Positions 1-64,000 of a DNA stretch of 64,000 nt are shown here, in pieces. The first letter of the stretch is position 1. Every line of letters starts with the position of its first letter. The notes below the pieces were generated by a model, which made no database searches, was not told where the DNA came from, and saw only the letters and a list, made by a program, of their open reading frames with translations. The stretch comes from a virus. Made by a program: the position numbers and the translations under genes. The DNA is taken from positions 67,035 through 131,034 of the IMG/VR virus record IMGVR_UViG_3300045988_126226. One strand, 5' to 3'.

Positions 1-1
1 T

Positions 2-916
2 GAAGAAATAGTAAAACAAAATAAAGAGCTTGAATCTAAAAATTTAGATTTAGATGATTAGTATACAATATTATCAACGGCAGTAAAAAGTATTACTTCC
101 AGAAAAGAAGAAGTAGAAAATAATTTAAATATTCTTTAGTCCAAAAGAGACGAAGTTGAAAATAGTTTAAATTCTTTATAGAATCAGGCAAAGCAATCAG
201 CGGACATTTTCTATCAGCAATCAATGGAAAATGCTCGTGTTCGTCTTGAATATGATTTAAATAAACAAGAATTTAAATATACAAAAGCTAAAGAAGAATA
301 TGAAAATGAATATCAATCAACTCTTGTTGATTGTTCTTTAGAATTATCTAATTTAATTAATTCTAAAAAAGAAGAATTAATTAAATTAGATGAAGAAATT
401 CAATTACATAGTAGAGAAGTCGCGGCCGCAGTTGATGCTGCAAAACGTGCCGAAGAAATTAAAACCAAAGCTGATTTCTATAAATTATAGTTGCCTCAAA
501 TAGATATTGATGAAATCAGTCTTCTTCGTTCTATCGAGCCGAAACTTCGTGACAAAGATATTTTAAATAAAGTAATTTGGAAAAGCTATTATGAAAAACC
601 AACTACAGATTTAATTGGTCGAGTAATTGGCTCTGGAATCCATACGGGGATTTATAAAATTACTAATTTAGAAAATCAAATGTGTTATGTGGGGCAAGCA
701 GTTGATCTTTCCGCGCGTTGGAAACAACATATTAAACGCGGAATTGGTGCAGAGCCCGCCACACGCAATAAACTTTATCCTGCTATGTTGGCTATTGGAG
801 TAGAAAATTTTAGTTTTGAAGTAATAGAAGAATGTTCTCGTGAAGAGTTAGATGTGCGAGAAGATTACTGGCAAGACTATTTTAAAGCTAAGGAATTTGG
901 GTATAGTATAAAATAA
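2..916 (+). CDS. Coiled-coil protein with C-terminal GIY-YIG nuclease domain; 5' partial, with in-frame TAG codons
   Basis: Frame-2 ORF is open from the window edge. TAGs at 56-58, 148-150, 178-180 and 488-490 are read through and join ORFs 224..490 and 491..916. GIY-YIG-like motif GIYKITN...YVGQA...R..H..G is present. Confidence 0.55.
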
Positions 917-1191
917 TGTATAGAATAATTGATAAACGTGGAACAGGAAAAACGAGTAGATTAATACTGTTAGCCAAAGAGAAAAATGCTATTATTGCTT
1001 GTTCTAATCCTGATGCTATGAGAATTAAGTCAGAAGGATATGGAATTATTGGAATTGATTTTATTTCATATTATGATTATATAAATGGGAATTATCCAAA
1101 AGGCAGTATGGTATTCATTGATGAACTTGATTGTTTTGTTCGTTCTCTTGGGCATAATCTAAGCGGATATACTTTAAGTAATGAGGATTGA
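916..1191 (+). CDS. Small hypothetical protein (RGTGKTS P-loop-like)
   Basis: ORF with an ATAATG start overlapping the previous stop. Confidence 0.4.
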   Translation: MYRIIDKRGTGKTSRLILLAKEKNAIIACSNPDAMRIKSEGYGIIGIDFISYYDYINGNYPKGSMVFIDELDCFVRSLGHNLSGYTLSNED

Positions 1192-1193
1192 TT

Positions 1194-1856
1194 ATGAAAA
1201 ATAATAAAATCGTCAGTAATGTAAGAGTTTATGATTTGCCAGAAAGTATGGTTGCTTCTGGATATCCAATGAGAACGGATACCGAGCAACATCCAATTAA
1301 TGATAAAGATATGACAAGATGTTAGAATCTTATATCTGCCACAAAAAGTGGTAATATGGCCCATGCCCAATTTTTAACCGGTATTAGAGTTAATTTTGAT
1401 TTAACTTTTTCCAATAAGGCTTGGGTCGAAGCAGAAAGATATAGATTCCTTGAATTTGTATCTTCACAATCCACGATGCATTGCATTACTAAATTTGATT
1501 TAAATGAACAATATAATGAATATGTTGATCCAAGAATCATTGAAATAATGCGTGAGAAAGTTGATATTTATAATAAACTTTTAAATATTATTGATAGAAT
1601 TAAGCATTGTGAAACTGAAAACAAAAATGAAAAAATTAAAATGCTTGAGCAGTTAGAAGAGATTAGAAAAGAAAAATATCTTGGAATTCTATACTCTAAT
1701 CCTGCTGGATTTTTGCTTACCGCAAGATTAACTACTAATTATAGATGTTTAAGAAACATATATATTTAGAGAAAAAACCATCGTCTTCCCGAATGGAGAG
1801 AATTCTGTAAATGGATTGAAACTCTTCCTTATGCGGAAGAACTATTGGTAAATTAA
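1194..1856 (+). CDS. Hypothetical protein (2 in-frame TAG)
   Basis: ATG at 1194 and TAA at 1854-56. The frame stays open through TAG and joins ORF 1356..1769. Confidence 0.45.
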
Positions 1857-1863
1857 TCATAAC

Positions 1864-1892
1864 TTGATTTTTCTAAATAAATATTATATAAT
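1864..1892 (+). promoter_or_regulatory. Sigma70-like promoter TTGATT-17-TATAAT
   Basis: -35/-10 hexamers with a 17-nt spacer upstream of gene 1931. Confidence 0.5.
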
Positions 1893-1930
1893 ATTTATAT
1901 AAGATAAAGAAAGGTTATAAACTTTTTAAA

Positions 1931-2308
1931 ATGAGTAAGAAACAAGCATTTATTGATTATGTTGAAGAATTAATTGTTGCCACTAATGAAAACCGCTATC
2001 CAATAGTAATGAGTGAAGATGCTAGTATCTATTGGGAAGCGTTAAAAGCTAAAGAAGAAACTGAAAAGCCTCTATTTACTGAGGGCGGAAAAGCCATTAT
2101 TAAATGGATGCAAGATAATAATAAAGATATTCCTCTTGTTAAATCAAGAGAAATTGCCGAATATCTCGGTGTGTCTAGCCGTGGAGTTGCGGGTTCCATG
2201 CGCAAATTAGTATCTGATGGTTTCGTAGAAAAAGTTAGTCAAGATCCAATTATTTATACTTTAACAGAAAAAGGAAAAAATATTAATTTATTGAATTTAT
2301 TTAATTAA
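1931..2308 (+). CDS. Winged-helix DNA-binding protein (MarR-like)
   Basis: The C-terminal segment KSREIAEYLGVSSRGVAGSMRKL has an HTH character. Confidence 0.45.
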   Translation: MSKKQAFIDYVEELIVATNENRYPIVMSEDASIYWEALKAKEETEKPLFTEGGKAIIKWMQDNNKDIPLVKSREIAEYLGVSSRGVAGSMRKLVSDGFVEKVSQDPIIYTLTEKGKNINLLNLFN

Positions 2309-2322
2309 GGAGAAATTTATTT

Positions 2323-3270
2323 ATGAAGAAAGTAATGGAAAATGCTACTCATATTGAAGGTATCTTGTACGAACATGCTTTGGAAAATAAGGTAACCGGA
2401 CCAAATTCTAAGAACCCCGGCACTCCTTTTATTTCTGGTACTATTAGTATTGCTACTGATAATGCTCTTACTAATATCGTCCAGGTTCACTTTACTTATG
2501 TAACTCAAACTACTACTAAGGGCACTCCCAATGCTACATATAGTATTCTTCAGAATATTATTGATGGTACAATCGGTAATTATATGGCTGATGGAGAAGA
2601 TAAAGCTGCTAAGCTTCGTGTCGATTCTGCGATTGGTCTTAATGAATTTTATTCTGATCGTAACGGCAAGGAAGAGCTTGTAAGCACTAAGCGCAATGAG
2701 GGCGGATTTGTTCATACTACTACCACTCTTATTGATGATGAAAAGCAGCGCAATACTTTTAAGTGTGACATGATTATCACCAATGTGACTCATGTTGATG
2801 CTGATGAAGAGCATAATATCCCTGAAAAGGTAATTGTTAAGGGAGCAATTTTTGATTTCCGCAAGTCTTTACTTCCTGTTGAGTTTACAGCTACTAATCC
2901 TGGAGCCATGGCTTATTATGAGGGTCTTGGAGCTTCTCCTTCTGAGCCTGTATTCACAAAGCTTTGGGGTCGTCAGGTATCTGAAGTAATTAAGCGCGAG
3001 ATTCGTGAAGAGTCTGCGTTCGGTGACGATAATGTTCGTGAGGTTCAGAGCACTCGTAAGGATTTTGTTATTACCGGTGGCGCTAAGGAGCCTTATGTTT
3101 GGGATGATGAAAGTTCTATTACTGCGAAAGAGCTTACTGAAGCTATGGCCGCACGTGAAACTTATCTTGCTACTTTGAAGCAGCGTCAAGATGAATATAA
3201 AGCTTCTAAGCAAAATGCCACTACTGCTACTACTGTTGCATCCACTGCTACAGAAGGTTTTAAATTCTAA
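2323..3270 (+). CDS. Hypothetical early protein, possibly ssDNA-binding
   Basis: TAG-free 315-aa ORF with a strong RBS and a strong terminator, located next to a Sak4-like ATPase. Function is guessed only from context. Confidence 0.5.
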   Translation: MKKVMENATHIEGILYEHALENKVTGPNSKNPGTPFISGTISIATDNALTNIVQVHFTYVTQTTTKGTPNATYSILQNIIDGTIGNYMADGEDKAAKLRVDSAIGLNEFYSDRNGKEELVSTKRNEGGFVHTTTTLIDDEKQRNTFKCDMIITNVTHVDADEEHNIPEKVIVKGAIFDFRKSLLPVEFTATNPGAMAYYEGLGASPSEPVFTKLWGRQVSEVIKREIREESAFGDDNVREVQSTRKDFVITGGAKEPYVWDDESSITAKELTEAMAARETYLATLKQRQDEYKASKQNATTATTVASTATEGFKF

Positions 3271-3290
3271 TCATGAATTAGCCATTAAAT

Positions 3291-3320
3291 AGCGATGACC
3301 TCCCAATAAGAGGTCATCGC
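3291..3320 (+). terminator. Rho-independent terminator hairpin
   Basis: agcgatgacctc / gaggtcatcgc perfect 11-12 bp stem. Confidence 0.6.
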
Positions 3321-3417
3321 GCTAAAGTTAATTTATATGATGATTTTTGCAATATACTAAATTTAGAAGAAATACTTAAAGAGATAATAATTAAAACAAA
3401 TAAGGAGAAATAACATA

Positions 3418-4413
3418 ATGGCTATTGATTTAACTAAAATTCAACCTCATAAGGTAAGTAAAGATCTTTCTGGTTATATCACTTTTATTTATGGCAAACC
3501 CAAGACCGGCAAGACTACTTTGGCGACTCAGATGCCGAATTCTTTGCTTTTAGCTTTTGAGCAAGGCTATAACTGCCTTCCTGGCGTTATGGCTGCGGAC
3601 ATTACTTCTTGGGCAGAAATGAAGCAAGTCTATCGTGATTTGAAGCGTCCAGAAGTAAAGGCAATGTATAATGCTATTATTGTAGATACTATTGATGAAG
3701 CTGCTAAGTATTGTGAGAAATATATTTGTAATCAAAATCAAATTGAATCTCTTGGAGACCTTGGTTATGGTAAGGGCTGGTCTAAATTCAAAGATGAATT
3801 TAATGAAGTTTTTAGAGGTTTAACTCGTCTTGGATATGCCGTTTTCTTTATCGGCCATGAAAAAGAACAAACTGTAACTCGTCCTGATGGTACTGAGGTT
3901 GTGGCAGTAAGACCAAATCTTTCTCAATCCACTCGCACTATTATCACCGGTATGGCTGATGTTTATGGGTATGCTCATCAAAAAGCAGCAGGCCAAATGT
4001 CTGTCCTAACTCTCCGTTCTGGTAATGACCTTATCGACTGCGGTGGTCGTTTTAAGTACATTGAGAGCGAAATTCCTATGAATTATGATAGTCTTATTAA
4101 TGCCATTCATGAGGCTATTGATAAGGAAGCGGCTGACAATGGTGGTAAATTTGTCACTGATGAAAAGATGGTCGTTGCTCCTGAAGCTCCTACTTATGAT
4201 TATGAAGCACTTATGGCTGAATTTCAAAATCTTGCTGGAGATATGATGAATAAAAATCCTGGATTCTTTGGTCCTCGTATCACTCAAATTATTGATAAAT
4301 ATTTGGGCAAAGGTAAGAAAATTTCTGACGCCACTCCTGAACAGGCAGAATTTGTATCTTTAATTGTTGGTGAAATTAAAGATGATCTTCTTCCTCAAAT
4401 GGAAAATAAGTAA
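3418..4413 (+). CDS. Sak4-like RecA-family ATPase (recombination mediator)
   Basis: Walker A YGKPKTGKTT; size and context are typical of phage Sak4. Confidence 0.55.
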   Translation: MAIDLTKIQPHKVSKDLSGYITFIYGKPKTGKTTLATQMPNSLLLAFEQGYNCLPGVMAADITSWAEMKQVYRDLKRPEVKAMYNAIIVDTIDEAAKYCEKYICNQNQIESLGDLGYGKGWSKFKDEFNEVFRGLTRLGYAVFFIGHEKEQTVTRPDGTEVVAVRPNLSQSTRTIITGMADVYGYAHQKAAGQMSVLTLRSGNDLIDCGGRFKYIESEIPMNYDSLINAIHEAIDKEAADNGGKFVTDEKMVVAPEAPTYDYEALMAEFQNLAGDMMNKNPGFFGPRITQIIDKYLGKGKKISDATPEQAEFVSLIVGEIKDDLLPQMENK

Positions 4414-4430
4414 ATAAAATATAATTTATA

Positions 4431-4456
4431 ACCGGAGTGATAAAAGTCGCTCCGGT
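4431..4456 (+). terminator. Terminator hairpin
   Basis: accggag...ctccggt stem followed by a T-rich run. Confidence 0.5.
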
Positions 4457-4485
4457 TTGACTTTTATTTAAAAATATTGTATAAT
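4457..4485 (+). promoter_or_regulatory. Consensus promoter TTGACT-17-TATAAT
   Basis: Near-perfect hexamers with a 17-nt spacer. Confidence 0.55.
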
Positions 4486-4524
4486 ATTTATATAAAGTAA
4501 TGGAAAGGAGTAATTTATATACAT

Positions 4525-5061
4525 AAAGTTAAATGTATTTATTGTCAGCAGACTTTTGATAGAGATAAGTTTCCTTATGTTCAAATAAAATCTCGAAGAT
4601 ATGCGCACCCTGAATGTGCTAAATAGGCTGAAAATGAAGACACTCCTTTACAAATTCATAATCCGCCCGAAAAAGTAAAAACAAAAGAAGATTTAGATAA
4701 AGAAAAATTTGAAGAATATGTAAAAAATTTATTGGGAGAATCATATATTAATGCTCGCGTCCGCAAGCAAATGAATGATTATATCAGAGAATATCAATAT
4801 ACATATTCTGGAATGTTAAAAGCCTTAGTTTATTTTTATGAGGTTAAAGGAAATAATAAAAATAAAGCTAATGGTGGAATTGGTATTATACCTTTTATTT
4901 ATAAAGACGCTTACAATTATTATTATAATCTTTGGATGATTCAACAATCCAATAAAGATAAAAATGTTATTGATTACGTTCCTAAATTAAAGGAAATAAA
5001 AATTCCTATTCCTAAAAAAGAACCTCGAAAAAGATCAGTTTTTACATTTTTAGATGAATAG
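4525..5061 (+). CDS. Zinc-finger protein (CxxC...HPEC); start uncertain
   Basis: Frame of ORF 4732..5061 is open upstream through TAG at 4621-23 to about 4525. No canonical start was found after the upstream TAA. Confidence 0.35.
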
Positions 5062-5071
5062 GAGGACTTAA

Positions 5072-6604
5072 ATGCCGAGTAAATATGTAGACCCAACAGC
5101 GATTACACAAGTTATAGGGTGTGTATATAATACTCCTTAGCTTTTGGATTTTACTGATAGATATACAATAACTGATGAAGATTTTGCTGATGAATTTCAT
5201 AGAATTGTTTTTGGAGCAATATATAAAATTCATGAATTAGGAGCTTAGAAAATTACTTTAGAAAATATTAGTGATTTTTTTTCTTCTCGACCTAAATATG
5301 AAGCCACATTTAAAGTTAATAAAGGCGAAGAATGGTTATTGAAAGTTTCTGAAAATGCGAAACCTTTGTCATTTGATTATTATTATGGTCGTTTAAAAAA
5401 AATGTCTCTACTTCGTGCTTATGACAGATATGGCATTGATGTTTCTTTTATTTATGATCCTGATAATATTTTAGATACTGAAAAAAAACAATTACAAGAA
5501 GATAATCTTGATAATTCTTCATTAGAGCATATCGCACAATTAATTGATGACCGCATAGAACAAATTAAATATGAGTATGTAAATGACGTTGAAGGAGTTG
5601 CGGTTCAAGCAGGTGATGGAATCTTTGAATTGCTTGACGATTTAGAGCAACATCCAATAGCAGGAAGTCCTCTATATGGGCCATTAATTAATACAGTTAC
5701 TCGTGGCGCAAGACTTAAAAAGTTTTATTTGCGCTCAGCCGCCACCGGTGTAGGTAAAACTCGTTCTATGATTGCGGATTCGTGTTATATTGCTTGTAAT
5801 AAAATATATGATGATACTTTTGGAAGTTGGATTAAAAACGGAATCCAAGAACCAGTATTATATATAACTACAGAGCAAGATAAAAATGAAATTCAAACAA
5901 TGATGCTTGCTTTTCTTTCTAACGTAAATGAAGAACATATTATTTATAATGAATATCAAGGAAATGAAAAAGAACGAGTAATAGAAGCCGCGAAAATTCT
6001 TAAAGATAGTCCATTATATATTCGTGAATTACCTGATTTTTCATTACAGGATGTTGAAAATGAAATCAAAAAAGGCATCCGAGATCACGATGTAAAATAT
6101 ATCTTCCATGACTATATTCATACAAGTATGAAAATTCTTGAAGAAATTACTCGTCGTAGTGGCGGAGTAAAACTTCGTGAAGATAATATACTTTTTATGC
6201 TATCTAACAAATTAAAAGATATCTGTAATCAGTATGGCGTTTTTATTATGTCAGCAACACAGTTAAATGGTGATTATGTTGATTCTAAAACTCCTGATCA
6301 AAATCTTTTGCGTGGAGCAAAATCTATCGCAGATAAAGTAGATTATGGATCAATTCTTTTAAATGTCCAAGATGATGATTTAATTTCATTGGAAAAAATA
6401 CTAAACACAAAATTATTTGATACTCCAACTATTAAAATGTCTGTTTATAAAAATAGACGTGGTAGGTATAAAGGAGTTATTTTATGGTGTAAAGCAGATT
6501 TAGGAACTTGTAGAATTATTCCTATGTTTTGTACTACATATGCTTATGAACTTGTTCCTATTGATGATATAAAAATTACTCTTGAAGAAGAAAGTGCTTT
6601 TTGA
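5072..6604 (+). CDS. dnaB: DnaB-like replicative helicase (2 in-frame TAG)
   Basis: ATG 5072 with RBS aggagg. A DnaB N-terminal domain is encoded across TAGs at 5138 and 5237. Walker A GVGKTRSM lies in ORF 5339..6604. Confidence 0.7.
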
Positions 6605-6658
6605 CAAGGACAATTTTTCTTAAAATGCTCTCCTATTCATTTAAAAATAATAGAGGAG

Positions 6659-7363
6659 ATGAATTTAATGAAAGATTTAACAGGACAAATTTTTAATAGA
6701 TTAACGGTATTGAAATTAGATACAGAAAGAAAATCCAAACAACAATATTGGATTTGTCAATGTTCTTGTGGTACAATAAAAAGTATACAAAGAGCAAACT
6801 TAGTTTCTGGTTTAACTCAATCTTGTGGGTGTTTACGCAAAGAAAAAATTTCAAATAATTTAGTGGGCTAGAAATTTGGTAAATTAACAGTTTTAAAAGA
6901 TAGCGGAAAAAGGACTAAAGAAAGAGGCATTATTTGGGAATGTCAATGTGAATGTGGAAAAATTACAGAAGTATCTTCAAATAGTTTAAAACAAAAAACT
7001 ACTATGTCTTGTGGTTGCCTGAAACAATCGCAAGGGGAGTATATTATAGAAAATATCCTTAAGAAAAATAATATTAGTTATAAAAAAGAATACGTTTTTT
7101 CTGATTTATTATCTCCTAAAAATGGTTATTTAAGATTTGATTTTGCTATATTAGATGATGATAATATGGTAAAAAAATTAATCGAATATGATGGAGAAAC
7201 ACATTCAACAAACTATATTGGAGGATGGAATACTAAAGAAAAAATTATGTATTAGCAAAAATGTGATGAATTAAAAAATAATTATTGTAAAGAACATGGA
7301 ATTCCTTTAATTAGAATTTCATATTTAAATAAAGATAATATTTCATTAAATGATTTAATTTAA
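6659..7363 (+). CDS. Tandem zinc-finger / Vsr-like (PD-(D/E)XK) endonuclease, possible homing nuclease
   Basis: Two repeats of LTVL...W.CQC.CG...SCGCL. The C-terminus EYDGETHS...GGW resembles the Vsr/DUF559 fold. TAGs at 6869 and 7253 are read through. Confidence 0.45.
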
Positions 7364-7380
7364 AATTAAGGAGAAAAATT

Positions 7381-7563
7381 ATGAAGAGTGGTAATGTTGA
7401 ATACAAGATGAGCAATAGAATGGCTAAGGAGATTATTCGTTCTTATAAAGCTGTTCCTAGTCTTGCTAAGCTTCGTCCGCAGGAAATGCTTGTCCATTAT
7501 GTTAATGAACAGTGTGGACTTATGAGAAATTGTTCTAAAGTAATTACTTATGATAGTATTTGA
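7381..7563 (+). CDS. Small hypothetical protein
   Basis: ORF with RBS ggagaaaaatt. Confidence 0.3.
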   Translation: MKSGNVEYKMSNRMAKEIIRSYKAVPSLAKLRPQEMLVHYVNEQCGLMRNCSKVITYDSI

Positions 7564-8653
7564 TAAATCAGAAATTCGTCAAGCTCTTGGGCTTGAAAAT
7601 ATTTATGATTTATTAATTGAATGGGGCGGAGATCCTGAATATACAGAATTTGGGATTCTCTCTTCCACCATTTGTCATAATCCTCCTGGAGAAGGTAGCA
7701 GAAAACTTTATTTTTATGAAAATACAGGATTATTTAAATGCTACACAGGATGTGATTCAACTTTTGATATTTTTGAATTATGTTCTAAAGTAATGAAAAT
7801 TCAATATGATGAAGAATTTGATTTAAATGATTCAGTTTTATGGGTTGCTCGTCGTTTTGGTTTATCAGGTATGATAAAAGATGACGACATGGGTAAAACT
7901 TTAGATGATTGGAAAATTTTATCAAATTATTCTCGTATTCAAGAGATTGAATTAAAAAATAATAAAATTATTTTAAAAGATTATGATGATTCTATTTTAA
8001 ATAGATTAAATTATAATATTAAAATAATTCCTTGGCTTGATGAGGGGATTTCTCAAGAAGTAATTAATAAAGCACGTATTGGTTTTTATCCAGGAGCCGA
8101 TCAAATTACAATTCCTCATTATGATATTAATGGAAGATTTGTGGGCTTGCGCGGACGCACTATGTGCAAAGACGAGGCGGAGCTATATGGAAAATATAGA
8201 CCAATGAAAATAAATAATCAATTATATAATCATCCTCTTGGAATGAACTTATATGGATTAAATTGGTCTAAAAATGCCATTGGCATAATGAAAAAAGCAA
8301 TAATTTTTGAAAGTGAAAAATCAGTATTGAAATATGCTACTGATTTCGGTTGGAATAACAATATATCAGTAGCTTGTTGCGGAAGTAATGTTTCTTCGCA
8401 TCAAATTCAATTATTATTAGATAGTGGCGCGCAAGAGATTATAATTGCTTTTGATAGACAATTCCAAGAAATTGGAGACGCGGAATTTCAACACTTAAAA
8501 TTAAATCTTTTAAAGATTAGAACTAAATTTAAAAATGATGTGCTTATATCTTTTATTTTTGATAAAAATATGATTACAAAATACAAAGATTCACCAATTG
8601 ATGATGGTAAAGAAAAATTTTTACAATTATATAAGGAAAGGATATTTATATGA
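7550..8653 (+). CDS. dnaG: DnaG-like primase (CHC2 zinc finger)
   Basis: N-terminal C..H..C..C zinc-binding motif (CHNPPGEG...KCYTGC) and position next to the helicase. Confidence 0.55.
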   Translation: MIVFDKSEIRQALGLENIYDLLIEWGGDPEYTEFGILSSTICHNPPGEGSRKLYFYENTGLFKCYTGCDSTFDIFELCSKVMKIQYDEEFDLNDSVLWVARRFGLSGMIKDDDMGKTLDDWKILSNYSRIQEIELKNNKIILKDYDDSILNRLNYNIKIIPWLDEGISQEVINKARIGFYPGADQITIPHYDINGRFVGLRGRTMCKDEAELYGKYRPMKINNQLYNHPLGMNLYGLNWSKNAIGIMKKAIIFESEKSVLKYATDFGWNNNISVACCGSNVSSHQIQLLLDSGAQEIIIAFDRQFQEIGDAEFQHLKLNLLKIRTKFKNDVLISFIFDKNMITKYKDSPIDDGKEKFLQLYKERIFI

Positions 8654-8940
8654 ATGATGACTATGATATTCCTATCTCTGTAAATGATACAATTATTTCA
8701 CTAAGCGCGCAAATTGAAGGATTAAAAAAACAAAGAGATAGTTTGCTCCGAAGTTGTATTTATTGCGATAAATGTAATAAATATTATGACAAAACCAGTA
8801 ATTGTATATCAAGTGGAATTGAAACTCGAAAAGTAATTAGATATAATGGAGATTTAGAAAAAGGATATACGGAAATGGAAATTCCTGTTCTTTTTCATAT
8901 TTGTCCATTAGGGCATAAGATGGGAGAGAGTGGTTTATGA
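8650..8940 (+). CDS. Zinc-ribbon protein
   Basis: CIYCDKC...C Cys cluster; translationally coupled overlaps. Confidence 0.4.
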   Translation: MNDDYDIPISVNDTIISLSAQIEGLKKQRDSLLRSCIYCDKCNKYYDKTSNCISSGIETRKVIRYNGDLEKGYTEMEIPVLFHICPLGHKMGESGL

Positions 8941-9254
8941 CAGGTATTGTTTGGTGTAATACTTTCATTGAAGGAACTGAACAATTAGAAAGAATTGAAG
9001 AACAATATAAAGCAATGGATATAAAACCAATAGAAAAAAATAAATCTATTAATTGTTATTCTATAGTTTTTGAAAATGAAGATTATTGGAAAGTAGTTAT
9101 TTCTACTGAAAATGCCAGAGGTCATAAGTGTAATATTTCTTATATTTCTCGTCAGACCCCTCTTTCAGTTATTGACACTATTATTTTTCCATGCACAAGA
9201 GCCCTTCCTTATACTGCTTATCATTACTATGGTGATCCAGTAGGAGAGGACTGA
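8937..9254 (+). CDS. Hypothetical protein
   Basis: ORF with an overlapping start. Confidence 0.35.
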   Translation: MTGIVWCNTFIEGTEQLERIEEQYKAMDIKPIEKNKSINCYSIVFENEDYWKVVISTENARGHKCNISYISRQTPLSVIDTIIFPCTRALPYTAYHYYGDPVGED

Positions 9255-9323
9255 TATGAATAAGTAAATTATAGAAATTCTTAAATAATAGTGGTGGTAT
9301 TATGAAAGGAGGTTGAATAGCCT

Positions 9324-11072
9324 ATGGACTATCAACTAAAAGCCCCTCGCATCCCGCAGTATTCAGCGGTCGAACAGGTGCTAACCAACAGAGGAATTAA
9401 ATTACAAGATATTCCTCATTATCTTAATACCACTGATGACGACATTATCGAACCAGCAACTATTGATAGAATAGAAAATGGTGCAAAAATGCTCGTCAAA
9501 CATATTGCACAAAATGACAAAGTTCTTATATAGGTAGATAGTGATTGTGATGGCTATACTTCGGCGGCCGCACTCATGAATTACTTATACTGTCTTTTTC
9601 CTGCGTTTGTGCAAAACAATATTTTTTATCGTGTCCATGCAGGAAAACAACACGGAATTATACCAGATAGTATTGATAAAGATATTAAATTAGTAATTGC
9701 TCCAGATTCTTCATCAAATGATTATTTAGAACATGAATATTTATATAAGAATGGTATTGACGTGTTGGTAATAGACCACCATGAAGCTGATAAAATATCA
9801 TAGTATGCTTGTATTATTAACAATCAATTATGTGATTATCCGACCAAATCTTTATCTGGCGTAGGAATGGTTTATAAGTTTTGTTGTTATATTGATGAAC
9901 TTATGAATGTTCAGTATGCGGATCATATACTGGATTTAGTTGCTCTTGGAATGGTGGCCGACATGATGGATATGCGTGATTTTGAAACAAAACATTTAAT
10001 TAATAAAGGCTTACAACAAATCACCAATCCTTACTTCAGAGGCATAATCAATAGAGATTAGTTTCATTTTAATAATGAGATTACGCCTATTGGAGTAGCT
10101 TTCTATATTGCTCCTTTAGTTAATGCAACTACTCGTGTTGGGACGCAAGAAGAAAAGCTCATGCTATTCGAGTCAATGCTTGATTTTAAGGGATACGAAC
10201 TTGTCCCTTCAACAAAACGTGGATGTAAAGGTCAAGCAGAAACAAGAGTAGAACAAGCTTGTCGTAATTGTACTAATATCAAGAATAGGCAAACTAAAAT
10301 CAGAGACACTAGCTTGGAAAAAATTGAATAGATAATCGCAAATCAAAATCTTTTAAGTAATAAAATCTTAGGAATTAAGTTAGATGGATTTGCTGCTGAC
10401 AAAAATTTGACTGGATTAATGGCCAATCAATTAATGAGCAAATATCAACGTCCTGTTTTAATTCTTAATAAAACAATAGATGAAGAAACTCAACAAATTT
10501 GTTGGGAAGGCTCCGGCAGAGGATACGACAAATCCGCGCTTAAAGACTTTAGAGAATTTTGTCAAAAATCAAATCTAATTATGTATGCGGAAGGACATCC
10601 CAACGCTTTTGGATTTGGTATTATTGATGAAAATTTTGATAAATTTATCAAATATGCGAATTCTGCTTTACGAGATTTTGATTTCACCCCAATTTACAGT
10701 GTTGATTTTATTTATCACACTAATGATTTAGTTGGAAAAGATATTATTGATATCGCTCAACTTAAACCACTTTGGGGCCAAGGGGTAGAAGAAGCATCTA
10801 TTGCCGTTGAAGGAGTAAAAGTTGCATCAAATAACTTAACTTTAATGTCAAAAGATAAAAATCCTACCTTGAAGATAACTATGCCTGATGGCATCAGTTT
10901 AATCAAGTTTAAGTCGTCCGAGGAGGAATACGAGAAATTGTATTCTGAATAGGGTTATGTGACAATTAATATCGTTGGTAAATGCGAACGAAATATATGG
11001 AATAATAATATTAGTCCTTAGATTATTATAGAAGATTACGAAATTGTAGATAGGGCTGCTTATTATTTTTAA
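9324..11072 (+). CDS. recJ: DHH-family RecJ-like exonuclease (5 in-frame TAG)
   Basis: DHH motif I VDSDCDGY lies directly after a TAG. LVIDHH motif is present. Frame is open from 9324 to TAA-TAA at 11070 and joins four ORF fragments. Confidence 0.65.
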
Positions 11073-11125
11073 TAATTGACACTACGACTAATAGACTTAA
11101 AAAACCTATTAGGAGGAAATCATTT

Positions 11126-11965
11126 ATGAAAAGATATAAGATTTTAGCAGGAAGTATTATTTGTTTTGTATTAATTTTTATTTTACAAACATCAGCTCTT
11201 GCTTTAAATTATAGCGAAATTACTACTTTTTCGGAAGCTTACATCCCTTCTGAATCATCAACTGTATATAATTTCTTAACAGAAGAAACTGCTGATATGG
11301 AGCCTATGAGTAGAGAAATTAGCAATACAGTTAATCGTAAAGAACTTAAATCTCTGATCCAAGAATATCAAGAGATTGTAAATAGCGCTCATGACTTAGC
11401 CGAAGCAACAAGAGCACTAGGATATGATGAAAATCATCCTATTATTGAATTTGCTAAAAAAGAATATGAAACTGCTAATGAATATTTAGAAATTTATCAA
11501 AATCGTTTAAACGAAATTAATTCTCAATGGAATGATAAATTATCTACTTATCCAGTAGCGACAGAAATTTGGCTTTATATGAAAGACCAAGGTTGGAATG
11601 ACGCGGTTTGCGCGGGCATTTTAGGTAATATGATGGCGGAATGTGGCGGACATACCTTATCCTTACAGCCAACTGCTTCTAATAAATATTATTATGGAAT
11701 TTGTCAATGGAGTAAAGGATATCCAAGTGTTTGGTATTCTAATTTAGATTCACAATGTGAATTCTTAATAAATACTATTGAATATGAATTTAATACTTTT
11801 GGTTCTTCATATAAAAGAGGATTTAATTTTAATTCTTTTTTAAATTTAAATGACGAAAAAGAAGTTGCGAAAGCATTTGCGAAATGTTATGAGCGTTGCG
11901 GGTCAAGTTCTTTAAATCAAAGACAAAAGAATGCGACCATTGCTTATAATTATTTTACTAATTAA
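11126..11965 (+). CDS. Secreted lysozyme-like hydrolase (phage-tail-lysozyme-like motif)
   Basis: Signal peptide MKRYKILAGSIICFVLIFILQTSALA. Motif AGILGNMMAECGG...GICQW resembles the phage tail lysozyme domain family (from memory). Confidence 0.45.
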   Translation: MKRYKILAGSIICFVLIFILQTSALALNYSEITTFSEAYIPSESSTVYNFLTEETADMEPMSREISNTVNRKELKSLIQEYQEIVNSAHDLAEATRALGYDENHPIIEFAKKEYETANEYLEIYQNRLNEINSQWNDKLSTYPVATEIWLYMKDQGWNDAVCAGILGNMMAECGGHTLSLQPTASNKYYYGICQWSKGYPSVWYSNLDSQCEFLINTIEYEFNTFGSSYKRGFNFNSFLNLNDEKEVAKAFAKCYERCGSSSLNQRQKNATIAYNYFTN

Positions 11966-11969
11966 TTTT

Positions 11970-12005
11970 ATGGCTATATGAAGATTTATTTCTTCATATA
12001 GCCAT
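11970..12005 (+). terminator. Terminator hairpin
   Basis: atggctatatgaag / cttcatatagccat stem of about 13 bp. Confidence 0.55.
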
Positions 12006-12028
12006 TATTTTCATTTATGGAGTAAATT

Positions 12029-12472
12029 ATGGAAAAACTTAATTATTATGATAGCGATATCAATATGATATGGCAATCAAGCCCAGAGAAAAGTGGAGAA
12101 GCCCTTAAAAAGCTTTCAAGAACTTTAGCATCTTATAGTTATGAATACGAAAAAGCTAATGATGAAATAAATAATCAATTGGCTAAGTTAGGAATTTCTT
12201 CCGAAGAAAAATTATTTGATGTATTAAATAAATTAGCAGACATATGGATTAAAGCTTCCACTACTGGTTATAAAGAAGAAGGATACTGGCCCGAACCGGG
12301 GACAGACGAAGAAACCGACAAATCAAATGAAAAAAGTGATTTAGAAATTTTTGGGGAAAAACTTAAATCTGAAATTTTTTCTGAATCTAATCCGCATACA
12401 GAAACTATTTCTTTTGGACCTCCTATAACAATTGAAGCAGATAATACAGACAAAGAATTTATTATATTCTAA
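12029..12472 (+). CDS. Acidic hypothetical protein
   Basis: ORF with RBS. Confidence 0.4.
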   Translation: MEKLNYYDSDINMIWQSSPEKSGEALKKLSRTLASYSYEYEKANDEINNQLAKLGISSEEKLFDVLNKLADIWIKASTTGYKEEGYWPEPGTDEETDKSNEKSDLEIFGEKLKSEIFSESNPHTETISFGPPITIEADNTDKEFIIF

Positions 12473-12474
12473 AT

Positions 12475-12503
12475 TTGACTAAATAATTAAAATATGGTAT
12501 TAT
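12475..12503 (+). promoter_or_regulatory. Promoter TTGACT-17-TATTAT
   Basis: Hexamers with a 17-nt spacer. Confidence 0.45.
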
Positions 12504-12535
12504 ATAAATATAAATAAAGAAAGAAGAAAAATATT

Positions 12536-12850
12536 ATGGGTAGCTTATCTTTATGTTATAAAAAACTTTTGAGATCTTATATAGAATGGAATAGTTATTT
12601 AAGTAAATATTAGGAACAATTTTCAAAGGATTATTTACTTTCTTTAAATGAGGAAGAATTAGAATTTCTTGTAAAAAAATTTAATTAGAATCATAAAAAT
12701 TTTGCTTGTTTTGTCGCAGGTATAACTACTGCGAATTTTTTAAATAATTGTTGTAATGATGAAGTTAATGCTTGTGTCGGAGCTATTCCAATGTTATTTG
12801 AATTGTTTGATATAGATGAACCTGAAGATATTGATTTTAAAGAGGAATAA
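12536..12850 (+). CDS. Hypothetical protein (2 in-frame TAG)
   Basis: ATG 12536; frame open through TAGs to TAA 12848. Confidence 0.4.
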
Positions 12851-12853
12851 AGT

Positions 12854-13126
12854 ATGGATTTAAAAGAAATGATAGATAAAGCTCATAAATACGATAATAG
12901 TTTAGAATTTTTTAGTGAAAGAGAAAAACATACTAAAGGCTATATGTATGATAGTCTTTGTTATAGATACCAATTAGCTCGTTATAAAGCGATGGAAATG
13001 GATATAAATACATTTGCAATTGATTTAGGCTTAAAAGAAGCCGAAAGGAAAGCAAAAAGTTTATACGAAAGAGATTGTATGCGTTTTTACCAAATTCTTG
13101 ATGAAGCAATTGGAGAACATGATTAA
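12854..13126 (+). CDS. Hypothetical protein
   Basis: ORF. Confidence 0.4.
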   Translation: MDLKEMIDKAHKYDNSLEFFSEREKHTKGYMYDSLCYRYQLARYKAMEMDINTFAIDLGLKEAERKAKSLYERDCMRFYQILDEAIGEHD

Positions 13127-13347
13127 TGTGGATTTACTGGAAAGAACAATGTAATTATTGTTCTAATTATGAAAATTGTTCTTATTATAATAAAGCTCAA
13201 GAATTAATTTCTAAATTAGATAACATAGATAAACATACGACAGGTGTTTATGGAACATTAAAATGGGCTTGTGATTATTTTATAGTTGATGAAAATAAAT
13301 ATTATAGATTAAACCCTGGAGAGTGTGAAAATGGAATTAACTCGTAA
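13126..13347 (+). CDS. Cys-rich small protein
   Basis: ORF. Confidence 0.35.
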   Translation: MWIYWKEQCNYCSNYENCSYYNKAQELISKLDNIDKHTTGVYGTLKWACDYFIVDENKYYRLNPGECENGINS

Positions 13348-13420
13348 ACAAGAAGAAGGATTGAAAATCGCGGTTGAGCGCTATTATGCCCATGAGCGTT
13401 GGACTTGTATAGCGGGGTAA
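13331..13420 (+). pseudogene. Orphan copy of the RecD-like helicase N-terminus (29 codons)
   Basis: MELTRKQEEGLKIAVERYYAHERWTCIAG is a diverged duplicate of the segment at 13979-14071. Confidence 0.45.
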
Positions 13421-13479
13421 AATTTTTGACAAAATCCGATAATACACTTAGAACCTTTCTTATATATTTATGAAAGGCG

Positions 13480-13995
13480 ATGATAAAATTGAAATTAATT
13501 TGTAATTTTTGTGGAAAAGAATTTGATGCTAAACGAAAAGATGCTAAATATTGTAGTGACAGTTGTAGGAATAAAGCATCAAGATATAATAGAGGTTTAG
13601 TAGGAAAAACCTGTTTAATTTGTGGGGAAAAATTTTCTCCATTGACTAAATCAGCTAATAAACGAAAAATTTGTTATAATTGTGTTCCCAATGGAGAAAC
13701 AATTACTAGAAGTAAATTTGTTGAACTTATTAAGACTAAAATGTATGATGGTAAATGTCATAGATGCGGATATAATAAATGTGTAGCCGCTTTGGAATTT
13801 CATCATATTGACCCAAGTAAAAAAGATACTATTGTTTCTTCTGATTCAATTACAATAGAAAAAGCAATTGAAGAGAGTAAAAAATGTGTCTTATTATGTT
13901 CTAATTGTCATAAAGAATTCCATGCGGGATTATGGAATTTAAATGAATTAGATTTTAATGAAATGGAGGAAGTAAAACTTGATTCTAACCCGTAA
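13480..13995 (+). CDS. HNH homing-endonuclease-like protein with N-terminal zinc fingers
   Basis: HNH motif CHRCGY...EFHHIDP...CSNCHKEFH; own RBS and promoter-like TTGACA upstream. Confidence 0.65.
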   Translation: MIKLKLICNFCGKEFDAKRKDAKYCSDSCRNKASRYNRGLVGKTCLICGEKFSPLTKSANKRKICYNCVPNGETITRSKFVELIKTKMYDGKCHRCGYNKCVAALEFHHIDPSKKDTIVSSDSITIEKAIEESKKCVLLCSNCHKEFHAGLWNLNELDFNEMEEVKLDSNP

Positions 13996-15177
13996 GCAAG
14001 AAGAAGGTTTGAAAATTGCTGTAGCCAGATACAAAAGTAATGAACATTACACTTGTATTGCTGGCTACGCCTAACCGGAAGCGGAAAGAGCACTTTGATT
14101 AAATTTATTATTTCTGCCCTTGACGTCGATCCAGAAGAAGAAGTTTGCTATGTCGCATTTACAGGTAAAGCCGCAACCGTGCTCCAACAGAAAGGATGCC
14201 CTAACGCGACGACCGCGCACAAACTCTTATATAAAGCCAAAATGATGGCTAATGGAACCTTTAAATTTTTTCCAAAAGATAACAGTGAATTAGCTCAATA
14301 TAAAGTAATCGTTGTTGATGAAGTGTCAATGTTGCCTAAGAAATTATGGGATCTAATGTTAACTCACGGTATTTATATTATCGCGGCTGGAGATCCCGGT
14401 CAATTGCCTCCTGTAGATCCTAATGAAAATAATCATGTATTAGATAAACCACATATTTTTCTCGATGAAATTATGCGTCAAGCGCAAGATAGTGAGATTA
14501 TTCGTTTCTCAATGTGGATTAGAGAAGGTAAATCTTTAATTTCTTATCGTCCAGAAGGGAAACAAGTGAGAGTATATGATAAAAGTCAAGTTATACCTGA
14601 AATGTATGATTGGGCTGATTAGATCATTTGTGCTAAAAATGCTACAAGAACTAAAATTAATAATGTAGTCCGATTAAGAAAAGGATTTGATCCTAATGTC
14701 CCTCAAATAGGGGATAAAATTATTGGATTACATAATAACTGGGATTTTATGTCTGAAAATCGAGTATGGGCTTTAACTAATGGCACTGTTGGAACTATTG
14801 AAGATTTTTATACAGAGGATATTCGAGTTCCTTATTATATTTCAGAAGTTCCTATTACTTATATGTTTACTCAAATTGTTTTAAGCGATGGAGATAAATT
14901 TTGTGGGACTCCAATTGATTATAAACAACTTATCACCGGTGAAGGGACTCTTACGGGTAGCCAATGCTATCAATTAAGAAATAATAAACAATGCCTCGAT
15001 CCTCCACTTGATTTTTCCTATGCTTATGCTATTACCTGTTGGAAAGCGCAAGGTAGTGAATATGGAAAAGTATTAGGATTTGAAGAAAATCATCCTTTTG
15101 ATCGAGAAGAACATAAAAAATATTTATATACTATGGCTACTAGAGCCAGTGATAAATTAGTAATTATAAGGAAGTAA
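13979..15177 (+). CDS. RecD/Pif1-like helicase; apparent -1 frameshift near 14070 and one TAG at 14620
   Basis: TTG 13979 with RBS ggagga. Walker A LTGSGKST. Motifs VIVVDEVSM, AAGDPGQLPPV, and C-terminal WKAQGSEY...YTMATRAS match the UvrD_C_2 / AAA_30 pattern. Frame is continuous across TAG into ORF 14749..15177. Confidence 0.55.
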
Positions 15178-15217
15178 TAAATGAAAAAAAATATTATCAA
15201 TAGATTTTGATATTATA

Positions 15218-15830
15218 ATGTCTCCTTGTATTCAACTTTACAATAATTATTCAACTGATGATTGGGAAGCATTATGTTCTCATTTTGAAATTTTAAAATT
15301 TGCTAAACCTGATTATATCCATTTTAAAAGGCTTTTACAACTTTTATTAAAATTAAGTAAAAGTATGAAAAAAGAAAATATTCATTTTATTGTTTCACAT
15401 GAAATGATTGCTACTTATGTTGATAAGAATATAGATGATACTATATCTTTAATTAATATAGATCATCATCATGATATTGCTTACACCGATAAAGACATTG
15501 AAAATAAAATTGAAGATTTAAATTGCGGAAATTGGGTAAAATATCTATCTGAAAAGGCAAATTAGAAAATTATGTTTGGATTAGAAATGAAGATTCAACT
15601 AATTATCCAGAAGATAGAAAATTTAATTTTTCATCTACTCCTATTATAGAGTGTAATTTAGGAACGATTGATACTCCTGATGAACTATTTATTTGTTTAT
15701 CGCCCCAATGGATTCCACCTCATTTAAGATGTCTTTTTTATATTGTTATAGATATATTTAATAGTATTTATGATACTGAATTTAGAGTTCAAGGAGACGA
15801 AGAAGATAATGGTAGATACATCTAATTTAA
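15218..15830 (+). CDS. Hypothetical protein; two frames (possible -1 frameshift near 15550-15566, or two ORFs or a pseudogene)
   Basis: ORF 15218..15565 ends at TAG. A protein-like ORF continues in the -1 frame from 15553 to TAA 15828 without a start codon. Confidence 0.3.
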
Positions 15831-16071
15831 ATTCAAGTATTAATGCTATACTTGAAAATAATATGTTTCTTAAGGACGCGGATTTAGCTTAGGATTTAAA
15901 TTCTAATTTAGAACTTTTTACCCATGACTTAAATGTAGAATTAGATGCGTTAAATTCTATGATTTGTGATAATATAAATAAGATATCAACTCGGTCAAGA
16001 GATTTTGCTGATTTTTTAAAAGATATTCGTAGTATATGCGATAATTATATCTCTCGATTTGATTATTATTA
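15808..16071 (+). CDS. Hypothetical protein (1 TAG)
   Basis: ATG 15808; frame open through TAG 15889 to TAA 16069. Confidence 0.4.
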
Positions 16072-16097
16072 AATAATATGATAATATATAAATATAA

Positions 16098-19000
16098 ATG
16101 AAAGATGAAAGGAATGTGCGAATGAGATCATATTTCGGGATTCACAATCATACAATGTATTCAAATTTACGTCTATTAGATTGTATTAATAGACCGCAAG
16201 CTCTTATTGACAAAGCGATAGAATTAGGCCTATCAGGAATAACTATTACAGACCATGAATGCCTTTCTGCGCATATGGAAGTAAATCAATATGCAAAAAA
16301 AATAAGAGAAGAAAATCCTGATTTTACTATTGCTCTTGGTAATGAAATTTATCTCACTGATACAAGAGATAACGGACAAAAATATTACCACTTTATTCTT
16401 ATTGCTAAAGATGCCATCGGACATAAAGCATTAAGAGAATTAAGTTCTATTGCTTGGATTCATAGTTATGTTGATAGACGTATGGAACGAGTTCCTACTT
16501 TAAAAAGTGAACTTGAAATGGTAATGGAACAATATAAAGGACATGTTATAGCAACAACTGCTTGTATTGGTGGAGAACTTGGTAGCTGTATTTTACCAAT
16601 GTTCCAAGCAGAATTAAATAAAGATATTGAAACTCAAACTAAATATTATAATCAAATAATTGATTATATTAATTTTTGTATTAAAGTATTTGGAAAAGAT
16701 GATTTTTATCTTGAATGTGCGCCATCTACTGATGCCGAGCAAATAATTGTAAATCATAAAATTTATCAAATTGCCAAGGCATTTGATTTAAAAATGGTAA
16801 TTGGAACAGATGCGCATTATTTAACTAAAGAAGATAGACCCATTCATAAAGCATATCTTACTTCTAAGCCAGGAGAAAGAGAAGTTGACGATTTTTATAA
16901 ATTTACTTACTTAATGACAAGTGATGAAATTTTTGAATTAATGGAACCTTATGCTAATGATTGGGATAAAGATAATAAAACAGGAAAAGAATTGATAAAT
17001 TGGATTCTTGATAACACTCAAGAGATCCAAAATAAAATTTCTTTTTATTCATTAGAAAGAAAACAAATTATTCCAAAAGTTGAAGTAAAGGATTATAAGA
17101 AAGGATTCATTCCTTCAAATTGGTTTGATAAATATCCAATTATCTGTTCTTTAATTAATAGCGACAATATTCAAGAACGATATTGGGTAAACGAATGTAT
17201 TAAAGCTTTACAAGAAAAGCAACTTTATGATAATAAAAATTATTTAGAGCGACTTGAAATTGAAGCTGATATTATAAAAGATATCGGCGAAAAATTAGAT
17301 GACTGTCTTTTTGCTTATTTTAATACTTTCCAACATTATATTAATTTATTTTGGGAATGTGGAAGTATCGTAGGTCCTGGGCGAGGTTCTGCAACTGGCT
17401 TTTTATCTAATTATCTTTTAGGTATTACTCAATTAGACCCAATTCGTTGGGGACTTCCTTATTGGAGATTTTTAAATAAGGAGCGCGCAGAATTGCCTGA
17501 TATTGATATTGACCTTGCCCCAAGCAAACGTCCTGCGATTTTCAAAGCAATTAGAAAAGAACGTGGAGAATTGGGATTGGTTCAAGTTGCTACATTTGGA
17601 ACTGAAGGCACTAAACAAAGTATTTTAACTGCTTGCCGTGGATATAGAAGTAAAGAATTTCCAGAAGGAATTGATGTTGATAATGCTCAATATATGTCTT
17701 CATTAATTCCCCAAGAACGTGGATTTTTATGGCCTATCCATGATGTTATTTATGGTAATGAGGAAAAAGATCGTAAACCTGTTCAAGCATTTATTCGAGA
17801 AGTAAATCAATATCCTGGTCTTTTGGATATTATTGTATATATTGAAGGAATGGTTAATAAACGTTCTTCTCATGCTTCTGGCGTTATTTTATATGGCGAC
17901 GATCCATTTGATACTGCATCATTTATGAGAACTCCTAGTGGAGATATGATTACTTGTTGGGATCTTCATAAAGCGGAAGCCGCTGGAGATACAAAATATG
18001 ACTTCCTTGTAACTGAAGCTTCTGATAAAATTATTACTTGTTATCAATTACTTCTAAAAGATAAGTAGGTTCCAGAATTATCTTTACGAGAATTTTATAA
18101 TAAATATATTCATCCAGAAGTAATAGATACAACTGATCAAGCAATTTGGGACCATCTTGCCGCCGGTGATGTATTAGATGTATTCCAATTTTCTACGGGA
18201 GTTGGTTTAGCGATAGCGAAACGTCTTAAACCCCAAGACCCTATGGAAATGACAGCAGCAAATGCTATGATGCGTCTTATGTCTGAAAAAGGTAAGGAAT
18301 CACAGCAAGATAGATATTATCGCATTCAACATTCGGGTATTAAAATATTTGATGATGAAATGAAGGCTCAACATCTTCCACAAGAATTAATTGATAAGAT
18401 GCATAAGCATTGTGATAAATATTATGGATGTTGTCCTATTCAAGAGCAAATGATGGAAATTCTTATGGATGTAGCTCATTTTACTCTTGGTGAAGCTAAT
18501 ACTGCGCGTAAGATTGTTGCTAAAAAGCAAATGGCTAAAATTCCACAATTGAGAGAACAAGTATTTAGTAAATTTGATAATGAAAAATCTGCTGAATACT
18601 TTTGGGAAATCGCAGTTGCTCCTCAATTAGGATATGCATTTAGTCTTAATCATTCTCTTCCTTATTCATTTGTAGCAATTCAAATGATTTACTTAGTAAT
18701 TCATTTTAATCCTATCTATTGGGATACCGCTTGCTTAATTGTTAATAGCGGTTCCCTTGAAGATAATAGTGAAGAAGAGATTGTAGATATTTATGCTCCT
18801 GAAGGTGATGATTTAGCTAATGGAGCAACATTTGAAGATCTTCCTGACAAAAGCGGCAAAATCCGCAAAACCGCGGCTACTGATTATGGAAAAATTGCTA
18901 AGGCCATTAGTGATATTCAAAAAGCAGGAATTGAAGTAGGTCTTCCTGATATTAACAAATCTAAATTTGGATTTGCTCCTGATATTGAAAATAATAAAAT

Positions 19001-20111
19001 TCTTTTCGGATTAAAAGGTATGCTGAATGTTGGTGATGAATTAGTTAATACAATCATTGCCAATCGTCCTTATTCAAATCCTAAAGAATTTTTATACCGT
19101 ATTAAGCCAGGTAAACAAGCTATGATTTCTCTTATTAAAGGTGGAGCCTTTGATAATATGATGGATAGAAAAGAATTAATGATTTGGTATATTTGGGAAA
19201 CCTGCGACAAAAAGAAAAGAATTACTCTTCAAAATATGGGCGGACTTATGAAGTATGATCTTCTTCCAGAAGAAAATGAAAATCAAATTATGGCTCGCCG
19301 TATTTATGAATTTAATAGATATTTAAAAGCAATTTGTAAAACTACAAAAAATAATGGTCTATATCAACTTGATGAACGAGCCATTAATTTTTTAATAGAA
19401 ATTGGAGAAGATAATAATATTCAATTTGATGGAACTAATTATTCTTTAAGCGAAAATGTTTGGAATGGTATATACCAAAAGTGGATGGATATATTTCGCA
19501 CTTGGATTGCTAATAATAAAGATGAAATTTTGAATAATCTGAATATAAAAATATTTAAAGATGATTGGGATAAATACGCTAATAAAAATAATTTATCCGC
19601 TTGGGAAATGGAAGTTCTTTGTTATTATTATCATACTCATGAATTAAACAATATTAACAATGATAAATATGGATTTGTGGATTTCTTTAAACTTCCAGAA
19701 GAACCAATAGTTGACAGAAGTTTTACTAAAGGAAATCATACTATTCATATTTATAAGTTATTTAAAATTTGCGGGACTTGTATTGCCAAAAATAAAACTA
19801 AAAGCACTGTAACCATTCTTACTACTACTGGTCCTGTAGAAGTAAAGTTTAGAAAAGAATATTTTAGTTTATTTGATAAACAAATTTCAGAGCGCGGCGC
19901 GGACGGAACTAAACATATTGTTGAAAAATCTTGGTTTAATCGCGGAAATATGATTGTAGTCTCTGGAATTCGTAATGGAGATAATTTCATGTCAAAAAAA
20001 TATGCTTCTTCTGGAGGACATCAATTATATAAAATTGATGAAATTTTATCCAATGGTGATTTGGTTTTAAAAGATGCTCGTTATCAAGGAGGAATTGAAG
20101 AAGATGTATAA
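16098..20111 (+). CDS. dnaE: DNA polymerase III alpha subunit (DnaE-type), single in-frame TAG
   Basis: PHP domain HNHTMYS...TDHEC at the N-terminus. The conserved GDV.DVFQF..G motif continues directly after TAG 18066-68 in the same frame. Together the ORFs 16098..18068 and 18243..20111 give about 1337 aa. Confidence 0.8.
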
Positions 20112-20679
20112 AATTATTGCATTATGTGGAAAATCTGGTGCAGGAAAAGATAGCCTAATGATGGCTACCTTTTCCCACTTAGAGGAATATCTAAATCCTA
20201 TTATAAGCCACACTACACGCCCAAAGCGTGAAAAAGAAATAGCAGACAAAAATTATCATTTTGTTTCAGATGATCAGTTTTTAACTTTAATTGATGAAAA
20301 TAAAATGTTAGAAACCACTTCTTTTAATAATTGGTATTATGGCACAAGTATTGATAGTTTGTCTGATAGTAAAGTTAATATTGGTGTTTTTAATCCTGAA
20401 GGAATTATAAGTCTTCTTAAAGATAATCGAATTGAATTAGAAATATATTATATTACTGCGAAAGGAAAAACTCGCTTAATTAGGCAATTAAACAGAGAAG
20501 AAAATCCTGACGTAGATGAAATTATTAGAAGATATACTGCTGATGAAATTCAATTTCAGCTAATAAATGATATTAAGTGCAATATTGTGACAAATGAAAC
20601 ATTAGAAGATTATAATAATATTGTTAATCTTCTAACTCAAAGGGTTAAACAATGGGCGGAAATGGACCAAGATAAATAA
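20074..20679 (+). CDS. gmk: Guanylate-kinase-like nucleotide kinase
   Basis: P-loop GKSGAGKDSL and TTRPKREKE..NYHFVS signature. Confidence 0.5.
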   Translation: MLVIKEELKKMYKIIALCGKSGAGKDSLMMATFSHLEEYLNPIISHTTRPKREKEIADKNYHFVSDDQFLTLIDENKMLETTSFNNWYYGTSIDSLSDSKVNIGVFNPEGIISLLKDNRIELEIYYITAKGKTRLIRQLNREENPDVDEIIRRYTADEIQFQLINDIKCNIVTNETLEDYNNIVNLLTQRVKQWAEMDQDK

Positions 20680-20756
20680 TTATTTACTAACAAAACCTAA
20701 ATATAGTAGAATATTCTAAAAGAACTACTATATTTAGTTTGGAGGCAAAAAAATTG

Positions 20757-23009
20757 TATATTATTAAACGTGATGGAAGTATAACTCAATTTAATAAAAA
20801 GAAAATTATTAACGCAATAAATAAAGCATTTATTGAAGTTGATGGTAAACTATATGAAGATGATACTGCGAAAGATATCGCGGAAGACATTGAAAGACAA
20901 ATAAATCATTTCCCCGATGGAAGTGTTGGAGTAGAAGATCTTCAAGATTGGATTGAAGATTATTTAATGCGTTCTGAGCGACGTGATGTTGCTCGTGCTT
21001 ATATCAGATATAGATATAAAAAAGAAGTTGCTCGTAATAAAAAAGATGATTTTATTAAAGCAATTCGTGAAAAGCTCGATGGTAATAATGTAAAAAATCA
21101 AAATGCTAATGTCGATGAACATTCATTCGGTGGCCGCATAGGTGAAGCAAGTAGTGTTGTCACCAAACAACTTGCACTTGATTACTTACTTTCCCCTATG
21201 GCTCGTAAGAATCATATTGATAATATGATATATACTCACGATCTTGATTCTTATTATGTCGGCTCTCATAACTGTTTAAGTATTCCTTTTGATAATTTGC
21301 TTGCTAATGGATTTAATACTCGTCAAGCCGATGTTCGTCCTGCGGGTTCAATTAATACAGCATTTCAATTAATTGCTGTTATTTTTCAAATCCAAAGTCT
21401 TTGTTAGTTTGGCGGAGTTAGTGCCACTCACTTAGATTGGACTATGGTTCCTTATGTAAGAAAATCTTTCTTTAAACATTTCAATGATGGTATTGAATTT
21501 TTATATGAAGGATTAGATATGAGTAAATATGATGGTTGTTATAGTAAAGAAACTCCTATTGATGATGATTTTTATAAATCATTTCCAAAAGCATATAAAT
21601 ATGCTATGAAAATGACTACTCGCGAAACTCATCAAGCTGCAGAAGGTCTTTATCATAATCTTAATACTTTACAATCTCGTAGTGGTAATCAATTACCATT
21701 TACAAGTATTAACTATGGCACTTGCACTAAACCTGAAGGTAGAATGGTAACTAAGGCGTTATTAGATGTTTCTATTGAAGGTCTTGGTAAATTACATAAA
21801 ACTTCAATTTTTCCTTGTGGAATTTTCCAATGTATGAAAGGTGTTAATCGCAAATCAGGTGATCCTAATTATGACTTATATAGATTAGCATTAGAAAGCA
21901 CCGCGAGACGCCTTTATCCTAATTACGCAAATGTTGATTGGTCTGGTAATGCAGGATATGATATTAATGATCCTCGCACTTATTTTTCTACAATGGGATG
22001 TAGAACTGCAAATGGTTGGGATATTAATGGATTCGGTCAACTTAAAGATGGACGTGGAAATATTTGTCCTGTTACTATTATTCTTCCTACTCTTGCGATG
22101 ATGGCTGTTACTCTAAATGAAAATGATAATTGGGATGATTATAAGTCGTTATCCCAAGAGGAACGGACTAAAATTGGCATAGAACGATTTATGTCTTTAC
22201 TTGATAGAAAAATCAATGAAGCACGTATTCAATTAATGGAACGTTTTGAGTGGATTTGCTCTCAAGATCCAGGTTCCGCGAAATTTATGTATGAAAATAA
22301 CGTTATGGCAGGCTATATTCCAGAAGAGGGAATTCGTTCTGCTCTTAAGCATGGAACTCTTGCTATTGGTCAATTAGGTTTAGCTGAAACTCTTCAAATT
22401 CTTATTGGTAAAGATCACACCACTTCAGAAGGAATGGAATTAGCTAAACAAATTGAACAATTATTTAAAGAAAGATGCGCTGAATATAAAGAAAAATATA
22501 AATTAAATTTTGGTGTATACTATACTCCAGCAGAAAATCTTTGTTATACAGCTATGACGAAATTTAAAGAAAGGTATGGAATTATCCCTAATGTTAGTGA
22601 TAGAGAATTTTTCACTAACAGTATCCATGTTCCAGTGTGGAAAGAAATGAGTCCATTTGAAAAAATTGATATTGAATCTGAGCTGACTGGTTATTCATCC
22701 GCAGGATGTATTACCTATGTCGAACTTGATTCTACTGTAAAACATAATATTGATGCTCTTGAAACTATTGTCAATTATGCGATGGATCACGATATTCCTT
22801 ATTTCGCAGTAAACGTTCCTAATGATACTTGCCTTGAATGTGGTTATTGTGATGAATTTAATGATTCTTGCCCTGTGTGCGGGAGTCACAATATTCAGCA
22901 ATTACGTCGTGTAACTGGCTATCTTACGGGCAATTATAAAACTGCTTTTAACTGGGGTAAACAAAAAGAGGTTGAAGCAAGAGTAAAACATACAGGAGCA
23001 TTAGAATGA
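20757..23009 (+). CDS. nrdD: Anaerobic ribonucleoside-triphosphate reductase NrdD (ATP-cone + glycine radical), one TAG
   Basis: ATP-cone IIKRDGS..F...KI..AI. TAG 21405-07 joins in frame to the body. Cys cluster CLECGYC..C.VCG and C-terminal RVTGY glycine-radical motif are present. Confidence 0.75.
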
Positions 23010-33993: not shown

Positions 33994-34044
33994 TAAAAAA
34001 ATTAGGTTAAATAGTTTCTTTTCCTATTTAACCTAATTTTTTTT
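33994..34044. terminator. Bidirectional terminator hairpin
   Basis: attaggttaaata / tatttaacctaat 13-bp stem between A7 and T8 tracts. Confidence 0.55.
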
Positions 34045-34072
34045 ATATTTAAATCAATGTATTCTGGCCTAT

Positions 34073-34273
34073 TTAAACCTCATACCATTCTTTTAATTCA
34101 CTTTCAGGAACTAAAGGAGAGATGGAAAAAAATTCTTTTCCATCTCTCGTTAATTTCTTATTGTAATCTGCTATTAATCTATACAAAGTAGTCGCAGGAA
34201 TTCCTGTCAACTATATAGAAGATTCAATAATACCGTTAGAACCCATATATCTATAAACAATTTCTTTTTCCAT
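34073..34273 (-). CDS. Small hypothetical protein (66 aa)
   Basis: ATG 34273, 1 TAG, TAA 34073. It lies directly after the stop of the giant gene. Confidence 0.35.
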
Positions 34274-34282
34274 AATTTATCC

Positions 34283-37200
34283 TCACTTTACAATAGGCTC
34301 TTCTTCAAAATTCGCTCTATTAGATATCATTGTTTCATAAATATTGTGTAAAGTATTCTTAACACTTTCACCATAACTAGCAACATAATAATATCTAAAA
34401 CGACCTGTATATCCATTAGCAACAGTAGGCATACCTGTTTGACGAGGGGTAAAAATATTACCAGAACTATCTGCCGTAATCTATTTAATTGGATGTTTAT
34501 TAGTGCCAATCTGTACTTGAATAGCACCAGTATAACCCTTAAACTAATTACCAGACATATTTAAAATTGTCTAACCAGAGAACGCATTTACATCAAAGTT
34601 AAGAATACCATCTTTACATCCTTCTATAATTAAATTATAAGGAGAATAAGATCCCATCTTACTTTGATAGAATGCTTGAGCTCCAAAAGTCAAACCTTCC
34701 GTAGAAGAAGAATAAGGAATTATATTATTACGACTTAAAGGACATTGATAAAATGCTTTAATGCCAATTTTCTTTAAACAATCACTAAACTAAAAATATT
34801 CCAATCCGCTATCTAAAGTAAAAGCATAATCATCTATTACAGAAATTTTATTACTGTCTTTTGGAGCAAAAAATACTGCTGTAATATTACGATTTACTTG
34901 GATACCCACTGCTGCGGATGGATTAACTTGACTGTATTTAATTCTCGTAATTGGCTAACCATTATAGGTTGTAGGTAAAGTGATTTTACCTTTTAAATTC
35001 TTAGCTAAATCAGTCATTACAAATGATAATTCTCCGTCAGAATTTATAATATCATAATATTTATGAGTAGAATCATTAACTAAGATATTGTCATAAACAC
35101 TAACTGGTTCTCCAACAGCATAGAACTCGCGGTCGGCATAAGCTAATTGTTTAGTTAAATCAATTTTAACTCCATCTTTATCCGCCCATCCAGTCTATCT
35201 CCAAGTCCATTCCAATGGGTCTTCGCCCTCCGGTAAATCAGTTACTTCTGTCTTATTAAAGTAATAAAATTCTTCTGGAACAGTAATTTTTTCTCCATAA
35301 TTAAACACTTTTTTTACAGTTGAATCATTAATAACGCGATCGCCATTAACAAAAGTAATTGTATAAGATTTACGTTCGAATTTTGCTTTAAAAATATAAT
35401 CCATTTTATTAGGAAGTAAAGACAAAGAATTCCAAGTGCTTTTTAAAACGACATCTTCTTCATTTACATTTTTTCCAATAGCAATTATTAATTCTCCTGT
35501 ATCGTCTTCCCAACCTTTAAAATCATAAGTTGGCATTTTTTCTTGTAAGCTACCAAAAGAGATATAAGTTTCACTTTCAGGATTTGTTGGATCATCAAAG
35601 AATTTTTTACCACTCGATGATGATAATTTCTAAGTTTTTAAAACTTCCTAAACCAATACTCCATCAATGTCTTCTTTTTCTAAAATAAATTTGGCAGAAT
35701 ATTCTGACTTAACATTTTCTACAAAAATTGTTAGATCAGGATATTTATTCTATAATTCATTCTAAATAACAGACTCATTAATCTAACTATTATTTTTTAT
35801 ATACACAATACCAGATATTTCAGGTTTATTTGTATTAAGACCTCTATAATTATTATAAACGTCAATTAATAAATTATAATCAGTTATTACGCTATGATCA
35901 TCATTGTCTCCATTTATTGTATCTAAATAATAAATCTAATTATTTTTAATATCAGATTTTGTTATTTTATTAACCTAGTCTTTTGGAATAGCAGTTAACT
36001 AAAAATGTCCATTATCTCTATAATAAGATTTCCTTTCTGGATCAAGAGTTGTTTTAGTATCAGTAAGAAGTCTATATGGGCTCCACTAAATATTATTTAA
36101 ATTAATAATACAATTAGATAAATCTAATTTACTATTTTTACTAGCCGAAACATATTTGCGTAATAATTTATAACTATTATAACCTAAATTACCGCCTCGA
36201 ATATCAAAAGTTCTTATTTCGGTTTTTTCTTTTCCTTCTTCGGCATCAGTAAGATCCTAAATATATAAGCCACGATTTTCATCTAAAATTTCAAGTTTTC
36301 CAGTAATCGAATTCTTTTCAGGATATACATAATTAGTTATTAATTTCGTTAATAAATTAGCTTCTATTAAACTTAAATAATTTGTTCGATTGGTTAAATA
36401 TAAAGTATTTAAAGCTACTCCAGGAGCAAAATTAACTCTTGGAATATTAGATTTAGTATTTCTAAAGTTTTCAAGCTTTTCGCTCTTAGTTAAATCTAAT
36501 GCTCCTTGGTCTTTTTTAAAGTTAATATTGCAAAGATTTATTTCTTTAAGTAAAGGCATTCCACCTTTTGAGAAAGACCAATCGTTTACATCATTATTAA
36601 AATATTCATTACCACTTTCATCTTTCCCGTCATACCCTAATAACAAATCAGTTAAACGCTCCATTTTTCCTTCAGCAGCAAATTCTTGGAAATATAATTT
36701 ACTTAAATCACCGAGAGATTTCATTTGATCCATTCCATAAATATAATATAATTGTTCTTTATAATTACCGCTACTTATAATTCCTTTTTTAATATCAGGA
36801 GCTACATATTTAACTGGTTCTAAACCATTATATTTCTTTGAAGGAAAATTCTCTCCATCTGTACCAATAGTAACATAGGCATTGCGCGCGGGCTCCATAC
36901 TAATCCAATATTCGCCATCAAACATATGATTTTTTTCTTCAAATTCAACATTATTTTTCCAATATTGAGAATTTGTAATTAATCCATCCATATTCTAAGT
37001 ATTAGTGCCTTCAATCCATTTATCAGATGTATTTTTAGGATTATTTGCAGAAATACGGCTTCTAATATAACTTCCTCCACCATTTCTGGCATAAGTACCA
37101 ACAGTTAACCAAGAGTCAATATAATTAAGACGATTGGCTAAAAATTGCGCACGATAAAGATTTCTATCTCCTTGTAAAGCATAAAAATATTTATCATCTT

Positions 37201-40200
37201 CAACCTCATATGACCCTCCGTCAGTTAAGCGACCAAACACTGGCATATTTTCAGCTTTAGAATTTGTTGGAATAATATACTTAAATTCTTCATCTAAACT
37301 TAAAGCAATAATTGGTCGATCTCCCAAAGCAGCGTAGCTATCAAGAAATACCGATGGATCAGTACGATACCATTTATCTACAATATCACTTTTTTTAGCC
37401 CCGCTTCCGGCTCCTTTAGTAAAAATTTTATTTACTCTTGAATCATTTGGACTATAAGAATTATTTTGAGTTCCCATTAATTGCTTATACTTATCCACCA
37501 TCTTACTTCTAAAGAAAGTGTAAAAATTATTCCAAAGAACACTATCGTTAGTTGAAAAACTTCCTTCTTCAGTAGCATCAATATAGTATTCAAAAGATGG
37601 GATACCAGTATTATTAATACCTAATTGAGTATCAATATCATAAAAGATAGGATACCAAACATAATGTTGTTTGCCAGTAGATTTTTGAACATTGCCTTTT
37701 TGAGGCCCCCAAGAAGCAAACATTGCATTTTTTCCACGAGAATCATAACATTCAAAAATTTCTGTCATTAAAAGGTAAGAAGCTAAATATTCAATATCAA
37801 AGAAATTACTTAATTCATTTTTAAATTTAGCTTGACGGTATTCTTTACTATCTTTAGTATAAGTAATAGAGCCATAGGTTACGGGGTTAGGTAATTTCCA
37901 TCTTTCCTCAATACCTTCTTCATTTTTATTAAAAGAATAATAATCTAAAGAAGAATTAAATTTATCAGAACTTAATACATAAATTTCATTTTTACTATCA
38001 GTTAAAAGATAATAAATATTTGCTTTATATACTTTATCTGAATTATTTGTAAGTTTTATGCTTACATACTTTAAACTATTATTTTCATTAATCTACTTAT
38101 AATATCTTGTTTCAGAGTTATATTCTTCAGAAGTTAATTTATAAATAATTTTTCCATTTTCATTAACTCCATCCTCAACATAATAGACATTAGGAACATA
38201 TATGGCTTCAGCTAATCCATCAACTTTAGTATAAATGCCCATAGATGGAATTTTTAATTTCTATCCATCATCAAATTCAATATCGCAATCTAAACAAGTA
38301 CTCCATACCCAACTAACTGCGTCTTCCCAGTTAGACATTAAAGCTAAGAGCAATTCTTGTTTACTTGTATCATTAGCAACATTAAATTCTATTTCTTCTC
38401 CATCTGGATTCTTTATAATCCATTTAATAGATTTTACACCAGTAATTTCATCAACTATTTCTTTTTTAGTAAGTCTATCTGGGGCTACATTTTTTAATTC
38501 TTCCCCAACAATCTTAGTCTATGTCCCATCTGGATCAAGCCATTCTTTTAAACTAAATAAATTATCAGCAATTAAATCATCATTTGGATTATATCTAGGC
38601 TCAAAAGAATCAATAACTTTTGGCGCACCTTTAATTAATTCAGGATTATCTCCGTCTGGAGGTATTACCATATTAGGATTTCTAAATGATAATTTATAAC
38701 GATTCCAAGGATCACGGAAAGAACAAAAAGTTCTTGAGTTGTTCTAAAATTCCCAACATTCTGCCATATCTCTTACTTTAGGACTTCCAATAATTTGATT
38801 TTGTAAAATCTTTTTATTTGGCTTAAATCCGAAACACTCATCTGAGCCTTTATCTAATAACATATTATATTTGCCAATAAAAATACAGTTATTACTATTT
38901 TCCTTAGAGTAAGTATTATCATCGTTGGACATATAGTGGAAAGCTAAGACGGGGAATCCTTTTACCGAAGTGCGATAATCTTCTAAATTTCCATATAAAT
39001 TATAATTATCAAAAGAATCTTTATAGTCTTCTACTGGATGTTTAGAATAAATCTCGTTAACTAAATTAGCAAATCCTCTATTATAATCTCCAGAAGATTC
39101 CATAAAATCTATTTTTAAAGTAAATTTAGTAGTACCGACTGTCTTATTATCCATATAAAACCATTCTAAATAACAAGGATGTTTAGTTATATCTTCATTA
39201 TACTAGTCTCCTGCTTTTTTATAGTCTTCAGCAAATGGACCTCTATTTAAAAGCATTGATTCTTTGCATTTAGCTTTATAATTACGACGAGGATAAAATT
39301 GTGAAGAAGTACCTTGAACTTGGAAAGTACATCCATTAAGAACAGTTATAAAACTAGGACAATGATGCATATAATAATTCTATACCGCAGTATATTTTAC
39401 TACTTCTTCCTATGTTTCTTCATTTTTTTCGATTACAGGTTTCCATCCTTCTTTTATAGCAACTTTTTCTAATTCACCACTATTGTAAGCAGCGTCTAAA
39501 GCAGTGTTAACAAATTCTAAAGTTCCTTCCTAGCTTCCTTTTGCTTTAGAATAAGGTAATCTATTATCCGTATTATTTTTATTATTTTTAGTAGTCCTTA
39601 GAATAATATAGGGCATTAAAGGTTCAGTCGGATGATTATCATTATACTTTTTCATTTTAGTATAAGAAAATACATCATCTTTTAATACCGTATTGTTTTC
39701 ATAAAGATCTTTTTGGTCCCATTGTTTTATACTTCTCTTATCAAAAGCGTAATTTTGGACTATTTCAGGAATAGTTAAATCTGTATCATAAACTCTAATA
39801 CTATAAATATCAATATCACAAGTATTAGACATAAATTTAATGAAATCAGAATCAATATTCCAAACATCACTACTACAACGTACAACACTAGTTAAAACGC
39901 CATTCATAAAAATTTCTAATAATTTAGAATTTCCGCCTTCTATATCACTTTTCTTTTTAGTATAAACAAATGAAAGATTTAGCATTTCATTTTCAATAAA
40001 ATCAACTGAAACTGTTTCTTGAGCGCCATTGGCTGTAAATACAGCATCCTATGGACTAAAATAAATACCAGGAGATACAGAGCTTCCTAATTTACCATAC
40101 GCACAAACTAAATTCTTTAAATTAAAGTCTTGTTCTATTTTATTATACTCTAAATCATCATAAGTATAATTAGTTGTCGGTAAATATTCTTTAGTTAAAA

Positions 40201-42031
40201 ACTCATCATAATTAAGATATTTATTTTGGGCTTTAAATTTATCCCAAGCATCATTATCTTCCCAATTATCTTTACTTACTTTATATCTAGTATATTTAGT
40301 TATAACTTTAGCATAATTTTGAGGATTCTTTATTTTAAATTGAATCTCAATAGTAGCAGATGATGATCCATCTTTAAAAGCCATTTTTCCGACTGGGATA
40401 GATACTTCAGCACCATTACTTACTCGTAAACAAGTCGTATTATTTTCATCGAAAATCCAGCCATTATTATACCAATTAAAATTTTTAAATTCTACGTATT
40501 TATTATTATTAATTAAATAAGTTTCACGGCCTAATTTTCCCTCTGAATTAGAACGACCAGTAGCTATAAAATTAACTTTTAAATTATCTTTTTTTGCTAA
40601 TTTCATATCTCTTAAAGGATCAATTAAAATTGTAAAATTAAAATTACGAGAATAAGAATAAGGGTCAGTACCAACTTTAATAGTATAATAAGAGCTATCA
40701 TCTACAGTTAAATTAGTAATTTCCCAATATTGCCATTCTCTAACCTGTGAACTATCTAATTCTCTAGTTCCTACTTGAACGCCATTCTTATAAAGAGTTA
40801 TAAAAGCTCCATTATTATTTGGGTCTAATACTTTAAAAGGAATTCTTATTGTCTCATAAGTATAATATTCTGTCTTAAAATCTTGTACCCAAATTAAAGG
40901 CATTTTATTGCCTGATTCTTGAATAACAATTTCCTTTTGAATAAAATCTGTTCCCGCGCCTTTTTTAGAATTATTCATTAAATACAACTTTGCTTTTATT
41001 ATATGCTCACCATGAGTAAAATAATTTTTTAAAGTAGAAACTTTGTCAACCCCTAATATATTTGTATCAGGAGTAATAACAAAAGAATCTTCAGAAGAAG
41101 AATCAGTATCACTATAAGTTCTATCTAAAACTAAATAATCATCAAAATAAACTTCAACAGATCTGGCGATATCTTCAGACATTAACCAACTAACAGATAT
41201 TTGTCCATTATCAATTGGACTATCATTACTAAAACTACTTTCTTTCCAGCTAAAAGAGAGATGATGCTTATTAATATTAATAGTATCAGAGCTTTTCTAA
41301 AATCTATTATTTTCTTCATCAGGATTATAATAAATACTAAAATTAATCTCACTAGAACATGAATTTCTTAAAATATTAGTTAAATCAATTTCTTGTGAAA
41401 TATTATGTTCATAAGTAGTAGGAGGAGAAGTGTAATATACTTCTTTTTCTGTAGCACTTTTAATTTCACTTATAGTTATAATTCCTTGCACAGAAGAAGA
41501 TTGCGGAACGCCACCAACAGTTCTACATTTAACCAAAACTTTTACTTTAACATTTTCTTCATTTAAGATATCAACAGGGCTGTCAGATGGAATTCTTGTT
41601 AAAGAAACAGTTCCTAAAACTTTTTGTTCAGAGTCTCCTTCTCCGCCACCGCCCGCCCCGGCGACAGTTAATTTTTCACATCTCGCACATTCTTCGCGGT
41701 TTTCATTTAAAGCAAAACCTAAAATTCGATAAAAACATCCGTCTAAATTTAAAATTAAATCATCTATATGACAATTTGTTATAGATAATTTTGATAAAAG
41801 AATTAAATAAGCCACTGGGTTTTCATCCGCATCATATTCAATTTCCACAGTATTATCTGTACCGTAAATTACCTGAACACCACTAGATCCTATTGGCATT
41901 TTATTTTCAGTTGCCGTATCTAAATAAACTCGGCCTGTATCTGTTGCCACATAAAAATATCCATCGCTTTGAGGATATTCTTTTATTTTTTCTTCTGGGC
42001 CCTATACAGGACGAAAACGTATCTTAGACAT
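34283..42031 (-). CDS. Giant multidomain virion/tail-associated protein, about 2582 codons, TAG-dense
   Basis: RBS agaaaggagt plus ATG 42029-31. Frame (position mod 3 = 2) carries dozens of TAGs but no TAA/TGA until TGA 34283-85. It unites ORFs 41297..41950, 40049..41182, 39530..39985, 38744..39154, 36995..37768, 36257..36991 and 35195..35536. The gaps between them were checked codon by codon. LRR-like and beta-sandwich-like segments are present. Confidence 0.6.
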
Positions 42032-42051
42032 AATTTACTCCTTTCTATCCT

Positions 42052-42090
42052 AAAAAAAATATGGGGAAAGAATATTTCATCTTTCCCCAT
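42052..42090 (-). terminator. Terminator hairpin
   Basis: atggggaaaga / tctttccccat stem next to an A-tract. Confidence 0.5.
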
Positions 42091-42149
42091 AAAAACATTC
42101 TTCTATATAAAATAGAAAAAATTATATTTATTATTAAATAGTATTGCCC

Positions 42150-43796
42150 TTAGAATGTTCCCCACTCTAACTCAAAATTAACTTTAGCATTATCGGTCAC
42201 AGTTGCCGCAGAAACATTAACCTTTAAGCTATCACTAGCGAAAACAAGTGGTTTACCTTCAAGATCAGCGCCAGCAACTTTGAGATTAGGAATTAAAGTA
42301 TCAGTACCATTTACTGTATAATCTGCGTTGGCAATTTCTTGGTGAGTATTCTTTACAGTAAATGTTTTTTTAGTAGATTTAATTACATGGCCTTGAGCAT
42401 CAATTTCAGTTGGTTCATTAATAACAATAGTCTACTCATCGGCATAATCTTGAGAGACTGGAGTATTCACAGTTAAAGTATTACTATGTTTAATAGTAAT
42501 TTCTTTCACTACTGAACCAGTTTGAGCCTTTACTTCTAACTCAATACCTTCTTCACCTTTAAGGACATAATTTAAAAGTTCTTTAGTAGGACCAAGCTTA
42601 ATAATAAATCCAGCATTACTGTTATCATCAGCTCCTTCAACCTCAGTAACAGGATCATCAGCAGAAGGAACATAAGTCCAACTAATAGTACCAGTAATAA
42701 CACCATCAACTTCTTTACCAGAAGCGATAATTAAATCTCCAGGACGTAAGTAATGACCGTTCCAAAGAGTGTCTTCAGCGCCAGTATAAATAAAGGTATT
42801 ACCTTCAGCAATTTCAGTAATATCAGCGCTATCATAAATAATGGCTCCATCTTTAACGTGGAATCCGCCACGGAATATCATAGCGTTAATAGTTCTAAGC
42901 TGATTATCAATATCTTGTTTACTATAAACAGGAAGAGTTAAAACACCATGTTTAAATTTATAACTGCCATCCTTGCCTTCTAAAGCAATTTCTGGATCAA
43001 TATCAGCAGATAAAGTTGTACTATTACCAGCTCCTTCAACACCAGGACCGCTAATAGAAGCAGTAAAACCAGTACCATTAGCGTGATTAATTATGTTGAT
43101 ATCATTAACTGCTTTATCAACACTTAAAGTATAACTACCAGCGGGGTTTTCAGCAATATTAACATTACTGCCAGCGATAATATTAAAATTACCCGCATCA
43201 GTATCAGCATTTTTTAAATTAACATTTAAAGTTTTACCACTTAAAGAAGAGGTTAATTGATAGTTAATTCCTTTTAAACTTAATTTAACAGTATCTACAC
43301 CCTTATCATCAACAGCAGGAACTGCTTCAACTTGAATATAATCACTACCGATAATATCATAAGTCTCAGTAATAATATTACCACTGCTGTCAGCAATAGT
43401 ATTGGTTATAGAAGCGCCATTGGGTTTTTCAGGATTACTATCTACTGATACATTACTAACTTCTTTATTAGTATCTAAAACAGTATCAGTGTTAGTTTGA
43501 ATCCAACCTTTACCATTATTAATACATAAGATATTTTTATCTTTTACATAATAAAATTCGCCAGCAGTATTTTGGTTAAAACTTTGAGGTAAACCTGCGG
43601 TAGTATCAACTACATTAATACCTTGATTTACAGGAACACAATTATTTTCATCTACACCATAATAAAGACGACTTGGTTTTTTATAATCATCAGCGGATTT
43701 ATTATCATTAATTACTAAATAAAACGCACCAGGTTTATATCTACCTGCCACCTTTTCAAATTCGGCTTGAGAGCCTTTTAAAAACTTAACGTTCAA
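42150..43796 (-). CDS. Tail fiber protein
   Basis: TTG 43796 with RBS aaaggagtg. N-terminal KFLKGSQAEFEKV...AFYLV phage-fiber N-terminal pattern. ORF 42432..43796 continues through TAG to TAA 42150. Confidence 0.55.
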
Positions 43797-43810
43797 TCTT
43801 TTTCACTCCT

Positions 43811-44392
43811 TTAAATATCAGCCCAAGAAACAGTTTGTTCAACTGCTTCAACACGAGTTACCAAATTATCAGGACCCTTATCTACTAAATATTTATTAGC
43901 TATATTAATTGTTTCAATATCTCCCTAAGTTAATGTTCCTACTGGCATATCAATCCATGTACCAGCATCAGTAAGAATATGTTTTCCTTTAGTTTCATGT
44001 AAAGAAACTGGAACTAAACCCGGAACCGCACCCTTAAAAACAGGAGCTAATTTAGCTAAATTTTCTTCCGTAGATAATTTTTCAACAATAGAATTAATTA
44101 AAGTTTCATTATTTTCTAAGCCCTAATTAACCCATTTTTTTTGTTCTTCGTTATAAATTAAAACTTGATTTGTTTTAACTTCATTGAGAACAATATCACT
44201 TAAATCGCTTAGCTTACCCCCGGAACTAATTCCACCGCAAATTAAACGACTACCTAAATAAAGTTCTCCAGAAGAATCATTTTCCCCATAAATAAAATAT
44301 AAAGTATCATTGTCTCTTTTGGTTCCTAAACTTTCAAAAGCAGTTTTAGAACCTCTAACAAATTTTACATATTTATTTAATGTATTAGGCAA
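43811..44392 (-). CDS. Short tail fiber-like protein
   Basis: N-terminal KFVRGSKTAFESL...TLYFI repeats the fiber N-terminal motif. 1 TAG, TAA 43811. Confidence 0.45.
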
Positions 44393-44440
44393 GATAATCG
44401 ACTCCTTTCTATTATTTATAAAATCTTTTTAATCAATACT

Positions 44441-44475
44441 AAAAGGGTTTGGCCTATTAAGACCAAACCCTTTAT
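44441..44475 (-). terminator. Hairpin terminator
   Basis: aagggtttgg / ccaaaccctt stem. Confidence 0.45.
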
Positions 44476-44480
44476 TTAAA

Positions 44481-46757
44481 TTAAGTTGTTTCAGATGGAG
44501 TATCAGTATTGTTTGAATTTTTCTTTAAAGCATCAACATCAGTTCTTAATCCAGTAATTAAATCATTTAATTCTGTATCTTTATCCTATAATGCTTTAAT
44601 AGTTTTATTCAATTCCGCGTTTTTATTTTGTAAAACTACAATTAAATCAAACATTCCTACTACTGTTTTAGCTCCATTATCTCCAGAAGTCGCATTATAT
44701 GTAAGACCACGCACTGCGCTTTCATTTAATTTGCCACTTACTAAAGTATTTATATCAGCTAATGTGCCAGTATAGCCACCTAAAAGATTAGTTTTTAAAG
44801 TATTTAAACTACTCATAGTAGCTACTTTATTACTATTGCTATAAGTTCCATCAAAAGTAATAGGTAAATCACTTTCTTGTAAAGCACTTCTTGAAACAGT
44901 TATTAAACCATCTTTTTCTTCTACTGCCGTAACAAATTGTTTATCTACTTTATTATCAGTTTTATCTAATTTATCAATAGCCTATTTAATACTATAAGCA
45001 ACAGAATTAGTCGTAGATGCAGTTCCATTTAATACATCAATTTTATCACTTAAATTGCTAATACTATCTCTATCACTATTAATTCCCTATCTTAATCCAT
45101 AAAGAGTCGGGATAGTATCTTTACCAAAACTATTGTTAGATTGACCTAATAGAGTATTATATTTACTATCACTATTATCAATTAATTTACTAATACTATC
45201 ATTAAGAGTTGTATCTTTAGTAATAGTATTTAATTTATTGTTAATAATATACCCTTTGCCTAATGCTAAAGTTCCTAAATAAGATTTCTCACTACTTAAA
45301 GCTCCAGTAGTATCAGTGAAATTTAAAGAAGTAAAAACATTGCCTTCTTTAGTATTAATGTAAGAACCTTTTGGAATACTAACTGAAAATGTTTCTTCTT
45401 TTACAATATGACCCGCTCTATCAGTAAATAATTTAGGTAATTTTATAGAAGAACCAAAAGTACCAAAATCAACATCTTTACCATAACTTTTTGATGCTTT
45501 ACTTACATCCAAATTATTATGAGTAATTTTAATAACTCCGTTATTCTTCTCAATATTAGCATCTACTGAAATCAAATTATCTCCTTCGATAGTTGCGGAT
45601 TTCATATAATTATCATTAATATCATTATCAGTTTCAGTAGAAAAATAAATAAGCTTATTAGTATCTAATTTATCTAAACTCATTTTTCTATTAAGGGTAT
45701 TTAAAGCACCTTTAATGTTAGTTTTATCAAAATTAGTAGTGGAATCATTGCGGTTTTGGCCGTAAAGTAAATCATAGGTATCACATACCGCATTACCAAG
45801 AGCAGGAAGCTTTACAACAAGAGATTTGCGGTCGTAGCCGTCTTCGATCGGTTCACCAACAACATTGTCCTATTCTACATTATAATAAAATCTATATCCT
45901 GACTAACTTAATTTATAATTAATACTATTTTTTGTAGTATTATCGTAAGAACGTTTTGTTTTACTAAATCCTTCTTTATTATAATAAATATTATTATCGT
46001 CTAAATCAAGCTGGAAATTAGTAGGAACTCTTAATTTATAAAGTAAATTCGTGCTACTTTGATCTGTGGTTATCGCAGGTCCAAGCTCACTTTCTAAATA
46101 ATAAACGCGCCCCTCAGTTTTAGTATCATTATTATCTAATTTATAATGACTATCAATTTCATCATAATAATAATACTTACCTGGTTGGTATACAATACTA
46201 GCATTATCAACCGCAACATAGGGATCTTGAGGAAGTAGTGGGTAAATTGAAAAATTAGGAACAACAGTATTTAATTCAGCAATCTAAACATAAGTCTCTT
46301 GATTATTGATGTATTGTTTTATCCAAACTGTAGAATCATAACCGCGACCATAAACAGGATAATCTATTTGATAATTTAAATTATACTATTCATCATCTAC
46401 TCTATCATTAGTAATTCTAGTGAGATATTTCCACTCTTTAGTCCCGCTCGCGGTTACATTTCCCACATATAAATACCATTGGTTGCTTCTTTTAACTTTT
46501 ACTAATTTTCCATTCTCACATAAAATAATATGAGAATCACTTCTATCAGAAGGATCATCATACATAATTTTATTATCAAGATATCCTACTAAATATTGAG
46601 TGGCGGGAAGACCATATTCAACTAAAACATAGCGTCCTAAAAAGATACCATCACTCGTACAACTATTATCCATTTGAAGTCTATTGCTGTAAATTTTATC
46701 AAAAGTAAAGGTTGTTTTTGAAGTATTAGTTATATTACCATAAAAACCCATTATCAA
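44481..46757 (-). CDS. Tail structural protein (about 758 aa)
   Basis: ORFs 46386..46757, 45087..45683 and 44586..44816 are in one frame with the gaps checked; TAA 44481. Confidence 0.55.
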
Positions 46758-47098
46758 CCCTCCTCAAATAAATAATCTATAATAAGATATGCTTCTTGAT
46801 TTTGATTAATCAAATTCATAGAGCTTCTATCAAATTTAATCAAATTAATAGTAGAAATACCTTCTAAATCTAATTCATAAATACCAGTATTTCCAACAAT
46901 AATAGCATTAGTGCTATCATTTAAATAAAATTTCGTTCCTGGCAAAGTCTAAATGCCTAATTGAGTAATTAATACATTTTGATTATTATTTTTAAATGCG
47001 GTTCCTGTAATTAATTTACTCATATTAACATCACTTGGATAGTTCTTAGAATTAAGACCTTCACCATAATAACGAATTTGTCTTATCTTTCTTGCCAT
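46754..47098 (-). CDS. Small tail-module protein (114 aa)
   Basis: RBS aaggagg plus ATG 47098. The TGA stop overlaps the next ATG as ATGA. Confidence 0.45.
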
Positions 47099-47111
47099 TT
47101 AGTGGTCCTCC

Positions 47112-49418
47112 TTAATATACTCTTGATATCGCTTTGGTGGCACTAATAGACATTGAACCATTATAAGTTAATGGAATAGTTATTTTATTAACTAAATATT
47201 CTCCTTCAACGCCACTTCTTTTATCTTCAATATAAATTCTATTATTAGGCTCTAAATAATAAACTGGAATAGTAGAAATTGAAACACTTTCCGTGCAGTA
47301 AGCGGTCGTGTAAAGTAAATCTTCAATCTCATCAACTGCGCTTTTACCCTTAGAGCTAATTTTAAAATAATTATCATATCCAGAAGGAATATTAATCCAA
47401 ATATATCCACTTTCTGTTGGATAATTATTCTAAACGATAGAATCATAATCAGTCTATGTCATAAATAATACATCAGGGGTATCTCTATAACATATAACTT
47501 TTACATTAGTATCATTAATTGCTTTTGTTCTATCTCCAATCAATTGGACTGAATATTTAGCAATATCCGCATTTTCTTCCCCAATAAAATCAAACCAGAA
47601 ATTTAAATTTTCAGGATTATTCTTTACTTCTTCCTTGAAATCTAACTTATCATAATCGTAAATATCTCTCCAGAAAGAGAATAAATCTACATAATAAGTT
47701 TCATAACCAGTTATTCCAGAAGGATAAAGGTCAGGATTAGCGGCCGCCACTTTACTGACAAAATCATCTGCATAATTATATTGATAATAATCTACGGCCA
47801 TACGATATAAAACTTCACGCCAATCGCAATAAATAACTCCCGGTTCATTTTCGCTTTGATACCATTTGTTTTTATAAGTCTTTTGTTCTAATTGCGGATT
47901 CATAGTATCAAAAATATCATTATTATACATTGTAGATTTATACCTATTTATATCATTATCATTCACAGTAATTGTGGTATATTGGATAGGCTTTTGATCT
48001 ATTGCATATCTTAAATGAATAGGAATTTCTGCCCCACTGGCGCTTTCTCTCTATCCCCAAATAGAAAAATCATTTCTTAAATTAGCAATCTATGGAGTAT
48101 TATTAAAAGAAATAACCGTCTATCCATCTCTAAAAGAATAAATTGAAGAAGAAGAATAAATCGCAGGCTCAATATAATTATCCCCATTAGAATTCTTTAC
48201 TATATTATTCCAAGATTGATATTCATAAAATTTCTTTCGCTAAAAAATAAATCTACCATCTATATCATAGTAATACTCGAAACAACTTAACATATTTTTA
48301 ATTTTGTCTAATACATTAGTTATATTTTCACCAACACTTGTAATAAGTTCTCCTGCATAGACTAAATCACAAATACGATAACCAACTGTTTCATTAGTTA
48401 TTCGACTTATAATAGTGTAAATAGTTCCATTATTTACCAACCTTACTTTAGTCGGTTCAGAAGCATTATCTAATAATTTATTGCTACCTAAATTATCGAA
48501 TTTAATACTACTTATATCAGTTATTTTATTATTATTTATATCTAATAAAGTAGGCATTGTCCCTATCGAAGCATTAACTATTCTATTTGTTTGTGCGTCT
48601 TTAAAAAAATACATAGTTTCATCACATTTATTAGCTAATAATTCATAACCATATTGATCTAAATCATTAATAACTATATTACTTTCTTTTTCTTTACCAT
48701 AAACTGTAAGAAGTTTTTTAATAATAGTCTAAATAGGAATTTGAATTAAATTTAAATAACTTTCTCTTAAATAATATTCTTTATTACTAAATTCTTCTTC
48801 ATCTAAAACATAATAAGTAGTTTGTTTATTCTAAGTAGAAATATAATAAACATTATGTTTCTTAGCTTCTTCCTCACTATTGACAATATAGCAATATTTA
48901 CCTTTTATGTAGTTATCTTTGGTTATATTATCTTGTTTATTATAGGTATAAGTAATTACTTCTTCCTATCCAAAATCTATAGAAGCAGGTAAATCTCCTC
49001 CTAAATCTCCATTTAATAAACACATCTTATCTTTGCCTTGAATAGAGATATTATATGAACTAGCACTTTGAGAAGTATTAAAAGACGTAATTAAATAAAT
49101 GCCTTGATTAAACCAAATAATATCTGGATATTTATTATCAATTTTATTTTCTAATCCAATAGCCAAACTAAACTTAGAATTTAAACCCCAAGAATATTGC
49201 TTATATAATTTCTCATTTGTGGCCATAGTAAGAGAACAAGACCGGCGGACCGCAGATGTTCCATCAATATTAATTGATCCACCGGTTATCTTACCCTCTA
49301 TACTTTCTATTGGTAATTCATCAAATGTTAGTAATTCAATACGAGCATAAACTACTTTATGTTTAAATTCATCTAACTTTTTAAGAAAGTCGGTATCATA
49401 TTGTCTTTGAGTCTTCAT
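47112..49418 (-). CDS. Tail protein (about 768 aa; Tal/Dit-like candidate)
   Basis: RBS gaaaggcggtagagga plus ATG 49418. ORFs 48966..49418, 48240..48614 and 47454..47966 are in frame; TAA 47112. Confidence 0.5.
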
Positions 49419-52287
49419 AATCCTCTACCGCCTTTCTTAAAGTATCAATAAATAAAGTATATGTTTCATCAACTGTCTTTTGTAATCCTGCTACTTTATT
49501 ATTATAATTTTTTATACAAGTCTAAATATTATTCTAATTCACATTATAGAATGGATCATCTTTAGTGAAATCAGGATTACTTTTATCTTGTTCTAATTCT
49601 TTAAAATCTTTTAAGGCCTTCTTAGCTCTTAACCAATTTTGCTTTAATTGATAAATTGTGGTTGTAATATAATTCTAACCATTAAAAATTCTATAAGTAG
49701 TTTGATTATCATTTTCAAAAGAATAAACTACTTCTTGACGTTGGACTGATAATTCGCATAAAACACCTGGATCGATTTCAATAGAAGTAATATCAGTTAA
49801 GTCTTTAATCTAATATTCATTCTTCTAATCAATACCAATAATTTGTTTATCATCTTCATTTATTCTAATATTACAAGCCCAATTCTTTTCACTAACTAAT
49901 ACGCCAGAATCATAAATTTCTTTCTTAGTATATCCATCAATATAGTAATCTTGTTCTTCAGTTTGACTTACTAAATAGATATGATAAATTAAGGTAGGAT
50001 CAAAATCTACACGTTTAATTTCTACAGAATGATCTTTTTCTCCTTCTTCTTCACTAATTGCTCCGCCGGGAGTAGTATAAAAATTAACTTTATTACTTGT
50101 ATATAATTTCTATACATCACGCTTAGTAAAACGCAAGAAATAAATCTATGTTACTTTGTATTTAAAATCATCATTATAAAGATTTAAAATATTACCTTCA
50201 GTTCCATAATATTGCTCTAAAGGCAAATCCGCAACTTGAATATCATTAATAGTATCAAACTTACTTGCCTGCTTGCCATAATAAGAATATACAATAGTTC
50301 CTTGCTATAAGCCCACGTCAGATAATTCTACTACTTTAACACTATAGATTGGAGCAACATGATCTATTAAATAAGCTCCTGTAATACCAATAACAATTTC
50401 TTCTCCATCAATGCTGAACTTATCTCCAGGAGCAAAACCTTCAAATCGAATCGTTATCGCAGGAGAATTAGCTAAAATATCTTTGGTCTATAAACTATAA
50501 TGATTTCCGTCATAAAGTAATTCAAACATAGGATAAAAACTTAATGTTTGTAATAAATTATCTAAACAAGTTTGTTTATTTGCTTGTAATTTATTAATTT
50601 CTACCTAAGTCAGATTTTCATCTTTCAAGTTATCAATATAAGTATTTACATCATCAATATAGCCATTAATTTTATACCATCCATCAAAAGATACACTATC
50701 CCATTTAAGAATTTCACTTTCAGGCGGATCTGCATCAATAAATCCATAAGTAGTAAGATTATCAAAACTAACTTTATCAATCTCATAAGCGGTTCCGCTA
50801 AATGTATGAAGCATACGACCTAATTTATCTTCTGGACTTAAACTTACATTTAACAAACGCACAATAAAATTTCCTTCGGTTGGAGACTTAAATAACTTAG
50901 GTTCTCCATCAGTTAAAAATTCTAAAGCTTTAGTTTTAAATTGACGCTCTATATTAATATTATAGTTAGTCAAATCAGTTGATGTAAAATCTTTAATTTC
51001 ATCATCGCCCAATTTATCTATGAACAAATGGTCTTCATCCATAAGATAAGAAATTAAACCACTTACCGGGAATTCGTGATAATAAGTGTTTCCATTCCTA
51101 AAAATATAAGGATATTGGCTTCCAATAGTATCGGTTTTACTTTCAAGAGTATTAATTTTAAAACTACTTACTTTTGGATTAAATCTTATTTTTAATAACT
51201 ATCCATTGTTATATAAGAAGCTATCTTCAAAAATACTATATACACTATTAGAAAAGATTTTATTACTGCGGACCGCAGTTTCGTCGCTATATTGCTGAAC
51301 CGCATATTGATAACTAAACCCATGCTCGACAGTAAAATCTCTATATAATTCTCTTGATGGAGTTTCACCAACTAATTTAAATTTTAATACTGTATTCCAA
51401 GTGTTGAAATCATCTTCGCTACTGGCTCTTAATAAAGCAAAAGCCCCAGTAGCAGGAATTTCCAACCCTGTTTTTTTATCGCGGATTCCATTTAAATTAA
51501 TTTTTACATATCCATTATTTTCATCCATAGTCGCGGAAAGTGTTGCTTGTAATTCTGGATTAATAGTTTCTCTATTAATGATTTGGTATCTAACACTCTC
51601 TGCTTCATAGTTATTAATAGTAGTTATAGAATATTGAATAAAATAATTTTTATTTTTTTGTAATTCTTTATTTAATTCAAAACTATCATAACTTTCATTT
51701 AATTCTGTATCATTGATTGAATTATGTAATTGCTCTCCACTATCAGCAAAAATATTACCATTTTCATCATATACTTTAAATCTATATGAATAAACTTTTT
51801 CAGTAATATCATCATTTTTTTCTTTTTGACTATATACTCCAATAAAATTTGTTTTATTTATTCCTACTAAATTATCTTCAAAACCTTTTATATAAACTGC
51901 GGGCTTAGTTGTGCATTTAGCAATACCAACTGTAGAATAGTATCCGACCACTCCATTAGTATTAATATATGCTAACTAAATTTTATAAGACTATCCTGGA
52001 TTTAATTTATACTGAATAGGTTTTCCATTATTAGTAATTGATTTAAGATTTATATTGAAAGTAATAGACCCTTGTTCTAAACAACCGCGGACTTTGCTTG
52101 GAGTAAAATCCGCGGTTGTTCCCTAAGCAATTACTACATTACTTGATACTGTTTTAATTATATAACACAATCCTGAAACTTCTGCCATACTAACTGCACG
52201 ATTCATTTGAAATGGAATAGTAATTTCCTATCCAACAAATGCCGGTAAAGTTCCAGATATAATAGGTGGATATAATTTATTAACCAT
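49396..52287 (-). CDS. Large tail protein (about 963 aa)
   Basis: RBS aggaggg plus ATG 52287. Frame scanned continuously through ORFs 51199..51951 and 50605..51042 to TGA 49396. Confidence 0.5.
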
Positions 52288-52288
52288 T

Positions 52289-52465
52289 TTATCCCTCCTA
52301 ATTATTTTCGTTATTCTTCTCCTCTTGAAGATCTATTAATCTATTTGTAAAATCTCTTAATTGTTTTAAGCACTCTCCCATAAGAATAGTATCTTCTCCT
52401 TTAGTTGATACTAAAGAAAGAGTATTGTATAAAACTTTTAAAAAATTAATATCTTGTTCTTTCAT
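52289..52465 (-). CDS. Small hypothetical protein (58 aa)
   Basis: RBS aaaggagaaaaaggaaa plus ATG 52465. TAG 52298 is read through to TAA 52289. Confidence 0.35.
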
Positions 52466-52487
52466 TTTCCTTTTTCTCCTTTTTAAT

Positions 52488-55400
52488 TTAACTTTTTGCA
52501 ATTTGTCTAATGTAATCTTCTAAAGTTACAGTTCCAGTTATATATATAGTACTACCATGAAAATTTACAGTGCTACTACCATACAAATATCCTATATTAA
52601 TTTCATTTCCTAAAAGCTCTACGCCATAACCAACTGAAACTGAACCTCCATTAGGACTTACAAATGAAGGACGAGATCCGTATGAAACATATCCAGTGTT
52701 TTTGTCTATGGAAGCTCCAATTTCAAAAAACTAATTTAACATATCAAGAGTATTTGAAATACCATTTATAGCATGTTCTGCATTCTTTTGAGCCTTATCT
52801 ATATCTGCAGTCCACGTAATAGAGTCTTCAGCCAATCGGCTAGCTTCAGAAGCTGCTGTTCCAATTCTATTTAAAATATAATTTAAACTTTGGCTACCAT
52901 AAGTCCATCCACTACCCGTACTACCGGTATAATTAATAATAATGTCATCTTTAAATGTTCCACTATTCACTGTAATGCTATTTGTTGTAATATTTCCTGT
53001 CGCTAAATTAAAATAAGTCCCTGTTGAAGAAGTATAATTTTTTGATTGTAAGTAATAACTATCACTGCCAACATTCATCAAAATTTTATTTTCAATCGGA
53101 TCTTTAATTGTTAAATATGGACTAGATTTGTTTAAAAGAAAAGCACTAATTCCACCGCTCTATCCATCTATTTGACTTTCTTTTAAATCAATTAAAAGGC
53201 CATTACCATTATCATAACCAGCGGATTTTATTTTCCCAGAATCACCTTTAATTTCAATCTAACCATTTCCAGATTTACCAAATGTCGCAGTACCATCATC
53301 TTTTAAAGCATAAACCTATTTACCTTGGTAATATCCATAAACACCAGTATTTTTACTAAGACTACTATCTGATTTATCATCACCAAAAGATCCCATTAAA
53401 ACACCAGTAAATGTATTATTATTTTCTTTTTTACCAGCGGCGATCTAAGCGACACCGATAAAATTATTATCATTATCTATATTTAGCTATCCATCCCATT
53501 TATTTACCATCGCTGATGGATATTTATTCTAAATAACTAAGATAGGTTGGCTCCAAACTACATTACTTTCCTATTTTCCTTGAACCCCATAAACACTTAC
53601 GCCATCAACATAAAAATTCATAGGACTTAATCTATATTCTTTTTTCTTATCATTATATTTAATCTAACCAATAAATTTATCTGTAGATCCAGTAGAATAA
53701 ATACTCCAAGTCGCATTATTATCTACTTCACCATTTTTAAATAATTTATAAGGCTCCTTAGAAAATGTAGGTTCGCCATTACTTAAATAAATTACTTCTG
53801 TTGGACCATTTATATAGGCGTTATCTAAAGTTGTAATAGGAACTGGATAATAAGCAGTTAAATCATAATCTCCCCAACCAGATAGTGTCACCTATAAAAT
53901 AATTAAATTATTTATTATAGAATTTGTAGTATTAACCCTTAACACACAATTCTAATTATTAGTATTCTATAAATCAACATTATTAACCGTTGATCCAGTC
54001 ATAAAACTCCAAGTCCAATTACAATTTTTAAAATCGGTGATTTCTTTACCTTCATTATCATATAACTAAGCTCTAAAAGTATAATTATCTCTTATCCCAC
54101 TTTTTATAGCAGTAAATACTTTATTATTTAAATTCTCATGAGCTATCATGTCAATTACCAAAGTGCAGTCAGTACCATTAGTTCCTGCCTATCCAAAAGT
54201 GAAATCTTTAATCGCGGTATAAACAATACCATCTTTTTCTACTTTAGCGATTACAGTATTATTAGATTTATTACTACTATAAAAAGTATTAATAGTATAA
54301 TTTAAAGAAAATTCTCCAGGAGAAACATTGACGTTTTCATTAGTTAAATCAATAATAATTTCTTTGTAAGTAGCATCAATTCCATCATCTTTAACGCCAA
54401 AATTAAGCATGGTATTCTTAATAGGAATCTGCCAAATTACTCTCTAAGCTTCAACTAATTTACTTTCTCCATTCTAATTTTTACCAATTATACCATTGCT
54501 AATAGCATAAGTTTTAGAATCAAAATGTAAGGTTAGTTTACGACTAATTTTTCCATCTGATCTATTCATCAAATAATTAGCCTAATTATAAATTAAATAA
54601 TTACCATTAGTCTAATCTTCACAGTGAATAGACAAAGCATTTAAACTATCAATAGTCGCATCATTAGGAACTTGTTTTTCATTATTAAAAGTAATTATAT
54701 TACTTCTATAAACTTTTCCATTGTATAAAATAATTACTTTAACCTATTCTTGATTTTTATTAGAGCGCGGTTTTAGCTAATAATAAAAATTATTTTTATT
54801 GTCTTTAATCGCCGTCCAATAGACCCCAGAATACTCATCCGCGGACGGTGCTCCAAATTCATACATATACCAACGAACTTCAAAAGTATCATCTTTTTTA
54901 TGTTCAGTTATTTGAGTTCTATTACCATCTTCATCAAAATGAACCCATTTCAATCTAATAGCTTTAGAATCAATCTAACCTTTATCATCAATTACATAAG
55001 TGCTTCCATCTAATGAATATAGCCTTACATATTCATTTTCTATTTCATCAGCGGAAATACCTAATCCCATATATATATCTTTTACAAAAATATTATTAGG
55101 CGGGACTGACATATTAAAATCATTAGCATAGCTAATTAAATCATTATCACTATCTTTAAAATTATCTTTTTGATATAAAAATATTTTTATATTATATATT
55201 TTAGCTACTGCGCTAGTATCAATAACAATTTCTTGAGAATAATATCCTTCAAAATTATAAGGATTGCCATACATATCATTAGTATCTAAATCAATAGATG
55301 CAATTAAAGGGATCTCTCCATTATTTTTAATACTGTTTTCTATTTTTTTAATATTGTCCACAGTATCATCTTTAATACCATATATATTTAATTTTAATCC

Positions 55401-55937
55401 ATAATTACCGCTCACTATACCGAGCGTTTCAAGCCAGGCGCGAAAATCGGCACGCAGGCCTAACCGCGTAAATCCCTATTGCTCATCAGTAAAGGTAATT
55501 CCGCCACTTGGAGTAATCTCAATTTCCTCTTCACTACCATTGGCTAAAATACTCCAAACTTCTTTATTATTATCTTTAGCAACAAAAAAATTTCCAGTTA
55601 AATCAATAAAAGTGTTAAAAGGATTAACAAAATTATATGGCTTATCTTCATTTTTATCAGTCTTTTTACCAACAATAAATTTAGTGCTATTATAGTCTCC
55701 TTTTGGAATCTATACATACACTTTATCACCTTTGTTATAAGTGGTTATTTGGGAATAAGCATAAAATTCTGCATAAGATTCGTTTTTAACCTTATACTTA
55801 CCAATAAGTTTATCAGTCGCATCAGTAATAGTACATTCAATAGTGCTATCAAATTTAACTTTATCAACACTTGAATTAGCAATAATACTCATTGCTTGAC
55901 ATAAACTTTCTTGAATATTTAGTGCGTTATCAGCCAA
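52488..55937 (-). CDS. Large tail protein directly after the tape measure (evolved Dit-like candidate, about 1149 aa)
   Basis: RBS aggaggg plus TTG 55937. Five ORF fragments are in one frame. All gaps were scanned and hold only TAG; TAA 52488. Confidence 0.5.
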
Positions 55938-56009
55938 AATAATCCCTCCTTTTACTCATTACTCTATAATTTTCTAAAAAATTAATTAGTTTTATTCAAT
56001 ATAATTACC

Positions 56010-56052
56010 CAAAAAGAAAAAGGGTGAAGCCTATAAGACTTCACCCTTAATT
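56010..56052. terminator. Hairpin after the tape measure stop
   Basis: agggtgaag / cttcaccct stem with A-rich and T-rich flanks. Confidence 0.45.
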
Positions 56053-59000
56053 TTATTTTCTATTGGCATACTGAGAAGCTACATTAACTAATGTATTAAA
56101 TGCTTCTTGAATTTCATATCTATCAGTAGCGTTCGGGAAACTAGCTTCAATTCTAACATTCTGTTCTAATGTTCCATCTTGAGAACTAACAGTAAATCCA
56201 GAAGAAGAAAGAGTAGAGATTTGTTGACTATTGAAATCTAATTGTTTTGCGATCTATCTAACTAATTGGATAGAAGCTAACATATTTTCCGTATCATCAG
56301 CATTAAGAACTAATTCTTTCTAATGTAAGAACGCTAATTTTCCGCTATCATTCCAAGTACCAGTATAACCACCGCTTCTAAATCCGACTAAATCTCTCCA
56401 TTCCTAATCAGTAAGCTGAGTAAAACTATACTTGCCGTTAGGAAGTCTACCAGAAATTTTTCCTTCACTTAACAATTTATAATACGCATCAACTCGAGCC
56501 GTAGTATCTTCATTAATACTACCACCATTAGCAATTTTTTCTTCACGGTTTCTTTTATACTGATTATATTGAGCGGAGCCATAAGCTACAGTACCCATCA
56601 TCGCCGCCCAATCAGTATCTCCACCACTAGAACTGCTATTACCAAATCCGCTCTAAGCGCGCAATGTCGCTTGAATGGCGTTCAAAAGCTCTTCATAAGC
56701 TCTAATAGTATCAAGTAATTGCTGACGATGTTGTGCCCAAGCTTCAGTAGCACTACGAACAGAACTTAACTCACTTTCAAGAGCAGGAATAACTCTATTA
56801 GATACTTCTTGATAAAGTTTATTACTTTCATCAGTAACATCTTTAACTTTCTATTGAGTATCTTTTAAATCATCACCAACAATTTTACTAATTTCATCCA
56901 TGCTATCTTGCCATTCTTTAAATGTATCATTGATAATATTAGTGTTTTCAGTAATAGCATCTTTCCAACTATTACTATTATCTTTGATAATATCAAAAGA
57001 ATTTACCCAAGCATCTTGAACGACTCTACTATCCTCCTCTTGAGCTTTCGCATAAAGGTTTCCAGCAGTAGTAATTAAATCAGTATATTGTTGAATTACT
57101 AATGCGCGTTCTTGCTGATATGTGGTCTCGCGGTAAACGGCATCTTCCGCGGCTTTCTAATCAAGTTCCGCAAGTTTGTCAGCCAGCTCTTTCTCATATT
57201 GAAGTTTTTGTTGACCATATTTATTTGTCGCATCAAGACGAATGTTATATAAATCATTTTCCGCGTCTGCTAAAGCCTATTGCGCATCATTTACTTTCTC
57301 TTGGTCTGCGGTATACACATAACCAAAATTACCTTCATTATCGCGTTGTAATCTAACCGTAGACTTTGCGTTTTGAGCTTCTTCTAATGCGATTTGTGCT
57401 TCAAGCACTTTATATTTAGCCTAAGCAATTTCTAATTCTAATTGACTTAATTTATCTTTATCTCTTAACTATTCAATCTCTTTGGTAAATTGCTGGTATC
57501 TATTTTTAGCTGCTTGATTATTTGTCTTATCAATAGCCTAATTAACATTATTAAGTAGTTTATTCATTTCATAAATCTAATTAGTTTTTGTTAAATACTC
57601 ATCTTGATAAGAAGACATTCTATCCAAAGCATCATTTAAAGCATCCCAACCGGAAATATTAAAGTTCTTACCATTAATACTCACTTTAGTAGTGCTTAAT
57701 TGCTTATTCATTTCATCCGCAGCTTGTTCCATCTTTGTGGTAAGAATTTCTTTTAACGCTTCGCCATATTCTTCAGCTTTAGAAAGCATATCTTCTTCCG
57801 CTTCATCGAACGCGGCTAATATAGCATCATAATTCTTTTGAAGCACTTCACGTTCCGCCTCATCGGTCGAATTGGCTAAGGCCGCGGCCGCGGCATCACG
57901 TTCACGCTTCAAGCTTTCATACCATTGTTTAGAAGTATCAAAATTATTTTTCTTAGTCTAAGCAGTTCCATTTAAAACTGATAAAACTTTATCATAATCT
58001 TTATCTTTACCTAACAAAGTAATAATAGAACGATAATGATCCAATACACTAGTCAAATGCTCCATATGATCTGTATATTTAGACAATTCATCATTTGCTA
58101 AATCTATAGTATTACCATAATATTCAAGCATTTCTTTATCTAAATCCTACAAAGCATTTAAATTATCTAATGTATTATCATACACGTCTTGTAAGCCTTC
58201 GATATAATTTTCTTGAGAAATTTCTCCATTAGAATAAGCATTGTTTAATTGACTATAGAAATTCTCATAAGTTCCTAATTGACTAATTACTGGATCAAAT
58301 TGACCTTGTAAATATCCAAGAGCTTCAGCGGCTTTATAGATATTATCACTTAATTTATCAAAATAATATTCTAATTTCTTAGTATCATTTTCATCTAATT
58401 GAACCTTTACTTCAACTTCATAAGTAAGCATTTGATAATTTCTGTCTTGCCACTCGTTTATTTTATCTTGAATATCATCAGTTAATTCTTCGACTAAATC
58501 TCTTGTATCTTCATATTGGCTAATGGCATCTTTTAACTCATCAATTTTCTTTTGAATCGGATCTAAAGTTGCTTCTTTATAAGCATCTTGAGCATCTTTT
58601 GTAGAGAAAGAATTTGCTTTATCCTATGCGGCTACAAGCTAATTATAAAGTTTAGTCATCTAATCAGTATAATTAGAAATATCACCATCTTCATCAAATG
58701 TGAAAGTAATTCCAGCTTTTTTCGCAGCTTGCTATAAAGTAGCTTTATCTGTCTTTAAATAAGCCTAAGCTTCTTTTTGCTTTTGTTTTAATAAATCAAC
58801 TTCTTTTAAAGTTAACTTATTGCTTTTAGCCATCGCATCAAGATGAGCTTTACCCCAAAGCCTATCCGCTGATTTATTAGCTTTATCTAAAGCACGAGTA
58901 GTATCGTTGATGCTATCAGTTATTTCTTTATACCTATCAACAATATCAGATTTTTTAGATTTATCAATTTTAGAAGGCTTAGAAGAAGAAGAGCCACCAC

Positions 59001-62000
59001 TTGATTTACTTCCCCCTGATCCTCCAGAATTGGTAGAAGAATGATTGTTCGAACTGCCAGTAGCTTTTCGCCAGAATCCTCTAATTTTAGGAGGAGTTTT
59101 TCCACCACTAAAAGATACTAAACGCATATCGCCAGGAGATTTTGTAGGCTCCTCAGCTTTTGTTTCTGTTCTTGTTGTAATTGAAGGTAAATTAATAGTA
59201 TGTTTACCCAAGAATCCAAGATCAAAAGTTTTAGGATTGTCAAATTTAGTATCTACCACACGAGTAATAGTTTCAGCATTTGGCATCTCCGCAGAAGTGT
59301 CAATATCTTCTGCATTATAAACTGGTTCATAACCAATTCCCGCAAAATAAGCATTTGCTTCATCTGCAGTCATCTAAGATTCCTTAACTAAGTCGTTAGC
59401 TGCTTCTAAGAAATCAGCGTCATCAACTTTTGCTCCGACCTCAATTGTTGGATCAAGCTTAGAGCAAGCATCTTTAACTTTCTAGTCTAAAGAATTTATC
59501 TAAGCAGTAAATTCTTCATCTTGTCCTAAAGTAATTCTAGCAATAATCTCTTCATCCATTGAACTTCTTAAAGAATCAATGGCTTTTTCATCGCCTTTAG
59601 CCGCTTTAGCAATTTCATCTAAATGGTTAGTAACAAAATCATCTGAAATAAATTCTTCTTCAACATCAAGAACATCAGATAAAGCAGAACGAGTTTTAGC
59701 TAAAGCATTAAAATATTCTTGACTACCCTTAGTGCTATTCTTTAAAATATCATTCCAAGTTTCAAAATTACCTGATAAAGTTTCTACTCCTTTATTCATT
59801 CGAGTAATCTAAACTGCTAAACGAGCAGCTGCGTTAGCGTCCTAAGAAACACTGTCATCAAATTCTGATGAATTTTTAGATACTTCAAGAATATAAGAAG
59901 CATAATCTTTCATAGACTAAACTTCATCATCACTTAATCCCATTTCTTTACCGGCATTAGTAAAGAAATCAGACATACTATTTAATTCTCCGATAGCATT
60001 TAAATCCTTAAGACCATCTTTAAACTCATTAATAGTTACCTATCCACCAGCTAATTGCTATATTAATCTTTGATAAGCTTCGCTTTGTTTATCTATATAT
60101 TTAATACTTTCACTAAAATTCTATAAATCTTCTTCAGAAGTACCATAGGCTCTAACGATTTTATTAAAATATTTAGTGCCTAATTCTGTATCACCAAAAG
60201 ATTCTTGTAAGTTTCTCTAAAAACTATCTAAATAATTTAATTGATTTAAATCTAAATTACTTAAATCTATACCGTTTAAAGATTTCTGCAAAGTATTCTA
60301 TAAAGCTGTAGTAAATTTTTCAGCTACTTCAGGAGAAGAATAAGCTTCTGCTAACTAACTATAAAATTGATCTGCACTAACTTTTAATTCTTCATCATCA
60401 ACTTTCAAAATCATATTACCATTACGCTAAGCAACATAAGATACATCTTCATACCCTTGCTATTTAAGTAACTACATATAATCTTGAATTTCTTGCTCAT
60501 TACCGCTATAATTTATATGTTTATTCCATTTAAAATCTTTCTATAATTTAGACTTCTAATCCGCAACCGTCTAACTATAAATATCTTCTCCATTAAATAA
60601 GTCATTTATTTCATCAACAGTTCTATCACTTCCAAGAGCCGAAAATTCTGCTTCTAATAAGTTATTATATAATAATTTTCCCTATTCTTTTAAAGAAGAA
60701 TTTTTAGTTATCTAATCTTTATTCTCCAAAATAGATTGATAAAATGCTTCAACTGTATCTTCCTCAACATTTTCAATTCCAGCCCCCGTCGCGTCAGCTA
60801 TTGCATTTAATAATTCATTAGCCCCTTCTTTTGTATAAATCATATTCCCAAAACTAGGATTGTCGGTGGCATTTTGAATTATTTCATTTAACTAAGTCTT
60901 AGTAAGATTACTGCCTCCCAATGTTGACGCGACGATTCCTAAGCCACGACTAGTATCTTTAAATGAGCTATAGCTATTTTCAATTTGCTAATTATTTAAA
61001 GCAATCTAATCTTTTATTTTTGTGGCAGTTGCTACTTTAAGATTTTCTTTTTGAGACTCTTCTAAATATTTTCGTCCTTCATCACTAATGTCCATAGCTC
61101 CATTTTCATCGGCGCTAATATATTTAGATAACTCAGGATATTTCTCTAATAATTTAGTAATTTCAGCATTAACATCAGAAATAGCTTTATACCACTCAAT
61201 TGTTCCAGGAACTAAATCACCAATTGTATCTTTATAAGACTATAATTTTTCTAATGCTGAATTAGTTTCATCAATATTGTTATTTAATTTATCAAAAGCT
61301 TCAGAACTTGCTTTTGCATTTTCTTCTAATTTCTTTAATTTTGCTTCTGGAGTGCTTTCCTACATTTTTTTAAACCTAATAGCAATTAAAGCTACGGCTC
61401 CCGCTAAAGCAATAAAAACTCCAACCGCGATAAGTGCTGTCGCAGCAACTAAATTTATACCCATTTTTGCGGCCAATAAAGCTGCTGTCTAAATTAATAA
61501 ACTATTAGCAAATTTAGTAGAAGCCAAAGCCGCCTAAATCTCTGCTAAAGTCATTTTTTTAGTAATAACTACTTTACCTTTTCCTGCCGCAGTATTAGCA
61601 TTTATAGCAATAGTTTCAAGCAATGTCTATGCTGCTGATTTTAATTGAACAGCAGTTTTCTTTAATTCTGCTTGTTTAAATTGATTTACAGCAGAAGTTA
61701 AAGAAACTAAAGCCATACTTAAAGACATAGTAACCGATAATAGTTTGTCTCCAATACTCATATCTTCATCTTGTAAAGTATCAATAGCTCCTTTTAAAGA
61801 CATTAATCCCATTGCTAAAGAAGAAAGAGCTGTAAAACTCTAAGTAATTGATTTACCAAAATCATTTAAAGCACTTTGATATCCGCTAATAGCACTTTTT
61901 ATTTCAATAAACTATTTACGTAATCCTTTATTACCATTTTTTACAATTTCAGTTTTTTCTTTTAATTTTAATAAAGTATTTCCTAAATTTTCTGCAAGAT

Positions 62001-64000
62001 TATCAAATTTTTTAGCAGCTTTACCAGTTATTCCAAACTATTGCTTTAAAGCTTGAATTTGAGCACTTACTTCAATTGCAGTATCAGATAATAAATCCTT
62101 TGCATTTACATTTTCTAATTTTTCAAATTCTTTTCTGAATTTTTCTGCACTCAATTTTCCACTCTCAAAACGAGATGATAAGCTTCTTACTTTCTTGGCA
62201 GATTTTGTTAAATGTACCTAATCTAATGCTTTAGCTAATACATTAAATTCAGTATGGAGTTCAGTAGATTTATTTTTTAAAGTCCCAATTTTTTCATTAA
62301 TAGTATCTAAAGCAACTGATCCTTGGCGTCCTACATCTACCACATCATTTAAACTTTGTCTTACTTGTGAATAACTTTTTAAATTATTTTCTACATTACC
62401 ATTCGTAGAATCATTTCTTATAATTGATCTTAAGCTAGTATTAATACTCTGTAACTCTTCAGTTACCTAATCTTTAGCCTAGGCAGCTTTAACAACCTAG
62501 TCTCCATAAGCCTAATTAATTTTAATTAAATTTTCTAACTATTCTCTTTCCTATGTAGTTATATTTCCAGAAATCTTCTAAATTTCTTTTTTTAACTCTA
62601 AAGTATATTTTAATTGTTCTCCAGAAATAGCATCTGCTTCAGTGACATTATTAAAAGCCATATTAGAAGCTCTAGAATAAGCTTCTTCTTTCATCTATTC
62701 AGCAGAACGTTTAGTTTGACCTAATAGAGATTGTATTCCAAAGCCAATATTACTTAATCCTTGGGCAATCTACTAATTAAAAACTTTAGTAAAAATTACT
62801 CCAACCGCAGCAATTACTCCAGGTAATCCACCCATACTTTTTATTAGATCATTTATTTTATCTAAAACATCAGCCAATAAATCATTTAATGTAATAAAAA
62901 ATTTATCATTAATTAACTCTGCATAAATTCCTTGAGCTGCTGCCTTTACACGATCTCTTGCGGCTTCCCAAGACTCTGCATAAATATCTGCCTATTTTTG
63001 AAGAGAACCATCAGCATTCTATGCTCTTTCAAGATTTTCTTGATAAAAATCAAAATTATCCATTAAAGCAATTAATTGATTATATTGACGGATACCAGCT
63101 ACTTGTTGAGCTAAAGCTATCTATTGATCTTTACTAATTGTTGACCATTTATGACCCAATTCATCAAGAATGAGATCCATATCTTTTAATTGTCCATTAG
63201 AGTCTTTAATATTAATTCCAACTTTTTCAAGAGCTTGTGAATATTGATTTAATGTAGTGCCATCTTCAAGAGTTTCACCAAGCTTTAAACCTTGAATACG
63301 GGCAAAAATAGTCTTTAAGGAAGTACCTACTACATCTTCACTCTAACGGGTAGTAGCAGTAATAGTTGCTAATGCAGCAGCCGCATTGTCAAAACTTAAA
63401 CCAATCGTATTAGCAACAGCCGCGAATTTCTCAAGGCCGCCAACGATTTCATCAGTACTAGATGCAGTATCAGCACCTAAACGTACCATTGCATCAGCAT
63501 AATGCTCTAATGACTAACTTCCATCATAGAAATTATTCCAAACTGCTGTCATTTGGTCTGAAACTATTTCAGCGCTCTAACGAGCGACATTAGCCATTTT
63601 TATAGTAATATCAGTACGTTCTTTTACCTATTCATCATCTAAACCCTACTGATAATAAATTAAAGCAGCATCAGTATATTCAGTCGTAGTTGTACTTAAA
63701 GCCTTAGCAGCAATATTTGCCTATTTAGCAAATTTGGCCATCTAATCAGTGCTCTAACCAGTAACAATACGAATATTATTTAAAGATTCATTTAAATCTT
63801 CCGCATAACGATAAGCACTCGAAATTGCTCCAGTAAAACTATGCAATGCGCTAGAAGAAATCTGCCAACGAGCAGTATTCTTCATAACAATCCACATTTC
63901 AGAAACTAAAGCACTCGTTCTCTTTAATGGAACATCAGCTTCAATAATAGATTGAGCCAAAGACATAAAAGCTTTTTGTCCTTCTGACCCTAATTCCATT
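56053..64000 (-). CDS. Tail tape measure protein; 3' part, runs off the window (over 2650 codons), TAG-dense
   Basis: All - strand ORF fragments from 56404 to 63999 lie in one frame (position mod 3 = 1). The sequence is helical, Ala/Lys/Glu-rich and TMP-like; TAA at 56053. Confidence 0.55.

What the first reader, a model, noticed from the sequence alone, without database searches (positions are those of the whole stretch)
1..64000. Whole segment uses a TAG-reassigned genetic code (amber read as sense, probably Gln)
In-frame TAG codons sit inside clearly continuous, conserved proteins on both strands: DnaE PHP and finger motifs across TAG 18066-68, RecJ DHH motif I immediately after a TAG, and the NrdD ATP-cone to glycine-radical junction. 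Every gene ends in TAA or TGA. One reading frame stays open for 7.7 kb in about 29% GC DNA with dozens of TAGs and no TAA/TGA. This is the signature of stop-codon-recoded phages, and it explains the shredded six-frame track. What follows from established knowledge: TAG-recoded phages such as crAss-like and Lak phages reassign TAG to Gln using a suppressor tRNA and often bring their own release-factor or tRNA machinery. The identity of the amino acid here is inference.
Basis: partly seen in the sequence, partly recalled or inferred. Interest (0 to 1): 0.9.

Follow-up and report, generated by a model that had tools for sequence, protein, structure and literature searches.

The report
Gut phage reading TAG as glutamine
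This 64-kb stretch belongs to a roughly 193-kb human-gut phage that reads the TAG stop codon as the amino acid glutamine, which is real but is an already well-described habit of gut phages.

Summary
With TAG as a stop, 64.9% of the window is coding, in 87 short ORFs. With TAG as sense, 96.9% is coding, in 57 ORFs, two of them over 2,580 codons. Making TGA sense gives no such gain. I count 220 in-frame TAGs. Every gene model ends in TAA (41) or TGA (14).

Pfam domains of DnaE, NrdD, RecJ and the tape-measure protein run across TAGs. In related phages, window TAGs align with TAG, CAA and CAG. They never align with TAA or TGA. A likelihood test picks glutamine by more than 130 log units.

TAG supplies 12% of Gln-type codons in the replication genes and 36% in the late genes.

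The window holds no tRNA. Full-length relatives (97% identical in the replication module) carry a CUA-anticodon tRNA about 52 kb upstream. It is followed by an HDV-like (theta-type) ribozyme.

All of this matches published code-15 gut phages (Borges 2021, Peters 2022, Babkin 2023, Kienbeck 2024). Public gene calls on a scaffold identical to window 1-14,413 already read through TAG. This is a new member of a known kind, and interest is low.

The parts
1..64000 (.). Whole window: TAG-recoded phage DNA. There are 220 in-frame TAG codons in 55 gene models, with stops TAA (41) and TGA (14).
   Evidence: Window 1-14413 is 100% identical to ENA scaffold ZEEV15-1_SAMEA3664924_METAG-scaffold_27 (193,058 bp).
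2..26153 (+). Replication and nucleotide-metabolism block with SPbeta-like synteny. TAG makes up 12% of Gln-type codons, and 17 of 34 genes contain TAG.
5072..6604 (+). DnaB-like helicase with 2 in-frame TAG (5138, 5246).
   Evidence: Pfam DnaB and DnaB_C match across them.
9324..11072 (+). RecJ-like exonuclease with 6 in-frame TAG (9531, 9801, 10059, 10329, 10950, 11019).
   Evidence: Pfam DHH, DHHA1 and RecJ_OB. In SPbeta YorK these positions are Q, E, E, N, N, Q. PDB 8y30 has Q at the last two.
16098..20111 (+). DnaE-type DNA polymerase, 1,337 codons, with one TAG at 18066-68.
   Evidence: PHP, pol3_alpha, finger and HHH_6 domains lie on both sides of the TAG. It is 41-44% identical to the polymerases of SPbeta YorL, Enterococcus phages and phAss-1.
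20691..23009 (+). NrdD anaerobic ribonucleotide reductase with one TAG at 21405-07.
   Evidence: One NRDD Pfam match spans it. It aligns to Q in PDB 9d3x and in T4 NrdD 1h78, and to M in 8p23.
26188..63999 (-). Late (tail and tail-fibre) block. TAG makes up 36% of Gln-type codons, and all 21 minus-strand gene models contain TAG.
   Evidence: Fisher test against the plus-strand genes gives p = 4e-14.
34283..42031 (-). 2,582-codon tail-fibre-like gene with 28 in-frame TAG.
52488..55892 (-). 1,134-codon tail gene. TAG is its main Gln codon (23 TAG against 15 CAA and 1 CAG).
56053..63999 (-). Tape-measure protein. 2,648 codons lie in the window with 71 TAG, and the 5' end lies beyond the window.
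   Evidence: The PhageMin_Tail domain (99 bits) spans several TAGs. Relative L080 shows about 110 more codons upstream.

Best explanation
The window is about one third of a ~193-kb tailed phage genome from the human gut. The phage has an SPbeta-like replication module and a very long tape-measure gene. It uses genetic code 15, in which UAG is translated as glutamine and only UAA and UGA terminate.

Decoding is done by a phage-encoded tRNA with anticodon CUA. In full-length relatives this tRNA sits in a tRNA array about 52 kb upstream of window position 1. It has no encoded CCA. One nucleotide after its discriminator base lies an HDV-like (theta-type) self-cleaving ribozyme, which would cut out the tRNA 3' end.

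TAG density rises from the replication genes to the tail genes (and, outside the window, the lysis genes). Full expression of late proteins therefore depends on the suppressor being present.

Shown: TAG is sense; its evolutionary behaviour is that of a Gln codon; a CUA tRNA with an adjoining ribozyme-like element exists in the lineage.

Inferred: that this tRNA is charged with Gln; that the ribozyme is active; that recoding times late-gene expression.
For: Coding density:
- It rises from 64.9% to 96.9% when TAG is sense. There is no gain with TGA as sense.
- There are 220 in-frame TAG.
- Pfam domains of DnaE, NrdD, RecJ, DnaB and the tape measure are continuous across TAGs.

Amino-acid identity:
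- In 70-95% identical protein alignments with related phage contigs, TAG lies opposite TAG 55 times, CAA 38, CAG 8, GAA 5, AAA 4 and GAG 3. It never lies opposite TAT, TAC or TGG.
- The log-likelihood of the partner residues is best for Q by 138, 293 and 184 units in the three identity bins below 95%.
- At nucleotide level, TAG aligns to TAG 288 times, CAA 109 and CAG 23, and never to TAA or TGA.
- Standard-code homologues have Q at the NrdD TAG (T4 NrdD and 9d3x). They have Q at two RecJ TAGs in PDB 8y30. SPbeta YorK has Q, E, E, N, N, Q at the six RecJ TAGs, including Q just before DHH motif I.

Suppressor tRNA:
- A CUA tRNA is present in L336 (194,410-bp scaffold, the same genome as an IMG contig that is 97.3% identical to window 1-4334).
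- It is also in L344 (194,887 bp), L325, L327, L329 and L269.
- ARAGORN positive control on phAss-1.
- In L336, L344 and L325 (the three close relatives), the tRNAs share an unpaired 1:72, G2-C71, G73 and the loop CUCUAAA. From my own knowledge, these acceptor features are those used by GlnRS and GatCAB.

Ribozyme:
- The HDV-like element follows only the CUA tRNAs among about 300 tRNAs.
- It gives a weak Rfam HDV hit (27.3 bits).

TAG bias:
- TAG share is 12% on the plus strand against 36% on the minus strand, p = 4e-14.
- The endolysin of a relative has 9 TAG.

Literature: bioRxiv 10.1101/2021.08.26.457843, PMC9523058, PMC10607447, PMC10879173.
Against: The window itself has no tRNA and no Rfam hit.

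I could not read the tRNA region of the genome the window comes from (scaffold_27). The suppressor is shown only in relatives.

About 49 kb of the ~194-kb genome type was never read.

Three quite different CUA tRNAs occupy the same slot in close relatives (67% identity; one has a long variable arm like class II tRNAs). None is a clear copy of the neighbouring tRNA-Gln(UUG) (58% identity). The charged amino acid is therefore not shown by the tRNA itself.

Half of the replication genes contain TAG, so a strictly late switch cannot be the whole story.

The relatives used for the substitution table are not independent samples.

The ribozyme hit is below Rfam's gathering score.
Confidence: 0.93

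Rival explanations
1. TAG is sense but encodes an amino acid other than Gln (Tyr, Ser, Leu, Trp, Glu, Lys or pyrrolysine). For example, the long-variable-arm CUA tRNA seen in some strains might be charged by a class II-type synthetase such as SerRS.
For: One CUA tRNA type (L325, L329, and one in phAss-1) is 90-91 nt long, with a long variable arm and G73. From my own knowledge, these are features that SerRS uses. ARAGORN labels CUA tRNAs as 'Pyl' by default. Kienbeck et al. predict non-Gln isotypes for about 30% of phage suppressor tRNAs (PMC10879173).
Against: TAG aligns with Q codons far more than with anything else, and its other partners (E, K, R, N) are those typical of Gln. Ser, Tyr, Trp and Leu are rare or absent in the 70-95% identity bin, even though TAT, TAC, TGG, TCG and TTG are single-base neighbours of TAG. 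Q beats the next candidate by more than 130 log-likelihood units. Standard-code homologues show Q at conserved sites.
Confidence: 0.04
2. TAG has two meanings in this phage. It is a true stop for some early genes translated before the suppressor appears, and a sense codon later, so some of the long gene models are over-extended.
For: Some TAGs lie within 7-16 codons of the TAA/TGA stop (genes at 4771-5082, 26188-26508, 23006-23500). In relative L310, a small ORF reaches a TAG just before tRNA-Tyr, and reading through would run across the tRNA gene. A JGI gene call ends one fibre protein at a terminal TAG (404 aa against 405 aa). About 15 small ORFs beyond the terminase genes of a relative are almost TAG-free.
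Against: No window TAG is replaced by TAA or TGA in any aligned relative, and no aligned stop codon is replaced by TAG. The terminal TAG of the fibre protein is CAA in L325. Internal TAGs in conserved domains cannot be stops.
Confidence: 0.1
3. The TAGs are real stops. The segment would then be a decayed prophage full of nonsense mutations, or a chimeric assembly of strains.
For: Under table 11 the six-frame picture is shredded.
Against: There are 220 TAG but no in-frame TAA or TGA in 19,895 codons. TAG positions are conserved or exchanged with CAA/CAG across dozens of independent assemblies from different cohorts. The window start (1-14,413) is 100% identical to an independent ENA scaffold.
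Confidence: 0.005

Closest known systems
Code-15 (TAG to Gln) gut phages: crAss-like, Lak, and the Jade, Sapphire and Agate clades of Borges et al. (bioRxiv 10.1101/2021.08.26.457843). The code was validated by proteomics in crAss-like phages (PMC9523058).
   Same: Low GC. In-frame TAG aligns with Gln. TAG is enriched in structural and lysis genes and used variably in replication genes. A suppressor tRNA(CUA) is present. The source is the gut. Genome size is about 190-200 kb, like the large clades named there. Structural modules are spread over the genome.
   Different: I could not test membership of a named clade, because no reference sequences were available. No RF2 was found in the roughly 145 kb read. 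The replication module is SPbeta-like (YorF, YorI, YorK, YorL), which points to a Firmicutes host rather than Bacteroidota.
phAss-1 / 'Phassvirus' group (OQ749652; Babkin et al. 2023, PMC10607447), listed by NCBI under 'Caudoviricetes code 15 clade'.
   Same: Human gut siphovirus-type genome with TAG as Gln, a DnaE-type polymerase (44% identical), NrdD, a tape measure of about 3,000 aa, many tRNAs, and both the short and the long-variable-arm CUA tRNA types (77-80% identical to the ones here).
   Different: phAss-1 is 136 kb against about 193 kb here. Protein similarity is only distant. In phAss-1 the suppressor tRNAs sit next to NrdD, whereas here they sit in a tRNA array 52 kb from the replication genes.
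tRNA-associated theta (minimal HDV-like) ribozymes (Kienbeck et al. 2024, PMC10879173).
   Same: The ribozyme-like element starts 1 nt after the discriminator base of a suppressor tRNA that lacks an encoded CCA, in a gut Caudoviricetes genome recoded to code 15.
   Different: The Rfam HDV-F-prausnitzii score is below threshold. I did not find the sequence in the held supplementary files. Self-cleavage is untested.
Bacillus phage SPbeta replication module (yorF to yorL).
   Same: A YorF-like protein, DnaB-like helicase, RecJ-like exonuclease and DnaE-like polymerase occur in the same order.
   Different: SPbeta uses the standard code, is temperate and is 134 kb long.

Membership tests
Genetic code 15 phage (TAG reassigned to Gln) | In-frame TAG inside conserved genes, with coding density restored when TAG is read as sense. 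| tested here: met
   Coding density rises from 64.9% to 96.9%. Pfam domains span the TAGs.
Genetic code 15 phage (TAG reassigned to Gln) | TAG positions align with glutamine in homologues. | tested here: met
   Q is the best fit by more than 130 log-likelihood units. Partners are CAA and CAG. Q is found in T4 NrdD, PDB 9d3x, PDB 8y30 and SPbeta YorK.
Genetic code 15 phage (TAG reassigned to Gln) | TAA and TGA remain the only terminators. | tested here: met
   41 TAA and 14 TGA stops. TAG and TAA/TGA never exchange between relatives.
Genetic code 15 phage (TAG reassigned to Gln) | Phage-encoded suppressor tRNA with anticodon CUA. | tested here: inconclusive
   Absent from the window. Present in full-length relatives L336 and L344 and in L325, L327 and L329. 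The corresponding part of the window's own scaffold could not be fetched.
Genetic code 15 phage (TAG reassigned to Gln) | Gln actually inserted at UAG (protein-level evidence). | not testable with these tools
   This needs proteomics. It has been done for crAss-like phages only (PMC9523058).
Genetic code 15 phage (TAG reassigned to Gln) | Accessory code-change genes (RF2, aminoacyl-tRNA synthetase). These are optional in the literature. | tested here: not met
   The GGQH[VI]N release-factor motif is absent from the window and all loci fetched up. About 49 kb of the genome type was not read. A GlnRS was not searched for specifically.
Theta / minimal HDV-like ribozyme | Nested double pseudoknot: P1 with a G1-U wobble, P2, P3 with an L3 like UCCUCG, P1.1, and a catalytic C in J4/2. 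| tested here: inconclusive
   By inspection of L336 3688-3740: P1 GGUGCUA/UAGCACU, P2 AAACAAA/UUUGUUU, CC-UCCUCGU-GG, a GG for P1.1, and UAAUG-C-UAA as in HDV. The Rfam score is 27.3 bits against a gathering score of 44. No covariation is available, because the copies are nearly identical.
Theta / minimal HDV-like ribozyme | Cleavage site within 5 nt of a tRNA 3' end. | tested here: met
   The element starts 1 nt after G73 of the CUA tRNA in L325, L336 and L344. It was found after no other tRNA.
Named clade of Borges et al. (Jade, Sapphire or Agate) | Terminase phylogeny places the genome inside the clade. | not tested
   No clade reference sequences were available in the tools.

The most novel reading that the evidence does not exclude
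Near-identical strains of this phage carry three unrelated-looking CUA tRNAs in one slot: two 73-nt forms at 67% identity, and a 90-nt form with a long variable arm. All sit in front of the same conserved HDV-like ribozyme. If these tRNAs are charged with different amino acids, or with different efficiency, then the meaning or strength of UAG decoding would differ between strains of one phage. The suppressor slot would then be a swappable cassette, sometimes accompanied by a GIY-YIG homing endonuclease.
Probability: 0.08. Interest if true: 0.6.

Novelty: new member of a known kind. Interest (0 to 1): 0.2.

Why it matters
Annotating this segment with table 11 breaks most late genes into fragments and loses a third of the coding capacity. 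Code 15 must be used instead.

Beyond that the case is ordinary. TAG-to-Gln recoding with a phage suppressor tRNA is well documented in gut phages, and gene calls in public collections already read through TAG on a scaffold identical to window 1-14,413.

The lineage is common (the exact Sak4-like protein is indexed in 674 blocks of the collection). It could therefore serve as a Firmicutes-side model for studying how and when the code switch happens. That is a use, not a discovery.

Tried and rejected
- TGA or TAA as the reassigned codon. TGA as sense gives no gain. TAA as sense opens all frames non-specifically without producing long ORFs.

- tRNA and Rfam scans. They found nothing in the window or in about 30 kb on either side in dozens of relatives. 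The tRNA array was reached only after walking with all eight viral scans, the metagenome scan and three protein searches.

- Release factor. A motif search was negative.

- DnaB and DnaE TAG positions. They fall in variable regions of standard-code homologues and say nothing about the amino acid.

- Origin of the suppressor. I looked for a recent copy of tRNA-Gln or tRNA-Tyr and found none (58% identity to the neighbouring tRNA-Gln).

- Kienbeck supplements. A search for the tRNA and ribozyme sequences found no match in the held text.

- Nucleotide search of GenBank phages. It found no close relative.

- ORFs at 42150-43802 and 43811-44428. They lack early ATGs and looked odd, but are simply TTG-initiated tail-fibre genes.

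- Host. The only pointers are MAG bin labels (Clostridium sp., Acutalibacteraceae, 'Mollicutes'), which are weak evidence.


Full report
**Observation**

The window is 30.1% GC. Under table 11 the longest stop-to-stop ORF is 680 aa, and ORFs of 100 aa or more sum to 14,253 aa. With TAG as sense they sum to 23,093 aa and the longest are 2,648 and 2,583 aa. With TGA as sense the longest is still 680 aa.

A greedy non-overlapping gene set covers 64.9% of the window under table 11 (87 ORFs). It covers 96.9% with TAG as sense (57 ORFs) and 67.5% with TGA as sense.

The two giant minus-strand frames, 34283-42034 and 56053-63999, hold 28 and 71 TAG. Neither has an internal TAA or TGA. The other frames of the same DNA carry TAA+TGA at roughly 4-15% of codons, so the chance of such an open frame is about 1e-63.

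- TAG 18066-68 is in frame in DnaE.
- TAG 9531-33 sits immediately before VDSDCDGY of RecJ.
- TAG 21405-07 is inside NrdD.

Pfam matches run on both sides of or straight across these codons. They cover PHP, DNA_pol3_alpha, finger and HHH_6 in DnaE; one 630-residue NRDD match in NrdD; DHH, DHHA1 and RecJ_OB in RecJ; DnaB_C in DnaB; and PhageMin_Tail in the tape-measure protein.

**What TAG means**

I fetched about 340 related loci from IMG/VR, ENA, Logan and GTDB. I translated them with TAG as X and aligned them to the window proteins.

In alignments of 95% identity or more, TAG lies opposite TAG 101 times and opposite Q 3 times. In the 70-95% bin the partners are TAG 55, CAA 38, CAG 8, GAA 5, AAA 4 and GAG 3. 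There is no TAT, TAC, TGG, TCG or TTG, although these are single-base neighbours of TAG.

I scored the partner residues against each amino acid's own substitution profile from the same alignments. Gln comes first by 138, 293 and 184 log-likelihood units in the three bins below 95% identity.

At nucleotide level, window TAGs align to TAG 288 times, CAA 109, CAG 23 and GAA 25. They never align to TAA or TGA. Window stop codons with aligned relatives never align to TAG. These counts are not independent events, because relatives share ancestry, but the pattern is one-sided.

Standard-code homologues agree:
- The NrdD TAG is Q in T4 NrdD (1h78) and in 9d3x, and M in 8p23.
- Two RecJ TAGs are Q in PDB 8y30.
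- SPbeta YorK has Q, E, E, N, N, Q at the six RecJ TAGs, with Q at the position before DHH motif I.
- The DnaE and DnaB TAGs fall in variable positions and are uninformative.

**Distribution of TAG**

There are 220 in-frame TAG in 55 gene models, and 38 genes have at least one.

| Gene set | TAG share of TAG+CAA+CAG | TAG per 1,000 codons | Genes with TAG |
|---|---|---|---|
| Plus strand (replication) | 12% | 4.3 | 17 of 34 |
| Minus strand (tail, tail fibre) | 36% | 15.9 | 21 of 21 |

The difference gives Fisher p = 4e-14. In the 1,134-codon tail gene at 52488-55892, TAG is the main Gln codon (23 against 16).

Outside the window, a relative's endolysin has 9 TAG, its terminase 6 and its portal 11. 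The capsid-like and tail-tube-like genes have none. A block of small ORFs beyond the terminase genes is almost TAG-free.

This is the pattern reported for recoded gut phages: late and lysis genes are recoded, and replication genes are variable (bioRxiv 10.1101/2021.08.26.457843).

**Where the window comes from**

Window 1-14413 is 100% identical to ENA scaffold ZEEV15-1_SAMEA3664924_METAG-scaffold_27 (193,058 bp), from a human gut metagenome.

The window's Sak4-like protein is indexed in 674 blocks of the assembly collection, on contigs up to about 193 kb from several human-gut cohorts. One IMG/VR contig carries two copies of the GyrB marker 193,139 bp apart, which gives the unit genome length.

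The gene calls stored for these contigs already read through TAG: RecJ 582 aa, DnaB 510 aa, DnaE 1,329 aa. The recoding has therefore already been picked up by automated pipelines.

The closest GenBank phage is phAss-1, a described code-15 gut phage (DnaE 44% identical). NCBI keeps a 'Caudoviricetes code 15 clade'.

The replication module is syntenic with SPbeta yorF to yorL. MAG bins that hold this phage are labelled Clostridium sp., Acutalibacteraceae and 'Mollicutes'. That is only a weak pointer to the host.

**Mechanism**

The window has no tRNA and no Rfam family hit. About 30 kb on either side in many relatives has none either.

Walking upstream past GyrB/GyrA, the lysis cassette and a block of accessory genes reaches a dispersed tRNA array. 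A tRNA with anticodon CUA sits between tRNA-Val or tRNA-Gln and tRNA-Tyr. It is present in:
- L336, a 194,410-bp scaffold. This is the same genome as an IMG contig that is 97.3% identical to window 1-4334. The tRNA lies about 52 kb upstream of the window start.
- L344, a 194,887-bp scaffold.
- L325, which is 88-93% identical to other family contigs.
- More distant relatives L327, L329 and L269.

ARAGORN found the two annotated tRNA-Sup-CTA genes of phAss-1, which serves as a positive control.

The three close-relative CUA tRNAs (L336, L344, L325) share an unpaired 1:72, G2-C71, discriminator G73, the loop CUCUAAA and no encoded CCA. From my own knowledge, a weak or unpaired 1:72, G2-C71 and G73 are acceptor-end identity elements of tRNA-Gln.

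Otherwise the tRNAs differ sharply. There are two 73-nt forms at 67% identity and a 90-nt form with a long variable arm. None is a recent copy of the neighbouring tRNA-Gln(UUG). The charged amino acid therefore rests on the codon-alignment evidence, not on the tRNA.

One nucleotide after G73 each of these tRNAs is followed by the same element, GGUGCUAAAA(A)CAAAACCUCCUCGUGGUAGCACUGGGUAAUGCUAAUUUGUUU. By inspection it can form:
- P1 (GGUGCUA/UAGCACU, with a G1-U wobble).
- P2 (AAACAAA/UUUGUUU).
- P3 with an L3 loop (CC-UCCUCGU-GG).
- P1.1 (a GG).
- UAAUG-C-UAA, which resembles the J4/2 of the HDV ribozyme.

It gives a sub-threshold Rfam hit to HDV-F-prausnitzii (27.3 bits against a gathering score of 44, E = 0.026). 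Its core motif occurs after no other tRNA among about 300 in the fetched loci.

This is the arrangement described for theta ribozymes next to suppressor tRNAs in code-15 gut phages (PMC10879173).

No release-factor motif was found. About 49 kb of the genome type remained unread.

**Rivals**

Another amino acid is very unlikely on the alignment evidence. It cannot be excluded at the level of tRNA charging, especially for the long-arm form.

A dual reading (TAG as a stop early in infection) has a few hints:
- Some TAGs lie close to gene ends.
- In L310 a small ORF would read through a TAG into a tRNA gene.
- A JGI gene call ends one fibre protein at a terminal TAG.

Against it, no TAG exchanges with TAA or TGA between relatives.

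Decay or chimeric assembly is excluded.

**Verdict**

The finding is correct and well read, but it is a textbook example of a known phenomenon in a common gut phage lineage. It is a new member of a known kind. Its practical value is for annotation, and its scientific interest is low.

Noticed in passing
window 13126-15177: The PIF1/Dda-like helicase is a single 397-aa gene in most strains. Here, and in the identical ENA scaffold, it is cut after codon 29 by a ~0.85-kb insert. The insert carries an HNH-type ORF (13480-13995), a diverged second copy of the first ~30 codons, and a 4-nt TAAC insertion just before the Walker A codons. It may be an intron, a free-standing homing element or a broken gene.
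   Followed up: partly
window 6592-7358 (gene 6659-7363): A 767-bp indel holds a Cys-rich gene with a weak DUF2726 match. It is present in the window and in the identical scaffold but absent from 12 other close relatives. Paralogues occur elsewhere in the genome, so it looks like a mobile endonuclease-type gene.
   Followed up: partly
window 29363-30079 (+): A phage gene with a response-regulator receiver domain and a weak LytTR DNA-binding domain sits on the opposite strand inside the late-gene block.
   Followed up: no
window 42150-43802 and 43811-44428 (-): Two tail-fibre genes with Mtd_N-like N-termini appear to start at TTG, 9 nt after AAAGGAG. ATG-based gene finding truncates them badly.
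   Followed up: partly
L336 3614-3740; L344 3622-3750; L325 1626-1770: Three different CUA-anticodon tRNAs (two 73-nt forms at 67% identity, and a 90-nt form with a long variable arm) occupy the same slot in closely related genomes. Each is followed by the same HDV-like ribozyme element. In L325 a GIY-YIG endonuclease gene sits directly upstream.
   Followed up: partly
L309 11263-11391: A RAGATH-33 RNA (124.5 bits, above the gathering score) lies directly after tRNA-Leu(UAA) in the phage tRNA array.
   Followed up: no
L325 326-524: ARAGORN predicts a tRNA-Glu(UUC) gene interrupted by a 123-nt insert in the anticodon loop. The insert is too short for a typical group I intron.
   Followed up: no
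L332 (CAMELE010000001.1) and L333 (JALFQD010000403.1): GTDB species-representative MAGs labelled 'uncultured Mollicutes bacterium' and 'Clostridium sp.' contain contigs of this phage (164 kb and 53 kb, 96-97% identical to the window). This is probably mis-binning.
   Followed up: no
L080 1505-2632 and 6583-7620 (beyond the window end): The capsid-like (376 aa) and tail-tube-like (346 aa) genes have no TAG, although neighbouring late genes have 3-11. The most highly expressed late genes may avoid the recoded codon.
   Followed up: no
L227 10400-20426: Beyond the terminase genes lies a block of small ORFs that are almost TAG-free and appear richer in G+C from their amino-acid make-up. A recurring upstream motif translates as YTIIVPR. 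It may be the early region, written in the standard code.
   Followed up: no
P0124 vs P0125 (fibre protein of L313/L336): The same gene ends ...TAG TAA. One public call stops at TAG (404 aa) and another reads through it (405 aa). The TAG is CAA in L325.
   Followed up: partly

Follow-up and report, generated by a model that had tools for sequence, protein, structure and literature searches.

The window, a 64,000-nucleotide stretch of viral DNA, raises the question of whether positions 34283-42031 on the minus strand encode one very large protein or a string of short ones, and what role a single product would play. Coordinates of the giant gene and its parts, and of the ribosome-binding site, hairpin and 66-aa gene beside it, are on the minus strand. 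We conclude that the region is a late gene of a ~193-kb gut-type phage in which TAG specifies glutamine, and that its product is most likely a distal tail fibre or receptor-binding protein with a CotH-type core (probability about 0.72).

A single reading frame of 7.7 kb

The region is one open frame. Translation of 34283-42031 gives 2,583 codons with ATG first and TGA last (34285-34283), that is, 2,582 sense codons plus the stop, with 28 in-frame TAG codons and neither TAA nor TGA in between. An earlier note on this DNA had described this frame, together with a ribosome-binding site ahead of the ATG at 42031, and both hold. The Shine-Dalgarno sequence AAAGGAG (42038-42044) lies 6 nt 5' of the ATG and is kept in relatives L001-L004, and the closest in-frame stop on the 5' side is a TAA at 42037-42035. 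An identical protein of 2,582 amino acids (P0001) has already been called as one gene in a public collection, on a 192.9-kb contig.

Such a frame is far beyond chance expectation. From base composition, the probability of meeting no TAA or TGA over 2,582 codons is ~1e-80; 50 shuffles of the entire window produced no run free of both that exceeded 182 codons, and the remaining five frames of the region hold 126-401 of these stops apiece. Under the standard code, seven fragments of at least 60 amino acids appear (41297-41950, 40049-41182, 39530-39985, 38744-39154, 36995-37768, 36257-36991 and 35195-35536). All share the giant frame and are separated by gaps whose only stops are TAG, just as the note had stated. 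An eighth standard-code ORF, at 34327-34527, is in a different frame.

A terminator-like hairpin with a 12-bp stem followed by T8 (42060-42091) lies 3' of the preceding gene (42150-43802); thus, the giant gene is not merely read through from upstream. Sigma-70-like promoters show no excess in the region (52 matches vs 51.1 expected from shuffles). On the 3' side, a 66-aa gene that is TAG-free and conserved (34073-34273) begins 10 nt past the giant-gene stop codon. It follows the giant gene in all five relatives, the standard-code one included, and may encode an assembly partner. A 14-bp inverted repeat at 34117-34148 was rejected as a downstream terminator, being placed inside the coding sequence of this small gene (RDGKEFFSIS) and having no T-run.

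TAG codons are read as glutamine

Codon comparisons among relatives indicate that TAG is read as glutamine in this gene (genetic code 15). TAG sites align mainly with TAG or CAA/CAG in four related phages, where the recoded relatives carry Gln opposite 40% of TAG sites, 21 times background. The runner-up residues opposite TAG, K and E, have the same profile as for the CAA codon. TAG makes up 35% of the gene's Gln codons, and CAG is nearly unused (3 codons). The first in-frame TAG, codon 10 (42002-42004), is TAG in L002 and L003, CAA in L004 and AGA in the standard-code relative L005. In L005 (36% identity), the gene is an uninterrupted ORF of 2,575 codons with no TAG at all.

Selection acts across the TAG codons. 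Compared with L002, pN/pS is below 1 in 19 of the 20 inter-TAG segments of at least 25 residues; the exception is the last segment, the C-terminal tip, which is conserved relative to L003 instead. Ten of the 29 stop-delimited segments lack any possible start codon, and the three of these long enough to test (aa 835-873, 1926-1981 and 1983-2010) are still under purifying selection. TAG codons also occur within folded domains, the kinase core described below included, and the neighbouring tape-measure ORF holds 71 of them.

These observations effectively refute the reading in which TAG is a genuine stop and the long frame an incidental feature of several consecutive short genes or of a decayed pseudogene. 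That reading would suit the way translation table 11 splits the region into fragments, and no suppressor tRNA has been found in the DNA examined. Yet it would leave unexplained the absence of TAA and TGA, the selection on segments that could not start, the interchange of TAG with CAA/CAG, the intact gene of the standard-code relative, the TAGs inside folded domains, and those in an adjoining ORF that is essential. The note's proposal of one gene with TAG read-through is therefore upheld. The searches for a suppressor tRNA covered the window, five homologous loci and the 10 kb left of the window (ARAGORN, none), the 10 kb upstream of the tape-measure gene in 22 IMG/VR relatives (none), and Rfam at gathering thresholds (no tRNA). 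Neither a suppressor tRNA nor a release factor was seen in the ~80 kb examined of the 192.9-kb genome.

Without suppression, translation would end after 9 residues. With a TAG at codon 10 and 27 more beyond it, the product requires near-complete TAG suppression in the infected cell before it can be made, which ties its synthesis to the structural-gene programme. TAG accounts for 35.5% of Gln codons in the minus-strand structural block vs 8.3% in the plus-strand replication block, a distribution that fits the published model in which recoding gates late genes. Some plus-strand genes, such as the RecJ-like gene at 9306-11072, also contain TAGs.

The conserved core is a CotH-type kinase domain

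Family-level profiles and a structural model identify the most conserved part of the giant protein as a CotH-type atypical kinase domain, a feature that the earlier note had missed. The N-terminal lobe (aa ~885-1150; 38582-39379) contains the invariant residues QGTSS (906-910), N917, K919/K921 and K973/D975. A variable beta-rich insertion (aa ~1151-1390; 37862-38581), of low conservation and confidently modelled, splits the domain and is absent from compact family members. The C-terminal lobe (aa ~1391-1715; 36887-37861) is the most conserved stretch of the protein. It holds D1430-x4-N1435 (37727-37744) and D1465-x-D1467 (within 37628-37642), which are invariant in 18 diverse members, and conservation along the protein peaks in the catalytic-loop stretch. 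Compact members have core segments of about 390-435 aa; others reach about 1,075 aa, with one outlier of 1,544 aa.

PF08757 matches three homologues (P0078, P0081 and P0083) at 31.8-47.3 bits vs a cutoff of 23.8, in a region that maps to aa 1066-1564 of the window protein; the window protein itself has no match to this family at E<=0.01. Searches with the core profile find proteins that carry a CotH kinase annotation (E=2e-53), and the AF2 model of the core has a pLDDT of 76.5 and a pTM of 0.80. An earlier AF2 model, from a 9-sequence alignment (pLDDT 45), was excluded from fold matching. None of four different alignments led to CotH when used for sequence-profile searches of the PDB. In compact members the two C-terminal motifs are spaced 22-24 residues apart, compatible with D228 to D251 of Bacillus subtilis CotH, a mapping inferred from the motifs and not aligned residue by residue. 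Because catalytic-type residues are invariant across the family, the core is predicted to bind nucleotide and transfer phosphate still, and probably does so.

Adhesion-type modules surround the core

The remainder of the protein resembles an adhesin. A conserved N-terminal module (aa 1-125; 41657-42031; column identity 0.53) is followed by a Gly-rich linker (aa 124-131), to which we attribute spurious scFv matches in the PDB profile search. The module has the motif PxxxGxxYxATDTGxxYLDT in common with a neighbouring fibre-like gene at 30569-31600 (HMM E=8e-7), which suggests that it is an attachment domain docking the protein to the tail tip. Beyond it lie a variable beta-rich spacer of low conservation with only sub-threshold family matches (aa 136-480; 40592-41626) and a LamG or concanavalin-like lectin region recognised by conserved motifs and Pfam matches in family members (aa ~480-790; 39662-40594). 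Laminin_G_3 in P0078 and P0081 maps onto aa 655-757 of the window protein, and PHROG 14959 spans aa 655-1070.

On the distal side of the kinase, a middle leucine-rich-repeat region (aa ~1790-2000; 36032-36664) corresponds to LRR_4 matches in P0081 and P0072 (E=0.0036, under the Pfam cutoff) that map to aa 1812-1888. This region includes a leucine-rich-repeat-like peptide quoted in the earlier note; the peptide is present at aa 1825-1858, with M and not L as its first residue (MPLLKEINLC...). Repeats of the Listeria-Bacteroides type (Flg_new-like; aa ~2150-2290; 35162-35584) follow, with a weak match in the window protein (E=0.024) and matches in two family members (best E=1e-8). The distal tip (aa ~2300-2582; 34286-35134) is a BspA-type leucine-rich repeat, on the evidence of the family profile and of member matches. 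The profile tip matches PDB 4fs7 and 4gt6 at E~1e-30 to 1e-28, LRR_5 matches 10 of 18 family members (best E=2e-56), and the window tip scores 25.2 bits against LRR_5, where the cutoff is 27.7.

The beta-sandwich-like and leucine-rich stretches that the note had perceived thus have counterparts in these lectin-like and repeat regions, while its suggestion of cell-wall processing finds none, as no hydrolase domain was found. Pfam and PHROGs applied to the whole protein returned only the sub-threshold LRR_5 match and two PHROGs of unknown function, and when segments were searched separately at relaxed Pfam thresholds, nothing reliable emerged for aa 1-135, 470-800, 1150-1395 and 1700-2010. Since the window protein is below Pfam thresholds for CotH, LamG and Flg_new, and just under for LRR_5, all four assignments rest on family-level and structural evidence.

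A large family with a mosaic tip

Full-length homologues form a graded series from 96% down to ~20% identity. The family comprises at least 1,900 sequence clusters, mostly of 2,100-2,900 aa. The note had considered this size unusual for a tail module; within the family, it is the norm.

The identity pattern shows that the tip is mosaic and points to its exchange between lineages by recombination. A cassette covering aa ~2250-2582 (34286-35284) shares 97-100% identity with L003 but no more than 29-55% with L002; elsewhere in the protein the relation is reversed. Column identity falls from 0.53 at the N-terminus to 0.27 at the tip. We rejected the alternative that the gene is a target of a diversity-generating retroelement (DGR), as the window has no repeat of the TR/VR type and the C-terminus is a leucine-rich repeat, not a C-type lectin. 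The longest direct-repeat families in the window measure 45-62 nt, with 60-80% identity; the giant gene contains a single copy (D3, 47 nt), which is 64-72% identical to its partners, and the genes called within 10 kb include none assigned to a reverse-transcriptase family.

A probable tail fibre with an embedded kinase

The gene lies in the tail module, as the earlier note had placed it. A tape-measure-like ORF is found upstream, fibre-like genes flank the giant gene, and PHROG 1887 ('tail protein') matches an upstream ORF at 47112-49436. When sheath and tube genes were sought upstream of the tape measure, the matches were all to generic 'virion structural protein' families. Homologues occupy a matching tail-module position in Hankyphage and NatCom_3357.

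Host adhesion, one of the roles suggested in the note, is the best reading of the giant protein. In the arrangement we propose, the N-terminal module would dock the fibre to the tail tip; the beta-sandwich and LamG-like lectin modules with the two leucine-rich blocks would form an extended adhesive shaft, in which the CotH-type core, split by its variable insertion, is embedded; and the BspA-type tip would bind the receptor as a host-range cassette swapped between lineages by recombination. We tentatively suggest that the fibre also carries an active kinase that does real chemistry in the infection cycle. One option is that, as virions assemble, it poly-phosphorylates Ser-rich parts of their proteins; within the structural block, the only Ser/Lys-rich stretch, one that resembles natural CotH substrates, is in the adjacent tape-measure ORF. 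The other option is that the kinase, once the virion touches the host, phosphorylates a surface protein or glycan there. A fibre-borne kinase would lack an obvious source of ATP outside the cell.

The scarcity of ATP around an extracellular virion also bears on a possibility that we hold to be no better than tentative: that the core has no catalytic activity and serves as a scaffold or binds a ligand, as has been proposed for the CotH invasins of Mucorales, leaving the protein purely an adhesin. The sub-threshold Pfam score of the window protein, the 240-aa insertion through the domain and the inferred nature of the motif mapping onto D228/D251 agree with this. However, D-x4-N, D-x-D, QGTSS and the Lys/Asp pairs stay invariant down to ~20% identity while their surroundings diverge, and a conservation maximum at the catalytic loop is the pattern of an active site rather than of a scaffold.

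The same invariant residues, in the most conserved part of the protein, would also suit a late effector that is not a fibre: a kinase with adhesive modules that works inside the infected cell or at its surface and serves, for instance, to take over the host, modify the envelope or exclude superinfection. Only the cell interior offers ATP, the DGR-linked homologues have been suggested by Roux et al. to manipulate host signalling, and we place the protein in the virion by inference. We nevertheless regard an effector as unlikely, given that the gene sits among tail and fibre genes and its small-phage relatives take the position of a receptor-binding protein, that the N-terminal motif recurs in a neighbouring fibre-like gene, that the distal tip is hypervariable (through a DGR in Hankyphage and cassette exchange here) in the manner of receptor-binding domains, and that BspA repeats, LamG and Flg_new are surface-adhesion modules. 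Far less probable is the recent fusion of several ordinary tail genes that the note had entertained. Great length and many modules invite this idea, but the same collinear domain order and a length of 2,100-2,900 aa recur in hundreds of divergent 50%-identity clusters, and homologues in 43-48-kb phages coexist with separate upstream tail genes (TMP and Dit in NatCom_3357, a minor tail protein in Hankyphage). The window likewise has separate large tail genes in the positions after the tape measure, no module resembles Dit, Tal or baseplate proteins, and none of ~160 homologues was seen to have the modules as separate adjacent genes. A distal tail fibre with a CotH-type core remains our preferred reading.

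Neither the recoding nor the protein family is new; the role of the embedded kinase in phages is unstudied. If the kinase is active, it would be a structural-protein-borne activity without characterised precedent in phage tails, and would explain why the core is the most conserved part in so large a family. The giant gene joins three topics that are usually treated separately: the gating of late genes by stop-codon reassignment, giant modular adhesin-like fibres, and a conserved embedded CotH-type kinase. It also illustrates a problem of annotation, since standard-code callers shatter the 7.7-kb gene and code 15 yields one interpretable receptor-binding candidate. The same problem applies to the whole structural block of a widespread group of ~190-kb phages.

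Comparison with known systems

Stop-codon-recoded gut phages with TAG to Gln reassignment (code 15) have been described previously (Borges et al. 10.1101/2021.08.26.457843; Peters et al. PMC9523058). The window phage resembles the recoded crAss-like, Lak, Jade, Sapphire and Agate clades in that in-frame TAGs cluster in the structural genes and the replication genes keep largely to the standard code; it also falls in the same genome size class as code-15 gut phages, and its TAG likewise behaves as Gln. It differs in the absence of a suppressor tRNA or release factor from the DNA examined.

The core is related to the CotH spore-coat kinase (Bacillus cereus 5JDA; B. subtilis CotH; PF08757). Family members score above the Pfam threshold and have the D-x4-N and downstream Asp motifs of the kind whose mutation (D228Q, D251A) kills CotH, which, like the proposed fibre kinase, acts on an extracellular proteinaceous assembly. 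Identity is only 15%, however, and the domain here is split and set inside a 2,582-aa fibre-like protein. The tip is similarly related to BspA-type surface proteins (PF13306; 4fs7, 4gt6, 4h09 and PcpA 4cp6; family tip matches at E=1e-30 to 1e-18), which are surface adhesion modules of gut Bacteroidota and Bacillota. Here, by contrast, the module caps a phage protein at its distal end, and the window copy is just under the Pfam cutoff. The lectin and leucine-rich modules of the giant protein are the same as those that gut bacteria use on their own surfaces.

Two phage proteins offer closer parallels. In NatCom_3357 (PV036416.1, Ca. Heliusvirales), the family profile is collinear with nearly the whole length of a 1,673-aa hypothetical protein (E=4e-161), whose gene is preceded by those for TMP, Dit and an 800-aa protein and followed by those for holin and endolysin. 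This homologue is ~900 aa shorter, belongs to a 47.6-kb standard-code genome, and has a pairwise identity of only 22-24%. The DGR variable protein of Hankyphage (Bacteroides phage p00; BK010646.1 31489-38226, 2,245 aa) belongs to a class of CotH-containing DGR targets of >2,000 aa ('PC_00012' / 'domain group 3') that is described in the literature (PMC8008677; 10.1101/2020.04.01.020958; 10.1101/2024.11.15.621889) and for which CotH (5JDA), carbohydrate-binding and LRR modules are reported. It is collinear with our family profile over a stretch that begins in the beta-sandwich/LamG region, takes in both CotH lobes and ends at the middle leucine-rich repeats (E=6e-80), is comparably large, and comes directly after tail genes (minor tail protein). 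Its C-type-lectin variable end is mutagenised by an adjacent DGR with TR/VR repeats and a reverse transcriptase, whereas the window protein closes with Flg_new-like repeats and a BspA cassette whose variation comes from recombination; Hankyphage has a 43-kb standard-code genome and the window phage a TAG-recoded genome of ~193 kb. The comparison shows two ways in which the tip of the same probable fibre is diversified, DGR mutagenesis in Hankyphage and cassette exchange here, a distinction that is useful for host-range prediction.

The giant gene is a single, TAG-interrupted reading frame

The giant gene (34283-42031, minus strand) is one late gene read in genetic code 15, and its giant, adhesin-like product is most likely a tail fibre or receptor-binding protein. 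It translates as 2,583 codons, from an ATG at 42031-42029 to a TGA at 34285-34283, with 28 in-frame TAGs and no other internal stop. The ATG is preceded two codons earlier by an in-frame TAA and 6 nt upstream by the ribosome-binding site AAAGGAG, while a strong hairpin followed by T8 (42091-42060) lies between the giant gene and the preceding gene. In the five remaining frames, the same stretch holds 126-401 TAA or TGA codons per frame. Base composition gives a probability of approximately 1e-80 for 2,582 codons without TAA or TGA, and the longest such run in 50 whole-window shuffles was 182 codons. The earlier note's description of a frame open to the TGA at 34283, with only TAG in its gaps, is therefore right, and such a frame lies far outside chance expectation. 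Its seven standard-code fragments all appear in this frame in the ORF listing, and translation uncovered no missed TAA or TGA.

Glutamine at TAG codons

Six independent lines of sequence evidence agree in pointing to read-through of these TAGs as glutamine. A public protein, called as one gene in a collection entry of 401 member sequences (contigs of up to 193 kb), is exactly the 2,582-aa TAG-to-Q product. Its homologues grade from 96% to about 20% identity, and nearly all are 2,100-2,900 aa long. We compared the DNA of five homologue loci (L001-L005) codon by codon. In-frame TAGs number 28-40 in each of the four recoded loci, at partly different positions; the fifth (L005, 36% identical) uses the standard code and has an unbroken 2,575-codon ORF ending in TAA. 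In codon-level alignments, glutamine stands opposite TAG in other recoded genomes in 40% of cases versus a background of 1.9% (21-fold enrichment), followed in frequency by lysine and glutamate. This substitution profile is that of CAA, a bona fide glutamine codon that is itself aligned with TAG in 18% of cases. At codon 10, for example, the window, L002 and L003 have TAG, L004 has CAA, and L005 has AGA.

The alternative, that TAG terminates and the region encodes several shorter products, could account for no more than 72% of the giant-gene region, even with ribosome-binding sites ignored. Against L002 (81% identical), pN/pS is below 1 in 19 of the 20 inter-TAG segments of at least 25 residues, among them segments with no possible start codon (for example aa 835-873, 1926-1981, and 1983-2010). 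The lone exception, aa 2518-2582, lies in the swapped tip, where the ratio is 1.13 against L002 and 0.11 against L003. A single gene with TAGs read through, as had been proposed, is thus upheld by the homologue alignments, by pN/pS and by the standard-code L005.

Window-wide, 35.5% of glutamine codons are TAG in the minus-strand structural block versus 8.3% in the plus-strand replication block, and CAG is nearly absent. This distribution agrees with published work on gut phages that use code 15, where late and lytic genes are the ones marked by recoding (10.1101/2021.08.26.457843; PMC9523058). Recoding in the window is not strictly limited to structural genes. A RecJ-like plus-strand gene (9306-11072) carries 7 in-frame TAGs, and a small glutamine-rich minus-strand ORF (28673-29155) has 8 in 160 codons, amounting to 53% of its glutamine codons.

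Because the giant gene has 28 TAGs and the tape-measure gene at least 71, full-length products would need near-complete suppression at every codon (0.97^28 = 0.43; 0.97^71 = 0.12). A search for a suppressor tRNA covered the window (approximately 94,098-158,097 of the 192,919-bp contig ena:ERZ27288114:k119_54680), the 10 kb to its left and, in 22 relatives, the 10 kb that precede the tape measure, and found none. An Rfam search of the window returned no match.

A split CotH-type kinase core defines the family

Single-sequence Pfam searches are nearly blind to the giant protein, and we therefore analyzed it at the family level. In a full-length alignment of 30 members, column identity is 0.53 at the N-terminus, peaks at 0.73 (aa 1401-1500), and falls to 0.27 at the C-terminal tip. 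Among 18 diverse members, Pfam detects BspA-type LRR_5 in 10, CotH in 4, Laminin_G_3 in 4 and Flg_new in 2, as well as LRR_8 and LRR_4. Mapped through the alignment, these matches place LamG at window aa 655-757, CotH at aa 1066-1564, and LRR_4 at aa 1812-1888 (E=0.0036, below the Pfam cutoff). The leucine-rich-repeat-like stretch quoted in the earlier note falls exactly on these LRR_4 matches. The family profile also matches the BspA-like surface proteins 4fs7 and 4gt6 in the C-terminal region (about 1e-30 to 1e-28).

A split CotH-type kinase core, absent from the earlier note, is the feature that defines the family. The core profile (aa 875-1715) recovers proteins annotated as CotH kinase (Tannerella, E=2e-53) and others with PF08757. 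Compact members have a CotH domain of about 390-430 aa; the window protein has a variable insertion of approximately 240 aa between the CotH lobes. An AlphaFold model of the core from 9 sequences was poor; the second model, built on 49 sequences, has a pLDDT of 76.5 and a pTM of 0.80. Foldseek found no match to this model in the PDB. In a viral structure library, Bacillus phage G gp353 shows the same fold, as do siphovirus proteins that are uncharacterised.

QGTSS (aa 906-910), N917, K973, D975, D1430-x4-N1435, and D1465-x-D1467 are invariant in a set of 18 members that includes sequences of only about 20% identity; K919 and K921 are invariant among the 30 closer members. Motif spacing in compact members is compatible with CotH D228 and D251, at which D228Q and D251A give dead mutants (PMC7821199). 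From this spacing, rather than a residue-level alignment, we infer that the family Asp motifs are equivalent to D228/D251. Since catalytic-type motifs are invariant, our best guess, at roughly even odds, is that the core is active. Such a kinase would act during assembly in the cytoplasm, or upon host contact.

The family is widespread and its members are similar in size

We searched 1.84 billion cluster representatives exhaustively with the core profile using HMMER; 1,932 matches pass E<=1e-3, and 616 of them pass E<=1e-30. The best matches are almost all 2,100-2,900 aa long, and their cores occupy equivalent relative positions. This family-wide recurrence shows that the size is normal for the family and speaks strongly against an origin by fusion of ordinary tail genes. 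The initial interpretation stands for the single code-15 gene and, as the most likely reading, for the adhesin-like role; it fails where it called the size unusual or suggested a fusion of several tail genes.

The same phage group occurs at no fewer than 75 IMG/VR loci, many on 180-200-kb contigs. Contigs from 276 of the collection's blocks encode a YorF-family protein (315 aa, window 2323-3270), and the group is therefore widespread. The fibre gene is also present in MAGs, on contigs of 120-175 kb, under the labels Mollicutes/Tenericutes, Erysipelotrichaceae, Clostridium, Ruminococcus, and Lachnospiraceae. Each such contig is probably an entire phage genome that composition-based binning misplaced, and the MAG labels weakly hint at low-GC Bacillota as hosts.

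The giant gene lies in a tail module

The minus-strand block that holds the giant gene also encodes a tape-measure-like ORF (56053-63999, running off the window), large unassigned ORFs after it, a protein matching PHROG 1887 'tail protein' (47112-49436), and several fibre-like genes. An HMM of giant-protein residues 1-125 matches the neighbouring 341-aa fibre-like gene at 30569-31600 (E=8e-7) through the motif PxxxGxxYxxxDTxxxYxDT, which suggests that the two products share a docking module. In all five relatives, the standard-code one included, the giant gene is followed by a TAG-free gene of 66-72 aa whose product may be an assembly partner. The window copy (66 aa, 34073-34273, minus strand) starts 10 nt past the giant-gene stop. 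A perfect 14-bp inverted repeat at 34117-34148 is unconvincing as a terminator, being within its coding sequence.

The visible part of the tape-measure-like ORF amounts to no fewer than 2,648 aa, with 71 in-frame TAGs, and the corresponding stop-to-stop frame in a 92%-identical relative (L009:9671-17938) has 2,755 codons. At the usual scale of approximately 0.15 nm per residue, a frame of this length corresponds to a tail of roughly 400 nm, which ranks with the longest known. Residues ~1651-1680 of the visible fragment form a Ser/Lys-rich stretch, NNHSSTNSGGSGGSKSSGGSSSSK / NNHSSTNSGGSGGSKSSGGSSSSKPSKIDK, the only such segment among minus-strand ORFs. It resembles the Ser/Lys/Arg-rich repeats phosphorylated by Bacillus CotH and, by analogy, is a speculative candidate substrate of the fibre's kinase-like core.

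Downstream of the giant gene, adjacent minus-strand genes (31668-32288 and 32294-34006) share a paralogous domain, DHAAEIIYFEIDRYFD / DHLAETIYFQIDRYFD, with a 62-nt repeat whose copies are 79% identical. Within the structural block, the opposite strand holds a gene for a response-regulator receiver domain (PF00072, ~29363-30079, plus strand; 238 aa in the public gene call). About 4 kb beyond it, near window 24.6-25.1 kb, the public gene calls of L001 include a weak dUTPase match (172 aa). A promoter-like element of 49 nt (TTGAyTTTT ... TATAAT-like) occurs three times on the plus strand (1864-1912, 4457-4505, and 16059-16107), preceding plus-strand replication genes that mostly use the standard code; the copies are candidate early or middle promoters. 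Genes for gyrase B/A-like topoisomerase subunits, RNase H, an ATP-dependent DNA ligase, and a GIY-YIG nuclease carry the replication module on into the 10 kb to the left of the window.

Comparison with known proteins of the class and tip variation

The recoding is already known, and so is the protein class. Bacteroides prophage DGRs target '>2,000 aa multi-domain variable proteins' with CotH (5JDA), carbohydrate-binding motifs and LRRs (10.1101/2024.11.15.621889), a viral CotH-like DGR target of 2,284 aa has been described (10.1101/2020.04.01.020958), and phage CotH proteins of this kind have been remarked upon as unstudied (PMC8008677). The family profile is collinear with homologues in two annotated phages. 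That of Bacteroides Hankyphage p00 (2,245 aa; E=6e-80) directly follows the minor tail protein, and that of NatCom_3357 (1,673 aa; E=4e-161) is preceded by TMP, Dit and an 800-aa protein and followed by holin and endolysin.

No TR/VR-type repeat was found in the window and no reverse transcriptase among neighbouring genes. From aa ~2250 to its end, the window protein is 97-100% identical to L003, versus 46-88% outside this tip; against L002, its closest relative overall, the tip is only 29-55% identical. Such a pattern is what recombinational exchange leaves behind, here of a putative host-range cassette. The 3' end of the Hankyphage gene carries a DGR variable repeat, whereas the giant gene of the window, which has no DGR, has a mosaic tip instead.
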